Of a DNA stretch of 64,000 nucleotides, positions 1-64,000 are shown one piece after another. Origin of the DNA: Squalus acanthias (taxonomy: Eukaryota); NCBI GenBank assembly GCA_030390025.1, contig CM059432.1, positions 69,628,001 to 69,692,000 of the forward strand. The letters run 5' to 3'. The position numbers and the translations under genes were made by a program. Each line of letters starts with the position of its first letter. The first letter of the stretch is position 1. The notes under the pieces are model-generated. The model made no database searches. It worked only from the letters and a program-made list of their open reading frames with translations, and was not told the origin of the DNA.

Positions 1-707
1 TCATAAAACCATGCTGACTCTGCTTGACTGTATTATGATTTTCTAAATGTCCTGCTATCACTTCCTTAATGATGGACTCCAGCATTTTCCCAATGACAGA
101 TGTTAGGCTAACTGGTTGATAGTTGACTTCTTTCTGTCTCCCTCCTTTCTTAAATAGGGGTGTTACATTTGCGGTTTTCCAGTCCGCTGGGACCTCTCCA
201 GAATCCAGGAATTTTGGTAGCTTACAACCAATGCATCCACTATCTCTGCAGCCACCTCTTTTAAGACTCTAGGATGCAGGCCATCGCGTCCAGGGGACTT
301 GTCTACCTTTAGTCCCATTAGTTTGCCTAGTACTTTCTCTCTAGTGATAGTGATTGTTTTAAGTTCTTCCCCCCCCCCACCCTGATAGCCCCTTGATTAT
401 CCATTATTGAGATACATTTAGTGTCTTCTACCATGAAGACCGATACAAAATATTTGTTCAAAGTCTCCGCCATTTCCCTGTTTCCCATTATTAATTGCCC
501 AGACTCATCCTCTAGGAGACCAACGTTTACTTTAGCTACTCTCTTCCTTTTTATATACCTGTAGAAGCTCTTACTGTCTGTGTTTATATTTCTTGCTAGC
601 TTACTCTCATAAGCTATCTTCTCTCTCTTTATCATTTTTTTTAGTCGTCCTTTGCTGGTTTTTAAAAATTTCCCAATCCTCTGGCCTTTTACTATTCTTC
701 GCAACAA
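1..707 (-). mobile_element. CR1-clade LINE ORF2 fragment (linker/RT N-terminal region), degraded, runs off the window edge
   Basis: ORF 327..707 (KLARNINTDSKSFYRYIKRKRVAKVNVG..MAETLNKYFVSVF) is homologous to the other CR1 ORF2 copies here. Bases 1-320 read the PLFRKG..QLVSLTSV..QSQHGF region on the minus strand with frameshifts. Confidence 0.9.
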
Positions 708-3700
708 CGTGAGTCAGGGGACATTTGCCATACAGCGCTGACTCCAGGCAGGATCCTGGCTACTAAGATGGAGCATGCCTTTGCCATTCAGCAAAATCCC
801 AGTGGCACTGCAGTGGGACTGATACTGCAGCAGCAGAAGAGACAACTAGGCATTTAAACTGGCAGAATAGTCCTAAAGAGGAGAAGGCAACAATGTTTTT
901 TAGGTTTTGGCCTGAGACCAAGGCAAAATAGAGAGAGAGGAGGTCTTTACTAAACCCTTAACATCCAGCAGAAGATCTTGGGGTCATTCCTGCCACTTCC
1001 CTAAGCCTACCGCCATCTTCCACTAGGCAGTCCTGGGGGGGAAGCGATAAGAAGGGTGGGCGGGAGGGAAATAAGCCGCTGGGCCATGCTTCCCTGGTGG
1101 CATTTACATGAGGCAGACAAGGATGAAGTGGCCAGCAGTTGGCTAGCAAGTTATTAATTAATTAATTGAGATGGGAGACCAGGAAATGTGTTGTTGTTGT
1201 TGCATGTGGGAGCTGGTGGACACCATTGAGGTCCAAGGCGACCACATCTACAGCAAATGTTGGCTGCTTGAGGAACTTCGGCTCAGTGTTGATGAGCTGG
1301 AGTCCGAGCTTCAGACACTGACACACTAGGGAGGGGGAGCGTTACCTGGACGCTAAGTTCCAGGAGGCAGTCACACCCACTAGAGTAATTACTTCCAATT
1401 TGGCCCATGGTCAGGGAAAGGTGGGTGTGACTACAAGCGAGGCAGGTATTGGGATCCAGGAGGTAGTGATGGAGGAGCCTCAGCCCTTGGCCTTGTCAAA
1501 CAGGTACAAGATTCTTGCTCCCTGTGTGGACGAGGGCAAGGACTGCAGGGAGGATGAGCAATCTGACCACAGCACCGTGGTACAGGGAGCCATTCAAGTG
1601 GGGAGAGTAAAAAGAAATGTTGTAGTGATAGGGGACAGTATAGTTAGGGGGATAGATACTGTTCTCTGCAGCCGAGAGCATGAGTCCTGAAGGCTGTGTT
1701 AAGGGTAAAGGACATCTCTGGGCTGAAGAGGAACTTGGAGTGGGAGGGGGAGGATCCAGTTGTCATGGTCCATGTAGGCACCAATGACATAGGTTGGACA
1801 AAGAAAGAGGTTCTGCTGAGAGAGTATAAGCAGCTAGGGGCTAAATTAAAAAGCAGAACCACAAAGGTAATAATCTCTGGATTACTACCTGAGCCACGAG
1901 CGAATTTGCATAGGGTAAATAAGATCAGAGAAATGAACCAGTGGCTCAAAGACTGGTGTGGGAGAAATGGGTTTCGATTTGTGGGGCACTGGCACCATTA
2001 CTGGGATAAAAGGGAGCTGTTCCGTTTGGACAGGCTTCACTTGAACCATGCTGGGACTAGAGTCCTGGCGAATTGAATAACTAGGGCTGCAGAGAGGGCT
2101 TTAAACTAAATAGTGGGGGGGAGGATCCAGGTGAGCGGGCATTTAAAAAGTCAATCAGAAATGAGAAAACAATAGAGCAGGATAGAGATGGGGCAAATAA
2201 TAACCAGAGTGTGACGGGAAGGGACAGAATGTTTAAAAATAAGAATGCAACAGAAAATGTGGCCAAAACAAGGAGAAATGGTAAAAAGACAAAGTTAAAA
2301 GCTCTATATCTGAATGCACGCAGCATTCGTAACAAGATAGATGAGTTAACGGCACAAATAGATACAAATGGGCATGATCTGATCACCATTACAGAGACGT
2401 GGTTGCAAGATGATCAGGGCTGGGAATTGAATATTCCAGAGTATCTGACAATTTGGAAGGACAGACAGAAAGGAAAGGGCGGTGGGGTGGCTTTGTTGGT
2501 AAAGGATGGGATCAGTGCAGTGGTGAGAAGTGATATTGGATCAGAAGATCAAGATATAGAATCGGTTTGGGTGGAGATAAAAAATAATAAAGGGAAAAAG
2601 TCTCTGGTGGGTGTAGTCTACAGGCCCCCGAACAATAGCAATACTGTTGGACAGAGTATAAATCAACAAATAATGGAGGCCTGAAAAAAGGTACGGTAAT
2701 AATCATGGGTGATTTTAATCTCCGTATTGATTGGACAAATCAAATTGGCCATGGTAGTCTTGAGGAGGAGTTCATAGAGTGCATCCAGGATGGTTTCCTA
2801 GAACAGTATGTAATGGAACCAACCAGGGAGCAGGCTATCTTGGATCTGGTACTGTGTAATGAGACAGAATTAATAAATGATCTCATAGTAAAGGATCCTC
2901 TAGGAAAGAGTGATCATAGCATGGTTGGATTTCAAATTCAGTTGGAGGGTGAGAAAGTTGTATCTCAAACCAGTGTCCTGATCTTAAACAAAGGCAATTA
3001 CAATGGCATGAGGGCAGAACTGGCTAAAGTGGACTGGAAAAATAAATTAAAGGGTAAGACAGTTGAAATGCAGTGGCGGACATTTAAGGAGATATTTCAT
3101 AACTCTCAACAAAAATATATTCCAGTGAGAAAGAAAGATTTTAAGAGAAGGGAGCACCATCCGTGGCTAACTAAGGAAGTAAAGGATGGTATCAAATTGA
3201 AAACAAAGGCATACAATGTTGCCAAGATTGGTGGGAGACCAGAGGATTGGGAAAATTTTAAAAACCTGCAAAGGATGACTAAAAAAATAATAGAGAGAGA
3301 AGATGAATGATGAGAGAAAACTGGCAAGAAACATTAAAACAGATAGTAAGAGCTTCCACAGGTATATAAAAAGGAACAGGGTAGCTAAAGTGAACGTTGG
3401 TCCCTTAGAGGATGAGACTGGGGAATTAACAATGGAGAATGGGGAAATGGCAGAGACTCTTGACAAATATTTTGTATCTGTCTTCACGGTAGAAGACACT
3501 AACAACATCCCAAAAATGTATAATCAAAGGGCCACAGGGAGGGGGGAACTAAAGACAATCACTATCACTAGGGAAATAGTACTTGGTAATATAATGGGAC
3601 TAAAAGACGACAAGTCCCCTGGACCAGATGGCCTGCATCCCAGGGTCTTAAAAGAAGTGGCTGCAGAGATAGTGGATGCATTGGTTGCAATATACCAAAA

Positions 3701-4045
3701 TTCCTTGGACTCTGGAGAGGTCCCAGCGGATTGGAAAACCGCAAATGTAACACCCCTATTTAAGAAAGGAGGGAGACAGAAAGCAGGAAACTATAGACCA
3801 GTTAGCCTAACATCTGTTGTTGGGAAATTGCTGGAGTCCTTCATTAAGGAAGCAGTAGCAGGGCATTTGGAAAATCATAATGCAGTCAAGCAGAGTCAGC
3901 ATGGTTTTATGAAAGGGAAATCATGTTTAACAAATTTGCTGGAGTTCTTTGAGGATGTAACGAGCAGGGTGGACAAAGGTGAACCAGTAGATGTGGTGTA
4001 TTTGGATTTCCAGAAGGCATTTGATAAGGTGCCACATAAAAGGTT
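708..4045 (+). mobile_element. Near full-length CR1 LINE, 5' part (putative 5' UTR, ORF1, APE endonuclease, RT N-half); split by a nested LINE
   Basis: ORF2 motifs YLNARSI, ITETWL, VYRPP, GDFN, SDH, PGPDG, NYRPVSLTS, QHGF and YLDFQKAFDKVPH lie across frameshifted ORFs 2211-4181. The sequence resumes at about 7025 (aaaaggtt|actgcacaag). The 5' boundary is approximate. Confidence 0.92.
1172..2106 (+). pseudogene. CR1 ORF1: Cys-rich/leucine-zipper N-terminus plus SGNH esterase-like domain, frameshifted
   Basis: ATG at 1172 gives MGDQEMCCCCCMWEL..SKCWLLEELRLSVDELESELQTL. Downstream are the esterase motifs VIGDSIVRG, HVGTND and DRLHL. Confidence 0.85.
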
Positions 4046-7024
4046 TTTTTACATAGATTACATAGAAGATAGGAGCAGGAGTAGGCCATCCGGCCCTACG
4101 AGCCTGCTCCGCCATTTAATGAGATCATGGCTGATCCTCCAATTCAGTATCCCGTCCCCGCCTTCTCTCCGTAACCCTTAACCCCTTTTGCCTGTAGAAA
4201 TATATCTAATTCCCTCTTAAATATATTTAATGAGCTGGCGTACACTGCCCTCTGTGGCAATGAGTTCCACAGGTTCACCACCCTCTGAGTGAAGAAATTC
4301 CCCCTCATTTCTGTCCTAAATGGTTTAGCCCTTATCCTTAAATTATGTCCTCTAGTTCTGTTCTCACCCGCCAAGGGAAACATTCCTTCTGCATCTAGTC
4401 TGTCTAGACCTGTCAGAATTTTATACACTTCTATGAGGTCCCCTCTCAATCTTCTAAACTCCAGTGTGTACATCCCTAAACTACATAGTCTCTCCTCATA
4501 GGTCAATCCCGCCATTCCTGGTATCAGCCTGGTGAATCGCCGCTGCACCCCCTCCATGGCAAGAACATCTTTCCTCAGATGAGGTGACCAAAACTGTACA
4601 CAGTACTCGAGGTGTGGTCTCACCAGTGCCCTGTACAGCTGCAGCAAGGTATCCCTGTTCCTGTATTCCAACCCTTTTGCTATGAAGGCCAGCATACCGT
4701 TTGCCTTCTTGACCGCCTGTTGCACCTGCATGCTCGCCTTCAGTGACTGGTGTACAAGAACACCCAGGTCTCTCTGTACTTCCCCCTCTCCCAATTTATT
4801 GCCATTTAAATAATAATTTGCCCTCCCGTTCCTGCACCCAAGGTGGATAACTTCGCACTTGTCCACATTATAGTGCATCTGCCATTTATCCGCCCAATCA
4901 CCCAGTCTGTCCAAATCGCTCTGGAGCTTCCTGGTCTCCTCCTCTGAGCCCACCCCCCCTCCTAGTTTAGTGTCGTCTGCAAATTTCCTCTTGATATACT
5001 TATAAAAGCTTTTGGAGTTAGTTTTTATATTTTCCGCCAGCTTGCTTTCGTAAGCTATTTTGCCCCTCTTGATTAAGCCCTTTGTCCTCCTTTGCTGTAT
5101 CTTAAACTGTTCCCAATCTTCCGCTCTGGCGCTTTTTTTGGCTATTTTATACGCCCTATCTTTGGATTTTATGCTGTCTCTAATTTCCCCTGTTATCCAC
5201 GGTTGAGTCACCTTTTTAGATTTCCTTTTATGCCAGATTGGTATAAACAATTTTTGCAATTTTGTCATTCTATCTTTAAATGCTTGCCATTGTTTATCTA
5301 CCTCCAGTCCTCCCAGGAACGTTGTCCAATCAGACCTACTCAGTTCCCGTCTAATGGCATCATAATTCCCCTTGTTTAAATTCAGGACCTTAGTCTCTGA
5401 GTCAATTTCTTCGCTCTCCATTTCGAGTGAGAAATCGATCATGTTATGATCGCTCTGACCCAAGGGTCCCCGTACAACAAGATTACTAATTAGTCCCTTC
5501 TCCTTGCACAGTACCCAGTCCAATATAGCCTGTTCCCGAGTTGGTTCCTCGACATATTGATCCAGATAACCATCCCTTAAACACTCAAGGAATTCCTCCT
5601 CCTCATTATTTTTACTGATTAGGCTAGTCCAATCTATATGTAAGTTAAAGTCACCTATGATGACAGCTGTGCTCTTATTGCACGCTTCTCTAATTTCCCT
5701 CGTGATGCCCTCCCCAACCTCTATTTTACTATTTGGAGGCCTATATACCACTCCTATTAATGTTTTTCGCCCCTCGCTATTTCTTAGCTCCACCCATATA
5801 GATTCTGTATTAACTGAGTTAATATCCTTCCTTTCAATTGCATTTATCCCTCTTTTACCAGCAATGCTACCCCTCCTCCCTTTCTTTTTTGTCGATCCTT
5901 CCTAAATACTGAATACCCCTGTATGTTAAGCTCCCAGCCCTGCTCACCCTGCAACCATGTTTCCGTAATCCCAATTAGATCATAATTATTAACCTCTATT
6001 TCCACAGCTAATTCATCTACCTTGTTCCTGATGCTTCTCGCATTAAGGTATAAAACCCTCAGGCTTTTTTTATGCTCACATTTTTTATGAATTAGTTTGG
6101 CCCTTTGTTTTTTGTTCCTCACCCTTTTACCATTTATTTCTGTCTGCCTTTCACTTTCCTCTATTTCACTGCATAGGTTTCTAGCCCCCTGCCATACTAG
6201 TTTAAATGCTCCCGAACTGCTTTATCAAAAATTACCCCGAGAACATCAGTTCCATCTTTGCACAGGTGTAGACCGTCCCTTTTGTATAGGTCACACCTAC
6301 CACAAAACTGGTTCCAATGCCTCAAAAATTTAAAACCCTCCCTCTTACACCACTGCTCAAGCCACGTATTTAGCCTAACTATCCTGTTCTCTGTACTCTT
6401 ACTAGCACGTGGCACTGGTAGTAATCCAGAGATTACTACCTTCGAGGTCCTACTTTTTAGCTTGGCTCCTAACTCCCTAAATTCTACTTGCAGGACCTCT
6501 TCCCTTTTTTTAGCTACGTCGTTGGTACCAACATGTATCACGACAACTGGCTGTTCCCCCTCCCCCTCCAGAATGTTCTGCACCCGCGCCGAGACATCCT
6601 TGACCCTTGCACCAGGGAGGCAACATACCATCCTGGAGTCTCGGTCGCGACCACAGAAACCCCTATCTATTCCCCTTACAATCGAATCCCCTATTACTAT
6701 AGCCCTGCCACTCTTTTTCCCTCCCTTCTTTGCAACAGAGCCAGTCATGGTGCCATGAGCCTGGCTGCTGGTGCCTTCCCCCGATGAGTCATCCCCCCGA
6801 CAACAGCACCTAAGGCGGTGAACCTGTTGCTAAGGGAGACAACCCCAGGGGATTTCTGCACTACCTTCCTGCCCTTGCTCTGCTTTTTGGTCACCCATGT
6901 ACTATCTACGCTGGCCTTAACCTGCGGTGTGACCAACTCACTAAATGTGCTATCCACAACCCTCTCAGAATCGTGGATGCTCCAAAGTGAGTCCATCCGC
7001 AGCTCAAATTTGCAGACTTTTCTT
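4046..7024 (-). mobile_element. Nested CR1 LINE (ORF1 esterase, endonuclease, RT C-terminus, 3' tail) with a large internal RT deletion
   Basis: ORF 6197..6748 has GDS/HVGTND/DGLH and ORF 5844..6122 has YLNARSI/ITETWL. ORF 4144..5793 joins FYKYIKRK directly to FADDTKLGG. A CR1 3' UTR and short-repeat tail lie at about 4046-4140. Confidence 0.92.
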
Positions 7025-8171
7025 GTTACTGCACAAGATAAGAGCTCAGGGAATTGGGGGTAATATATTAGCATGGATAGAGAATTGGCTAACTAACAGA
7101 AAGCAGAGAGTCGGGATAAATGGGTAATTTTCCGGTTGGCAAACGGTAACTAGTGGGGTGCAACAGGGATCGGTGCTGGGGCCGCAACTATTTACAATCT
7201 ACATTAATAACTTGGATGAAGGGACCGAGTGTTATGTAGCCAAGTTTGCGGATGATACAAAGATGGGTGGGAAAGCAAGTTGTGCAGAGGACTCAGAATC
7301 TGCAAAGGGATATAGACTGGCTAAGTGAGTGGGCAAACATTTGGCAGATGGAGTATAATGTGAGAAAGTGCGAGGTTATACACTTTGGCAGGAAAAATAA
7401 AAAAGCAAATTATTATTTAAATAGAGAGAGATTACAAAATGCTACAGTTCAGAGGGACCTGGGGGTCCTTGTGCATGAAACACAAAAAGTTAGCATGCAG
7501 GTACAGCAAGTAATCAAAAAGGCAAATGGAATGTTGGCCTTTATTTTAAGGTGATTGGAGTATAAAAACAGGGAAGTCCTGCTACAGCTGTACAGGGGAT
7601 TGGTGAGACCACACCTTGAGTACTGCGTACAGTTTTGGTCTCCTTATTTAAGGAAGGATATACTTGCATTGGAGGCAGTTCAGAGATGATTCACTAGGTT
7701 AATTCCAGAGATGAGGGGTTGACTTATGAGGAAAGGTTGAGCAGGCTGGGCCTATACTCTTTGGAATTTAGAAGAATGAGAGGTGATCTTATTGAAACAT
7801 ATAAGATACTGAGGGGGCTCGTCAAGGTAGATGCAGAGAGGATGTTTCCCCTCGTGGGGAAATCTAGAACTCGGGGGCACAGTTTTAGAATAAAGGGTCG
7901 CCCTTTTAGAACACAGATGAGGAGGAATTTCTTCTCTCAGAGGGTCGTAAATCTGTGGAATTCTCTGCCCCAGAGAGCTGTGGAGGCTGGGTCATTAAAT
8001 ACATTTAAGGTGGAGATAGACAGATTTTTGCAAGATAAGGGAGTGAAGGGTTATGGGGAGCGGGCAGGGAAGTGGCTTTGAGCCCAAGATCAGCCATGAT
8101 CTTATTGAATGGCGGAGCAGGCTCGAGGGGCCAAGTGGCCTATTCCTGCTCCTATTTCTTATGTTCTTATG
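7025..8171 (+). mobile_element. 3' part of the CR1 LINE begun at 708 (RT C-half, 3' UTR, ttatgttc tail)
   Basis: Contains GV(Q)QGSVLGP, FADDTK, RPHLEYC and FFSQRVVNLWNSLP with stops and frameshifts. It ends cctatttcttatgttcttatg. Confidence 0.92.
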
Positions 8172-8653
8172 TAAGTGTAAAGGGTAACAAATCCAAGTCT
8201 TGGCAGGAAAGCATAGGTAGGCCTCACTGGCCCATTTTCCAGCTATTTTTACCACGGGATAGCAGAGGAAAATCTAACCCATTCATTCAAACTAGTGTTG
8301 GATATTGTTCAGTAATAGAATAGATGTCTTTATTTTGTTTGATAACCAGTATAGCACTGCAGAAAGAAATTTGATAAAGTTCTGGGAAAATTGGTGTTCT
8401 CTGATAGAATCCCACAAGTTACTTCATTCTCATCCTAAAGTACCCACCATCTTTATAAATTATATAATTCCTATACATAAACCATCCCCAGAATATTAGA
8501 GATTAATAATAACTAGTAATCAAGCCTACTTATTAATGTATGATGAACTATAACTAAATTAGAAACATCAGAACCAATTTTGATGTCCATTTTGCCTAAT
8601 CTGTGCCTGTTTTTATTTCTGCCTGATTCCTGCCCATTTTATATCTTGCAAAA

Positions 8654-8748
8654 ACAACAGAAAACGCTGGAAAAACTCAGCAGGCCAGGCAGCATCCGTG
8701 GAGAGAGAAAGAGAGTTAACGTTTCAGGTCGATGACCTTTCATCAGAA
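8654..8748 (-). mobile_element. Short Penelope-like terminal fragment with hammerhead core (family ACGT)
   Basis: A 13-bp TSD atatcttgcaaaa flanks it (8641-8653, 8749-8761), and it is absent from duplicate copy 2. The minus strand reads CTGATGA-A-AGGTC-atc-GACCT-GAAA-CGTT-AACT. Confidence 0.8.
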
Positions 8749-9003
8749 ATATCTTGCAAAATTTTGCAATGAGTCTGAGACAGGTGGTAGAAGCAGTTGA
8801 ACTCAAATACCATGAGATGATGGCCTCCTCAATGCCAAGAGTCTTATTGTCATAGTTTGCAGCCAGTCACCTCACCTTTAGGTAGCATCTAGAAGGATCC
8901 ACTAGAGTACGACTCAGGACGTCATGCAGTGGCACTAAGGGGAAGCATAGTGACAGGAAACATAATGGGCTGTAATGACAGGAGGGGGGTTAAAATAAAC
9001 ATT

Positions 9004-9762
9004 GGCCCGTATTTTCCGATCGGAGGCTTCCTGCGTGTGGAGGCCTCCGATCTGGAAAAAATCTACGCCCTTACCTGAGGGCTCCGGAGGTCCGGACATT
9101 TCCGCTCCTGGGTCTCTCCACTACGAAATGCGCAGGGCCCAGGTATCCCAGGGGCGCATACAGTTCGCAAGCATCCCTGGGATTACGTGGGCCATGGGGA
9201 ACCAATGAAAGAAGGGAATCCCCCTTCATACTTTTGACCGGTCTCTCGGCTGAGACCCGTCAAAAGTATGAATGGGGATCACTCCAAAAACACATCAAAA
9301 CATTAAATAATTTTTTTTTTAAATCACGTTTTTAAAATTAGTTAAAATCACATTAAATATTTTGAACAAAAATTTAATTTTTTGGAAAAAAAATTTACGG
9401 GGCTAAAAATAAATTTACCTTTTTTAAAAGTATTTGTAAATTATAAATGAGTGGGAAAAAAAAATTTTTTTAAACTTTTTTTTAAACTCTTATGCTGGTA
9501 AAAGCAGGCCTTACGCCTGCTTTTACCAGGCGTCAGATTTTTAAAGGATTTCAGAGGGCGGAGGTTCCGCAAAAAGTGGAACTCTCCACCCGCAGAGGCC
9601 CTTCTCCAGGGCAGGCGTCCGATCTGTCAAGAGGATTCATGACAGATCGGAAGTGCCGGTTTTCAGCGCATGCTCTTCGCGTGCCTGAAATAGGCACTTG
9701 TGAGGTCCTTACGGGTGTGTACACAGCTTGTACACACCCGTAGGGATTGGAAATTACGGGCC
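9004..9762. mobile_element. Non-autonomous Harbinger-type MITE (GGCCCGTA termini)
   Basis: TIRs are ggcccgtattttcc / ggaaattacgggcc with a 3-bp TSD ATT. The empty site is visible in duplicate copy 2 (aaacattatgttg, about 17770). A second copy lies at 38204-38924. Confidence 0.9.
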
Positions 9763-9999
9763 ATTATGTTGCATATGAAGTTGCTGTGGTTGATATGAAT
9801 GTCCCTTTCTAGTGTTTGAACTCTTTTGGATGTAATAGCATGAGACTGAGCTGTCTGATTTGTGGAGTGAGCAACATAGTGTTCTGAAATGAAAACAGAA
9901 AATGCTGGAAACACTCAGCAGATCAGGCAGCATCTGTTCTGTTTGGACACAGCTGAAAGGAAGTCGGTATATGCTCGTAGCATATGGCTCAGCAATGGG

Positions 10000-10700
10000 A
10001 GAATGCTAGTTGCTGGCGAAGGCTTCCCTATTAATCTGGTTATGTACAGCTCTTGCAGCCTTCAAGAAAAGGCAGTTGGCCTCCCTTTCCTGCTGATGCT
10101 AGTCTGAGTGTGGCTCCTGTGGACCTGGTTCGCCTTCCTCCGATGCATTCCCTACAGCCAGGACTCTTTGTAGGGCAAAAAGTTGCAGTATCAGGGACAT
10201 GAACGGCCAAATGCCTGCCATCTATCACACCCTGCATCGTGGGAAGGCCAACCCATTAGTAGAACTGAATAGCTCTCTCATGCTGCTGCTAATGGGACAT
10301 ATCAGAATTTCTGAATTGGCTTGCCTTTGCAAATGAGGCATCAGTAACCTGTTGGTTGGATGGATGCATGCACTGTGGATTGGCTGATGTTCGTAATGTC
10401 CCATGTTTCAGTCCGAAATGATCCTGTGGCTAAGAAATTCAGGGTTGTGATGATGTTGACGATCACGCAGTGCGGTCTAAACATTGGCGGTGAGCTGGAA
10501 GTCTGGTTCCAGGAGGTGGCACAGCTGATCCAGGACTTCCCAGCTGAAGTGTAGCCTCCTCAAACAAAGCTCCTGGCTCATTTGCAGATAGGAGTACCAA
10601 GGTATTTGCACTTTGGTGGGTACTGATGGGAGGGTCTCATCCTCCTCCTATGTTGTCGAATTAGTCTGGCTTCCCTGCGTTCTCCCTTATCTTCTTCTGA
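10000..10700 (-). pseudogene. Degraded HARBI1-like Harbinger transposase remnant (duplicate copy 1, internally deleted)
   Basis: Minus-strand MQGVIDGRHLA motif. It is homologous to 18010-19090 but lacks about 390 bp of that copy. Confidence 0.75.
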
Positions 10701-10951
10701 GAAACAGGGAAATTCTCATAGGAAACCTGTGCTACCATGACAGTGGATTAGAGTCAAAAAATTTGAAGGCCTATAGCGCTTTCGGTAAAGGAGGAAGATG
10801 AAAGCATAAGTCAAAAGCAAAAAACTAAATAAATCAGTTGAAGGAAATACAAGGATTTATCAAGCAAATGTACTTTTGCTTGTTTGGTCCCTGTAAACAC
10901 TACTTTCTCCTTGACAAGCTGATCCTGGCAAGCAAACATGCCTGCTTTATA

Positions 10952-11388
10952 AAATTGAGAAGTCGCACAACACCAGGTTATAGTCCAACAGATTTATTTA
11001 ATTTTACAAGCTTTCGGAGCAGTTCGCTCCTTCGTCAGGTAAGTTAGCAGTGAGAGAATCTCCCAGAATTCACAATTTAAACACAGACAAAATCTATTCA
11101 CATCTGTCCCTACATCAAAGAGCACAGCCAAGACAATGAGATGTGTCCCAGGGGGTCCAACGTGTCAAACCACCTGCTGGCTGCATATCCTGTCAATTTG
11201 TGTAGGTTCTTGTGTTAGTCTTTTTAAAAAAAAAAACACCTGGGAAGACCGGCCATGATGTCAAGTCACGTTCTGTATCGTGACATGAACCCGATATCGC
11301 GATTGAGGCCATCCTCATGAGTGCGGAACTTGGCTATCAGTTTCTGCTCTATGATTTTGCGCTGTCGTGTATCTCGAAGGCCGCCTTG
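10952..11388 (-). mobile_element. 5'-truncated Penelope-like retroelement: GIY-YIG endonuclease C-terminus plus 3' terminal repeat with hammerhead
   Basis: The minus strand from 11388 translates QGGLRDTRQRKIIEQKLIAKFRTHEDGLNRDIGFMSRYRT*, the E..I..F.T....GLN pattern of PLE GIY-YIG ends. It is absent from duplicate copy 2. The terminal ~120 bp matches 45333-45455. Confidence 0.85.
11004..11042 (-). ncRNA. Minimal type I hammerhead ribozyme motif (PLE-type)
   Basis: Minus strand reads TTAC-CTGACGA-A-GGAGC-gaact-GCTCC-GAAA-GC-TT-GTAA. This gives the CUGANGA and GAAA core, stems I and II, and a palindromic AGCU in place of stem III. Confidence 0.75.
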
Positions 11389-12051
11389 TGGGATTGCAGC
11401 AGAAGGGCCAAAATTAAGCTAGGACGTGGCACATCTGCGTCCCGGCCTTCCTTGCCAGTTTCCACAGAGCCTCCTCCATTCTAAACATGGTTACCTGTGT
11501 GTGAGGGGTCATGGCCGTGGAAGGGACTTTTGTCCTTGAAATAATTCATACCAGGCTCCTGGTCACTGCAAATGTGACACACCTAGCGGTCTAGGCCTGT
11601 GTCCTGGCCTGGAAAAATTAAAGATTTAAAAAAATTCTTGTTTTTTCCAGCTCATTTAGGGAGCCAATGGGGCAGAATCTATGTAGAAGCCTGTGCCAGG
11701 ATTCTCACCACCCTTATCCCCTTTCACCAACTGGCAGGTGCCTGAGATGTACCGCAGTAGCACAGGTGCCTGGCATTGATATTTTAATGAAGGAACCTCT
11801 TCCTGACCCAAGAAAGTGCAGCGGGATCAGGAGCGAAGTTTCCTGATGGCCATTCGCAGCACTTACTGACCAAAGGCCCACAGGTTTTTGGGGCCTTGAT
11901 GTATAACCACACACATATGTCGACAAAAAGCTGATCATCAGGTTAATTAGCCTTCATACAGAATGAAAAGGACGTTTTAATTATTATTAGCTATATACAT
12001 GAATAATTGTTTCAAGTAACTAATTAACGTTGAATCTCATGTCTAATGCAG

Positions 12052-12141
12052 TGAAGAAGAAGAATCTTCAGAAAAGTATAAGCTTGCTGAGCCTTTCAGA
12101 ACACATTCAGGAAACACCAAAAATAAGGAAATCTGTCAGTA
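12052..12141 (+). CDS. Candidate 90-nt phase-1/phase-1 host-gene exon, copy 1 (xKKKNLQKSISLLSLSEHIQETPKIRKSVS)
   Basis: Acceptor ctaatgcag| and donor |gtaagt. The length is a multiple of 3, only the phase-1 frame is open in both duplicate copies, and that phase matches the exon at 42686. Confidence 0.55.
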
Positions 12142-13020
12142 GTAAGTATTACATAAAACCGAAAATGGTGGAAATGCTCAGTACACAGTAGATTTACACA
12201 GAGTAATACAAAATGAAAGTTCTCTTCACTATTGACGTGTAGAGTGAGAAATTCGAACCTCAGCCACACCGGGCGCAAACTTGTAAAAGCAACTGTTCTG
12301 TATGCTGGCCTTGAGGCCCGAGTCAAATTTGGCATTGGTCCTCCTTTTAATGGAACCAGTGAGCTTTGGGTGTCAAACGTTCGTTTTGATAAAAGTCTTG
12401 ATAAATTCGGTCTGACTCCAACACCAAGCCAGCACGCATGGTAGGTCCTGGGATCAGGGAAGGTGAAGCCAAGTGGGTGAGCCTGGGCCAGCTACGTCCC
12501 ATGGTTTTTGTTTTAGGATTGCTCCTTCTGGCTCCACAAAAATATGGGGGAGAAATTCTGTACCTTAGTACATCGAGTTAGCGTCTGGCGGGGGCGCTAA
12601 CGGGGCAGTACTGCCGCGACGAGGCGAATCCAGCGATGCATGCCAAATGCGCACCACTGTAGTGCCGGGGACTTCAGTGCCAGACAGACCATGACGTCAG
12701 TGAGCGTGCAACGCTCACTGGGCGCCTGATCAGCAAAATTGATTATCGCCCCTGCCTTAGCGCCTCGCCCCGACAGTGACAAGGAGAGGAGGCGTGAAGC
12801 AGTCGGTAGACAGCTTCAGGGGTGCTACTTAAAAGGATCATGAGTAATGAGTTGCAGCTCTCAGGTTAGTGCTGGTTCACTGCTTCCTTGTTAGTTTGAC
12901 ATTGTGCAACAGTTGAAATCAGTCATTTAAAGGTTGTTTAGTCTCCGGAGTGTTGTGGCTACTAAAAATTAATTACATTTATTATCACAACATATCAAAG
13001 TGTTACACATCGTTGCATTA

Positions 13021-14606
13021 ATGGGGGCTGTACTGGCAGTCGACCTCGCCCTCCAGGATCTAGAAACATAGAAACTAGGAGCAGGAGTAGGCCATTCGGC
13101 CCGTCGAGCCTGCTCCACCATTCAATACGATCATGGCTGATCAACCAAATCCAGTACCCTGTCCCTGCTTTAATCCCCACAGTACACATATCCCACCCTA
13201 CCCCCGTAACCCCACATATTTAATTCCCCCTAACATATCCCATCCTATCCCCATAACCCCACATATTTAATACCCCCCTAACACTAAGGGTCAATTTATC
13301 ATAGCCAAATCAACCTAACCCACACATTTTTGGATTGTGGGAGGAAACCGGAGCACCCGGAGGAAACCCACGCAGACACGGGGAGAATGTGCAAACTCCA
13401 CACAGACAGTCACCCGAGGTCAGATTCGAACCCGGGTCCCTGGCGCTGTGAGGCACCAGTGCTAACCACTATGCCACGGTGGAGGGAGCGGAGCAGCGAG
13501 AAAGACTGGAACATGTGGCCAGAGAGAGGAGGAGAGCCATCAGGGCTCTCAACAGGAGGCCTTACCCTCCGAGGGTATTCTGACAGCACTTCTCCTATGT
13601 TCAATTAAGCGAGCAGCAGTCTATTAGAAGGCTCTGCTTCACCAAGGAGGTGGTCACAGAACTCTGCCACCTCCTGCAACCAGACCTCTGGCCTCAGATC
13701 AGGACGACCACAGCTCTCTCAGTGGCAGTCAGGGTCACCGTCGCCCTCAATTTCTTTTCCAGCGGATCCTTTCAGTCTGCAACAGGTGATATAACTGACA
13801 TCTCACAGTTTGCCGTCCATCGTTGCATCTGGGAGGTCACAGAGGCTCTCTACAGTAGGAGAAGGGACTACATTTCCTTCCCCAGCACCAGAGAGAAGCA
13901 GGACGAGCGTGCATGTGGCTTTGCCAGGATAGCGGGATTCCCCATGGTGCAGGACGCCATTGACTGCACCCATGTGGCTTTGTGGGCACCGCCTAATAAT
14001 CCTGACATCTTCCGTAACCACAAAGGCTACCACTTACTTAGTGTGCAGTTGGTGTGCGACTACACACAGCGAATTCTCAATGTGAATGCCCGCTATCCTG
14101 GCAGAAGCCAGAATGCCTTCATCCTGTGCCAGACCGGTGTGCCAGCACTCTTTCAGCCACCACATCAAGCTTGCGGCTGGCTGGTCGGAGACAAGGGCTA
14201 TCTGCTCTCCACCTGGCTCGTGACTCCCCTCCGCAAATCCAACACTCCTGCCCAACACTCGCATAATGAGAGCCATGCAGCCACCAGGAATATCATTGAG
14301 CAGACCATCGGGGTACTCGAGCAACGGTTCCGCTGCCTTGACCGCTCGGGAGGAGCCCTCCAGTACTCGGCTGAGCGGGTGTCCCATTTTGTCGTCGTCT
14401 GCTGCACATGCCACAATTTGGCCATCATGAGGGCCCAGCCCTTGTCACCAGGGATTGCGGGACCACCTCAGCAGGAGGAAGAAGGAGAGGAGGAGGACGA
14501 GGAAGAAGAGGTAGACGAGGAGGATGAGGAACTGGAGCGAGGGAGGAGGCAGCCACTTAATCGCGGCCTTCCAGAAGGGCGGTCCATCAGACTGCAGTTC
14601 AAATGA
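13021..14606 (+). pseudogene. HARBI1-like DDE transposase, interrupted by a SINE
   Basis: ORF 13650..14606 has GFPMVQDAIDCTHV, GWLVGDKGY, HAATRNIIEQTIGVLEQRFRCL and an acidic tail. The 5' end is split by the SINE. Confidence 0.9.
13061..13476 (-). mobile_element. tRNA-derived V-SINE (HE1-like) with CR1-derived 3' tail
   Basis: The minus strand has an A box (tggcatagtggttag), a B box (ggttcgaatc) and the V-core tgtgtggagtttgcacattctccccgtgtctgcgtgggtttcctccggg. Its tail is shared with local CR1 3' ends. It is absent from family A copy 2. Confidence 0.85.
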
Positions 14607-14775
14607 ATGAAACCCCAGATCCCCATTGCTCACCACATCCCCATCATTCCATCACTGTCGCAGGCTATTTTGCAGCGCAAAGCTGAAATGAAACACACCA
14701 CAAAATAATCCAAACTGAATTAATAGATTTATCAATAATCAGTTAGCACATATTTACAACAACAATATTAACTAT

Positions 14776-16995
14776 TCACCCTTGTGCAATCCCTTCGTGC
14801 CTCTCGTTATAGTCTACTCTAGTGCTCCTACAAAGTGTTAGCCTTGTGGCTGCAGCACGGCTGGTGGAAGGCTGCTGAGTGTCCATGCAGGAGACTTGAG
14901 ATGGCCTTGCAGGACGCCCTCGACCAGCTCTGGGCCTGGAAGGCCTGGCTGTAGACTGCACCACCTCAGCATGGGCGGCTTCAGTCTGGGCTGGCTGGAT
15001 GACAGGCAGCGACAAGGGCAATGGCAGAGTGCCAGCGGTGGGAGCAGGAATGCTGTCATCCTGAGAGAGGACAGCAGGTTCCTGCTCCACTGACCCTTCC
15101 CTGGGGCAGCACCTCAGCATCCCTAGCAATCTGTTGCAGCACAGACTGCTGGCCTGCTGCGACACCGTGAAAGCCCCGGTTGACGGTGGTAGACCCAGCC
15201 ACGATGGCAGCAGCCAGAGCTTGCGTGGCATCAAGCTGAGACTGCATGAGAGCGGTCTGAGATTGAATGCCGCCAAGCATAGACTGCATTACAGCACTAA
15301 GACGTTCCGTCTCTTCTGCCTGTGCTGCAATGGAAGCTGCCAGATCACCAATCACACGCGGCACCAGGTCTGGGTCGCTACGGTCTCTCTGGGAGTTGAC
15401 CATCCTTTCCAGACTGGAAATGATGGGCTCCATGGAGTGCACAGAGCTTTGTGCAATGTTGGAGGGGGACTCCTCCACTCTCCTTACCATTGCCGACAGG
15501 CTCTCAGAACACCTTTCCATTGCACCTATCATCTCCGTGTGCATGCCCATCACCCTTCTTCTAAAGGCCTCCCCATCGAGATCCTCATCTGAGTCCTGTG
15601 CAGCACAACTCGCTCTCCGAGGAGCTGGCCCCCGAGCTATCCTTTCCCCTCGCCTTGCTGCAGCCAGCTCGTCCCCGGTGCATCACCCTGTGCAGATCCC
15701 GCTACTCTACTAGCCTCTATCTGAGCTGGTGCCTGCGGGTGAGACATGCAGTGACGTGGTGTCTTCTTCCTCCTCCTCTTCTCCCGCCTCGCTCTCAATG
15801 GTGCCCTCAGGGACAGGCTGCTCAGCTGTTTGCTCATTATCTGAAAGCATAAAGGCACAAGAGTCGGGTTAAGGTGAGGGGAGGGGGGCAGGAAGGGAGA
15901 AAGGCATGCGTACAGCATGATTAGCGGGAAAGTGCGAAAGGCTTGTGGGGTGAGGGGAAGTGGGATGTGAGAAGAAGGAGTAGGGATGAACATACCGTTG
16001 TTGTCCCCAAGGGGGTCAACGTCGCCAGTAGCCATGGTGCCCACCACCTGGCACCCAATAATCTCCGGCACTCTATTTTCCAGTGTAGACAGTGGTTGAG
16101 TGTCTGCTTGTCCCCCACCTGTGTGCTCCTGCTCCCTCCTGTTGTGAGCCACCTTGGCCTGCAAGAGAAAGGAAAGTGTGTGAGTGAGTGTGGAGCAATG
16201 TGCTTGGGTGTTGTGCCTGCCATAGTTGAATAGCTGTCATTGTGTGCAAGGTGTGAGATGTGGATGTGAGTGTTGGTAGGTAGAGATTGTTAGTGGGTGA
16301 GTGCCAGGAGTGTGGTGCTTTGGCCAGTGTGTGCAGACTGTGGTTCAAATGGTGGTACATGAAACTATCTTTTAACCGGCACCCAAATAACCGGAAATCT
16401 CTCTTAACCGGCAAAATTCTTGAGTAGGTAACCGGGGTTTTCCTTCATCTCACCTTTAAAAATAACTTTTTAAAAAACCGAGGCGTTTGCCTTGTATTGG
16501 AGCATGTAGATTGGGAGGGGAATGTGTAGCCCGGGTAGGCAGCGGACACGACAGATGGTCAGCTGGCGGTCCCCGGGGAGTCGGAGCTCCGAATGCAGGC
16601 GCATGTCAGTGTGTACGGGGCTCTCGTACGTTGGGAGATATAACTCTCCATTATCCGGCCTTTTTGATTAACAGGCACCACGCCGGTCCCGTCGGTGCCG
16701 GTTAATAAAGAATTTCCTGTATGTAGCATTTGCTGAGGCATTGACTCACCCTGACCACCCGAGTGAGGTCATTAAATTTCTTCCTGCACTGTGTGTGGGT
16801 CCTTGGGACCACAGTGCTGCCTAAGACATGCTGGGCAACCTCCCTCCACATGGCATGGAAGACTTGCGGCAAGGGCCTCCTGCCACTTGCTGGGTAGAGC
16901 ACTGCCCTCCATCTCTCCACAGCGGACACCATCTCCTCCAATGCTTGGTCCGAAAAACTGCGGGCTCCCTCCCTGGGGCGTGGATCTGCCATCAT
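14776..16995 (-). pseudogene. Harbinger Myb/SANT-like DNA-binding gene, 3 exons (16995-16750, 16158-15996, 15840-~14776), frameshifted in exon 3
   Basis: RSFSDQALE..WREVA..RTHTQCRKKFNDL is a Myb/SANT-like trihelix motif. Minus-strand junctions gtgag, tgcag, gtatg and ttcag are present. Confidence 0.85.
16358..16719. mobile_element. Tc1/mariner-pogo-type MITE in intron 1 of the Myb gene
   Basis: TA TSD and imperfect ~26-bp TIRs catgaaactatcttttaaccggcacc / ggtgccggttaataaagaatttcctg. The empty site ggtggtatgtagc is at about 46790 in copy 2. Confidence 0.8.
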
Positions 16996-18009
16996 GACAC
17001 CTGCTTGAGTCGTCCGGCTCCTTGGGCTTGGCCTGCTCCTGCTTGCTGACACAGGTTCACAGCCTGCAATGCTGAGAATGAAGTTCTGCAGCATCAATGA
17101 ACCTCCCCTTTAAGAACTGGAAAGAGCCTGTGGCAATGATGACTTACGATTAGACTGCACCTGATATTGGTTAGTGCTTTCAGTGCAGCGCCACTGAGCT
17201 AGGCCATTAGCGCTTGATTTAGCGCTCCAATCCTTTCTTTGAGCGATGATACTTAATTTTGCGTGCAGCATTATTCATTTGCGCCTGGTGCTAAATCTCA
17301 AACTTTTCTGAAATTACCGCCCGTTCCTGGGCTGTAATGAATTTCTCCCCCTATAAATATAAGGTTTTGTGGCCATTTCTTGAGCGGCTTCTAGCAGCCC
17401 CTTTATGGATCTCTGGTTAGGCCGCACAAACCTGGTTCAGCTATGCAGAGTTCCTCCATTTTGCCTAATCTTTGCCTGTTTATATTTCTGCCTGATTCCT
17501 GCCCATTTTACACCGTGAAAAATTTTGCAGTGAGTCTGAGACAACTGGTAGAAGCAGGTGGACTCAAATACCATGAGATGATGGCCTCCTCCGTGCCAAG
17601 GGTCTCATTGTCATAGTTTTCAGCCAGTCACCTTTCATGACCCTGACCTTTAGGTAACATCTAGAAGGATCCACTAGAGTAGGACTCAGGACGTCATGCA
17701 GTGGCACTAAGGGGAAGCATAGTGACAGGCAACAGAAGGGACTGTAATGACAAGATGGGGTGAAAATAAACATTATGTTGCATATGAAGTTGGTGTGGTT
17801 GATATGAATGTCCCTTTCTAGTTTTTGAACTCTTTCGAATGTAATAGCATGAGACTGAGCTGTCTGATCTGTGGAGTGAGCAACATAGTGTTCTGAAATA
17901 AAAACAGAAAATGCTGGAAACACTCAGCAGATCAGGCAGCATCTGTTCTGTTTGGACACAGCTGAAAGGAAGTCAGTATATGTTCAGAGCACTCTTTCGG
18001 CAATGGGAG

Positions 18010-19090
18010 AATGCTAGTTGCTGGCGAAGGCTTCCTTATTAATCTGGTTATGTACAGCTCTTGCAGCCTTCAAGACAAGGCATTTGGCCTCCTTTTCCTG
18101 CTGATGCTGGTCTGAGTGTGGCTCCTGTGGACCTGGTTCGCCTTCCTCCAATGCATTCCCTGCAACCAGATCTCTTTGTAAGACAAAAAGTTGCAGTATG
18201 CAACACATAAGCAATATTCAGGTGATCCTAGCTGTAATGTATTGCACAGACCCATCAAAACCATCCAGGTAGTTTAATCTACCTTTGAGCATTCCGATAG
18301 AGTGCTCAATGATGACTCTGGTGGCAGCATGGGCACCATTGTAGCATTGCTCTGCAGGTTTTGGGGAATTCGCAGAGGTGTCATCAGCAATGAGATCAGT
18401 AGGTATCCTTTCTCCCCAAGTAGCCGCCAACACCCTTGTCTGTCTGGATGAAACAGTGCTGGCATGGTAGACTGCCTTAAGACAAAAGTATTGTGGTAGC
18501 TGACAGCATAGTAAGCATTGAAATGCAGGGTCCTATATGATAGAATGGTATCTTTTTCCATTGATGTAATGAGTTGGATTAATATAGGGGACACGAATGG
18601 CCAAATGCCTGCCATCACACCCTGTATCGTGGGAAAGCCAACCCCTTAGTAGAACTGAATAGCTCTCTCATGCTGCTGCCAATGGGACATTCCAGAATTT
18701 CTGAATTGGCTTGCCTTTGCAAATGAGGCATCAGTAACCTGTTGGTTGGATTTGTGCGTGCACTGTGGATTGGCTGATGTTTGTAATGTCCTATGTTTCA
18801 GCCTGGAATGATCCTGTGGCTAAGAAATTCAGGGTTGTGATGACTTTGACGATCACGCAGTGTGGTCTAAACATTGGAGGTAAGCTGGAAGTCTGGTTCC
18901 AGGAGGTGGCACAGCTGATCCAGAACTTCCCAGCTGAAGTGCAGCCTTCTCAAACAAAGCTCCTGGCTCATTTGTAGATAGGAGTACCAAGGTATTTACA
19001 CTTTGGTGGGTACTGATGGGAGGGTCTCATCCTCCTCCTATGTTGTCGAATTAGTCTGCCTTCCCTGCATTCTTCCTTATCTTCGCCCTC
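18010..19090 (-). pseudogene. Degraded HARBI1-like transposase remnant (duplicate copy 2)
   Basis: ORF 18218..18433 reads YNGAHAATRVIIEHSIGMLKGR and the region has many frameshifts. Confidence 0.8.
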
Positions 19091-19159
19091 CAAATAATTG
19101 AGAAACAGGGAAATTCTCATAGGAAACCTGTGCTACCTTGACAGTGGATTAGAGTCAAA

Positions 19160-20025
19160 GGGCTGGATTTTACCAGCCCTGAGGAGGTGGGTTTGGAGGC
19201 GGGACTGCTGGGAAAATCCCAAAAAATTGGAGCGGGTCCCAAACCCGCTCCCAACCCGCCTTCAACCAATCTTCTCGGGATTCGGGTCCCCGATTTGCGC
19301 AGGGACCCGACTCCTAGCAGCGGGAAGAGGATTATAGCCACTATATGCCTGTTAACAGGTAGTTAACAGGCAGTTAAGAGGCTTTTTCCCATTTTACGAC
19401 TTCTGCTGCGGGCTTCCTGACGCCGGGGAACCCCGACAGGGTAAGTGAGGGGTGCTATGGGTCTGTTGTTATGTTGGTGTTTGGATGACAGCTGCAGAGG
19501 TGGTGTGAAGGATGCATTGGGACACTGGTTACTTTCAGAGGTAAGGAAATATTGTGAAAGTAATTTTTAATGTGGTTAGATGTTTCTGCAGGTGACAAGC
19601 TTTGAAGTGTTTGTGTAGCCTCATCTCATCGGGAGAAGTGACAGATGGCTTCTGCAATCTCAGCTGCAGCTGCCATCTGTTTTATCCTAAGGAGAGAGTA
19701 ATTGGAGAGTCTGGGTACAAGGGCTCACCTTTGGACAGTGATTGTCAGTGTTTGACAGCACCTCAATGCTGTCAAACACTGACAATTCATCTGTCAAACA
19801 AGTGTGGTGCATATGCCTTTAAGAAAAGCGGCAGATGAAGCGTCATCAACTGATGTCATCCGACTCTGGCTTTCCCTTAATTGGCCGGCAAGGCTGCAGG
19901 GCGGGCTTAACAAGGCCAATCAGGGCAAAATAGCGTCTGTTCGTCAGACGTTGCTGGGGGCGGGACTGGAACCCAAAAACCAGCAGTCCCGCCTCGAACT
20001 CGGCCTGGAAGGTAAGATTCCGCCC
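19160..20025. mobile_element. Non-autonomous Harbinger-type element (GGGCTGGATTTT family)
   Basis: Termini gggctggattttacc / ggtaagattccgccc with TSD AAA. The empty site is in copy 1 (gagtcaaaaaatttg, about 10755). Confidence 0.85.
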
Positions 20026-20964
20026 AAAAGATTTGAAGGCCCATAACACTTTCGGTAAAGGAGGAAGATGAAAGCATAAGTCAAAAGCAAAAAACTAAAT
20101 AAATCAGTTGAAGGAAATACAAGGATTTATCAAGCAAATGTACTTTTGCTTGTTTGGTCCCTGTAAACACTACTTTCTCCTTGACAAGCTGATCCTGGCA
20201 AGCAAACATGCCTGCTTTATAAAAGCACAAGTAGCATTGAATGCAAATTAAGTGGTAACGATGAGAATATGGACTTTCTCTGTTCATTAATATCTATAAT
20301 CTAATGTTAATAAGAACTGGGAGCTGCAAATCTGAGGCCCTTCTGGTGGGATTGCAGCAGAAGGGCCAAAATTAAGCTAGGACGTGGCACATCTGCGTCC
20401 CGGCCTTCCTTGCCAGTTTCCACAGAGCCTCCTCCATTCTAAACATGGTTACCTGTGTGTGAGGGGTCATGGCCGTGGAAGGGACTTTTGTCCTTGAAAT
20501 AAGTCATACCAGGTCTGTGTCCTGGCCTGGAAAAATTAAAGATTAAAATTTTTTTTTTTCCAGCTCATTTAGGGAGCCAATGGGGCAGAATCTATGTAGA
20601 AGCCTGTGCCAGGATTCTCGCCACCCTTATCCCCTCTCACCAACTGGCAGGTGCCTGAGATGTACCGCAGTAGCACAGGTGTCTGGCATTGATATTTTAA
20701 TGAGGGAACCTCTTCCTGACCCAAGAAAGTGCAGCGGGATCAGGAGCGGAGTTTCCTGATGGCCATTCACAGCACTTACTGACCAAAGGCCCACAGGTTT
20801 TTGGGGCCTTGATGTATAACCACACACATACGTAGACAAAAAGCTGATCATCAGGTTAATTAGCCTTCATACAGAATGAAAAGGACATTTTAATCATTAT
20901 TAGCTATATACATTAATAATTGTTTCAAGTAACTAATTAACATTGAATCTCATGTCTAATGCAG

Positions 20965-21054
20965 TGAAAAAGAAAAATCTTCAGAACAGTAGAAGTTTGC
21001 TGAACGTTTCAGAACACATTCAGGAAACACCAAAAAAAAATAAACCTGTCAGTA
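20965..21054 (+). CDS. Candidate 90-nt phase-1/phase-1 host-gene exon, copy 2 (xKKKNLQNSRSLLNVSEHIQETPKKNKPVS)
   Basis: Same acceptor and donor as 12052-12141 with no indel. The phase-0 and phase-2 frames contain stops. Confidence 0.55.
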
Positions 21055-21673
21055 GTAAGTATTACATAAAACCGAAAATGGTGGAAGTGCTCAATACACA
21101 GTACAAAATGTAAATTCTCTTCACTATTGACATATTGAGGGGGGAATTTTTTACTGCAAAGGGCGAGTGGGTTTGGGAGCGTGTGGGTGGTTAAAAGTGC
21201 TGAAATTGACAGCGTCGGGAATTTGGCTCAAACCCGCCAATTTGCGCATTTAACTGGAGCGCGTTCGGCTGCGTGTGAGTAACCGCCTCGGGAGAGGAGG
21301 ATTGCCAATTTAAATATATTAAGAGGTAATTAACAACTTTTTAAACAGGTGTTTTAAACGTTAACTGTGGCTGCACTGGTTTCCCAGACTTCATGGTCCT
21401 CGCCATTGAAAGCAAGGCGAGAGCACAGCGGCAATTGAGGGGGCTGAACAAATGACAGGCAGAAAATCCCATGAGTACTGAGACCTCACACCTGCTTCAT
21501 TGCCTAAGTGAAAGGCTTTTGCTCACAGCACTTGTTCTGAGAGTTTGCTTTCAGTACTTTGCCGATGATTTCTGCTACCTTGAATGTGGTTTCTACTACC
21601 TTGGAGGTGAATCCCACTACTTTGGAAGTTTGTGCATCTGATCTCCACTTTCCACCTGTTATATATCAGATCA

Positions 21674-21903
21674 TGATGCGGAGATGCCGGTGTTGGACTG
21701 GGGTGGACAAAATTGAGAGGTCGCACAACACCAGGTTATAGTCCAACAGTTTTATTTGAAATCACAAGCTTTCGGAGCTATCGATTGCCCCTTCCTCAGG
21801 TGAAGTAGGAACTTCACCTGAGGAAGGGGCAATCGATAGCTCCGAAAGCTTGTGATTTCAAATAAAACTGTTGGACTATAACCTGGTGTTGTGCGACCTC
21901 TCA
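21674..21903. mobile_element. Penelope-like inverted terminal repeat insertion forming a ~95-bp-arm perfect hairpin
   Basis: Arms 21712-21806 and 21811-21905 surround an AGGA loop. A 13-bp TSD atatatcagatca flanks the insertion. The arms are homologous to the PLE terminus at 10952-11045. Confidence 0.85.
21814..21855 (+). ncRNA. Minimal hammerhead ribozyme motif (mirrored on the minus strand in the other arm)
   Basis: TCAC-CTGAGGA-A-GGGGC-aatcgata-GCTCC-GAAA-GC-TT-GTGA. Confidence 0.75.
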
Positions 21904-23443
21904 ATATATCAGATCAGCATGGGTGCCCAGCAGCAACAACACCAGCAGGAGCAGGAGCAACAGCAGCCTTCTCCACACAGACCTGCCGCTCCACCGGAGA
22001 GAGGGGATGAGCACAAGAGGTGCAGCTCGCAAGAGGAAATACCCACAACACGGTATATAGGCAGACGATCAGCTTCCTGGACATGACTGAACACCAGTGC
22101 CTCAGGAGGCTCAGGTTATCGTGTCAAGTTGTAGCAGACATTTACAGCCTGCTGGAACAAGACCTGCTGCCAAGTGGACCTGGTGGCCACACTTTACCAG
22201 TGGCAGTCAAAGTGACCACCACCCTCAACGTTTTCGCTTCGGGCTCCTTCCAGGATTAGCAGGAGACATTTTCAGGATTTCGCAGTTGGCTGCCCACAAA
22301 TGCATCACACAGGTGACTGATGCCATGTTTGTCAGGGCAGTTAATTATGTACACTTTGCCACCGATGAAGCCAGTCAGAATGAGCGGGCGCTCAGGTTTG
22401 CGGCTCTGGTAGGCTCCCCACAACTGCAGGGCATCATTGACTGCACACATGTGGCAATCAAGGCACCCTCCAGATCAACCAGTTGTGAAATGTAACGGCT
22501 TCCACTCCATCAATGTGCAGCTCGTCTGCAACCACAAAAAGATCATTATGCAGGTCTGTGCAAGATTCTGAGAGAGCTGCCATGATGCATTTGTCGTGCG
22601 CCAGTCCACCCTCCCTGAGCTCTTCGCACCTCCAAACAGACTTACCGGCTGGTTGCTTGGAGACAAGTGCTATCCGCTTAAAACGTGGCTGATGACACCC
22701 ATGAGGAGCCCAAGCAAGGAGGCCCAAGAGTGCTACAATCAAAGCCATATGACGACGAGATGCGTCATTGAGCAAGCAATCGGGATGCTGAAGATGCAGA
22801 ATGTCCGTTCACTTGCGAACAAGGCCCTTGCCACCCATGAGCTTATTGAAACCTGGCTGAGGGGTGATGACACCTTCTCCCTAAATGAAGCCTCCCCACC
22901 TGACTATACCTTCCACCACTTGCCCCGCCCAGACCATCACGGTGGCGGTGCGGCTCTTATCGCCAAATCACATCTTGGTCTGTCCCCCTACTGCTCTGGT
23001 ACTTGCCCCTCCTTTGAGCATCTCACCTTGTTCCACCCCTCTCACCTCTCATTTAAAATCCATGTTCTCTACCGCCTACCCAAGTACCATAAAGATTTTC
23101 TCACCGAGGTATCTTCATTGTTTTCCTCCCTTAGTCTCTGCACCAAGCGACTTCTCATCCTCGGTAACTTCAGCCTCCATCTCAATTCATCATGCGCTCT
23201 CTCACAATAATCATGGGGGACTTTAATCTTCATATCGACTGGGCAAATCAAATTGGCAAAGATAGTCTGGAAGACGAATTCATGGAATGCATTCAAGACA
23301 ATTTCTGAGAACAATACGTCATGGAACCAAACAGAAAACAGGCTATTTTAGATCTAGTATTGTGTAATGATACAGGGTTAATTAGTAATCTCATAGTAAA
23401 GGATCCTCTGGGGAAGAGTGATCACAATATGTTAGAAATTCAC

Positions 23444-23670
23444 ATACAAAAGCAAAATACTGCGGATGCTGGAAATCTGAAATAAAAATAGAAAATGCTG
23501 GAAATACTCAGCAGGTCAGGCAGCATCTGTGGAGAGAGAAACAGAGTTAACGTTTCAGGTCGATGACCCTTTCTGACGAAGTTCTGATGAAGGGTTATCG
23601 TCCTGAAACGTTAACTCTGTTTCTCTCTCCACAGATGCTGCCTGACCTGAGTATTTCCAACATTTTCTGT
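23444..23670. mobile_element. Penelope-like inverted-repeat insertion (family ACGT) with hammerhead core at 23580-23616 (+)
   Basis: Imperfect hairpin with ~80-bp arms and a 16-bp TSD tatgWtagaaattcac (1 mismatch). The core reads AGTT-CTGATGA-AGGG-ttatcg-TCCT-GAAA-CG-TT-AACT. Confidence 0.8.
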
Positions 23671-24225
23671 TATGATAGAAATTCACGTTGAGTTTGAGAG
23701 TGAAATACTTCAGTTGGAAACGAGAGCCTTAAACTTAAATAAAGCCAATTACATAGGTATGAGGGGTGAGTTGGCTAAGGTAGATTGGGAAATTAGATTA
23801 AAAGGTATGACGGTAGATAAGCAGTAGCAAACATTTAAAGAAATATTCCAAAATTCTCAATGAATATACATTCCATTGAGAAATAAAAACTCCACAGGAA
23901 AAGTGATTCATCTGTGGCTAACTAAAGAAGTTAATGATAGTATTAGATTAAAAGAAGAGGCTTATAATATTGCGAAGAATACTAGTAAGCCTGAGGATTG
24001 GGAGAGCTTCAGAAACCAGCATAGGATGACCAAAAAATTGATAAAAAGGGAGAGAATAGAATATGACAGTAAACTAGCAAGAAATATAAAACAGATTGTA
24101 AGAGCTTCTACAAGTATGTAAAAAGGAAGAGAGTAGCAAAAGGAAACATTGGTCCCTTAGAGGCTGAGACAGGTGAAATTATAATCGGGAATAAGGAAAT
24201 AGCAGAGACTATAAACAAATATTAT

Positions 24226-25056
24226 GGGCTGGATTTTTTGAATGGAGACGAGTTGGAGGTGGGACAGCTGCTTGTCGTGTCAATGTCCCGCCTCCATTCT
24301 CTCCTGACCAACCAGAGGGATTTTCCCCTGATTGAGCTTGTTAAGCCCGCCCTGCAGGCTCAGCAGGCCAATTAGGGAGGAAGTCACTGACCAATCACGT
24401 CAACGTCAGATGTGCTATCTGTCAAGACTTCTTCAAAGAAGAAATGTCAGCGTTTGACAGCTCTGTGAAGCTGTCAAACACTGACATTCTCTTTAGTTTG
24501 AAGAGACCTTGTGTTCAGGACTCATCAAACCTTTCAAATTTGTAAATTTCACACGGCTGTTGGAATGGAGGTTCTAACAGCCAGTCTGTGAAATTGACAA
24601 GCAGGATGTCAGCTCTCCCGATCCACTGCGGCTAAAGGCTGTAGAAAGAAAACAAAGTAAGTGAACACTTTTTTAAACTTCTCACTCACCTTGCATACTT
24701 AGCACTCCACCCTTGCACCCATCACCCACCTCTACACTTTACTTCCAGGTGCCTCCAACCACCGCAGACCTCCTCCATGTCTCCTCCAACCCGGCGGGGT
24801 TCTCCGAGGTCGGGAAGCCTTCACCTGTGAAGGTAAAATGGCTTAATCCTTTTTTCTGCCTGTTAGGCAGTTAAAAGGATTAAATGCCTTTCCCGCCTCC
24901 AGGAGACGGGACCCAAAGCTGCACATCTTCCCGCCTCCGAGCAAAAGGGCTTGGAGGCGGGATGGGGGCGGCTTTGCCAGCCGCCCCCACTTTCTCCGAG
25001 TTTACCGGCTGTCCCGCCTCCATGCCCGCCTCCTCGGGGCTTGGAAAATCCAGCCC
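24226..25056. mobile_element. Non-autonomous Harbinger-type element (GGGCTGGATTTT family)
   Basis: TIRs gggctggatttt / aaaatccagccc with TSD TAT. It interrupts CR1 ORF2. Confidence 0.9.
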
Positions 25057-27253
25057 TATGTGTCTGTAGAAGACACAAAAAGCATAACAGAAATAGTGGG
25101 GAACCAAGGGGCTAATAAGAGTGAGGAACTTAAAGTAATTAATATCAGTAGAGAAAAAGTACTTGAGAAATTAATGGGACTAAAAGCTGGCAAATCCCCT
25201 GGATCTGATGGCCTACATCCTAGGGTTCTAAAAGAGGTGGCTGCATAGATAGTTGATGCCTTGGTTATGATCTTCCAAAATTCCCTAAATTCTAAAACGG
25301 ATTGGAAGGTAGCAAATCTAACCCCGCTGTTCATGAAAGGAGGGAGAGAGAAACCAGGGAACTACAGGCCAGTTAGCCTGACATCAGTCATCAGGAAAAT
25401 GTTGGAATCAATTATTAAGGAAGTGGTAAGAGGGCAATTAGAAAATTATAATATGATTAGGCAGAGTCAACATGGTTTTATGAAAGGGAAATCATGTTTA
25501 ACAATTTATTAGAGTTTTTTGAGGATGTAACTAGCAGGGTAGATAAAGGGGAACCAGTGGGGTGTACTATATTTGGATTTCCAAAAGGCATTTGATAAGG
25601 TAGCACATAAAAGGTTGCTACGCAAGATAAGAGCTCATGCGGTTGGGGGTAATATATTAGCATGGATAGAGGATTGGTTAACGGACAGAAAACAGAGTAG
25701 AGATAAACGGGTTATTTTTCGGCTGGCAGATTGTAACTAGTGGGGTGCCGCAAAGATCAGTGCTTGGGCCTCAGCTATTTACAATCTATATTAATGACTT
25801 TAGATGAAGGGACTGAGTGCAGTGTATCCAAGTTTGCTGACGATGCAAAGCTAGGTAGGAAAGTAAGCTGTGAGGAGGACACAAAGAGCCTGCAAAGGAA
25901 TATAGACAGGTTAAGTGAGTGGGCATGAAGGTTTCAGATGGAGTATAATTTGGGGAAATATGAGGTTATTCACTTTGGTAGGAAGAATAGAAAAACAGAA
26001 TATTTTTTAAATGGTAAGAAACTATTAAATGTTGGTGTTCAGAGAGAATTAGGTATCCTCGTACAGGAAACACAAAATTAGCATGCAAGTACAGCAAGCA
26101 ATTAGGAAGGCAAGTGGCATGTTGGCCTTTATTGCAAGGGGGTTGGGGTACAAGAGTAAGGAAGTCTTACTACAATTGTACAGGGCTTTGGTGAGACTAC
26201 ACCTGGAGTACTGTGCACAGTTTTGGTCTCCATATCTGCAAAAGGACATACACGTCTTAGAGGCAGACAAGCGCAGGACTCGATAGTGCTTTATGTGGTC
26301 CAGCCAGATGTGGCGGTGAATGGCTAAACCAGTTGTCCGCCATATCCGTTCAAGTCTGCATCCCTTGGATTTAAGGGAGCGGAGATGAGGGCCGTACCAG
26401 GGGGAACGGTCAGGGTGAGAGACAGTAATGGTTTTAACGAGAACTAGGGCATCAAAGGTGGAGGTGAGGGTGTGATTAGAAATGACATGGTGAATGGACA
26501 GCCAAAGGCTGAACAGTTGGGATTTTGTAAGTGCAGTTGGAAAGACTGAAGTCATTGTCTTTGGTCCCTGCCACAAACTCCCTTCCCTAGCCACCAACTC
26601 CATCCCTCTCCCTGGCAACTGCCTGAGGCTGAACCAGACTGTTTGCAAGCTTGGTGCCATATTTCACCCCGAGATGAGCTTCTGACCACATATCCATCAC
26701 TAAGACCGCCTATTTCCACCTCCAGAACGTTGCCAGACTCTGCCCCTGCCTCAGCTCATGCGCTGTTGAAACCCTCATCCATGCCTTTGTTACCTCTAGA
26801 TTTGATTAATCCAATGCACTCCTGGCCAGTCTCCCACGTTCTACCCTCCATAAACTTGAGGTCATTCAAAACTTTTCTACCTATGTCCGAACTCGCAACA
26901 AGTCCCGTTCATCCATCACCCCTGTGCTCGCTGACCTACATTGGCTCCCTGTTAAGCAGCGCCTCGATTTTAAAATGCTCAGCCTTGTATTCAAATTCCT
27001 CCATGGACTTGCCCCTCCCTATCTCTGTAATCTCCTCCAGCCCCACAACCCTCCGAGATACCCTCTAATTCTGGCCTCTTGAGCATCCCCAATTTTAATC
27101 GCTCAACCATTGATGGCCGTGCCTTCAGCTGCCAAGGTCCTAAGCTCTGGAATTCCCTCCCTAAATCTCTCCGCCTCTCCACCTCTCTTTTTTCCTTTAA
27201 GATGCTCCATAAAACCTACCTCTTTGACCAAGCTTTTGGTCACCTGTCCTAAT

Positions 27254-30200
27254 GGCCTAGAAATTTTATTCGGCCTGAAAATGGGCGGTGTCACGGGCCA
27301 GTGCAATATGCTTACGCCCGTTCTATGTCGTCGAGGCAAACGCAAAATTCGTGCTGTCTGCTCATAAGAATGATTGCAGTGCTGATCTCAGCGCTAAACG
27401 AGCTGCTGATTGGCTTAGTGCTCAACGGGGGGTGCCAATATTGGGTGCAGTCTAATGGCCAGTAATGTTTGGCCGAGGCTCTCTGGACTACTTAAACGGG
27501 AAGTGGTTTGTTGCAGAAGCACCCCATTGTCATTGTGGATGAAGACATGGCTCGGCAACCAAGGGAGCGAGTACGAAGGTTTTCGGATGCTGCACTGGAC
27601 ACGTTGGTTGTGACCATATAACAAAGGCGGGCTGCCTTGTACCCGCAGTGTGGCAGGAAGCCATCCAAGGCCACTTCCAGAAGGCTATGGGAGGAGATAG
27701 CTGACTCTGTCACGGCCACCAATGTGGTCCTAATGACCTGGATCCAGTGCCGATAAAAGTTTAATGACCTCACATGGTAGATCAAGGTGAGTGAAGGCTT
27801 CAGCAAATGCCATATCCCACCATCTGCACCACAAGCCTCACACACTGCTCAATGCACAATACCCCCATCATTCACCGACCAGCAATCTCTAGCTATCACC
27901 ACTTAAACCTTACAGTCATGGTTTCACGTCACCCTCACAATCTTACCACTGCTGCAACACTCACACCCACATCTCACACCTTGCACACACTGATGGCTAT
28001 TCAACTATGGCAGGCACATCATCCAAACACATTGCACTACACTCACTGACATACTTCTCTTTCTTGCAGGCAAAGGTGGCACAGAACAGGAGGGAGCAGC
28101 AGCAGATGGGAGGCAGCCAAGATGCAATACAGAACCTCACCGACCTGGAGGAATAAGTCCTTGATATCATTGGAGGGGTAGTAACGGAGTCCGTGGCCAC
28201 CGGAGAAGTTGAAGCCGATGCTGATAATGACGATATAGTCATACCTAATCTTTCTTCTCACATCCCACTTCCCCCTCATCCCACAATCTCTTCTCACTTA
28301 CAAGCTGCTGATGGTGTATGCATGGATATCGTGCTTTCCCCCCTCCCTTCACCACAACCCGACCTTTGTGCCTTTTTGCATTCAGATACTCAAGATCTGC
28401 CTGCAGGCCAGCCTGTCCCTGAACTTGTGGAGGAGAGTGATGGAGGAGAAGAAGAAGACACATCAGCACTGCATCTGACACTCGCAGACTGCAGCTCAGA
28501 AAATGGCACTGCGCGGAATTTAGAGAGCAGTCTAGAAGCGGGATCTGCACATGGTGAGGCAGCGGGCATGAGTGGGCTGCAGGCAGGCCAGGGGAAAAGG
28601 GTAGCTCAGGTGCCAGCTTCCCGCATGAATTCTGCTGCTCACGACTCAGATGATGACGTTGGGGCAGCCTTCAGAAAAAGGGTGATGGGCATGCACATGG
28701 AAACACTAGGTGCAATGGCAGGCCTGCCAGAGAGCCTCTTGTCACTGTCAAGGAGCATGGAGGAGTCTGGCTCAAACATTGGACGGGGTTTTGCGTAGAG
28801 CTTGGATTTCCCATGATTTCCAGGATGGAAATGATTGACAACTCCACTAGAGACCTTGTGGATCCAGCCAGGATGCTGGGTGTGATGGGAAATGTCGCAA
28901 CTTCCATTGCAGCACAGGCGGAAGCGACCCAACGTCTCACTGCTGCAGTGGAAGCTCAGACTGCTGCCATTGTCGCTGGGTTTATGAATTTTGAAAGGGG
29001 CTTGCAGGGTGTTGCAGTAGGCTAGCAATCTGTCCTCCAACAGATTGCTAGGAATGCTGAAGCGCCGCCCCGGGGGAGTGGATGTGGGTCTGTGGAGCAA
29101 GAATCTGCTGTCCTTTCTCAGGAAAACAGCATTCCTACTCCCACCCCTGCCACTCTGCTATTGCCCTTGCTGCCGCCTATCAGCCAGCCAGCCCAGACTG
29201 CTGCTGTTCATGTTGAGGTGGTTCAGCCTACAGCCGGGCCTTCTAGGTCCTCAGCTGGTCAACGTCGACATGCAAGGCCATCTGCATTGCCCCTCAGTGA
29301 AAGTCTGCAGCCTTCCACCAGCCATGCTGCAGCCACTTGGAGTGCACTGCATAGGAGCACTAGAGTAGGTAAAGGCACACGAACGAAAGACACTAAGGGA
29401 ATGCACAAGAGTGATCAGTTGATTTTGTAATGTTTATTGGATTTGGATAAATTTATGATTTTTATTTGCAATGTGTGCTTTGTGGTGTTTCTCATTTCAA
29501 CTTTGTGCCTCGGAGGAAAGAGACAAAGGGATGGTATGATGGGGAAGTGGTGAGCAACCGGGATCTGGGGTTTCATTCACTGGAATTGGAGTCCGATGAG
29601 GCGTTCACGGAGAGCCCATCTGGAACAGGCATTTTCTGCCTGCCTCCTCCCTCCTCTTCCTCATGCTCATCCTCTTCCTCTTCTCCCTCCTCCTCCTGAG
29701 GTGGTCCCGCAATCCCTGGTGGCAAGGGCTGCGCCCTCATGATGGCCAAGTTGTGGAGTATGCAGAAGACCACCATGAAATGGGACACCTGCTCCAACGA
29801 GTACTGGAGGGCTCCTCCCGAGCGGTTACGGCAGCGGAATTGTTGCTTGAGCGCCCCGATGGTCTGCTCAATGATGTTCCTGGTGGCAGCATGGCTGTCA
29901 TTATATTAGTGCTGAGCACGAGTGTTGGGGTTGCAGAGGGGAATCATCAGCCAGGTGCAGAGCGGATAACCCTTGTCTTCGAGCAGCCACCCTCGGGTTT
30001 GACGTGGTGGCTGGAAGATTGCTGGCACACCGGATTGGCGCAGGATGAAGGCATCATGACTGCTGCCAGGATAGCGGGTATTCACCATCATGATGCGCTG
30101 GGAGTGGTCGCACACCACCTGCACATTAAGTGAATGGTAACCTTTGCGGTTATGGAACATCTCAGGATTGGTATGTGATGCCCGCAAAACCACGTGTGTG

Positions 30201-30673
30201 AGGTTGATGGCGCCCTGCAAGTAGAACCCCGATGACTGTGAGCAGAAGCCTTTAAATGAAAATGAAGGATTGCATCAACACTCCCTATGACCTCAGGAAT
30301 TTTAAACACGTTTAGAAAGCTGCAAGAGTTGTAGAAAGTTAGACAGAGCCAGGAAAACTGAGAAACCATGTCAGCTGCAAGTTGTTGATTGTGATCCCTT
30401 TAAAGATCGCTGCTGGGGGCTCCTTCCTGCTGCTGAACGCTTGGTCAGCTGGTCGTGATTCAGAGAGGGCGGTAAGTGGAGTGGCGACATCGAAAAAGGG
30501 AGATCGTGCGTCAAATCAGCATTGCACACTCCTTGATGTCATGATGTGCCTCATTTCCATTTCTACAGCGAGTGCTGACCTGCCCAAAATGGCAGCTGCC
30601 GCAGGACCCGGCTGCCATTTTTTCTTCAGATCGGGCCTTAACAGCTGGCATTAAACCCCTGAATTTCTAGGCC
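27254..30673. mobile_element. Harbinger family C element (Myb-like gene on +, 5'-deleted transposase on -)
   Basis: TIRs GGCCTAGAAATT / AATTTCTAGGCC with TSD AAT, inserted in the L2 3' UTR. ORF 29906..30220 has HNRKGYHSLNVQ..YPGSSHDAFIL..EDKGYP. Myb-like exons run from about 27547. Confidence 0.9.
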
Positions 30674-31941
30674 AATATCGCCTTATGTGGCTCGGTGTTA
30701 AATTTTGTTTGATCATGTTCCTGTTAAGCGCCTTGGGATGTTTTACTACATTAAAGGCCCTATATAAATATTAGTAGTTGTTGTTGTTCAGGTGCCACAA
30801 CAGATCTGGAGGTGCCCTTCAATATGCACTAGCCAGGGTCTCTAGAATGACCATGGTGTGCTGCGCTCTGCACAACATAGTGCAGCAGCGAGGTTTAGAG
30901 CTGCAAGAGGAGCAAGGCACAGAGCCGCTTCAGAGGAGGAGGAGGAACGTCATGTGGCCGTGGCATCAGCAGTGGCACACATTGCTGTCCAGGATGCCTG
31001 GGATGGCCTCATAATGGCAAGATTTAGTTAGGTTGCACCTGTGCACCCATCTGGTAGCCATATGCTGAACCCACCTCCCCCTGCTCTCCACCCCCTCCAG
31101 CATAAAGCAGTCCTGCACTCAACTTCGCAGATACCCATTGCTCAGATTTAAGGAAATTAGAGAAATTAGTAAAAAACATAGAATAATAATCATGGGAGAT
31201 TTCAACTACCCTGATATTAATTGGACTGAAGAGGTAGGAAAAGGGGATAAGGGAATGGAGTTCCTACAAGACTCCTTTCTAACCCAATATGTAAAAAGCC
31301 CAACAAGGGAGGATTTGCTATTGGGTCTAGTAATGGGGAATGAACCAGAGCAGATAAGATAAGTAAAAGTAGGGGAACATCTAGGCAATTGTAACCATAA
31401 TATAATACGCTTTAAAATAATAATTGAGAAGGACATAAGTATGACGAAGACCAGGATAATATATTGGAGAAAAGCTGATTTTGTGGGGCTGAGAATAGAA
31501 TTTGGGAAAATAAAATGGACAACAATATTGGCAAACAATGATGTAGAACAGCAATGGGAAACATTTAAAATGGTGTTCAACAGAGTCCAGGAAAAATATA
31601 TTCCACTAAAAAACAAGAACAAGCTGAACACTAATGAGACACCATGGATGAATAAAGCCATAAGGGAAAAATTAAGGGTAAGGAAAGAGGCATACATTAA
31701 GTACATGGACAGCAGGGGAGAGCATGATAAGGGAAAATGCGAAGAGATTAGGAGAGAAGTCAAAAAAACAATTAGGAAGACAGCGGAACTATGAAATTAA
31801 ATTATCAAGGAACATAAAACAAAATAGTAAAATATTTTACAGCCACATCAATAAAAAAAGAAAGGTCAGGCTGGGAATAGGGCCACTAAGGGATGGACAG
31901 GATAATACCACAGGCAGTGATAGAGAGATGGCAGAAATATT

Positions 31942-32224
31942 ACATAGAAACATAGAAACATAGAATCTAGGAGCAGGAGTAGGCCATTCGGCCCGTCGAG
32001 CCTGCTCCGCCATTCAATACGATCATGGCTGATCATCCAAATCCAGTACCCTGTCCCTGCTTTAATCCCCACAGTACACATATCCCACCCTACCCCCGTA
32101 ACCCCACGTATTTAATTCCCCCTAACATATCCCATCCTATCCCCATAACCCCACATATTTAATCCCCCCTAACACTAAGGGTCAATTTATCATAGCCAAA
32201 TCAACCTAACCCACACATTTTTGG
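31942..32224 (-). mobile_element. 5'-truncated copy of the V-SINE at 13061-13476
   Basis: Nearly identical to 13061-13333, including the internal tandem unit. Confidence 0.85.
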
Positions 32225-33611
32225 ACATAATTACTTTGCTTCAGTATTTACCAGGGAGATAGAACAGGTGGACATGACATTGGATCATGAGATTAGTAAT
32301 GAAATAACTGCATTTAAAATAAAAAGAGGAGGTATATTAAATAAACTAATCAAACTCAAAGAGGAAAAAAACCCTGGTCCAGATGGATTACATCCGTGCA
32401 TTTTAAAAGAATCTAGAGAAGGGGTAGCAGAGGCATTACAACACATATTTAATAAATCATTAGAAAAAGGTGTAGTGCCAGAGGACTGGTGGATAGTCAA
32501 CATAATACCTATATTTAAGAAGGGAGATAGACCATATCCAGGGAAATATAGACTAGTCAGCTTAACATCGGTGGCAGGAAAAATAATGGAATCCCTACTA
32601 AAGGAAAAAATAGGAAAACATCTAGAAGCCAAAAACATAACAATGAATAGTCAGCATGGATTTCAAAAGGGAAAGTCTTGCTTGACCAACCTCATTGAAA
32701 TTTTTGAAGAGGTAACAGAGCAAATAGACAAGGGTAATGCAGTAGATGTAATTTATCTAGATTTTCAAAAAGCCTTCGATAAGGTACCACATAATAGACT
32801 AATGAATAAGGTCAGAGAATGCAGAGTCAGGGGACAAGCAGCAGAATGGATAGCTAGCTGGCTTCAAGATGGAAAGCAGAGAGTAGGGGTTAAGGGTAGC
32901 TATTCACAGTGGCAGAAAGTGGGTAGTGGTGTTCCACAAGGATCAGTGCTGGGACCACAGTTCACAATTTATATTAACGAGTTAGACTTTGGAATCAAAA
33001 ACACAATTTCTAAATTTGTGGATGACACCAAATGGGGGGGGGGGATAGTTAATACTGAGGAGGACTGCAACAAATTACAAGAAGACATTGATAAACTAGC
33101 AGAATGGGCATATAATTGGCAAATCAAATTCAACGCAGATAAATGTGAGGTATTACATTTTAGTAGGAAGAATAGGGAGGTCACATTGCTTGGAGGGTGC
33201 AAATCTGGGTGGGGTAGAGGAGCAAAAGGATCCAGGAGTACAAATACACAAATCACTAAAAGTAGTGCCACAGGTTAGCAAGACCATAAAAAGAAAACCA
33301 GGCATTGGTGTTTATTTCTAGAGGGATAGAATTGAAAAGTAGTGAAGTTATGCTAAACTTGTATCGAACCTTGGTTAGATCACACTTGGAGTACTGCGTG
33401 CAATTCTGGTCGCCATATTATAAAAAGGATATAAAGGTACTGGAGAGGGTGCAGAGAAAATTTACATGGATGTTACCAGAAATGCGAGGGTATACCTATC
33501 AGGAAAGGATGAACAGGCTGGGTCTCTTTTTGCTTAAAAAAGGCTGAGGGGTGACCTAATTGAGGTCTTTAAAATTATGAAAGGTTTTGATAGAGTAGAT
33601 ACAGAGAGAGT

Positions 33612-34230
33612 GGACTGGATTGTGATACTGGGGCGGGTTGGGGTCGTGTCATCCACTTTTCGTGTTATCCACCCGACTGCAATTGGATGTGGGAGATTGA
33701 TGCAATTTTCACCTAATTGGGCAATTGAGTTCCAGCATGTGGGAAGCCATGAACCAATTAGTGTTTTGAGTCTGAAAGTCGCCTCTGATGATGTCATCAT
33801 TGCTGCTGCATTGAAGGCCTTCAGAGACTGCCTGGCCTTTGCTGTGAGAGGACCTGGATGCAAAATGAGCAGCAGCCTCCCACATATTATTACACGAGAG
33901 AGAGAGAGAGAGAGAGAGATCCAGCCAAATGTGCTCCCGCCAGGTTTCACAATCGTGTTTCAGAACACGCGTGCTTCACGTAGAACAAGGGTTAAAATCA
34001 CAAATGCCTTTCAAAATGGCATTATAGAGCCAATTTAGTGCTTGTTAAGGGCCTTAACAGCCTATCCCATCTCTTAAAGGCGGGACACAGTCGGGACCAG
34101 TAAACACGATTTCATGAAAATTGCGTGGAGGCGGGATGGAGGTGGACTTGTGCCCGCCCGCCAGTTTTTGCAATTTTAACCCCCCACACGCCTCCAAACC
34201 CGCCTCCACGGGTCAATGAAAATCCAGCCC
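33612..34230. mobile_element. Non-autonomous Harbinger-type element
   Basis: Termini ggactggatt / aatccagccc with TSD AGT. It splits CR1 ORF2 between RVDTER and VFPLVG. Confidence 0.8.
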
Positions 34231-35413
34231 AGTGTTTCCACTTGTGGGGAAGAGCATAACTAGAGTCCATCAATATAAGGTAGTCACCAAGAAATCAAAT
34301 AGGGAATTCAGAAGAAACTTCTTTACCCAGAGAGTGGTGAGAATATGGAACTCACTACCACAGGGGGTAGTTGAGGCAAAGAGTATAGATGTATTTAAGG
34401 GGAGGCTAGATAAGCATCTGAGGGAGAAGGGAATAGAGGGTTAAGCTGATAGAGTTAGATGAGGAAAGACAGGCGGAGGCTTGAGTGGACTGCTTGGGCC
34501 GAATGGCCTGTTTCTGTGCCGTATATCCTATGTAAGACTTGTCTTACCATTCATCACAAGTGAGAAGGCCCCTTGCCAGGCAGCATGCAAGAATGGGCAA
34601 GACGGGAAAGTGGTGCAAAGAAATAATATCTTTGTGGCTCAAAATTTAAACAGAAACTTAACAATGTTACATTTTGTAACACACCCATATGCATACCCTT
34701 GTGCAACTACAAATCGCTGATCTTCCTTTTTCTGCTACTCTTACATCATGCAACCCCTGTGACTTCAGCAGAAGTAGAAGCTGCTCAGATCCCTGTTATG
34801 ACTGCTGAGAAGCTCTTGACCGACGTCCTCTGGGTTTTAAAGCCCGTGAGAGCCCTCCCAAAGACTGCTCCATCTGCACCTGTGCAGGGGCAGACTAGGC
34901 CATCAAGACACGAGGCAGCATGCTGGGCACTGACTGGGGGGTGGGGAGGGGCAACGGATGATAAGTGGAAGCGCTTTGAGCATAGTTTGCACTTCCATGT
35001 CCCCTTTCCTATCTTCCCTCTCATGACCCACCCGCATTTCCCTTCTAGCAATGAGCTGGAGAGCACTTTGCTGCACATCAGTGGGGTGCTGGATGGCTAA
35101 GGCTAAGGTTTCATCAATCCTATCTAAGGCAGCATTCGGAGTGTGCAAGCCATTGGTGAGGGCCAGCATGCACTCATTTGACTGCATCGTTTGATGCTCC
35201 AATCTCCAATCTCTCTGCAAGCATGCACAGTGCGGCTGGAAAGCCTCTCAGTACCTCACACATTTTTTGCTGCTGCTCCAGAATTATCCTTTTCGTCGAC
35301 GGCCCCTGAGGTTCTGCATCCAGTTGAGCAGAGCTTGAGCAGAGAGTCCTGCACCCTTCAACGCAGACTCTCCACTACTGTTCCTGTCTCCACCATCTGC
35401 TATTGCTCACTTG

Positions 35414-36120
35414 TGGGGGGTGATTTTGCCAATGGGGACGTGATGGAGGCGGGACTGCTGCTTGTCAGGTTTTAGTCCCCCCTCCATCGACCTCCGGCCA
35501 ACCCACGTTATTTTCCCTTGATTGACCTTGTTAAGCCCGCCCAGCGGGTTTAGCCGGCCAATTAAGGGAAAGCCGGTGACAGAGAACGTCAGCGTATGAC
35601 GTTTCATCTGTCAAAAAATTTTGATAGATGAGTTGTCATTGTTTGACAGCTTTGAGAAGCTATCAAACACTGACATTCTCTGTTGTTTGGTGAGTTCTTG
35701 TATTCAAGACTCACGAAACCTATTTTCTGAGCAGAAAGCAGATGACTGTTGCATCGGAGAATGCAGCAGCCATTCTGTCATCTCTGCCGGGGAGATGCCG
35801 GAGCCTCTGGATCCACAACGATTGAAGCCTGCAGGAAGAAACAAAGGTAAGTAAACTTTTTCTAACACTTTTCACTCACCTCACATACTTACCTCTCCAC
35901 ACTTGCACCCATCACTTACCTCCACAGCGCACTTTTCGACCCCTCTCACCCCCGCAGACCAACTGCTCACCTCGCTGACCCTGGCGGATTTCCCGACGTT
36001 GGTAAGCCCGCACGTCTGTTGGAAAAATGGGGATAATCCTCTTAACTGCCTGTTAACTACCTGTTGGCATCATGCCATTATTCAGGTTCAAAATGGACAG
36101 CCGCGACTTGAATTTCCATG
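35414..36120. mobile_element. Non-autonomous Harbinger-type element related to 24226-25056, right end unresolved
   Basis: Shares internal motifs (ttgttaagcccgccc, tttgacagc..gtcaaacactgaca, gaaacaaaggtaagt) with 24226-25056. Confidence 0.6.
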
Positions 36121-36176
36121 CGATTCCATGCCAAATTACAGCAGTATTTGTGTTTTATACAGCCAAAAAAATATAT

Positions 36177-37070
36177 GGGGGAAAAATTCGGTTGATTAGC
36201 GCCTCCCTAAGAGGGCGCTAACGGGGCGCAAAGCAACTAGCGTACGAGCGCGGCGATGTTTGCGCCGCTCGTGAAATTGACCAGACCTTTTGCAGCGGCG
36301 TTAAACACTACAGCCACGATCTCCTGCGCCCGCAGATCGTGACGTCAGTCGAGTGTGCAACGCCCAGGACCGGATATTGAGTGGTGCCCCCTGCCTTTCC
36401 GCTTGCCGCTAGCAACGACAGGTAGAGTGGAATGTTTTGCAGTCAGGAAGGTGCTGGGGGAGCGCTATTTAAAGGTGGCCGCTTCCTGTCTTTTTTGTCA
36501 GCGACATTTTTGCACCATGCATTCTGAGAGAGAGAGAGACTTCTGGAGAGATTCAGTGCTGTGTGAAAGAGTTTTGGGTACTGAGCAGCACTTTGCAGGT
36601 TCATTTTGATTTGACCTTCATTGCAGCGATTTAGAAGAGACTTTGGGGGTGCACTGATTCGGGGCGTCGTCCTGCACCTGCAGAATCGGAGGCAGCAGAG
36701 ACGCAGAGAGAGAATGGCAAACATGGCCAGAGGGAGGAGGGCCAACAGGCCTCTGCACAGGAGACCTCACCCTCCCAGGGTATTCCGGGAGCAATTCTCC
36801 TATGTTCATTTGTCTGAGGAGCAGTGTTTGCGCAACTGCGCTTCAGCAAGGAGATGGTCACTGAGCTCTGCCACCTGCTGCAGCCAGATCTGCAGCCTCA
36901 ACTGAGGACCAGGACATCTCTGTCGGTGGCAGTGAAGGTGACAGTGGCTCTGAATTTTTATGCCACTGCCGCCTTTCAAGCATCTACTGGGGACATCGCC
37001 AATATCTCCCAGTTCGCTGTCCATTGTTGTATCTGGGAGGTGACAAATACCCTGTATAAAAGGAGATGCC
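36177..37070 (+). mobile_element. Left half of a family A-related Harbinger (TIR and transposase N-terminus)
   Basis: Terminus gggggaaaaattc and RFSKEMVTELCHLLQPDL..AVKVTVALNF. It is cut by a CR1 and no continuation was found. Confidence 0.8.
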
Positions 37071-38113
37071 AGTACTCAAATGGGTCTTTTTTGGGGTGGC
37101 AGGTGGTGACTAGTGGGGTACCGCAGGGATCAGTGCTTGGGCCCCAGCTATTCACAATATATATCAATGATTTGGATGAGGGAACCAAATGTAATATTTC
37201 CAAGTTTGCTGACGACACAAAATTAGGTGGGATTGTGAGTTGTGAGGAGGATGCAAAGAGACTTCAAGGTGATTTAGACCAGTTGAGTGAGTGGGCAAAT
37301 ACATGGCAGATGCAGTATAACGTGGATAAATGTGAAGTTATACACTTTGGTAGGAAAAGCAGGAAGCAGAGTATTATTTAAATAGTGATGTACAAAGGGA
37401 CCTGGGTGTCCTTGTACACCAGTCACTGAAAGCAAACATGCAGGTGCAACAAGCAGTTAGGAAGGCAAATGGTATATTGGCCTTCATTGCAAGAGGATTT
37501 GAGTACAGGAGCAAGGATGTCTTACTACAGTTATACAGGGCCTTGGTGAGACCACACCTGGAGTACTGTGTGCAGTTTTGGTCAGCTTACCTAAGAAACG
37601 ATATACTTGCCATAGAGGGAGTGCAGCAAAGGTTCACCAGACTGATTCCTGGGATGACAGGAGTGTCGTATGAGGAGAGATTGGGTTGACTAGGCCTGTA
37701 TTCACTAGAGTTTAGAAGAATGAGAGGGGATCTCATTGAAACATATAAAATTCTGACAGGGCTAGACAGACTGGATGCAGGGAAGATGTTTCCCCTGACC
37801 GTGGGGTCTAGAACGAGGGGTCACAGTCTCAGGATACGGGGTAGGACATTTTGGACTGAGATGAGTAGAAATTTCTTCACTCAGAGGTTGTTAAACCTGT
37901 GGAATTCTCTACCACAGAAGGCTGTGGAGGCCAAGTCACAGAATATATTTAAGAAGGAGATAGATAGATTTCTAGACACAAAAGGCATCAAGGGGTATGG
38001 GGAGAGAGCGGGAATATGGTATTGAGATAGAGGATCAGCCATGATCATATTGAATGGCAGAGCAGGCTCGAAGGGCCGAATGGCCTACTCCTGCTCCTAT
38101 TTTTCTATGTTCC
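37071..38113 (+). mobile_element. 5'-truncated CR1 LINE
   Basis: GVPQGSVLGP, FADDTK and WNSLP motifs, followed by a 3' UTR and tail. Confidence 0.9.
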
Positions 38114-38203
38114 TGTATCACAAACTCTGAAATGTTTCTGTAATTAGCTTGGTTCAAATTGTTGTTAATCCTAAAATGGAACTACGTACAGTTTTCAGAT
38201 AAC

Positions 38204-38924
38204 GGCCCATATTTTCCGATCGGAGGCTTCCTGCGTGCGGAGGCCTCCGATCTGGAAAAAATCTACGCCCTTACCTGAGGGCTCCGGAGGTCCGAACATT
38301 TCCGCTCCTGGGCCTCTCCACTACGAAATGCGCAGGGCCCAGGTATCCCAGGGGCGCATGCAGTTCGCAAGCGTCCCTGGGATCACATGGGCCATGGGGA
38401 ACCAATGAAAGAAGGGAATCCCCCTTCATACTTTTGACAGGTCTCTCGGCTTAGACCCATCAAAAGTATGAATGGAGATCACTCCAAAAATACATCAAAA
38501 CAAATATTTTTTTTTAAATCACTTTTTAAAAATTAGTTAAAATTACATTAAATTAAATATTTTAAACAAAAATTTAATTTTTTGAAAAAGAAAATAAAGT
38601 TTTTTACGGGGCTAAAAATAAACTTACCTTTTTTAAAACTATTTTTAAATTATAAATGAGTGAAATTTTTTATTTTTCTTTACTTTTTAAAATTCTTTAT
38701 TTTTAAAGGATTTCAGCGGGCGGAGGTCCTGCAGAAAGCAAAACTCTCTGCCCTCAGAGGCCCTTCTCCAGGGCAGGCGTGCGATCTGTCAAGAGGATTC
38801 TTGACAGATCGGAAGTGCCGGTTTTCAGCGCATGTACTTCGCATGCCCGAAACTGGCACTTGCGAGATCCCTACGGGCGTGTACACAGCTCGTACACACC
38901 CGTAGGGATCGGAAAATACGGGCC
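38204..38924. mobile_element. Second copy of the GGCCCGTA MITE
   Basis: High identity to 9004-9762. TIRs ggcccatattttccgatc / gatcggaaaatacgggcc with flanks aac/aat. Confidence 0.9.
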
Positions 38925-39073
38925 AATAATTATTCTAGTACATTAGCTGCTTGATTGAGCAGAGAATAGTAAGTATTTCAATGACTACTTATTTGAACTA
39001 TTAGAAAAGGACACAGAAATATGCTCTATTATGTTGAAAGTAACCATGAAGATTTTAATACTTTAACATCATA

Positions 39074-40680
39074 GTAACATAGGAACAGGAGTTGGCCATT
39101 CAGCCCCTCAAGCCTGTTCAGCCATTCAGTTAGATCATGACTGATCTGTATCTTGACTCCATCTAACCATTTTAGTTCTGTAATCCTTAATACCCTTCCC
39201 TAACAAAATCTATCAATCTCAGTTTTGAAATTTTCAATTAACCTAGCCTCAACAGCTTTTTGGGGACGAGAGTTCCAGATTTCCACTACCCTCAACAAGA
39301 CTGAGGTTCTAAGTAGGCTTGAGGGGTCAAAATGAGCACATCCCCATGGACAGGTGGTATCTATCCCATGTTGGGGAGGTGCCACTAGATTCAAAACAAG
39401 CTAACAGTACCCATATTCAAAAAAGGGGACAAATCTATTTCAGGGAACTAAAGACCCATTAGTCTCACATCAGTGCCTGATAAAATAATGGAGTCAATCA
39501 GGAGAGAACTTGAGGAGTACCTTTATGATAGTAATCTAATAAATAATAACCAACATGGCTTTTAAAGGGGAAGATCCTGTCTGAGGAACCTCCTTGATTT
39601 TATTGAAGAACTGACATCCCAAGTGGACGTGGCGGAATTTAGATTTCCAAAAATCCTTTGATAACGTTTTTCCTCAAAGACTGCTACTGAAACCAAAATC
39701 AGTTGGGATTCAAAATAACAACTAGGTATGGATAAGGAACTGGCTTAAGGAAAGAAAACAGGGATATCTATTAGGGTAGTGATGTCAGGGTGAGGAGGAA
39801 GTATGAGTGGATAGCCATAGTGTTCAGTCCCTATTTTTAGTTTACATTATAGACAGATCTAGAAACCTATTACAAATTGGTAAAGTTTGCAGATGATATT
39901 AAACTAGGGAAGAGGGCTATTGAGATGGCCAAACCAACCAGCCTACAAAAAGAGCCAAATAAAATATGAAATTGGGCCAATCAGTGGAAGATACGAATAA
40001 GCATAAAGTAAGTGCAGAATAGATGACATAAGTATACTCTGGATGGTATAGAAATAGCTAAAAGATGAATTTAAAAGAATCTGGTGTGATAGTAAATTAG
40101 AATTAACATCTTAAGTTCCTGTGCAGCATTTATAAACAAAGCAAACAGAATGCTTAAATATATTGCTTAGATCAGTTGAATCTCAAGATGTGATGTTAAA
40201 ACATTACCGTATTCTGGATAGACCATACCTTGAATGCTGTGCTTGTTTTTAGTCACCAACATTTAAGGAAACATTCAGTCCATGGAGGTGGTAAAAAGAG
40301 TCACAGGACAGTTCCCTAGCATCAAAGATTTGAGTTATGTGGAAGTACTATCAAAACTGGGGCTATTTATCTTTGATAGGAAGTAACCTAGAGAAGACCT
40401 TATTGAATCATATCAGATATTAAGAAACACTTTCAAGGTACGCCCATGTACCTTGGTGGGCGAGTGCCCCAAACAAGGGACATAGAGTAAAACTGGTGAA
40501 AGGAAAGTCTAGGACAGATAACAGGAAGAATTCCTTCACACACAAAGTGATTAATACTTGTAATGATCTTCTAGGTAGGATATTGGATATGAAAACCTTA
40601 GACTCATTCAGGAGATAGTTAGAAGACAGTATGGAGAAACTGTTAACTTTTAGATTCTGGACGGATGGGCTAAATGTTCT
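39074..40680. mobile_element. CR1 3' tail (-, 39074-39295) followed by an old, heavily decayed CR1-clade RT region (+, ~39405-40680)
   Basis: Recognisable remnants: aaccaacatggctttt (QHGF), gatttccaaaaatcctttgat, aagtttgcagatgat (KFADD) and agaccataccttgaa. Confidence 0.7.
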
Positions 40681-42170
40681 CATTTATATTTTGGTCTTGG
40701 TGCCTCTTAAACATGTTAATTAATCAAAATAACAATGTCATTAGATATTATGAGGCTGCAAATCCACGGCTTTTCCGGCACACTCTAAGCATAACTTCAG
40801 CATGAGTGCCAGAAATTCACTACTGGGATTGCAGGGTGGTCTCTTGAGGGTGGAGTATCGACTCATCCCAAAAAAAGCCATCATCGTGAGGGGATGATGG
40901 GACTACCAAGGTCGGGAGTTCCCACGTTCCCGTCCCTAAGAGGGACCCAGCATAGGTTGGAGGAGGTATGCCTGGTGTCTACCTGCTAAATAGTGGAAGT
41001 GGGGTCCACCTGTGGTCCAGGCTAGGATCGTGACCTGGTACACCAATGTGGAGCTGTTTTAAAAAAAAAAAAAAAAAATTTGACCCCCTTACTAAGATAG
41101 TTTACAGATGTTTAGGGGAACTTTACTGCTGAACTTTACGGACTGCTCGGTAGGCAGATGCCGCAAATATGGCCTTATGGCCCCGCCCCCCCCCCCCAAC
41201 ATCCCCCTCATTGCCAGAGGACCTCTGTCAAGACCACGAGCATTGGTGGGGTTAACAATGGAAAGCCCAGGCAGGTGCATCTTGACAATTATGCTGGGAT
41301 GAGTTTCACCTTCCCGCCTCCCCCTCACCCCGCCCAAAGATTTTCAGGGTCTCTTTTTCGGCTGCACATAATGACACTACTATTCCCGACCAGAGTGAAG
41401 ATGATTGGGTAATTGCCCCCGTCAATCACGCCTGGAGATTGCACTGCTGTAAGTGACTGGGATTGATTTTATGCACATAATTTGTATTATGTATCTATCC
41501 TTCACTCACTGCAGTTTGCTGGAGAAATAATCAAGTTGTAATTTGTAACTGTCTTCCACTCAATGCATTTTCCTGGAGAAATCACCATTCTTTTATCGGA
41601 AGAAGTTGCTGCAGTTTTGGTCGGGCATGAGTTCTGTTTGCTGCAGTTTGTAGACTCTTTTTAAATAGATTCTGTAAATAAACTTTGTTTGCTTTGCTGT
41701 TTGCTGAAAAATACACTTGTTGACTGTAAGTCCCGCCCCGCCTCAAACTCATTGGCTGACACAGTGGTGTCAATAGACACTCTGCTTTTTCTTATGTTAT
41801 GCTTTTTTCAGTTTTGCTGTGTTTTAATCAAAAGGAAAATGTATAAAAAGTTAGGGATGTGTATTAACCAAAATCAGTTAACCTTACAGTATAAGTCAGG
41901 CCTTGAAAATTGACCAATCGTACCATTAAAATGCTTGAATTGTAAAATATCTAAATAGCAAAGCAAGGAATCAAATTTAAACAGAGGCTTAATTGAGCAA
42001 TCTGTCAATAATCACATTACGCCAAGACTATTTATCTGCTGTATGCGATGTCCTCTACCATTTCTTCAACCAGTACATGTGAGAAAATCTGTATGATTGT
42101 TGAGGAAAGGGTCTGGAGGATATATTTGATTCCAAATTGAAGAGAAACTTTTCTCCATGGGTTATGACAG

Positions 42171-42224
42171 TTGCTTCAGCATCCTATACCTCCTGGACAA
42201 ATAGAAATACAATTCACGGCTCAG
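42171..42224 (+). CDS. Possible 54-nt phase-1/phase-1 linker exon (xASASYTSWTNRNTIHGS)
   Basis: Flanked by gacag| and |gtttgt, open, and phase-compatible with its neighbours. Splice signals are weak and there is no homology support. Confidence 0.25.
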
Positions 42225-42685
42225 GTTTGTGCACCAGAGAGGTTTAATTTCCTTACTGACACAGACTTCATTGTTGAGATCAGAGATATGAATATGGGCT
42301 AAAATCCTTTAGTTGAAATATGAAAAGAAACCTTTGGATACATAAATGTCATATTCCTAATCAAAATGATTTTCAGCCATAGCAAACCTTCCTGGTAGTT
42401 CGCGCTTTGTGGAGGCTTAACGCAGATAATAAAACGGATCCATATGCAGTTTTTGTGTATGCAGCTCTATTTTTCATAATTCTTGCAATTTATCTGTTTA
42501 ATATCTTCTCTTTAGATGATATTGCTATACATGCAGAATAAAGCATTGCTTAAGTTGATTCATATATGCCATGTAACAATTTTTTTTGTTTTTGTGAGCT
42601 ATGAAAATGCTTCTTACAAGAAACGTGTGTTTTCAGAATTTTGTTTTTTTAAATTACTGTTTATTTTTAATGTTCCTTATGATAG

Positions 42686-42867
42686 GGGTCTCTAAAATGA
42701 ATGATACTTCTGAGAAGTGGAAAGTGGTGACAAGGACAGGTGAGGCAGGCACAAAAGCCAAAGTTTCCATGTGGGCTTATGGTGACCAAGGTATGACAGG
42801 ACCAATGAGTCTTCAGAAAAGCAACAATACAAATGCCTTTCTTTCCAATCAAAGTGATGAATTTCAG
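42686..42867 (+). CDS. RP1: Host gene exon, PLAT domain N-terminal part (RP1-like long form)
   Basis: atag|..|gtaacc. Encodes GVSKMNDTSEKWKVVTRTGEAGTKAKVSMWAYGDQGMTGPMSLQKSNNTNAFLSNQSDEFQ, with the PLAT W/Y.V...TG..GT.A.V....YG..G pattern. The symbol is from recalled similarity, not a search. Confidence 0.8.
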
Positions 42868-43080
42868 GTAACCTACATAACTCTTTTCCAGTTTCTTGCT
42901 CAAAGATTTTCTTGTTTGCAGTTGCTAGAAGTAGTTACTATTTCCTTGAAGAGATGATCAAAATGCATTTAAATTGTTGTAATGATAGAAATATATACTG
43001 TTACACCAGAAGTTCCCACAGTGCTATGCTTTATGGCTTATAGGTCAAAAATTGTCAAGTAATCTGTTTTTAATCTTTAG

Positions 43081-43167
43081 ATCAATATGAAAAATGTTGG
43101 TCAGATCTATAAGATTCGCATTGCACACGATGACTCAAGCAAACAACCACACTGGAAGTTGGAAAAG
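43081..43167 (+). CDS. RP1: Host gene exon, PLAT domain middle
   Basis: ctttag|..|gtactt, 87 nt, phase 0/0. Encodes INMKNVGQIYKIRIAHDDSSKQPHWKLEK (G.I.KIRI.HD....W.L PLAT motif). It is not in the ORF track. Confidence 0.85.
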
Positions 43168-43281
43168 GTACTTATTTTTAGATGTATACAATAAAGTTTG
43201 GATCTGGCAGTTAGTGTAATGTTTTCTACAATTATCTTAGTAATTATAAGATGTCTGTATAATTGTTCAGATAAAGATAAA

Positions 43282-46200
43282 GGGGGAAAAATTCAGTTGG
43301 ATAGCGCCTCCACTTAGCACCTGGCAGGGGTGCTAATGGGGTGCTGATGCAGTCATGCCGGGGCGAGGCAAATCCAGCCCCCCAAAGTGCCGCCACTACG
43401 AATTACCACTGGGGACCTCAGCGCCAGGCAGATCGTGACGTCAGTGAGCATGCCCCGCCCCGACAGCGACAGGGAGAGGAGGCGTCAAGCAGGTGGATGC
43501 CGGCGCCAGGGGCGCCACTTAAAGGGATCATGAGTAATGAGCCGCAGCTGTCGGGTTAGTGCTGGTTCACTGCTTCCTTGTCAGTTTGACATTGTGCAAG
43601 TTTAATTCAGTCATTTAAAGGTTGTTTAGTATCAGGAGTGTTGTGGCTACTAACAATTAGTTACATTTATTCTCACAACATATCAAAGTTCCACACTTGA
43701 TTACATTAATGGGGGCTGTACTGGCAGTCAACCTCACCCTCCAGGATCTACGGTGGAGGGAGCGGAGGCAGCGAGAAAGATTGGAACATGTGGCCAGAGG
43801 GAGGAGAAGGACCATGAGGGCTCGCAACAGGAGGCCTTACCCTCTGAGGGTATTCCGAGAGCACAACTCCTACCTCCAATTAAGTGAGGAGCAGTGCATT
43901 AGAAGGCTCCGCTTCAGCAAGGAAGTGGTCACAGAACTCTGCCACATCCTGCAACCAGACCTTGAGCCTCAGATCAGGGCGACCACGGCTCTCTCAGTGG
44001 CAGTCAAGGTCACCGTCGTCCACAATTTCTTCACCAGCGGATCCTTTCAGTCTGCAACAGGAGATATAGCTAACATCTCGCAGTTTGCCATCCATCGCAG
44101 CATCCGGGAGGTCACAGAGGCGCTCTACAGTAGGAGAAGGAACTACATGTCCTTCCCCATCACCAGAGAGAAGCAGGAGGAACGTGCATGTGGCTTTGCC
44201 AGGATAGCGGGCTTCCCCATGGTCCAGGGCACCATTGACTGCACCCACATGGCTTTGCGGATACCGCATAACAATCCAGACATCTTCTGTAACTGCAAAG
44301 GCTATCACTCACTTAATGTGCAGTTGGTGTGCGACCACAGACAGCGAATCCTCAATGTCATGTCCGCTATCCTGGCAGCAGGCACGATGCCTTCATCCTG
44401 AGCCAGACCAGTGTGCCAGCACTCTTCCAGCCACCACATCAAGCTCGCGGCTGGCTGGTTGGAGACAGGGGCTATCCGCTCTCCACCTGGCTCATGACTC
44501 TCCTCCGCAACCCCAACACTCCTGCCCAGCACTCATATAATGAGAGCCACGCTGCCACCAGGAACATCATTGAGCAGACCATCGGGGTGCTCAAGCAACG
44601 GTTCCGCTGCCTTGACTAATCGGGAGGAGCCCTCCAGTACTCGGCTGAGCGGGTGTCTCATTTCGTTGTGGTCTGCTGGATGCTCCACAACTTGGCCATC
44701 ATGAGGGCCCAGCCCTTGCCACCAGGGATTGCGGGACCACCTCAGCAGGAGGAAGAGGGAGAGGAGGAGGAAGACGAGGAGGAGGAGGAACAGGAGCGAG
44801 GGAGGAGGCAGCCACTCAATCAGCCTTCCGGAAGGGCAGTCCGTGACCGGCTCATCAGACTGTGGTTCCAATAAATTAAACCCCAGATCCCCGTTGCTCA
44901 CCACATCCCCATCATTCCATCCGTGTTGCAGGCCATATCACAGCGCAAAGCTGAAATGAGATACATCACAAAATAATCCAAATTGAATTAATAAATTTAT
45001 CAATAATAAGTGAACACAAATTTACAGCAACATTATTACCTATTCACCCTTGTGCAATTCCTTGGTGCCTCTTGTTACTGCGCCTTTGCCTACTCTAGTG
45101 CTCCTAGGAAGTGTTGGCCCAGTAGCTGCAGCAGTGCTGGTGGAAGGCTGCTGAGAGCCCGTGTGGGAGATTTCAGATGGTCTTGCAGAATGCCTCCACC
45201 CTGGAAGTCCCGGCTGTAGACTGCACCACCTCAGCATGAGCGACAGCAGTCTGGGCTGGCTGGATGACAGGCAGCGACAAGGAAAATGGTGGAGTGCCAG
45301 TGGCGGGAGCAGGAATGCTGTCATCCTGAGAGGTGAATTCTGGGAGATTCTCTCATTGCTAACTTACCTGACGAAGGAGCGAACTGCTTCGAAAGCTTGT
45401 AAAATTAAATAAATCTGTTGGACTATAACCTGGTGTTGTGCGACTTCTCATTTTTATCCTGAGAGAGGACAGCAGGATCGTGCTCCACTGAACCACTGCC
45501 ACTCCCCCAGGGCAGCACCTAAGCATCCTTAGCAATCTGTTGCAGCACAGATTGCTGGCCTGCTGCGACACCGTGAAAGCCCCGGTCGATGGTGGTAGAC
45601 CCAGCCACGATGGCAACAGTCAGAGCTTGCGTTGCATCAAGCTGAGACTGCATGAGTGCAGTCTGAGATTGAATGCCACCAAGCATAGACTGCATTACAG
45701 CAGTAAGGAGTTGCGTCACTTCCGCCTGTGCTGCAATGGAAGCTGCCAGATCGCCTATCACACGTGGCATCAGGTCTGGGTTGCCACAGTCTCTCTGGGA
45801 GTCTACCATCCTTTGCAGACTGTAAATGATGTGCTCCATGGTGTGCGCAGAGCTTTGTGCAATGTTGGAGGCGGACTCCTCCACGCTCCTTACCATTGCC
45901 AAGCGCCTCTTGCACACCTTTGCCATTGCACCTATCATCTCCGTGTGCATGCCCATCACCCTTGTTCTAAAGGCCTCCCCATCAAGGTCCTCATCTGAGT
46001 CCTGTGCAGCAGAACTTGCGTGCGAAGTCGCCCTCCGGAGAACTGGCGCCCAAGCTACCCTTTCCCCCTGGATTTGCTGCAGCCCACTCGTCCCCGGTGT
46101 ATCACCCTGTGCAGATCCCGCTACTATACTAGTCTCTAAAGAACGCGTAGTACCAATATCTGAGCTGGTGCCTGCGGGTGAGACATGCAGTGACCCAGTG

Positions 46201-47444
46201 ACTTCTTCCTCCTCCTCTCCTCCCGCCTCGCTCTCAACGGTACCCTCAGGGACAGGCTGCTTAGGGGCTTGCTCATTATCTGAAAGCATAAAGGCACAAG
46301 ATTCGGGTTAAGGTGAGGGGAGGGGGCAGGAAGGGAGAAATGCATGCATGCAACATGATAAGCTGGAAAGTGCAAAACGCTTGTGGGGCGAGGGGGAAAT
46401 GGGATGTGAGAAGAAGGAGTAGGGATGAACATACCGTTGTTGTCCCCAAAGGGGTCAACGTCGCCAATGGCCATGGTGCCCACCACCTGGCGTCCAATAA
46501 TCTGCAGCACTTGAGTCTCCAGCTCAGAAAGTGGTTGGGTGTTAGCTTGTCCCCCGCTTGTGCGCTCCTGCTCCCTCCTGTTGTGAGCCACCTTGGCATG
46601 CAAGGGAAAGGAAAGTGTGTGAGTGAGTGTGGAGCAATGTGTTTGGGTGATGTATCTGCCATTGTTGAATAGCTGTCATTGTGTGCAAGGTGTGAGATGT
46701 GGTTGTGAGTGTTGGTAAGTAGGATTGTTGGTGGCTGAGTGTTGGAGGTGTGGTGCTTTGGGCAGTGTGTGTAGATTGTGGTTCAGATGGTGGTATGTAG
46801 CATTTGTTGAAGCATTTACTCACCCTGACCACCCGAGTGAGGTCATTAAATTTCTTCCTGCACTGTGCGTGGGTCCTGGGGACCACAATGCTGTCCAAGA
46901 TGTGCTGGGCTACCTCGCTTCACATGGTGCGGAAGACTTGCGGCGAGGACCTCCTGCCACTTGCCGAGTAGAGCACCACCCTTCGTCTTTCCACTGCGAA
47001 CACCAATACCTCCAGTGCATGGTCGCAGAATCTGCGGGCTCTCACCCTGGGGCGTGGATCTGCCATCATTACGGCTGCTTGAGTTGTCCAGCTCCTTGTC
47101 CTTGACCTGCTGCTGCTGGCTGAGATGGCTGCACAGCCAGCAATGATAAGAATGAGGTTCTGCAGCATCAATGAGGTTCTGCAGCATCAGTGAACTTCCC
47201 CTTTAAGAACTGGAAAGAGCCTGTGGCAATGATAACTTGTGATTAGACTGCACCTGATATTGGGCAGCACTTCGAGTTTAACACTACTGAGCTGGACCAT
47301 TAGCGCTTGATTTAGCGCTCCAATCCTTTCTTCCTGCAATGAGACTTAATGTTGCATGCAGTCTGAAGCATTAGCGCCTGGCGCTAATTCTCAAACTTTT
47401 CAAAAGTTAGCGCCCATTCCTGGGCTATAATGAATTTCTCCCCC
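43282..47444. mobile_element. Full-length Harbinger family A copy 2
   Basis: TIRs gggggaaaaattc / gaatttctccccc with TSD AAA. The transposase is at about 43709-44874 (+, one frameshift and a stop). A three-exon Myb-like gene is at about 47070-45040 (-). Confidence 0.93.
45333..45455 (+). mobile_element. Solo PLE terminal repeat (123 bp) with hammerhead motif at 45364-45402
   Basis: 10-bp TSD atcctgagag; absent from family A copy 1. The core reads TTAC-CTGACGA-A-GGAGC-gaact-GCTTC-GAAA-GC-TT-GTAA. Confidence 0.85.
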
Positions 47445-48163
47445 AAAGTATTTGCCAGCCAGTAATTGTAATCCAGTAATCTAGGTGACCTGCCTCATAG
47501 AGGCGAGCACAGCAAATTGGCTGTTCCGTCAAAAGTCCCCTATGGCTCCCTGGAATGAGCCTATGGCATAAAAGTTGAGAGCTGGAGTCACCTGCTGTGC
47601 CATAGTGAGATCTTGCTGTACATCTTGGTTGCAGATCTGGCTTTTGCAGCAATCAGAGCTCCTCCAAAGCTTCATGACTGAAGTGTAGCCTTGTAAGACA
47701 GAACTCCTCGGAAAGGACTTGGAAAATGCAGCTGGGTCTATAGATCCTGCTGGATGAGAAGTGCTGGGATAGTCTGGCTCTCTTCTGGTGCTACCTGATT
47801 AATCTCGCTTTCCTTATACTCCTTCTGCTCTTCCTCCAGCATTATATATTATATAAAGTGGGATTCCCAGTGGGAAGCCCATTGTCCACCTTTTAATTTT
47901 TAGAGTCTGCATAGAAAATATTAACATGTCTTTTGTCTCCATAGACACTGACTGACCTGTTGCGTGTTTCCAGTATTTACTGTTTTTGTTACAGCAGAGA
48001 TAATGCTGGTTTCACAATTCCCTCATCCCTAAATGGGCATTTCACTGGGAACAGTAATGGCAAAGGCCATCAAGCATGCCATTGAGAGCAGAAAACAGAA
48101 AGTTAAAGTTATTACTGACAAAAATCACAAACCTAGGTGAAGTGAATTTTGCACGTGGGACTC

Positions 48164-49293
48164 CATGGTAAGGTCCCACATGGCAGACTGGTCAGAAAAG
48201 TATAAGTCCATGGAATCCAAGGGAAAGTTGGATCCAAAATTGGCTCAGTGGCAGGAAGCAAAGGGTAATGGTTGACAGGCGTTTTTGTGACTGGAAGGCT
48301 ATTTCCAGTGGGGTTCCACAGGGCTCAGTACTAGGTCCCTTGCTTTTTGTAGTATATTTCAATGATTTAGACTTTAATGTAGGGGACATGATTAAGAAGT
48401 TTGCAAATGATACAAAAATTGGCCGCGTGGTTGATAGTGAGGAAGAAAGCTGTAGACTGCAGGGAGATATCAATGGACTGGTCAGGTGGGCAGAAAAGTG
48501 GCAAATGTAATTCAATCTGGAGAAGTGTGAGGTAATGTATTTGGGGAGGGCTAACAAGGCAAGGGAATACACAGTAAATGGTAGGATACTGAGAAGTGTA
48601 GATGAACAGAGGAGAGACCTTTGAGTGCATGTCCACAGATCCCTGAAAGTAGCAGGACAGGTAGATAAGTGGTTAGGAAGGCATACGGGATACTTTCCTT
48701 TATTAGCTGCGGCTTAGAATATAAGAGCATGTATAAAACACTAGTTAGGCCACAGCTAGAGTACTGTTCTGGTTACCACATTACAGGATAGATGTGATTG
48801 CACTGGAGAGGGTACAGAGGAGATTTACGAGGAATTTGCCAGGACTGGAGAATTTTAGCTATGAGGAAAGATTGGATAGGCTGGGGTTGTTTTCTTTGGA
48901 ACAGAGGAGGCTGAGGGGAGACTTGATTGAGGTGTATAAAATTATGAGGGGCCTAGATAGAGTGGATAGGAAGGACCTATTTCCCTTAGCAGAGAGGTCA
49001 ATAACCAGGGGGCATAGATTTAAAGTAATTGGTAGAAGAATTAGAGGGGAGTTGAGGAGAACTTTTTTCACCCAGAGGGTGGTGGGGGTCTGGAACTCAC
49101 TGCCAGAAAGGGTGGTAGAGGCAGAAACCCTCATCGCATTTAAAAAGTACTTGGATATGCACTTGAAGTGCCGTAACCTACAAGGCTACTGGCCAAGAGC
49201 TGGAAAGTGGGATTAGGCGGGATAGCTCTTTTTGGCCAGCACAGACATGATGGGCCGAATGGCCTCCTTCTGTGCCGTAAATTTCTATGATTC
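48164..49293 (+). mobile_element. 5'-truncated CR1 LINE, degraded
   Basis: GVPQGSVLGP, FANDTK and WNSLPERVVEA motifs and a tatgattc tail. Confidence 0.9.
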
Positions 49294-50754
49294 TTGATTT
49301 AAAAGGCTCATAAGCTTGTGGTTTGAGGGGCTGGCTGTCAAAACATAAACAATATTGGCAATTTTTGGAGGTGTGAGGGCGGCGGAGCACAGGAGGCATA
49401 CCACTCCCAACATTGCTTATTTGTCAGCCACTGACATTGCCAGCCTGATCTGGCCCAACTTCTATGCAATCTGAAGAGCATCATGGACAGCATGCCATTA
49501 TCATTGAAGTGCACACTGAACCCTTAGAAAGTACTGCTGTACATGCATTTCATTTATAACTTTGATAATTTAACACTTCTAAACTTCAGGCTAGCTTGTT
49601 TTTATGAAAGCATAGATATATTTGGCAAATTAAGTTGCAAATTTCTATTACTTGCATTTGTGAATGAAGGTGTTCCCACAAGCTGAATGAATGAAAAGGT
49701 CATAGTTCAGCCATGCATTGCTATGATACTATGAGATTAATTGTTACATTGTAAGATTGTCAGTCATTTTTGGCTTTTTAGAGGCATATTTTTGAAGCTA
49801 TTAAAAGAACAAGATGTGCCAAAATACTTTGTTAGTGAGCGCACCCACAACAGTACTTCGTGAATTTTAAGCTTGCTATTCTGATAGTTGAATGTGCTCT
49901 CCAAAGATTTTGAAGGAACTGGGATAGGTTAGGTCAGCAATGTCAGCGACTGACAGGTGTGTATTCTCAGCAGTGAGATGCCTGCATTCCCTTCAGTCTG
50001 CTGCTCACTGCTTCAGTTAGTTTTCTGTTGAAAGCTGTTCTGATGAAGGGATAAATCCTGGCCAATTGCAACGCATAGTATACCATGGTAGTATTTATTT
50101 CCCCCAATGGAACACAGCATCTGTCAGCATGACAGTTCATTAACAACCCCTTAATTGTCCGTAATAAGCAGTGAGCACAGATTAAACAGCCAGAGAGCTG
50201 GTGCAAACTAGTACATTTTTGAGATTACAAAAATATTATAGATGACGATTAGGCCATCCACCTAGAAAGATCCTATATTCCCACCATTGCACCATCTAAT
50301 TGTTTCTTAAATGATTCCATGTTTTTTTTGCCTCCTCTGCTATCTCTGGAAGTCCATTCCATGCGCTGATTAATCTTTGAGTAAAGGAGACTTTCATGAT
50401 ATCAGTCTTTTAAATTTCCCTTAAACTGTGAACCATTGTCCTACTCTCACAATTTAATTTAAATTAGTATTCTGGTTTTACCTGTTCCATTCCTTTAACT
50501 AGCTGGTATACTTCTGTAAAGTCACCTCCTGGACACCTATTTTCCAGCCAGGCTGAAAACCTGAAGTTTCTCTGGCCTTTCTTCATAACCTAGGCCTTTT
50601 ACACTCAGGATCAGCTTTGTCGCTCTTTTCTGTACTGCTTCCAGCACTTGAGTGCCTCCCCAAGTCTCTCAACAAAGATGGAAAGCTGGAAGTAGCAGGG
50701 AATACGCAGGACAGAGACTACTCCAGCTTTTTTCCTAGATTTGTGCTCATTTCT

Positions 50755-50960
50755 ATTCGAAGATGAGCAGGGGAGTTCTTCTGGTGTCCTGGCCAATATT
50801 CATTCCTCAACCAACATCACTAAAACAGATTATCTGGCCATTATCTCATTGCTGTTTGTGGGAGCTTGCTGTGCACAATTTGACTGCCGCATTTCCTATA
50901 TTACTACAGTGACTACACTTCAATACTACTTCATTGGCTGTAATGTGCTTTGGATGTCCA
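50755..50960 (+). mobile_element. DeuSINE-like (SacSINE1/AmnSINE1-type) fragment
   Basis: ggtgtcctggccaatatt..aaaacagattatctgg..tgtttgtgggagcttgctgtg..acagtgactacacttcaa resembles, from recall, the Deu-domain SINE core. Confidence 0.6.
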
Positions 50961-51377
50961 TCGGTCAATCTGGCCGGCTGCTGGGTGGGAAATGGAGTAA
51001 AGAATGATAATGAGATCCTACCATTAAATACAACAAGACCTCCACGTTCCCGGCATTTCCAGGTTTTACCCCCGCAAACACGGATTCCCGTTCCCTCCCC
51101 GCTCCCTGTAAATATCGGGATCTGCATTTCTACCTGGAAGGATATGTTGGGGTAGAAATACCACTTCTGTAGTCATCAGCCCACAACTTTCCCTCCATTT
51201 ATGTGAATTGATAAAAAAAAATCACAGCTGGTAAACACAGAAATGGAATTTCTACCCCATTGTTTAATAGTCCACAGCTCTCCATTGGTAGAATGTTGGA
51301 AAAGCGATTTTATATTATTAAATACAGGACTAATTTTGTATGCAAATAATTCTGCAAAATGTAAACTTTTCTTGCAG

Positions 51378-51516
51378 GTATTGATGAAACAAGAAAATAG
51401 TGGACAGATTTTGAAATTTAATGCAGGAAGGTGGTTATCAAGACAGCACGACGATGGAGAAATTGTGCGAGAAATTCCTCTTGCAAGAGAACATGATGGG
51501 AAGCCAGTCTATCCAG
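51378..51516 (+). CDS. RP1: Host gene exon, PLAT domain C-terminal part
   Basis: ttttcttgcag|..|gtatgg, phase 0/1. Encodes VLMKQENSGQILKFNAGRWLSRQHDDGEIVREIPLAREHDGKPVYP (F...RWL....DG.I.RE PLAT motif). Confidence 0.85.
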
Positions 51517-51865
51517 GTATGGAAATTCCAATCTAAAAAGGGCAAGCTGCTAAACAGCCATCAGTGGTACCCGAGCCAGGGTAATTAATGAAAATACCAG
51601 TTGTTTGAGAATTACAACAAATTGCACACAACAGACGAGATTTCAAGCTCCTAACCATAACAGATTTTAATTCCCACTGCATGGGATCACAGACAAATGT
51701 GCAATTATTATATGCCTTATTATTATATGCATATTATGCATATTATATATATATTATTATATGTATTTATTACATGCCTGTAACTAGCCAGCTACTGAAT
51801 AGTATCAAACCTTAATCGGCCTCCTCTCTTTGTATCATCATTATTCTTTTCAGTGGTACCATGAA

Positions 51866-54800
51866 GGGCTGAATTTTAACATGGTGGAGCAGGTGGGTTT
51901 GGGCACAAAACCAGGGAAATTGACCGTGTCAGAAAGCCGGCTCCAACCCACCGACTTCTAGGTTTCACTCCAGTTCGTTAGGCTGCATGCGCGCAACCAC
52001 CTTGGGAGAGGCGGGTTGTCTATTAACATATGTTAATCACTCAATTAGAGTGATATTGACACAGATGTTTGTCTTTAACATCGGGTTTCCCGGGCTTGCT
52101 GAAACTCGCCAGTGAAAGCAAGGCGAGTACACAGCGGCAATCGAGGGGGCTGATTCAATCTCAGAGAAATGTGACAATAAATACTTAGTACTCACAGCTG
52201 CTTTCTTACCTGCTAGTGGGAAAGGGTGTTCACAGTACTTTTGCTGAGAGTTGACTTTCTATACTTTGGAGGTTTTTTTCCACACTTTGGAGGTTTGATC
52301 TATTACATCAGGATAGGTGCTGCTTATGGTGCCTTAGACTGGACCTCAGATGAGGCGCAACATGACCAGCACCAGCAGCAGCACCAGCAGCCTGCTGGTC
52401 ACAGACCTGTAGCTGCACACCAGAGAGGGCAGCAGCAGAAAGGGGAGCAGCAGAGAGGTACAGCTCGCAGGAGGCACTACCCGCGAAACAGGGTGTACAG
52501 GCAGAGGCTGAGTTTCCTTGACATGTCTGGACAGCAGTGTCTCAGGATGTCATGTCAGGTGGTGGCAGACATCTGCAGCCTCCAAGAAGAAGACCTGCTG
52601 CCTGCTGGACTTGGTGGCCACACGTTACCGGTGAATGTCAAAGTCATCACCACCCTTAACTTTTTTGCCTCCAGAACCTTCCACGGCTCTGCTGCAGACA
52701 AATCCAGGATCTCCCATTCAGCAGCTCACAAATGCATAAGACAGGTGACTGATGGTTTGCTTGCCAGGGCCGGCAATTATGTCAGCTGCACCTGTGATGA
52801 TGTCAGTCACAATGAGCGAGCTCTTGGATTTGTGTCTCAGGCTGGCTTCCCACAGGTGCAGGGCGTCATCGACTGCACACACGTGGCATCCCCAGAACAA
52901 CCAGAAGTATTCGTCAACCGCAAGGGCTTCCACTCCATCAATCTGCAGCTGGTGTGCAACTACAAAAAGATCTTTGTGCAGGTGTGCGCAAGATTCCCGG
53001 GCAGCTGCCTTGATGCTTTTGTCCGGCAGCAGTCCAAGCTCCCTGATGTCTTCGGACCTGCAAGCAGACTTAAGAGCTGGCTGCTGCACAACGGTACACT
53101 TGGCTCATGACACCCATCAGAAACCCGACCACCGAAGCCCAGCAGTGCTGCAATGAATGCCATATCACCAGATGATGTGTAATTGAGCAGACCATCGGCA
53201 TGCTGAAGATGCACTTCAGGTGCGTAGACAGATCTGGAGGCACCTTTCATTACGCACCAGCCAGGGTCTCCAGAATGGTCGTGGTTTGCTGCGCTGTGCA
53301 CAACATTGCACAGCAACGAGGCTTGGACCTGCAGGAGGAAGAATGCGAAGAGCTCAGATCTTGCTCGGACGATTCGGAGGGGGAGGAGGAAGAAGAGGAG
53401 GAGGAGGAGGGTGGTGAGGACAATGCATCCCCAGCTGCTCACATTGCAGCCCGGCATGCCAAGGAAGCCCTTATTAATGCAAGATTTACCTAGTTTGCAC
53501 CAGTGCACCCATGTCAGCAGGAAACGCAATGGCCACTATTCTCCCCCTGCCCGTCCACCCCCCCTGCCCCCTGCCACCAGGCCACTGATACAAACCAATC
53601 CTTCAACCAACCAACCACCCCTTGAACATCCCCTCATTGGTCCCCATCAATTCATGTCTTCCTGTTCATCATCAAACAAGTTAAAGGGCCCCTTACCACC
53701 CAGCACCCAAGAATGGACAAGATGGAAAAATGGTGAAAAACAATAACATTTATGTGAACTAAATAAACAACAGAAACTTATCAACACAACATTTTCAAAG
53801 ATCACCATGTGCATACCCTTGTGCAACTACAAAGCCTTACTCTTCCTCTTTTTGCTACTCCTGCATGGTGCAACCTCTGTGGCTTCAGCAGAAGTAGAGG
53901 CAGGCTGCTCAGATCCCTGCTCTGACTGCTGAGATGCTCTTTCTCGACATCGTCTGGGTTTTGGGGTTCCTAAGGGCCCCACCAAAGACACCACAATTGT
54001 CAGGGGGAGATCATGTCTAACCAATTTGACTGAATTTTTCGAGGGGGTGACTAGGTGTGTGGATGAGGGTAGTGCAGTTGATGTAGTCTACATGGACTTC
54101 AGTAAGGCTTTTGACAAAGTCCCGCATGGGAGACTGGTCAAGAAGGTAAGAGCCCATGGGATCCAGGGTAATTTGGCACATTGGATCCAAAATTGGCTTA
54201 GTGGCAGGAGGCAGAGGGTGATGGTCGAAGGTTGTTTTTGTGACTGGAAGCCTGTATCCAGTGATGTACCGCAGGGATCGGTGCTGGGTCCTTTGCTGTT
54301 TGTAGTGTACATTAATGATTTAGATATGAATGTAGGAGGTATGATCAGTAGGTTCGCAGATGACACGAATATTGGTGAAGTGGTAAATAGCGAGGAGGGA
54401 AGCCTCAGGCTACAGGACGATATAGACGGGTTGGTCAGATGGCCAGAACAGTGGCAAATGGAATTTAACCCTGAAAAGTGTGAGGTGATGCATTTTGGAA
54501 GGACTAACAAGGCAAGGGAATACACAATGAATGGTAGGATCCTAGGAAGGACAGAGGATCAGAGAGACCTTGGTGTGCATGTTCATAGATCCCTGAAGGC
54601 AGCAGGACAGGTAGATAAGGTGGTTAAGAAGGCATATGGAATACTTGCCTTCATTAGCCGAGACATAGAATATAAGAGCAGGGAGGTTATGATGGAGCTG
54701 TACAAAACGCTAGTTAGGCCACAGCTGGAATACTGTGTGCAGTTCTGGTCGCCATACTATAGGAAGGATGTGATTGCATTGGAGAAGGTGCAGAGGAGAT

Positions 54801-57203
54801 TCACCAGGATGTTACCTGGGCTGGAGCGCTTCAGCTATGAAAAGAGACTGGACAGGCTGGGGTTGTTTTCCTTAGAGCAGAGAAGGCTGAGGGGGGACCT
54901 GATTGAGGTGTACAAAATTATGAGGGACATAGATAGGGTAGATAGAAAGGAACTTTTCCCCTTAGTAGAGGGGTCAATAACCAGGGGGCATAGTTTCAAG
55001 GTAAGGGGCAGGAGGTTTAGAGGGGATTTGAGGAAAAACTTTTTCACCCAGAGGGTGGTTGGAATTTGGAACTCACTGCCTGAAAGGGTGGTAGAGGCAG
55101 GAACCCTCACAACATTCAAGAAGCATTTAGATGAGCACTTGAAATGCCATAGCATACAAGGCTACGGACCAATTGCTGGAAAATGGGATTAGAATAGATA
55201 GGGCTTGATGGCCGGCGCGGACACAATGGGCCGAAGGGCCTCTTTCTGTGCTGTATAAATCTAGGACTCTATCTAGGACTCTATCTAGGACTCTATCTAG
55301 GACTCTATGCTCCACTTGGCCATTGGGAGACGAAGGAGCATGTGGGCTGCAGACTGAATGATGGACTGTGGGTGAGAAGTGAAAGCGCCTTGAGTGGAGT
55401 CCCCACTTCCATGACCCCTTTTGCCATCATCCCTCTCATGGCCCAGCTGCACTTGGCTGCTACCACTGTGCTGGAGAACACTTTGGTGTAGATCAGTGTG
55501 GCTCTGTAAGGCCAGGCTAAGGTATGTGTCAACTTATTTAAGGTGACAGACATGTTGGCATCCAGAGTCTGCACGGTGATGGTCAAGATGTGCAATGACT
55601 CATTTGATTGGAGCGTTTGATGTTCCACGGCGCTGGCCACTCTAGCCATGGAAAAACACATCATCTCATTAGCCTGCGACATCAACCCACTCATGTTTGA
55701 GGTGTACTCCTCCATTCTCTCTGCAATCATGGTCAGTCTACTTTGAAGGCCTGTCACAGCATCACATGTTGTCTGTTGCTCAATGATTCTCCTTTTCATC
55801 GATGGCCTTCGGGGTACAGCATCTGTGTCCAGCTAAGCAGAGCTTGAAGAGGGCTGTGCCCTCCGATGCGGACTATTCACTGCTGTCCCTGTCTCCACCA
55901 TCTGCTCTTGCTCACTTGTGAAGTGCGAGTCACCAGGTGAAAACCCAACTATCTGCCTTACTGGTCCACTGAAATGTGAGTATCTAAGCTGATGCATGGT
56001 CTGCATGAGCCCTGTGACGGTGCACCCTCAGAAGGACTCAGCTCCTCTGAGGATTCGTTGTTGGCCCCCGCCACCGACTTCTGCTGCATGCATGAAGGCC
56101 CTGTCGGAGATAAAATACATGAATTAGTCCTGGCAAGGTAACAATATGTTGCAAGTTATTATGAAGATGATCATATTTCATTCGCTGTTGAAATCAAGTC
56201 AACATGACTGAGTGCCGTATGACATGTGGGTGGCCTTTATTTAATTGTAACACCAGGTTGCTGGGAGGTCCCCGACTCCCCATCTCCGACAGCCAGGAAT
56301 GCTGAAACTCCACTGATTTCCAGTGCCTCCTCCGCTGCAGTTGTTAGCTGTGATATCTGTGGAGATCCCCCTCCAGCTCTCCCCCTCTCCCTAGTGTTCT
56401 GTGCTCTCTTCTACAAGGAGGGAAAGAACAGACCTATGAGTGAGTGTAATGGCATGTGTTCATTTGATGGATGGAGCACATTTGGTGAGGGAGAGGCATG
56501 AAATTGCATACGGATGAGGGTGAGTGGCATGGGGGATGGATAGTTGGGGATGTGAGGCAGTGCATAAAAAGAGAAGGGTGGGTGGATGGGCGTGTAAGGT
56601 AAGTGGGTGTGAGGAGTGATGTGATGGAATAGGCTTGAGAAGATAGAGTGGCAGTGGGGTGGGGTGGTGGGGAGTGTTGTGCACAGCAGGATGTAGGTGA
56701 GTGTGCAACTATACTCACCTTTCCTGACCTGGTTAGGTCATTAAATCGCTTCCTACACTGAATCCAGGAGCATGGCACCACGCTCCTTCTGCTGACCTGC
56801 TCTGCAAACTCCAACTACATCTTCTTTGTTTCAGCTGCAGGCTTCTTCCTCCCAATGCTAGGGAAGAGTATCTCTCTCCCACTTCTCACAGACCCCAGCA
56901 ACACATCAAGGGAGGCATCAGTGAAGCGGGGGCACCATGCTACTCCATTGTAATACTTACACTTCTCTTCCTGCCAATTCCAACTTCTTCAACTTGCATC
57001 TTTGGATTATCACTTTAAATACTGGAGTTGAGATTATGTCATGGGGGTCCACATCACGCTGGCTGCTGCTGATTGGAAACCCAGAAGTAAAATTATTATG
57101 AGGTGGCTGCGTTAAAAAGCCACTGACAGACGCACTGAACTTACTTCTGGGTTTCCCGCGCGATAATCGGATTCCAGCGTGTCTCCCAATTAATATTGGG
57201 GTC
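51866..57203. mobile_element. Harbinger family B element (transposase + ~52310-53493; Myb-like gene - ~56940-53827), termini approximate
   Basis: Transposase motifs GFPQVQGVIDCTHV and NRKGFHSINLQ, and Myb motif WIQCRKRFNDL (ORF 56434..56814). It is interrupted by a CR1. Confidence 0.85.
53997..55308 (+). mobile_element. Young 5'-truncated CR1 LINE with uninterrupted 388-aa RT/C-terminal ORF and 12-bp tandem tail
   Basis: ORF 54026..55192 has YMDFSKAFDKVPH, VPQGSVLGP and FADDT. The tail is (atctaggactct)x4. Confidence 0.93.
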
Positions 57204-58149
57204 GATGATTCCAAACTGTATTTGCGTACAATAAAAGTACCAAATAAGCTTAGAGAAGGAGAATTATTTGAATTTAACCATCAGGAAATGTTAACTGACG
57301 CCAAGTGCAACAGCAAGTGGATGCAAAGTTCCAATTTTAACTTGGGGCGAGCCTCTGACTTGCCCCGGCTCCACAACATGAAGCCAGGCCATTTTAACTC
57401 CAGGGTCTTATTTAAATATAAAGGGCCTAACTGCTCCCCCCCGAACCCGACGTCAATGATGCGAAGCTGAGGGTGGCAAGAGGCCACTGCTGGAGACTCA
57501 CAGGAACAGTCCCTGGTGCGAAGGTAAGTTGATTAGGAGGGGGATGAAGGCGAGTGGGAGGGGAGGAGAAACTCAGGAAGGGGAGGTCCTGGGACCACAA
57601 GGAAACACGGAAAAAAAATAAACTCACCTTCTCCGACCTCTTCTGGGCCTGCTGCTCCTTGGCACCATTCTCTAGCAAGGCCAGCACCTCACTGAGAATT
57701 AGTTAAAATGGCATCGCGGTCTGAATGAAGTCATCAGACCCCGATTTTTGCCTTTCAATGATGACCTCGCTTTCTGCCCAAGAAGTGCCTGTTAAAATGG
57801 CGCAGAAGGCGAGTGTGGCATGGACAAGGTGACTGTCACACTACTGATGGTTTAACCCCTTGCACACCCCATTATCATCAGGCACAGGGGTTAAAATTGG
57901 GGCTTTAGATTCTACACGGTAGGAACTGAAGGTGGAAGGCTTTTCAGGAGAAACCAGAAAAAACAGTAGGAAACAGAACCATCATTTTTGGAGAGACCCG
58001 GGAGTCCAGTTGCAGGTGGAGCTACCTAGCCAGTCCACAGTAAACAAATCACAGTCATAGCAACAGAGTACCACAGAATAAAACATTAAGCCAGCACAAT
58101 AACTGGAACCTCTGAGGGAAAAGCCAAGTTTAAAAGCGTTTGCTGCCTA

Positions 58150-58700
58150 GTCATTCGACTGTGAGCTTGTGATCTTATAGAAATTGTGCTGGCACAGTGG
58201 ACTGCTGCAAAATGAAGGCATTGTCATTGCTGCTGGGGTACCACACATTCACTGAATTAATCTGATCCTGTGGTCCGATACGGTCTGTGCACTGATGGAA
58301 TGAAAGGCTTGCCTAATTCATATGTGCCACCGGATTATTCTTAAGGGGCTTTGATTGCTACATGTGTGCCATCAATGAGGCTTTACCACCTGGTTAAAAG
58401 GCTACACTCTCTCATACTGTTGCATCCTTTGGGTGCACTCAACACAGCCTTAGCACTCTTTCTCACACCAAAGAACTTCTTTTTGATTTGTTTCCATGAC
58501 CAATGAACATAGGAGAATATATTAACATGAGTGACTACCTCCTGCCATGCTCACTGCATTGGCTCATATGGAAGAGTTTCCCTTGGCCCAAAAAAATGGC
58601 CACTTTCTTGTGCTGCACCTTTTCCAGTAGCTTATCCAGGCTTTCTTTGGTGAAGGGGCAGTCCTACCACTTGCTCCTGTAATGATCTTTCTGCCAGAGA
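58150..58700 (-). pseudogene. Very degraded HARBI1-like transposase remnant
   Basis: The minus strand near 58345-58381 reads gcctcattgatggcacacatgtagcaatcaaagcccc, which is LIDGTHVAIKAP. Confidence 0.55.
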
Positions 58701-59445
58701 GTCAGGATCTAAGAAAAAGTAACCTTTAAATTCTGCTGGATTCCCCTGTTACCATAGTATCGCCCTACACTCTGGGAAATACACAGGAACGGTGTCTAAA
58801 ATATTTAAGTTAGATGACCTCACTGAATTCAGCAAGGTCTGCATGACATTCTGCAAGCATAAGGACGCAAGTAAGCGCTGTAATTACAGCTGCTTTTACC
58901 CTACAGCCGGGGAAATTAGCCATTCAGTGATGTCCAGTTTTACAAAAGGAAGGTACAGCCTTTTATTCCTCAGGTGAAATTTTCAGCTGGTCTTGCACAA
59001 ATTCGTAGTGAACCTATGAGTTCTTTGAAACTCAGGTTTCTTTTAGTCAGAGCTTTACTACCTTAATCTCAGCACAGAGGATGAGTGAACTATATTCATT
59101 GACAAAAACTTTCCTAATCTTCTTTGACAGAAAATTACATCTGAACTTCATTTGCCTCAGGAAATCTCAATACTAAAGTTTTTTTTTCACCCCCTCATGC
59201 TTGAAATAGGGAAATTTCTAATTCAGTAGGAAGTAGAGGGATTGGTTCCAGTTGGGAAAAATTCTTTCCCAGAGCTTGATGAAAGGTGCACTAGTCAGAT
59301 TGAATAGCCTTTGCTATTTTATGTTTTAGGTACAAAATTTTACTTAATTAGTTTATGCTTTCTGATCTGCCATTCATTAAGTTCAGTTTCTATTAATACT
59401 ACAATAATTGTAATTGGCTTTACATTCTTGTGGTGCATTTGACAG

Positions 59446-59597
59446 TGGTGAAATACCAAGTACGTATCCACACTGGGCATTTGGAAGAAGCTGATTCTTA
59501 TCTTCCCATCTACATCTGTATCTATGGGGATAGAGGAGACACTGGACTGCGTTATCTATACAAATTTGACAAATCTGCCCAGTTAAAAGAGAGACAG
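59446..59597 (+). CDS. RP1: Host gene exon, start of next PLAT domain
   Basis: ttgacag|..|gtaagc, phase 1/0, in frame with the previous exon. Encodes VVKYQVRIHTGHLEEADSYLPIYICIYGDRGDTGLRYLYKFDKSAQLKERQ. It is not in the ORF track. Confidence 0.85.
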
Positions 59598-61264
59598 GTA
59601 AGCTTGTGAGCAGAAGCTATGGACTGTATTTTTTTTTGAAAAATAGGTTAAATGTTTTTTTTCCATATATTTAGTGACCAACGAGCCAAATGACAGTGGA
59701 TGCACATGACTTAGCTATGGGTGATTTTGTGAAGCACAATTTTGGAATGGCAGAAAAGATATCAATTATGATACACCTCTAATAATCACCCTTTAGTGGT
59801 TTTCAAAGGAGCTAACAAGTCGCTTAAGTGGTATTGAACATAAAATATCCAGCTGTGGAGTACACAAAACATTTAAGAGGTGGCTCAGGAGCAAATTTGT
59901 TCAGACCATTTTACTGATTGAGCCATGAAAGTCCTTGGTGACTGTGAATGGAGAACTGGGAGGACTCTTTCGGTCTGGGAGAATGGCTTACAAGCGTGCG
60001 CCAGAGGAAAGCTGTGTGATCATACATCATAGATCAAGCAAACTTGTGCTAGCGAGAGATCCAGGAGAATTTTACCACCTTTGGAAAAAGAGCATCAGCA
60101 TAGGAAGAAAATTACTGTAGAGTAAAGGTCAGATAGAAAGATGAAGCTAGCTGGTAGTTATGGATATATGGAAAAGAACTGTTTTCACACAAAGCTGTTT
60201 AGCAAGGTACATAATACAAGTGAAGCTAGCAAGCTAATACAGATTACTTTCTAAATGCCATCAATGCAAAACAGATGAACTGGAAAAGAGAATTTGCATC
60301 GGACACGTTACCAATTCCCCAAGTTTCATGTCTGGTTATGTAGGTAAAGCAGTAAACTAGCGTAACCTGTGCATGTGGTGAAGGAAGTTTCAAGTGGTAC
60401 TTCTGGAATTTTCCACCAGAAGTAGCATTTGAGTTGTACAACACCTCTGCCCAAATATGAGGACGAATATTTTAATAAGAGACTAATGACAGGAATACGT
60501 CATATGACATATTTCCTAACATTTGTCCCTCGAAATGCTGGGCATATATGACACCTCTGGACCCCTGGTGTCCAGCATTGCTATGGGCATTAAATTTGAA
60601 ATAGACAGTTTTCCTGCCAAATTTCACACCACCTCCACCCCACCTCAGGCAGGCTCCTTAGTGACACCATAAATAATCCCGGTATCCGCGCAAAATATTT
60701 AAATTTCCCCGACCCCGAAATATCGGAGGCAATTTTAATCCTACCCACCTGGTGGAAACTGGGTGAGTGGGCAGTTAAAATCGCCCAGGTTATTTTCCCG
60801 TCTTGGAGGTACCAGGAAATAACCGACTGTTCCCAGTTCTAATGTATTCTACTGAGCAGTTGGGAAGGCCACCAACCCAAAGCCGACAGAATGCTTTTGT
60901 ACATACGCATATCGGGTCCCAATTACTTCACTGGGACCAATATTCCCTTTAAGCTGCGCGGCCGCACTGCCGCTTGGCGCTCTGCAGCTCCCGCGCAGCC
61001 GGCTCACCAGTTTTTAAATAGGAAAAACTGCACACGCGCAGTATTGTAAATGGGCCACGCTGCCCCTTAAAGGCGTCACTCACCCCAAAAAAAATTAAAG
61101 GGAACATTGATTGGGACCCCACTGCAATTTTAACTGGATGGCCTGAGTGGCAAGCCGCAGTGGCTTTACAGCCAGGTGAAGAGAGCGGGGTAGAGTAATA
61201 AGGCCAGAAGAGACCATAATAGGTAACTTTTTTCTTACTTTACTTGCGGAGGTAGGAGGAGCCT

Positions 61265-61465
61265 AGAATCATACAGCACAGAGGAGGCCATTTGGCCCAT
61301 TGTGCCTGTGCTGGCCTTTTGAAAGAGCTATCCAATTAGTCCCACTCCCCTGCTCTTTCCCCATAGCTCTACGAACTTTTCCTTTTCAGGTATGTATCCA
61401 ATTCCCTTTTGAAAGTTACTATTGAATCTGCTTCCTCCACCCTTTCAAGCAGTGCATTCCAGATC
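61265..61465 (-). mobile_element. CR1 3' end fragment
   Basis: IWNALLERVEEADSIVTFKRELD and a 3' UTR like that at 49200-49290. Confidence 0.8.
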
Positions 61466-61883
61466 AAAACAAGTAAAAAAAAGCAATAGTGTTCCGCCAG
61501 GCCCCACAATGAAAGCTTAGGTCTCCCCTGCCACAGACCCTCCCCCGCCCTTCCCAATCGCAAGTCCCTTGTGAGATGGCAGCGGCAGCTGATTTTGCTA
61601 CCTACCTGTGTTGGCCACGTGATGATAAAGTATCTTTGCGTGATACTGTGTTAATGCCAATACAGTACTCAAATAGATAAGTGTGTTTGTTTACTCAGAT
61701 TTTCGTCTTCAGCGCCCAGGTGTAACAGTTTGGCCCACTGGGGAGTTCCTGTCGCAAATTTGGGCACAAGATGCTCATGATTTTCCAGCTATTAAAATTA
61801 ATAGGCAGAAATTTATGAACAGCTTCTGTCTGAATTTGCAATAGGCACTCCAGGCAGATGCTTAGTTGAAAATCTGGGTCTTA

Positions 61884-62557
61884 GGGGGAAAAATTCGGTG
61901 GCGCCCCCTTTGGGGCGCTAACATTGCCGTGACATTGATTTTAGCGCCCTGAAAAAGTTAGCACCCCTGCGCTGTAAATTCAGTAGTAGCACCCCAAGCA
62001 GGAGGCGGGGTGCTACTGGAAAGCGCTCCCCCTCCTTCTTGAGGCGCTACCAGTGAATTTCACGACACTACATTCAACAGTGCCATGCGGCGGCACCTAG
62101 CACAGCGTCATTGTACGCACGGGGGCCCTGCTAGACCACCGGGGAGCGGTGTACTGAGAAAACAGTCCGGCACTCAAGAGGAGTGCCGGGCTGAGCGGCA
62201 CCCGGCGTAAGAAGGAGCAGGTGCTGGCAGTCGGCCAAAAGACAAATGGCCGCCCGGTACCTGCCCTTTAATTTGCTCCACCACTGCTGCCAAAACGCCC
62301 CCTGAACCAGTCAGACATATCATCCGGCGATAGGTCAGGGGGCACAAGGGAAGTTTGCGGCCGGGGCGCTGCGCACGGCGATGATGTCATCGCCAGCGGT
62401 GCAGCGCCGCGGGGTACTACTGGCTGCCGCCGCCGCTAACCTCCCACTGAAATTCGCGGGAGGCGTTAGCGGCGCCACACCCGAGCGCTAGGGGCTTTGC
62501 GCCCCGCTAGTGCCCGGGGCGCTAACAGGAGGCGCAATGCAACCCAACTTTTCCCCC
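61884..62557. mobile_element. GC-rich MITE with family A-like Harbinger termini
   Basis: Termini gggggaaaaatt / aacttttccccc with TSD TTA and many subterminal gcgcta motifs. Confidence 0.85.
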
Positions 62558-62601
62558 TTAATGTCTTATCTGTCCTTTTCACAGAGCAAGGAGAAGAAAG
62601 T

Positions 62602-64000
62602 GGCCTAGAAATTGGATAAAGCCCGAAAACGGGCACGGGCAGTGAGAAGCGCTATCTGCCTGCACCTGTTCAAAGTGGTGCAGACAGCACCTAAAATTCG
62701 TGCTGCCTGCTCATTGTAATGATTGCAGTGCTGCTACGTGCTGCTGATTGACTTAGCGCTGAACAGGGGGGCCAATATCGGGTGTAGTCTACTGGCCAAT
62801 AAAGGTTGGCCTAGGCTCTCTGCACTATTTAAAAGGGAGGTGCTTTGTTGCAGCATCTCATTGTCATTGGTCCGGATTTTGCAGTCGGCTGCATAACTAA
62901 GGGTTATGCCGCTGGCATCCGAACGGAATGCGCACTTACCTGCTGGGAACCCTCCTTCGAGAAGCTGCTGTCAGACACTGCGGGGTTGAGTGCAGTGTAG
63001 TGGCCTACGGATCCCAGGAGCGCACCATGTACGTTAGCGTACCTGGGAACACGTGGGCCGGTGCGCCAATCAGCAAACAGAAGGTCTCTCATTCACCCCC
63101 AGTCTCTCTCAAACGGGCCAAGAGGGTATAAGTTTCATCGAGGGAAATTCTTGAGATTTTTCTCCAGAATCGTGTTCTGTACATTTCCGGGAGAATGAAT
63201 GATTAATACTATTAGAGATCATCTTTGTGTGCTGTACCAAAACATGTTTTTTTTGTCTCCGATTTCCACTTTTTCTCTTGCAATAAAGAAGTGCAGATCC
63301 AATATGTAGTTCGTGATGCCGATTTATGAGTAGTCTTCCTTCCAAAGTGATAGGAATGTATGGGGCTAGGCAGTGAAATGATTTAGCTACTTTTGGTGCC
63401 GCAGTCCATAACGCTGTCAAAATAAAGTTTGTAAGTATGAAAAGCCAGAAATGTGGAGGTTTTAGGTTGAGTCCAGGCACGGAAATTCTGTCTAGTAAAT
63501 TGCCAGTCCAACGCATTTACTTGGATTTGTCAGGAGTAATTGTGGTTTCATTGTTGAAGCGGATGATCTGTCAAGTCGGAACTTGACAGAGCGCAAGTTC
63601 GGGATTTGCGCATGAGGAAGTCACGAACTTGTTGTCCATTTCAAAGGCGGTGTGACAGTGTAGTCTGAGAGTACGCTGTCATATCGACCGCAAATTTTGC
63701 CCCATTGTGTAGAAAGCCATGGCCCTACAGCCAAGAGAAACGATGAGGAGATTTTCAGGTGTGGCACTGGAGGCCTTGGTCCTGGGGGTTCAAAGACTCC
63801 ATCAGGTTTCTCTAACCGCAGGGGGACAAGACACCTTCAAGGAAGTGCAGCAGAAGGCTGTGGGAGGAGATCGCTGAAGCCGTCACTGCAACGAGTGTTG
63901 GCCCCAGGACCTGGATCCAGTGCCGCAAAAAGTTTAATGACCTCACACAAGTGGTCAAGGTGAGTGAATGCATCATCAAATGCCATATCCCACCATCTGC
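62602..64000 (+). mobile_element. Harbinger family C copy 2, left part (Myb exon 1), continues past the window; contains a nested non-autonomous element at 62869-63703
   Basis: Terminus ggcctagaaatt and colinearity with 27254-27830. The nested insert has imperfect TIRs (ggtccggattttgcagtcg / cgaccgcaaattttgcccc) and TSD ATT. Confidence 0.85.

What the first reader, a model, noticed from the sequence alone, without database searches (positions are those of the whole stretch)
8654..45455. Dispersed hammerhead-ribozyme mini-insertions from two Penelope-like families, with covariation visible inside the window
Seen in sequence: five insertions (8654-8748, 10952-11388, 21674-21903, 23444-23670, 45333-45455) contain CUGANGA, a stem II and GAAA, followed by a 4-nt palindrome (AGCU or ACGU) and a U. 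Stem I covaries (TCAC/GTGA versus TTAC/GTAA, and AGTT/AACT in the other family). The stem II loop and the N7 position vary while pairing is kept. Four insertions have 10-16 bp TSDs and are only 95-230 bp long. Established: PLE terminal repeats carry minimal type I hammerheads that can act as dimers through a palindromic stem III. Inference: these are ribozyme-bearing units recently mobilised by PLE machinery, and three motifs are sense to the host gene.
Basis: partly seen in the sequence, partly recalled or inferred. Interest (0 to 1): 0.7.

Follow-up and report, generated by a model that had tools for sequence, protein, structure and literature searches.

The report
Penelope retrotransposon ends carrying hammerheads
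The five short inserts are real, cut-short copies of two very abundant Penelope-type jumping genes that carry a small, untested self-cutting RNA motif; they are a known kind of debris, but in each family many copies begin at one spot, which likely marks where the element's RNA starts.

Summary
The motifs are real: 5 strict minimal hammerheads, against 0 in 100 simulated windows. They are not a separate mini-element. All five inserts are hammerhead-bearing terminal repeats (pLTRs) of two Neptune-type Penelope-like families. Insert B still encodes the endonuclease C-terminus, and A and E are 100% identical to long copies. Each family has tens of thousands of arms. Truncation, head-to-head arms, a one-sided tail and TSDs are all published PLE features. 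The core is conserved among source lineages, but 5' ends show no excess at the cleavage site. Ends are ragged, yet fall 7-10 times more often per base at a predicted initiator about 30 nt behind a TATA-like box. That spot lies 4 nt before the core in one family and 12-13 nt before it in the other. The peak therefore tracks the promoter, not the ribozyme, and likely records run-off at the RNA 5' end. I did not find this in print. This scan has noted it at least eight times in other genomes. Three sense and three antisense motifs is chance level.

The parts
8654..8748 (-). Insert A: single-arm family 2 pLTR piece, 95 bp, no tail; 5' end 2 nt before the CUGAUGA core (core at 8746, predicted cleavage after 8718); stem I cut to 2 bp
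   Evidence: 100% identical to the end of long copy L055; absent from a contig of organism B
8641..8653 (+). 13-bp TSD of A, left copy (right copy 8749-8761)
10952..11388 (-). Insert B: 5'-truncated family 1 element made of the last 40 codons of the ORF, the pLTR and the hammerhead (core 11038, predicted cleavage after 11008); no TSD, about 120 bp of target DNA lost
   Evidence: 96% identical to L031; paralogue near 20225-20342 and organism B contig
11269..11388 (-). C-terminal end of the PLE GIY-YIG endonuclease reading frame
   Evidence: translation matches the C-terminus of the 872-aa frame in L031
21674..21903 (.). Insert C: head-to-head fold-back of a family 1 subfamily; left arm with the 40-bp tail, right arm without; complete motifs on both strands (21799 -, 21818 +); 13-bp TSD at 21661-21673 and 21904-21916
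23444..23675 (.). Insert D: head-to-head fold-back of family 2; left arm tailed and lacking CUGA, right arm with motif at 23584 +; 8-nt duplicate of the core at the joint; 11-bp TSD at 23433-23443 and 23676-23686
45333..45455 (+). Insert E: single-arm family 1 pLTR piece, 123 bp, no tail; 5' end 35 nt before the core (45368), predicted cleavage after 45398; 10-bp TSD at 45323-45332 and 45456-45465; sits in a Harbinger-like repeat (label recalled) whose paralogue has the empty site near 15058
   Evidence: 100% identical to L031
45353..45358 (+). Predicted initiator of family 1 (A at 45355, 13 nt before the core); in B the TATA-like box lies about 30 nt upstream of the matching site
   Evidence: consensus match read from the sequence; 5'-end peak at -12 to -14; no transcript data
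42687..42868 (+). Candidate host exon (PLAT/LH2 domain), used only to orient the host gene
   Evidence: Pfam PF01477 at E=3e-4, below the curated cut-off; AG...GT borders

Best explanation
The five inserts are truncated insertions of two autonomous Neptune-type Penelope-like retrotransposons, and the hammerhead comes along because it sits in the terminal repeat next to where reverse transcription likely starts. Shown: in full-length copies the order is TATA-like box, initiator-like site, hammerhead, a 30-45 bp tail, then the ORF start; insertions end at either side of that tail and carry 10-17 bp TSDs. Inferred, by analogy with the anole Poseidon element: the protein primes reverse transcription internally near the ORF start. 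Priming in a downstream repeat of a tandem read-through RNA would give ordinary ragged truncations such as B and E. Priming in the first repeat would run off the RNA 5' end after about 85-130 nt, giving the very short class (A, C, D) whose starts pile up at the predicted initiator. The template is likely uncleaved RNA. The ribozyme is likely under selection only in source elements, and the dispersed copies are likely inert.
For: RT plus a C-x4-C-x2-C linker plus a GIY-YIG-like ORF lies upstream of both motifs. The repeat-tail-ATG order is seen in 9 of 20 family 1 loci and 6 of 20 family 2 loci. One tailed arm occurs in 26 of 26 fold-backs and in 28 of 29 read by eye (overlapping samples). Sampled 5' ends: family 2 has 26 of 70 arms at +11..-10 versus 3 of 44 at -11..-60; family 1 has 20 of 85 at -4..-25 versus 1 at -26..-46. 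Genome-wide family 2: 3,074 of 27,671 hits for ends at -6..+8 versus 131 of 7,992 for -26..-13, about 2.5-3.0% versus 0.30% per base, with the mode at -4/-3/-2. Genome-wide family 1: 578 of 8,328 hits; 43 of 99 listed ends at -12..-14 versus 18 at -15..-23; only 72 hits over the ribozyme's own 5' edge, -6..+8, at most about 0.45% per base. The -13 position was written down before that search. No excess at the cleavage site: 10 of 100 versus 10, 7, 7 and 9 at neighbouring positions.
Against: No transcript 5' end was observed; the TATA and initiator calls are consensus matches from recall. Single-base tallies were made by eye from the first 100 listed hits, which include paired fold-back arms and tandem duplicates, so they are not independent. 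Capture fractions (0.25-0.45) are my estimates. Family 1 also has 17 ends at -7 and 10 at -10, and 18 of 99 lie upstream of -14. In family 2 the predicted start coincides with the 5' edge of stem I and is 2 nt from a possible splice acceptor. Some -4 ends are fold-backs on stem I or share a recurrent context. An extra cap-derived G could not be shown. The D. virilis Penelope promoter is described as TATA-less and internal (PMC2377424 passages).
Confidence: 0.72

Rival explanations
1. The short copies are a separate non-autonomous, ribozyme-headed unit (SINE-like or retrozyme-like) with its own masters, mobilised in trans by PLE protein.
For: 5' ends pile up near the core. Internally deleted tandem mini-units of family 2, with periods of about 260-390 bp, exist in 10 of 20 loci and could act as templates. 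bioRxiv 10.64898/2026.07.22.740005 reports such derivatives in vertebrates.
Against: A and E are 100% identical to long copies and B keeps coding sequence. Short copies occur in many subfamily variants and their ends are ragged. Copies starting at the peak lack the TATA-like box. None of the five inserts is tandem.
Confidence: 0.1
2. The pile-up is a stall or snap-back hot spot caused by RNA or cDNA structure at the hammerhead, with no link to the transcription start.
For: Fold-back apices do use the motif: 19 of 100 listed family 1 ends sit on the stem III palindrome, and some family 2 joints use stem I. The family 2 peak coincides with the stem I edge.
Against: The same zone (-6..+8) is about six times colder in family 1, whose peak lies 8-9 nt upstream of stem I, at its own initiator-like site. 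Many peak ends join plain flank rather than a fold-back arm.
Confidence: 0.15
3. Dispersed copies are active ribozymes that cut host pre-mRNA as intermolecular dimers, or the short inserts are copies of cleaved RNA.
For: Intact cores and palindromic stem III; three motifs are sense to a candidate host exon.
Against: Three of six sense is chance level. No 5'-end excess at the cleavage site in family 1. Published minimal motifs do not cleave as monomers and only weakly as dimers (PMC4209133), and the anole motif needs its protein (PMC11167929). C pairs with its own antisense arm. Only C and E share a palindrome among the sense copies, and they are 23 kb apart.
Confidence: 0.03

Closest known systems
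Insertion units of endonuclease-bearing Penelope-like elements (Neptune, Penelope/Poseidon): Craig et al. 2021 PMC8557442; Arkhipova et al. 2013 PMC3846280 (passages read)
   Same: Heavy 5' truncation, adjacent inverted truncated copy, 30-40 bp tail at one end only, TSDs, palindromes at the inverted joint, RT plus Zn-finger linker plus C-terminal GIY-YIG, TATA- and Inr-like motifs in the pLTR.
   Different: The passages I read give no 5'-end distribution; here ends peak at a predicted start site in two families.
Minimal type I hammerheads of metazoan PLEs: Cervera and De la Pena 2014 PMC4209133 (results and discussion read)
   Same: Short stem I, extra base between positions 9 and 10.1, palindromic stem III, mostly single dispersed motifs attributed to truncated PLEs, and pairs 100-700 bp apart on opposite strands.
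   Different: New sequences in this genome; stem II is 5-6 bp rather than 7-8; activity is untested here.
Poseidon element of Anolis carolinensis (PAc): Frangieh et al. 2024 PMC11167929 (main text read)
   Same: Two internal RT start points defining the tail; uncleaved RNA as the main template.
   Different: In PAc the ORF starts at stem II and RT starts 111-118 nt inside the ORF; here the tail ends at the ATG (family 1) or about 40 nt before it (family 2). No biochemistry was done here.
Non-LTR retrozymes: Li, Clavereau and Pollet, bioRxiv 10.64898/2026.07.22.740005 (introduction to discussion read)
   Same: Non-coding, hammerhead-bearing, pLTR-derived; monomers are dispersed.
   Different: Retrozymes are defined as tandem units; the five inserts are single or head-to-head.

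Membership tests
EN+ Penelope-like element (Neptune type) | Single ORF with RT followed by a C-terminal GIY-YIG endonuclease, linked to the repeat | tested here: met
   Family 1: 872-aa frame, RVT_1 E=2e-8; its EN was recognised by motif and by alignment to family 2, not by Pfam. Family 2: GIY-YIG E=0.006, below the curated cut-off.
EN+ Penelope-like element (Neptune type) | C-x2-5-C-x2-C Zn-finger-like linker between RT and EN | tested here: met
   Visible in both families in the alignment; definition from PMC8557442.
EN+ Penelope-like element (Neptune type) | RT phylogeny groups with Neptune | not tested
   No reference PLE proteins were on hand; the clade call rests on the linker motif, which Nematis shares.
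EN+ Penelope-like element (Neptune type) | pLTR from partial tandem, inverted truncated copy, one-sided 30-40 bp tail, TSD | tested here: met
Minimal type I hammerhead of PLEs | CUGANGA, extra base, stem II, GAA, palindromic 15.1-16.1, H17, stem I | tested here: met
   0 of 14 core positions versus 16 of 31 upstream positions carry shared variants in 65 family 1 arms (p=6e-4)
Minimal type I hammerhead of PLEs | Self-cleavage as a dimer or with protein | not testable with these tools
   Only an indirect genomic test was possible, and it was negative for cleaved templates in family 1.
Non-LTR retrozyme | Tandem head-to-tail units, each with a hammerhead | tested here: not met
   None of the five inserts is tandem; tandem mini-units exist elsewhere in family 2.
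Discrete non-autonomous element (SINE-like) | Fixed 5' end | tested here: not met
   Ends run from +39 to beyond -400, with a hot zone about 10-15 nt wide.
Discrete non-autonomous element (SINE-like) | Own diagnostic variants or master lineage | tested here: inconclusive
   A and E are identical to long copies; no tree was built.

The most novel reading that the evidence does not exclude
The thousands of 85-130 bp hammerhead-headed copies are strong-stop-like run-off cDNAs. PLE reverse transcriptase primes inside the leader of its own uncleaved RNA and copies to the capped 5' end. Their ends therefore map each family's transcription start from DNA alone and give in vivo support for internal initiation, with the ribozyme playing no part in defining the template.
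Probability: 0.65. Interest if true: 0.55.

Novelty: new member of a known kind. Interest (0 to 1): 0.38.

Why it matters
As a discovery of ribozyme elements it is ordinary: dispersed and inverted minimal hammerheads from truncated PLEs were described in 2014. The useful part is mechanistic. How PLEs prime, stop and form pLTRs is still open, and this genome holds a two-family comparison in which the 5'-end peak follows the predicted promoter rather than the ribozyme. If RNA start mapping confirms it, insertion ends become a free read-out of PLE transcription starts and an in vivo counterpart to the one published biochemical study.

Tried and rejected
Rfam scan: no hammerhead family, only chance hairpin matches. 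The first motif scan missed four motifs because it lacked the extra base. DNA searches of the own genome with the short inserts returned nothing because common words are skipped. No RNA holder listed; the one guessed RNA run laid gave only repeat-wide coverage. Presence or absence of C, D and E in other samples was not examined. The family 2 cleavage-site test was uninformative, being dominated by small deletions and a nested transposon. A cap-derived extra G was considered and not claimed: 9 of 17 ends at -4 have G before them, but 7 of those are fold-backs or one recurrent context. The cluster of family 1 ends near -51 was rejected as a subfamily alignment boundary. A splice-acceptor origin for family 2 ends was disfavoured because -4 and -3 are as common as -2. 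Minimum-energy folds give the hammerhead-like stems for C and E but not for A and D, with z from -0.7 to -2.2, which is weak either way. No solved-structure match was found for the ORF. The bacterial promoter scan was irrelevant. The binomial test used 25 arms where the list gives 26. Rows left out: about ten tandem-duplicate and ten last-listed family 2 places and two family 1 places were not fetched, and one row was excluded as another subfamily. Lunse et al. 2016 was seen only as a reference. Supplements of the papers were not read and may show 5'-end profiles.
Full report
Observation. The regions were read directly. A strict minimal-hammerhead scan finds five motifs (C on both strands, D+, E+, B-) and none in 100 simulated windows. 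A has the whole core but only 2 bp of stem I, and the minus arm of D lacks the core start. TSDs are 13 (A), 13 (C), 11 (D) and 10 bp (E). B has none: the in-window paralogue and a contig of a related organism both show about 120 bp that is missing beside B. The same run lacks A at an otherwise continuous site, so A and B are younger than that split. In two samples of the window's organism, contigs stop at the borders of A and B, consistent with presence. C and D are head-to-head fold-backs. Positions below are counted from the first base of CUGANGA as 0.

Identity. The minus strand of B encodes 40 residues that match the end of an 872-aa frame in locus L031. That frame has an RT domain, a cysteine linker and a GIY-YIG-like end. 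Family 2 copies lead into a similar ORF that is 32% identical over 414 aligned residues. E and A are 100% identical to long copies. Exact-pattern counts in the 3.7-Gb genome are 3,776 and 19,293 for the motifs, and 19,624, 16,727 and 27,671 for shorter or 3' anchors, split evenly between strands with empty controls. In near-full-length copies the repeat is followed by the tail and then the ORF start: 9 of 20 family 1 loci and 6 of 20 family 2 loci. Fold-backs carry the tail on exactly one arm in 26 of 26 cases, with 10-17 bp TSDs; one of 29 had two tails. All of this layout is described in PMC8557442 and PMC3846280 (passages). Dispersed and opposite-strand minimal motifs are described in PMC4209133.

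Conservation. In 65 family 1 arms, none of 14 core positions carries a variant shared by three or more copies, against 16 of 31 upstream positions. N7, H17 and loop II vary, and stem II changes keep pairing on one side. Family 2 shows the same pattern in 43 arms. True two-sided covariation is limited to one stem I pair (5 versus 110 motifs), and 33 motifs break the outer pair. This points to selection in source elements. It says nothing about the inserted copies.

5' ends. Samples anchored 3' of the ribozyme show ragged ends, with 42 of 78 family 2 arms reaching beyond -50, but also a hot zone. Family 2 has 26 of 70 arms at +11..-10 and 3 of 44 at -11..-60; family 1 has 20 of 85 at -4..-25 and 1 at -26..-46. 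Both families have an initiator-like site about 30 nt behind a TATA-like box, at -4 in family 2 and -13 in family 1; I noted these before the genome-wide tests. Patterns that demand non-element bases upstream then gave, for family 2, 3,074 of 27,671 hits for ends at -6..+8 and 131 of 7,992 for -26..-13. With my capture estimates this is about 2.5-3.0% versus 0.30% per base. By eye, the first 100 listed ends are -6:4, -5:7, -4:17, -3:14, -2:12, -1:7, 0:9 and +1..+8:30. For family 1, 578 of 8,328 hits fall at -6..-23, and of 99 listed ends 43 are at -12..-14, 18 at -15..-23 and 38 at -6..-11. Over the ribozyme's own 5' edge, one family 1 subfamily gives only 72 hits against at least 3,776 arms, at most about 0.45% per base. 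The peak thus moves with the predicted start and not with the ribozyme. The tallies include paired arms and duplicates, and no RNA start was observed.

Cleavage. Among 100 listed family 1 arms that begin 3' of stem II (608 in all), 10 start at the predicted cleavage product, against 10, 7, 7 and 9 at neighbouring bases; 19 sit on the stem III palindrome as fold-back apices. Cleaved RNA is therefore not a favoured template. This agrees with PMC11167929, where unprocessed RNA is the main substrate and the motif cuts only with protein. The family 2 test was uninformative.

Mechanism. Shown: element anatomy, two fixed 3' ends, TSDs, the end distribution and core conservation. Inferred: internal priming near the ORF start, run-off at the RNA 5' end when the first repeat is used (A, C, D), and ordinary truncation when a downstream repeat of a tandem transcript is used (B, E). 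Whether the second arm of a fold-back arises by snap-back or by priming from the second nick was not resolved; earlier notes propose both.

Host gene. One candidate PLAT exon on the + strand turned up among 130 frames scanned. Three motifs are sense and three antisense, which is no signal.

Novelty. Searches for the tail and inversion, the promoter, truncation with transcription start, dimers and sharks showed no paper reporting a 5'-end peak at the start site. Subscription papers and supplements were not seen. This scan has recorded the same reading in at least eight windows of other genomes, which I saw after reaching it; those notes are unreviewed and are not support. Verdict: new members of a known kind, with a moderately interesting and testable mechanistic signature.

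Noticed in passing
L260, L262, L265, L266 (G000:C1): An element of about 750-870 bp with terminal inverted repeats sits inside the family 2 hammerhead, at the stem III palindrome, with a 3-bp duplication. Both sides are seen in 4 of 10 loci fetched, and about 20 of 100 hits show the same junction, so the site is a recurrent landing spot that breaks the ribozyme. The same terminus occurs five times in the window.
   Followed up: partly
L271, L273-L280, L289: Internally deleted family 2 mini-units (tail plus about 90-130 nt, then a jump to the pLTR) with periods of about 260-390 bp and different junctions: retrozyme-like non-autonomous derivatives in which hammerheads lie in tandem.
   Followed up: partly
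window 8586-12253 and 17455-21148: A local duplication of about 3.5 kb; inserts A and B are in the first copy only. A candidate 90-nt + strand exon near 12047-12137 lies in it.
   Followed up: partly
window 42687-42868: Candidate PLAT/LH2-domain exon on the + strand; gene not identified.
   Followed up: partly
   Followed up: no
window 45323-45332, L255, L243: Family 1 copies in L255 and L243 are inserted within about 20 bp of the same site of the same repeat family as insert E; possible target preference or chance.
   Followed up: no
G000:C1 6.98-7.14 Mb (L074-L079): Family 2 truncated copies repeated within a satellite-like array at about 1.7-kb spacing.
   Followed up: no

Follow-up and report, generated by a model that had tools for sequence, protein, structure and literature searches.

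A duplicated linker exon of an RP1-type gene in Squalus acanthias beside an intron probably homogenised by gene conversion

The window analysed here, a stretch of 64,000 nucleotides from Squalus acanthias (assembly GCA_030390025.1, contig CM059432.1, positions 69,628,001 to 69,692,000, forward strand), carries two copies of a 90-nt exon, at 12052-12141 and 20965-21054, which differ from each other far more than do the 350 nt immediately upstream of them. We propose that the exon duplication is ordinary and that the contrast between exon and intron probably stems from gene conversion, which would have homogenised the upstream intron while the exon, placed near the edge of the duplicated block, kept its original, nearly neutral divergence. 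We observe directly the duplication, the homology and phase of the exon, a three-level divergence profile and a pN/pS below 1.

Results

The linker exon belongs to an RP1-type exon chain

A search with the PLAT exon downstream of the two copies led to a 1803-aa sawshark protein. In this protein, residues 808-837 correspond to the linker (73% match with copy 1, 63% with copy 2), and the exon at 42688 comes directly after them. Mapped onto 414 kb of the animal's own genome around the window, the exons of this protein are collinear: two DCX exons come first, then the exons for two PLAT domains and an FGF-like region, and last the two linker copies with more PLAT exons behind them. The DCX exons lie 145 and 124 kb upstream, and the DCX match at 145 kb is on the same strand as the linker. 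They are followed, 121-115 kb upstream, by a 2019-codon open frame of the large alternative terminal exon type, which we take to be akin to RP1 exon 4; an atlas search with this frame returned no match. A Sox17/18-family match, in a family that also covers SOX7 and SOX18, is located 256 kb upstream of the DCX exon, and RP1 lies in a SOX17 neighbourhood. On the plus strand beyond the linker copies, the next conserved exon encodes the first part of a PLAT domain (42686-42867; tblastn, 84% to sawshark aa 839-899); the following PLAT exon is at 43081-43167 (97% to aa 899-928), and further PLAT exons have the approximate limits 51375-51520 and 59445-59597. A candidate exon at 42171-42224, which an earlier note on this DNA had entertained as a splice partner, was rejected, having no counterpart among the 19 proteins tested (no match better than E 1.0).

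The resulting domain order, DCX, DCX, PLAT, PLAT, FGF-like, PLAT, agrees up to the FGF-like region with that of the RP1 long isoform (human NM_001375654.1 / NP_001362583.1; shark models XP_043544289.1 and UniRef100_UPI00398E6D89, named LOXHD1-like), and the PLAT exons here lie beyond the large exon-4-type open frame, which the long form skips. PMC13657128 likewise lists the DCX, PLAT and FGF segments of human RP1 in this order. Judged by these features, the gene is RP1 in its long (DCX-PLAT-FGF-PLAT) isoform. The difference from the known long isoform is in the linker after the FGF-like region, which is double here; the sawshark model and 12 of 12 bamboo-shark isoforms have it once, all of these being gene models and the sawshark one containing transposon-derived stretches. 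In both species the long-isoform models place it between the FGF-like region and the third PLAT domain, in phase 1/1. In protein searches, which returned two shark models, one skate and one chimaera, the linker was doubled in none of the proteins, and this genome was not represented; the models from skate and chimaera, divergent or intron-like at the linker, were left out of the copy-number comparison.

Both exon copies are on the plus strand in phase 1/1, without an indel between them. Of their 30 codons, copy 1 shares 23 residues with the sawshark linker and copy 2 shares 20. They differ at 11 of 90 nt (3 synonymous and 8 non-synonymous differences, the latter in 7 codons), and exactly one reading frame is open in both. 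The splice sites are kept, the 22 nt before the acceptor and the 32 nt after the donor being identical in the two copies. The phase also fits the neighbours. The preceding exon, located some 4 kb ahead of the window, has the end ...AAC A|GTGAGT; this is phase 1, and its last base becomes the A of the first ATG in the linker, just as both shark models have it. One base is likewise carried over into the PLAT exon at 42686. Genome-wide, there are two matches to the exon DNA and two to its peptide. Homology and phase together support what the earlier note had surmised, namely a real exon encoding a linker before a PLAT domain in an RP1-type gene and duplicated in tandem.

The duplicated block and its divergence profile

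The tandem duplication is wider than the earlier note had seen. Its copy 1, at 8586-12253, aligns with copy 2, at 17455-21148 (both plus strand; self-BLAST and global alignment), over 2293 columns, or about 2.3 kb, broken by copy-specific inserts: 8641-8748, 8989-9761, 10955-11380 (repeats) and 11553-11592 in copy 1, and 18197-18582 and 19156-20024 in copy 2. Copy 2 moreover has 114 nt at 20225-20338 that are absent from copy 1, and an 18-nt deletion 47 nt after the exon. The spacer between the copies (12254-17454) begins with 292 nt that have no other match in the 414 kb and continues with about 4.9 kb of repeat-derived sequence. The exon copies are 8.8 kb apart, and the exon occupies the interval 112-201 nt from where the homology ends on the 3' side.

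The starting observation of the earlier note, a high divergence of the exon relative to the adjacent intron, is reproduced: 12 of the upstream 350 nt differ, giving an exon/intron ratio of 3.56 (about 3.6-fold; Fisher p 0.002). This ratio depends on the comparator chosen. It is 2.4 against all non-exon aligned columns (112/2203), 1.8-2.1 against the non-exon columns outside the low-divergence tract described below (p 0.02-0.05, one-sided, chosen post hoc), 1.45 against 8586-9003 (26/309, p 0.19) and 1.15 against 12142-12253 (10/94, p 0.46). A scan in 90-column windows on a global realignment shows that the exon is not unique: 22-55 of 1790-2025 overlapping non-exon windows reach at least 11 differences, the maximum being 12, and some window of this kind arises in 32-79% of permutations, a separate permutation run giving 61%.

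It is the quiet intron that deviates, rather than the exon. A change-point fit divides the alignment into segments with 78/1230 (6.3%), 16/760 (2.1%) and 20/173 (11.6%) differences, the middle one being a low-divergence tract, likely converted, at 10787-12047 (plus strand), which pairs with about 20057-20960. The three-segment fit has the best BIC of five models, though only 1.9 below that of the single-rate model; by AIC its advantage is 25. The quietest stretches of 300, 500 and 800 columns fall below 2999-3000 of 3000 permutations. Regional values, which depend on trimming near gaps, are 7.7-8.5% at the 5' end, 5.6-6.3% in 9762-10754, 1.7-2.8% in 10755-11930, 12.2% in the exon and 7.8-11.4% after it.

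The linker is weakly constrained

Between the exon copies pN is 8/73.25 sites (0.109) and pS 3/16.75 (0.179), a pN/pS of 0.61 that, with 11 changes, is indistinguishable from 1; replacements make up 8 of the 11 changes against 81% expected, which is no excess. Four of the 11 differences fall within 9 nt of an A-run. A slippage hot spot was considered as their cause and rejected as minor at most, such clustering being common by chance (P 0.31). Of 17 exon-sized segments compared between sawshark and bamboo shark, conservation is lowest in the linker, at 43% (the others range over 50-88%); the linker has 41-42 residues in the two sharks and 60-69 in three bird proteins. A large number of replacements is thus to be expected in it without adaptation. 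A doubled linker, at about 71 residues, would come near the bird length.

Comparison with a related shark

Four sequencing runs of a related shark, organism A (X1-X4; one study, at most two samples), were compared over the copy-1 stretch 8500-12400. They behave as genomic DNA, with the intron covered throughout. Three further runs, X5-X7, with a word share of 0.00, were left out, and no RNA run was listed for 11900-12300. In all four runs two contigs cover the exon. One continues into the copy-1-specific flank to 12393 and the other leaves at 12190, the site of the 18-nt deletion in copy 2; two parallel contigs are also found over 10326-10647. Organism A thus apparently has both copies. Its copy-2-like contig lacks 1+2 letters in the A-run of the exon, a net in-frame loss of 3 nt.

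For cross-species counts we used nine of 32 listed pieces, from a table with 346,234 more, on an inferred orthology of the contigs: three inside the tract, three outside and two exon pieces treated apart, with piece 10141-10349 left out on account of its overlap with its neighbours (15/207 vs 17/205). Among these pieces, copy 1 inside the tract differs from copy 2 at 15/676 positions (2.2%) and from organism A at 49/697 (7.0%; p 2e-5), whereas outside it the paralogues differ at 57/812 and organism A at 78/809 (9.6%), the contrast of the two ratios having p 0.011. The tract is thus low between paralogues and not between species; within it the paralogues are closer than the orthologues, on a duplication that we infer to be older than the speciation. 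Such low paralogue divergence set against high cross-species divergence points to gene conversion. The exon pieces reverse this order, with 25/265 differences (9.4%) between the paralogues and 25/422 (5.9%) from the likely orthologue, as counts from the listed pieces.

Other features of the organism A data are less clear-cut. In runs X1 and X4 a single contig takes all the depth over 11660-11774, as if the two copies of organism A were identical there; the implied depth lies between the single and the summed level in X1, X2 and X4 and at the single-copy level in X3. The depth support for a collapse of organism A's copies in the tract is accordingly weak and mixed. Further upstream, at 10192-10647, 18 of 29 diagnostic sites, among 40 of the 351 difference rows, show the copy-2 letter in both contigs of organism A, which reflects either faster change in copy 1 of this genome or conversion in organism A; the history of this part is not a simple old split. 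Among the same 40 rows, 4 of 23 sites examined separate both organism A contigs from both window copies.

Discussion

Based on the above data, we favour a history in which the duplication would predate the split from organism A, and conversion after that split would have brought some 0.8 kb of aligned intron back to about 2%. The exon is in the final 200 nt of homology, and conversion would have been less efficient there. PMC2588116 describes higher paralogue divergence toward the edges of blocks that undergo conversion, and PMC3924818 gives about 200 nt as the usual minimum homology for efficient conversion in yeast. The earlier note had offered conversion of the intron as an alternative to accelerated diversification; it is now the better explanation of the two. 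What looks at odds with an edge effect is that the exon looks like a local peak, with a change point at its start, few differences directly after the donor and a divergence still 1.8-2.1 times that of the non-exon columns outside the tract, a point taken up below.

The pattern resembles interlocus gene conversion as known from the Drosophila Bob and Amy blocks and the red/green opsin introns of primates, where paralogue divergence is low inside and higher at the edges and paralogue introns are closer than orthologues (PMC2588116, PMC3924837); the difference is that here it would have acted within one gene. The exons also form a typical tandem duplication, being two paralogous, phase-symmetric exons, adjacent in one gene and single in the models of relatives. 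PMC3342872 puts the share of metazoan genes with a duplication of this sort at 7-17% and regards many of the cases as nearly neutral. Unlike the usual case, which is tied to mutually exclusive splicing, exclusion is not forced here, as the copies are 8.8 kb apart and frame-neutral, and the duplicated unit is a variable linker rather than a domain. The identical splice-site neighbourhoods and the symmetric phase predict that both copies or either could be included without a frameshift, giving a linker of about 71 residues in place of 41 if both are used, and either form would be tolerated since the linker is weakly constrained. The in-frame loss in the copy-2-like contig of organism A may be a mild hint of use.

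A possible, though rather doubtful, reading is that one copy, more probably copy 2, drifts neutrally as a pseudoexon that is silent or seldom used, with only one linker in the mature mRNA; it is compatible with conversion of the intron and differs from it on usage alone. Copy 2 is indeed the further from the sawshark linker (20 against 23 of 30 residues), with 4 clearly derived replacements compared with at most 1-2. A neutral copy would keep AG, GT and the open frame with a probability of 0.64-0.81, and escape an indel with one of about 0.87, for a survival probability near 0.55-0.7, so that the intactness of the copies says little. The asymmetry in rate between the copies is, however, not significant (p 0.38-0.45), both are equally close to the bamboo-shark linker (15/30 each), and the shared splice-site neighbourhoods and the loss of exactly 3 nt in the organism A contig do not suggest a copy out of use.

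It is less likely that the exon is a selected divergence peak like primate opsin exon 5, selection having removed the conversion events that overwrote it because the two linker versions differ in role; this signature is described in PMC3924837 and PMC2588116. The upper change point, 12048, coincides with the exon start at 10-column resolution; just before the exon 4 of 121 columns differ, and just after the donor 2 of 47, rising to 8 of the next 47. Both frames and all splice sites are intact, and the net loss in organism A is in frame. The exon nevertheless does not stand out from its own flanks (11/90 vs 14/184, p 0.15) or from the 47 nt after it (p 0.11), the replacements show no excess, and the height of the peak needs no selection if unconverted divergence was 8-10% (P 0.10-0.29). 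An edge position explains the exon equally well, and no segment of the protein is less constrained than the linker. In the primate opsins, moreover, the exon peak is tied to functional residues between long converted introns on both sides, whereas here divergence is low upstream and, downstream, amounts to 2 of 47 and then 8 of 47 columns.

Still more improbable is the reading of the earlier note, in which positive selection drove the exon faster than the neutral rate and the upstream intron records the true age. The 3.56-fold contrast and 7 replacements in 30 codons had suggested it, but synonymous sites are as diverged as replacement sites, in line with the pN/pS of 0.61, and the block edges reach 8-11% without coding, about as much as the exon. 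An age of 2-3% could not be the true one if organism A, 6-11% away, has both copies. Just as improbable is that, in place of conversion, purifying selection maintains a conserved regulatory or splicing element in the upstream intron of both copies. The tract is somewhat less diverged across species too (7.0% vs 9.6%, p 0.08), and little of it is high-copy repeat (2 full matches and 4 short weak ones), but constraint should lower both comparisons alike, and between outside and tract the paralogue value falls 3.2-fold and the cross-species value 1.4-fold. An assembly artefact that placed two haplotypes in tandem, to which parts 98% alike might point, is most improbable in view of the 5-6% mean divergence, the different repeat inserts and flanks of each copy and the two matching contigs in another species.

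A search of a limited literature library found no paper on a duplicated RP1 linker exon. With the conversion tract as explanation, the case is most likely one more tandem exon duplication, and it cautions that, in a tandem duplicate, positive selection can be mimicked by the ratio between an exon and its adjacent intron. It also supplies an intact RP1 long-isoform exon chain for a shark; PMC11919084 gives the function of the RP1 isoform without exon 4 as not known. We consider it improbable, on present indications, that in two or more shark species selection against intragenic conversion has kept two linker versions distinct, and that these, by alternative or tandem splicing, adjust how far apart the FGF-like and PLAT domains lie or the charge between them. 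If the selected peak were nonetheless true, it would mean a functionally tuned linker in this RP1 isoform and a rare within-gene case of selection resisting conversion.

PLAT exons and paired matches elsewhere in the genome

The exon chain of the RP1 long isoform contains more PLAT exons beyond the point at which the shark protein models end. Mapping of exons in the spiny dogfish's own genome places these further exons on C8, the contig bearing the window, at a distance of ~127-215 kb from the start of the window, and a genome search returned another PLAT match at C8:69911476. On contig C2, PLAT matches occur in pairs with identical scores, 20 Mb apart (5769127 and 25953632; 5775267 and 25959792), which would fit a segmental duplication of recent date or else a false duplication. 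Two Sox matches on contig C9 (66455685 and 66620938), again with identical scores, follow the same pattern.

Repeats around the exon copies

A long repeat, presumably of Harbinger type, is present in two copies in the window (13476-17351 and 43750-47444; 82-87% alike), and parts of it match transposon-derived stretches of the sawshark protein model used to map the exon chain. Within copy 1 of the duplicated intronic block, the low-divergence tract is interrupted by an insert (10955-11380), a young repeat with 98% likeness to another copy of the same repeat; divergence is 2% on either side, and at the corresponding place copy 2 carries 114 nt of unique sequence (20225-20338).

A perfect palindrome with 95-nt arms and a 4-nt loop (21712-21905) begins 658 nt 3' of copy 2 of the exon. 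It belongs to a repeat family: in 414 kb of the genome around the window, there are 14 arm matches, with another near-palindromic pair of arms ~101 kb upstream. Both copies of the 90-nt linker exon lie between inverted repeats of 67 nt (10954-11020 and 21839-21905; 91%), which, judging from their sequence, could pair in the pre-mRNA and loop out both exon copies.
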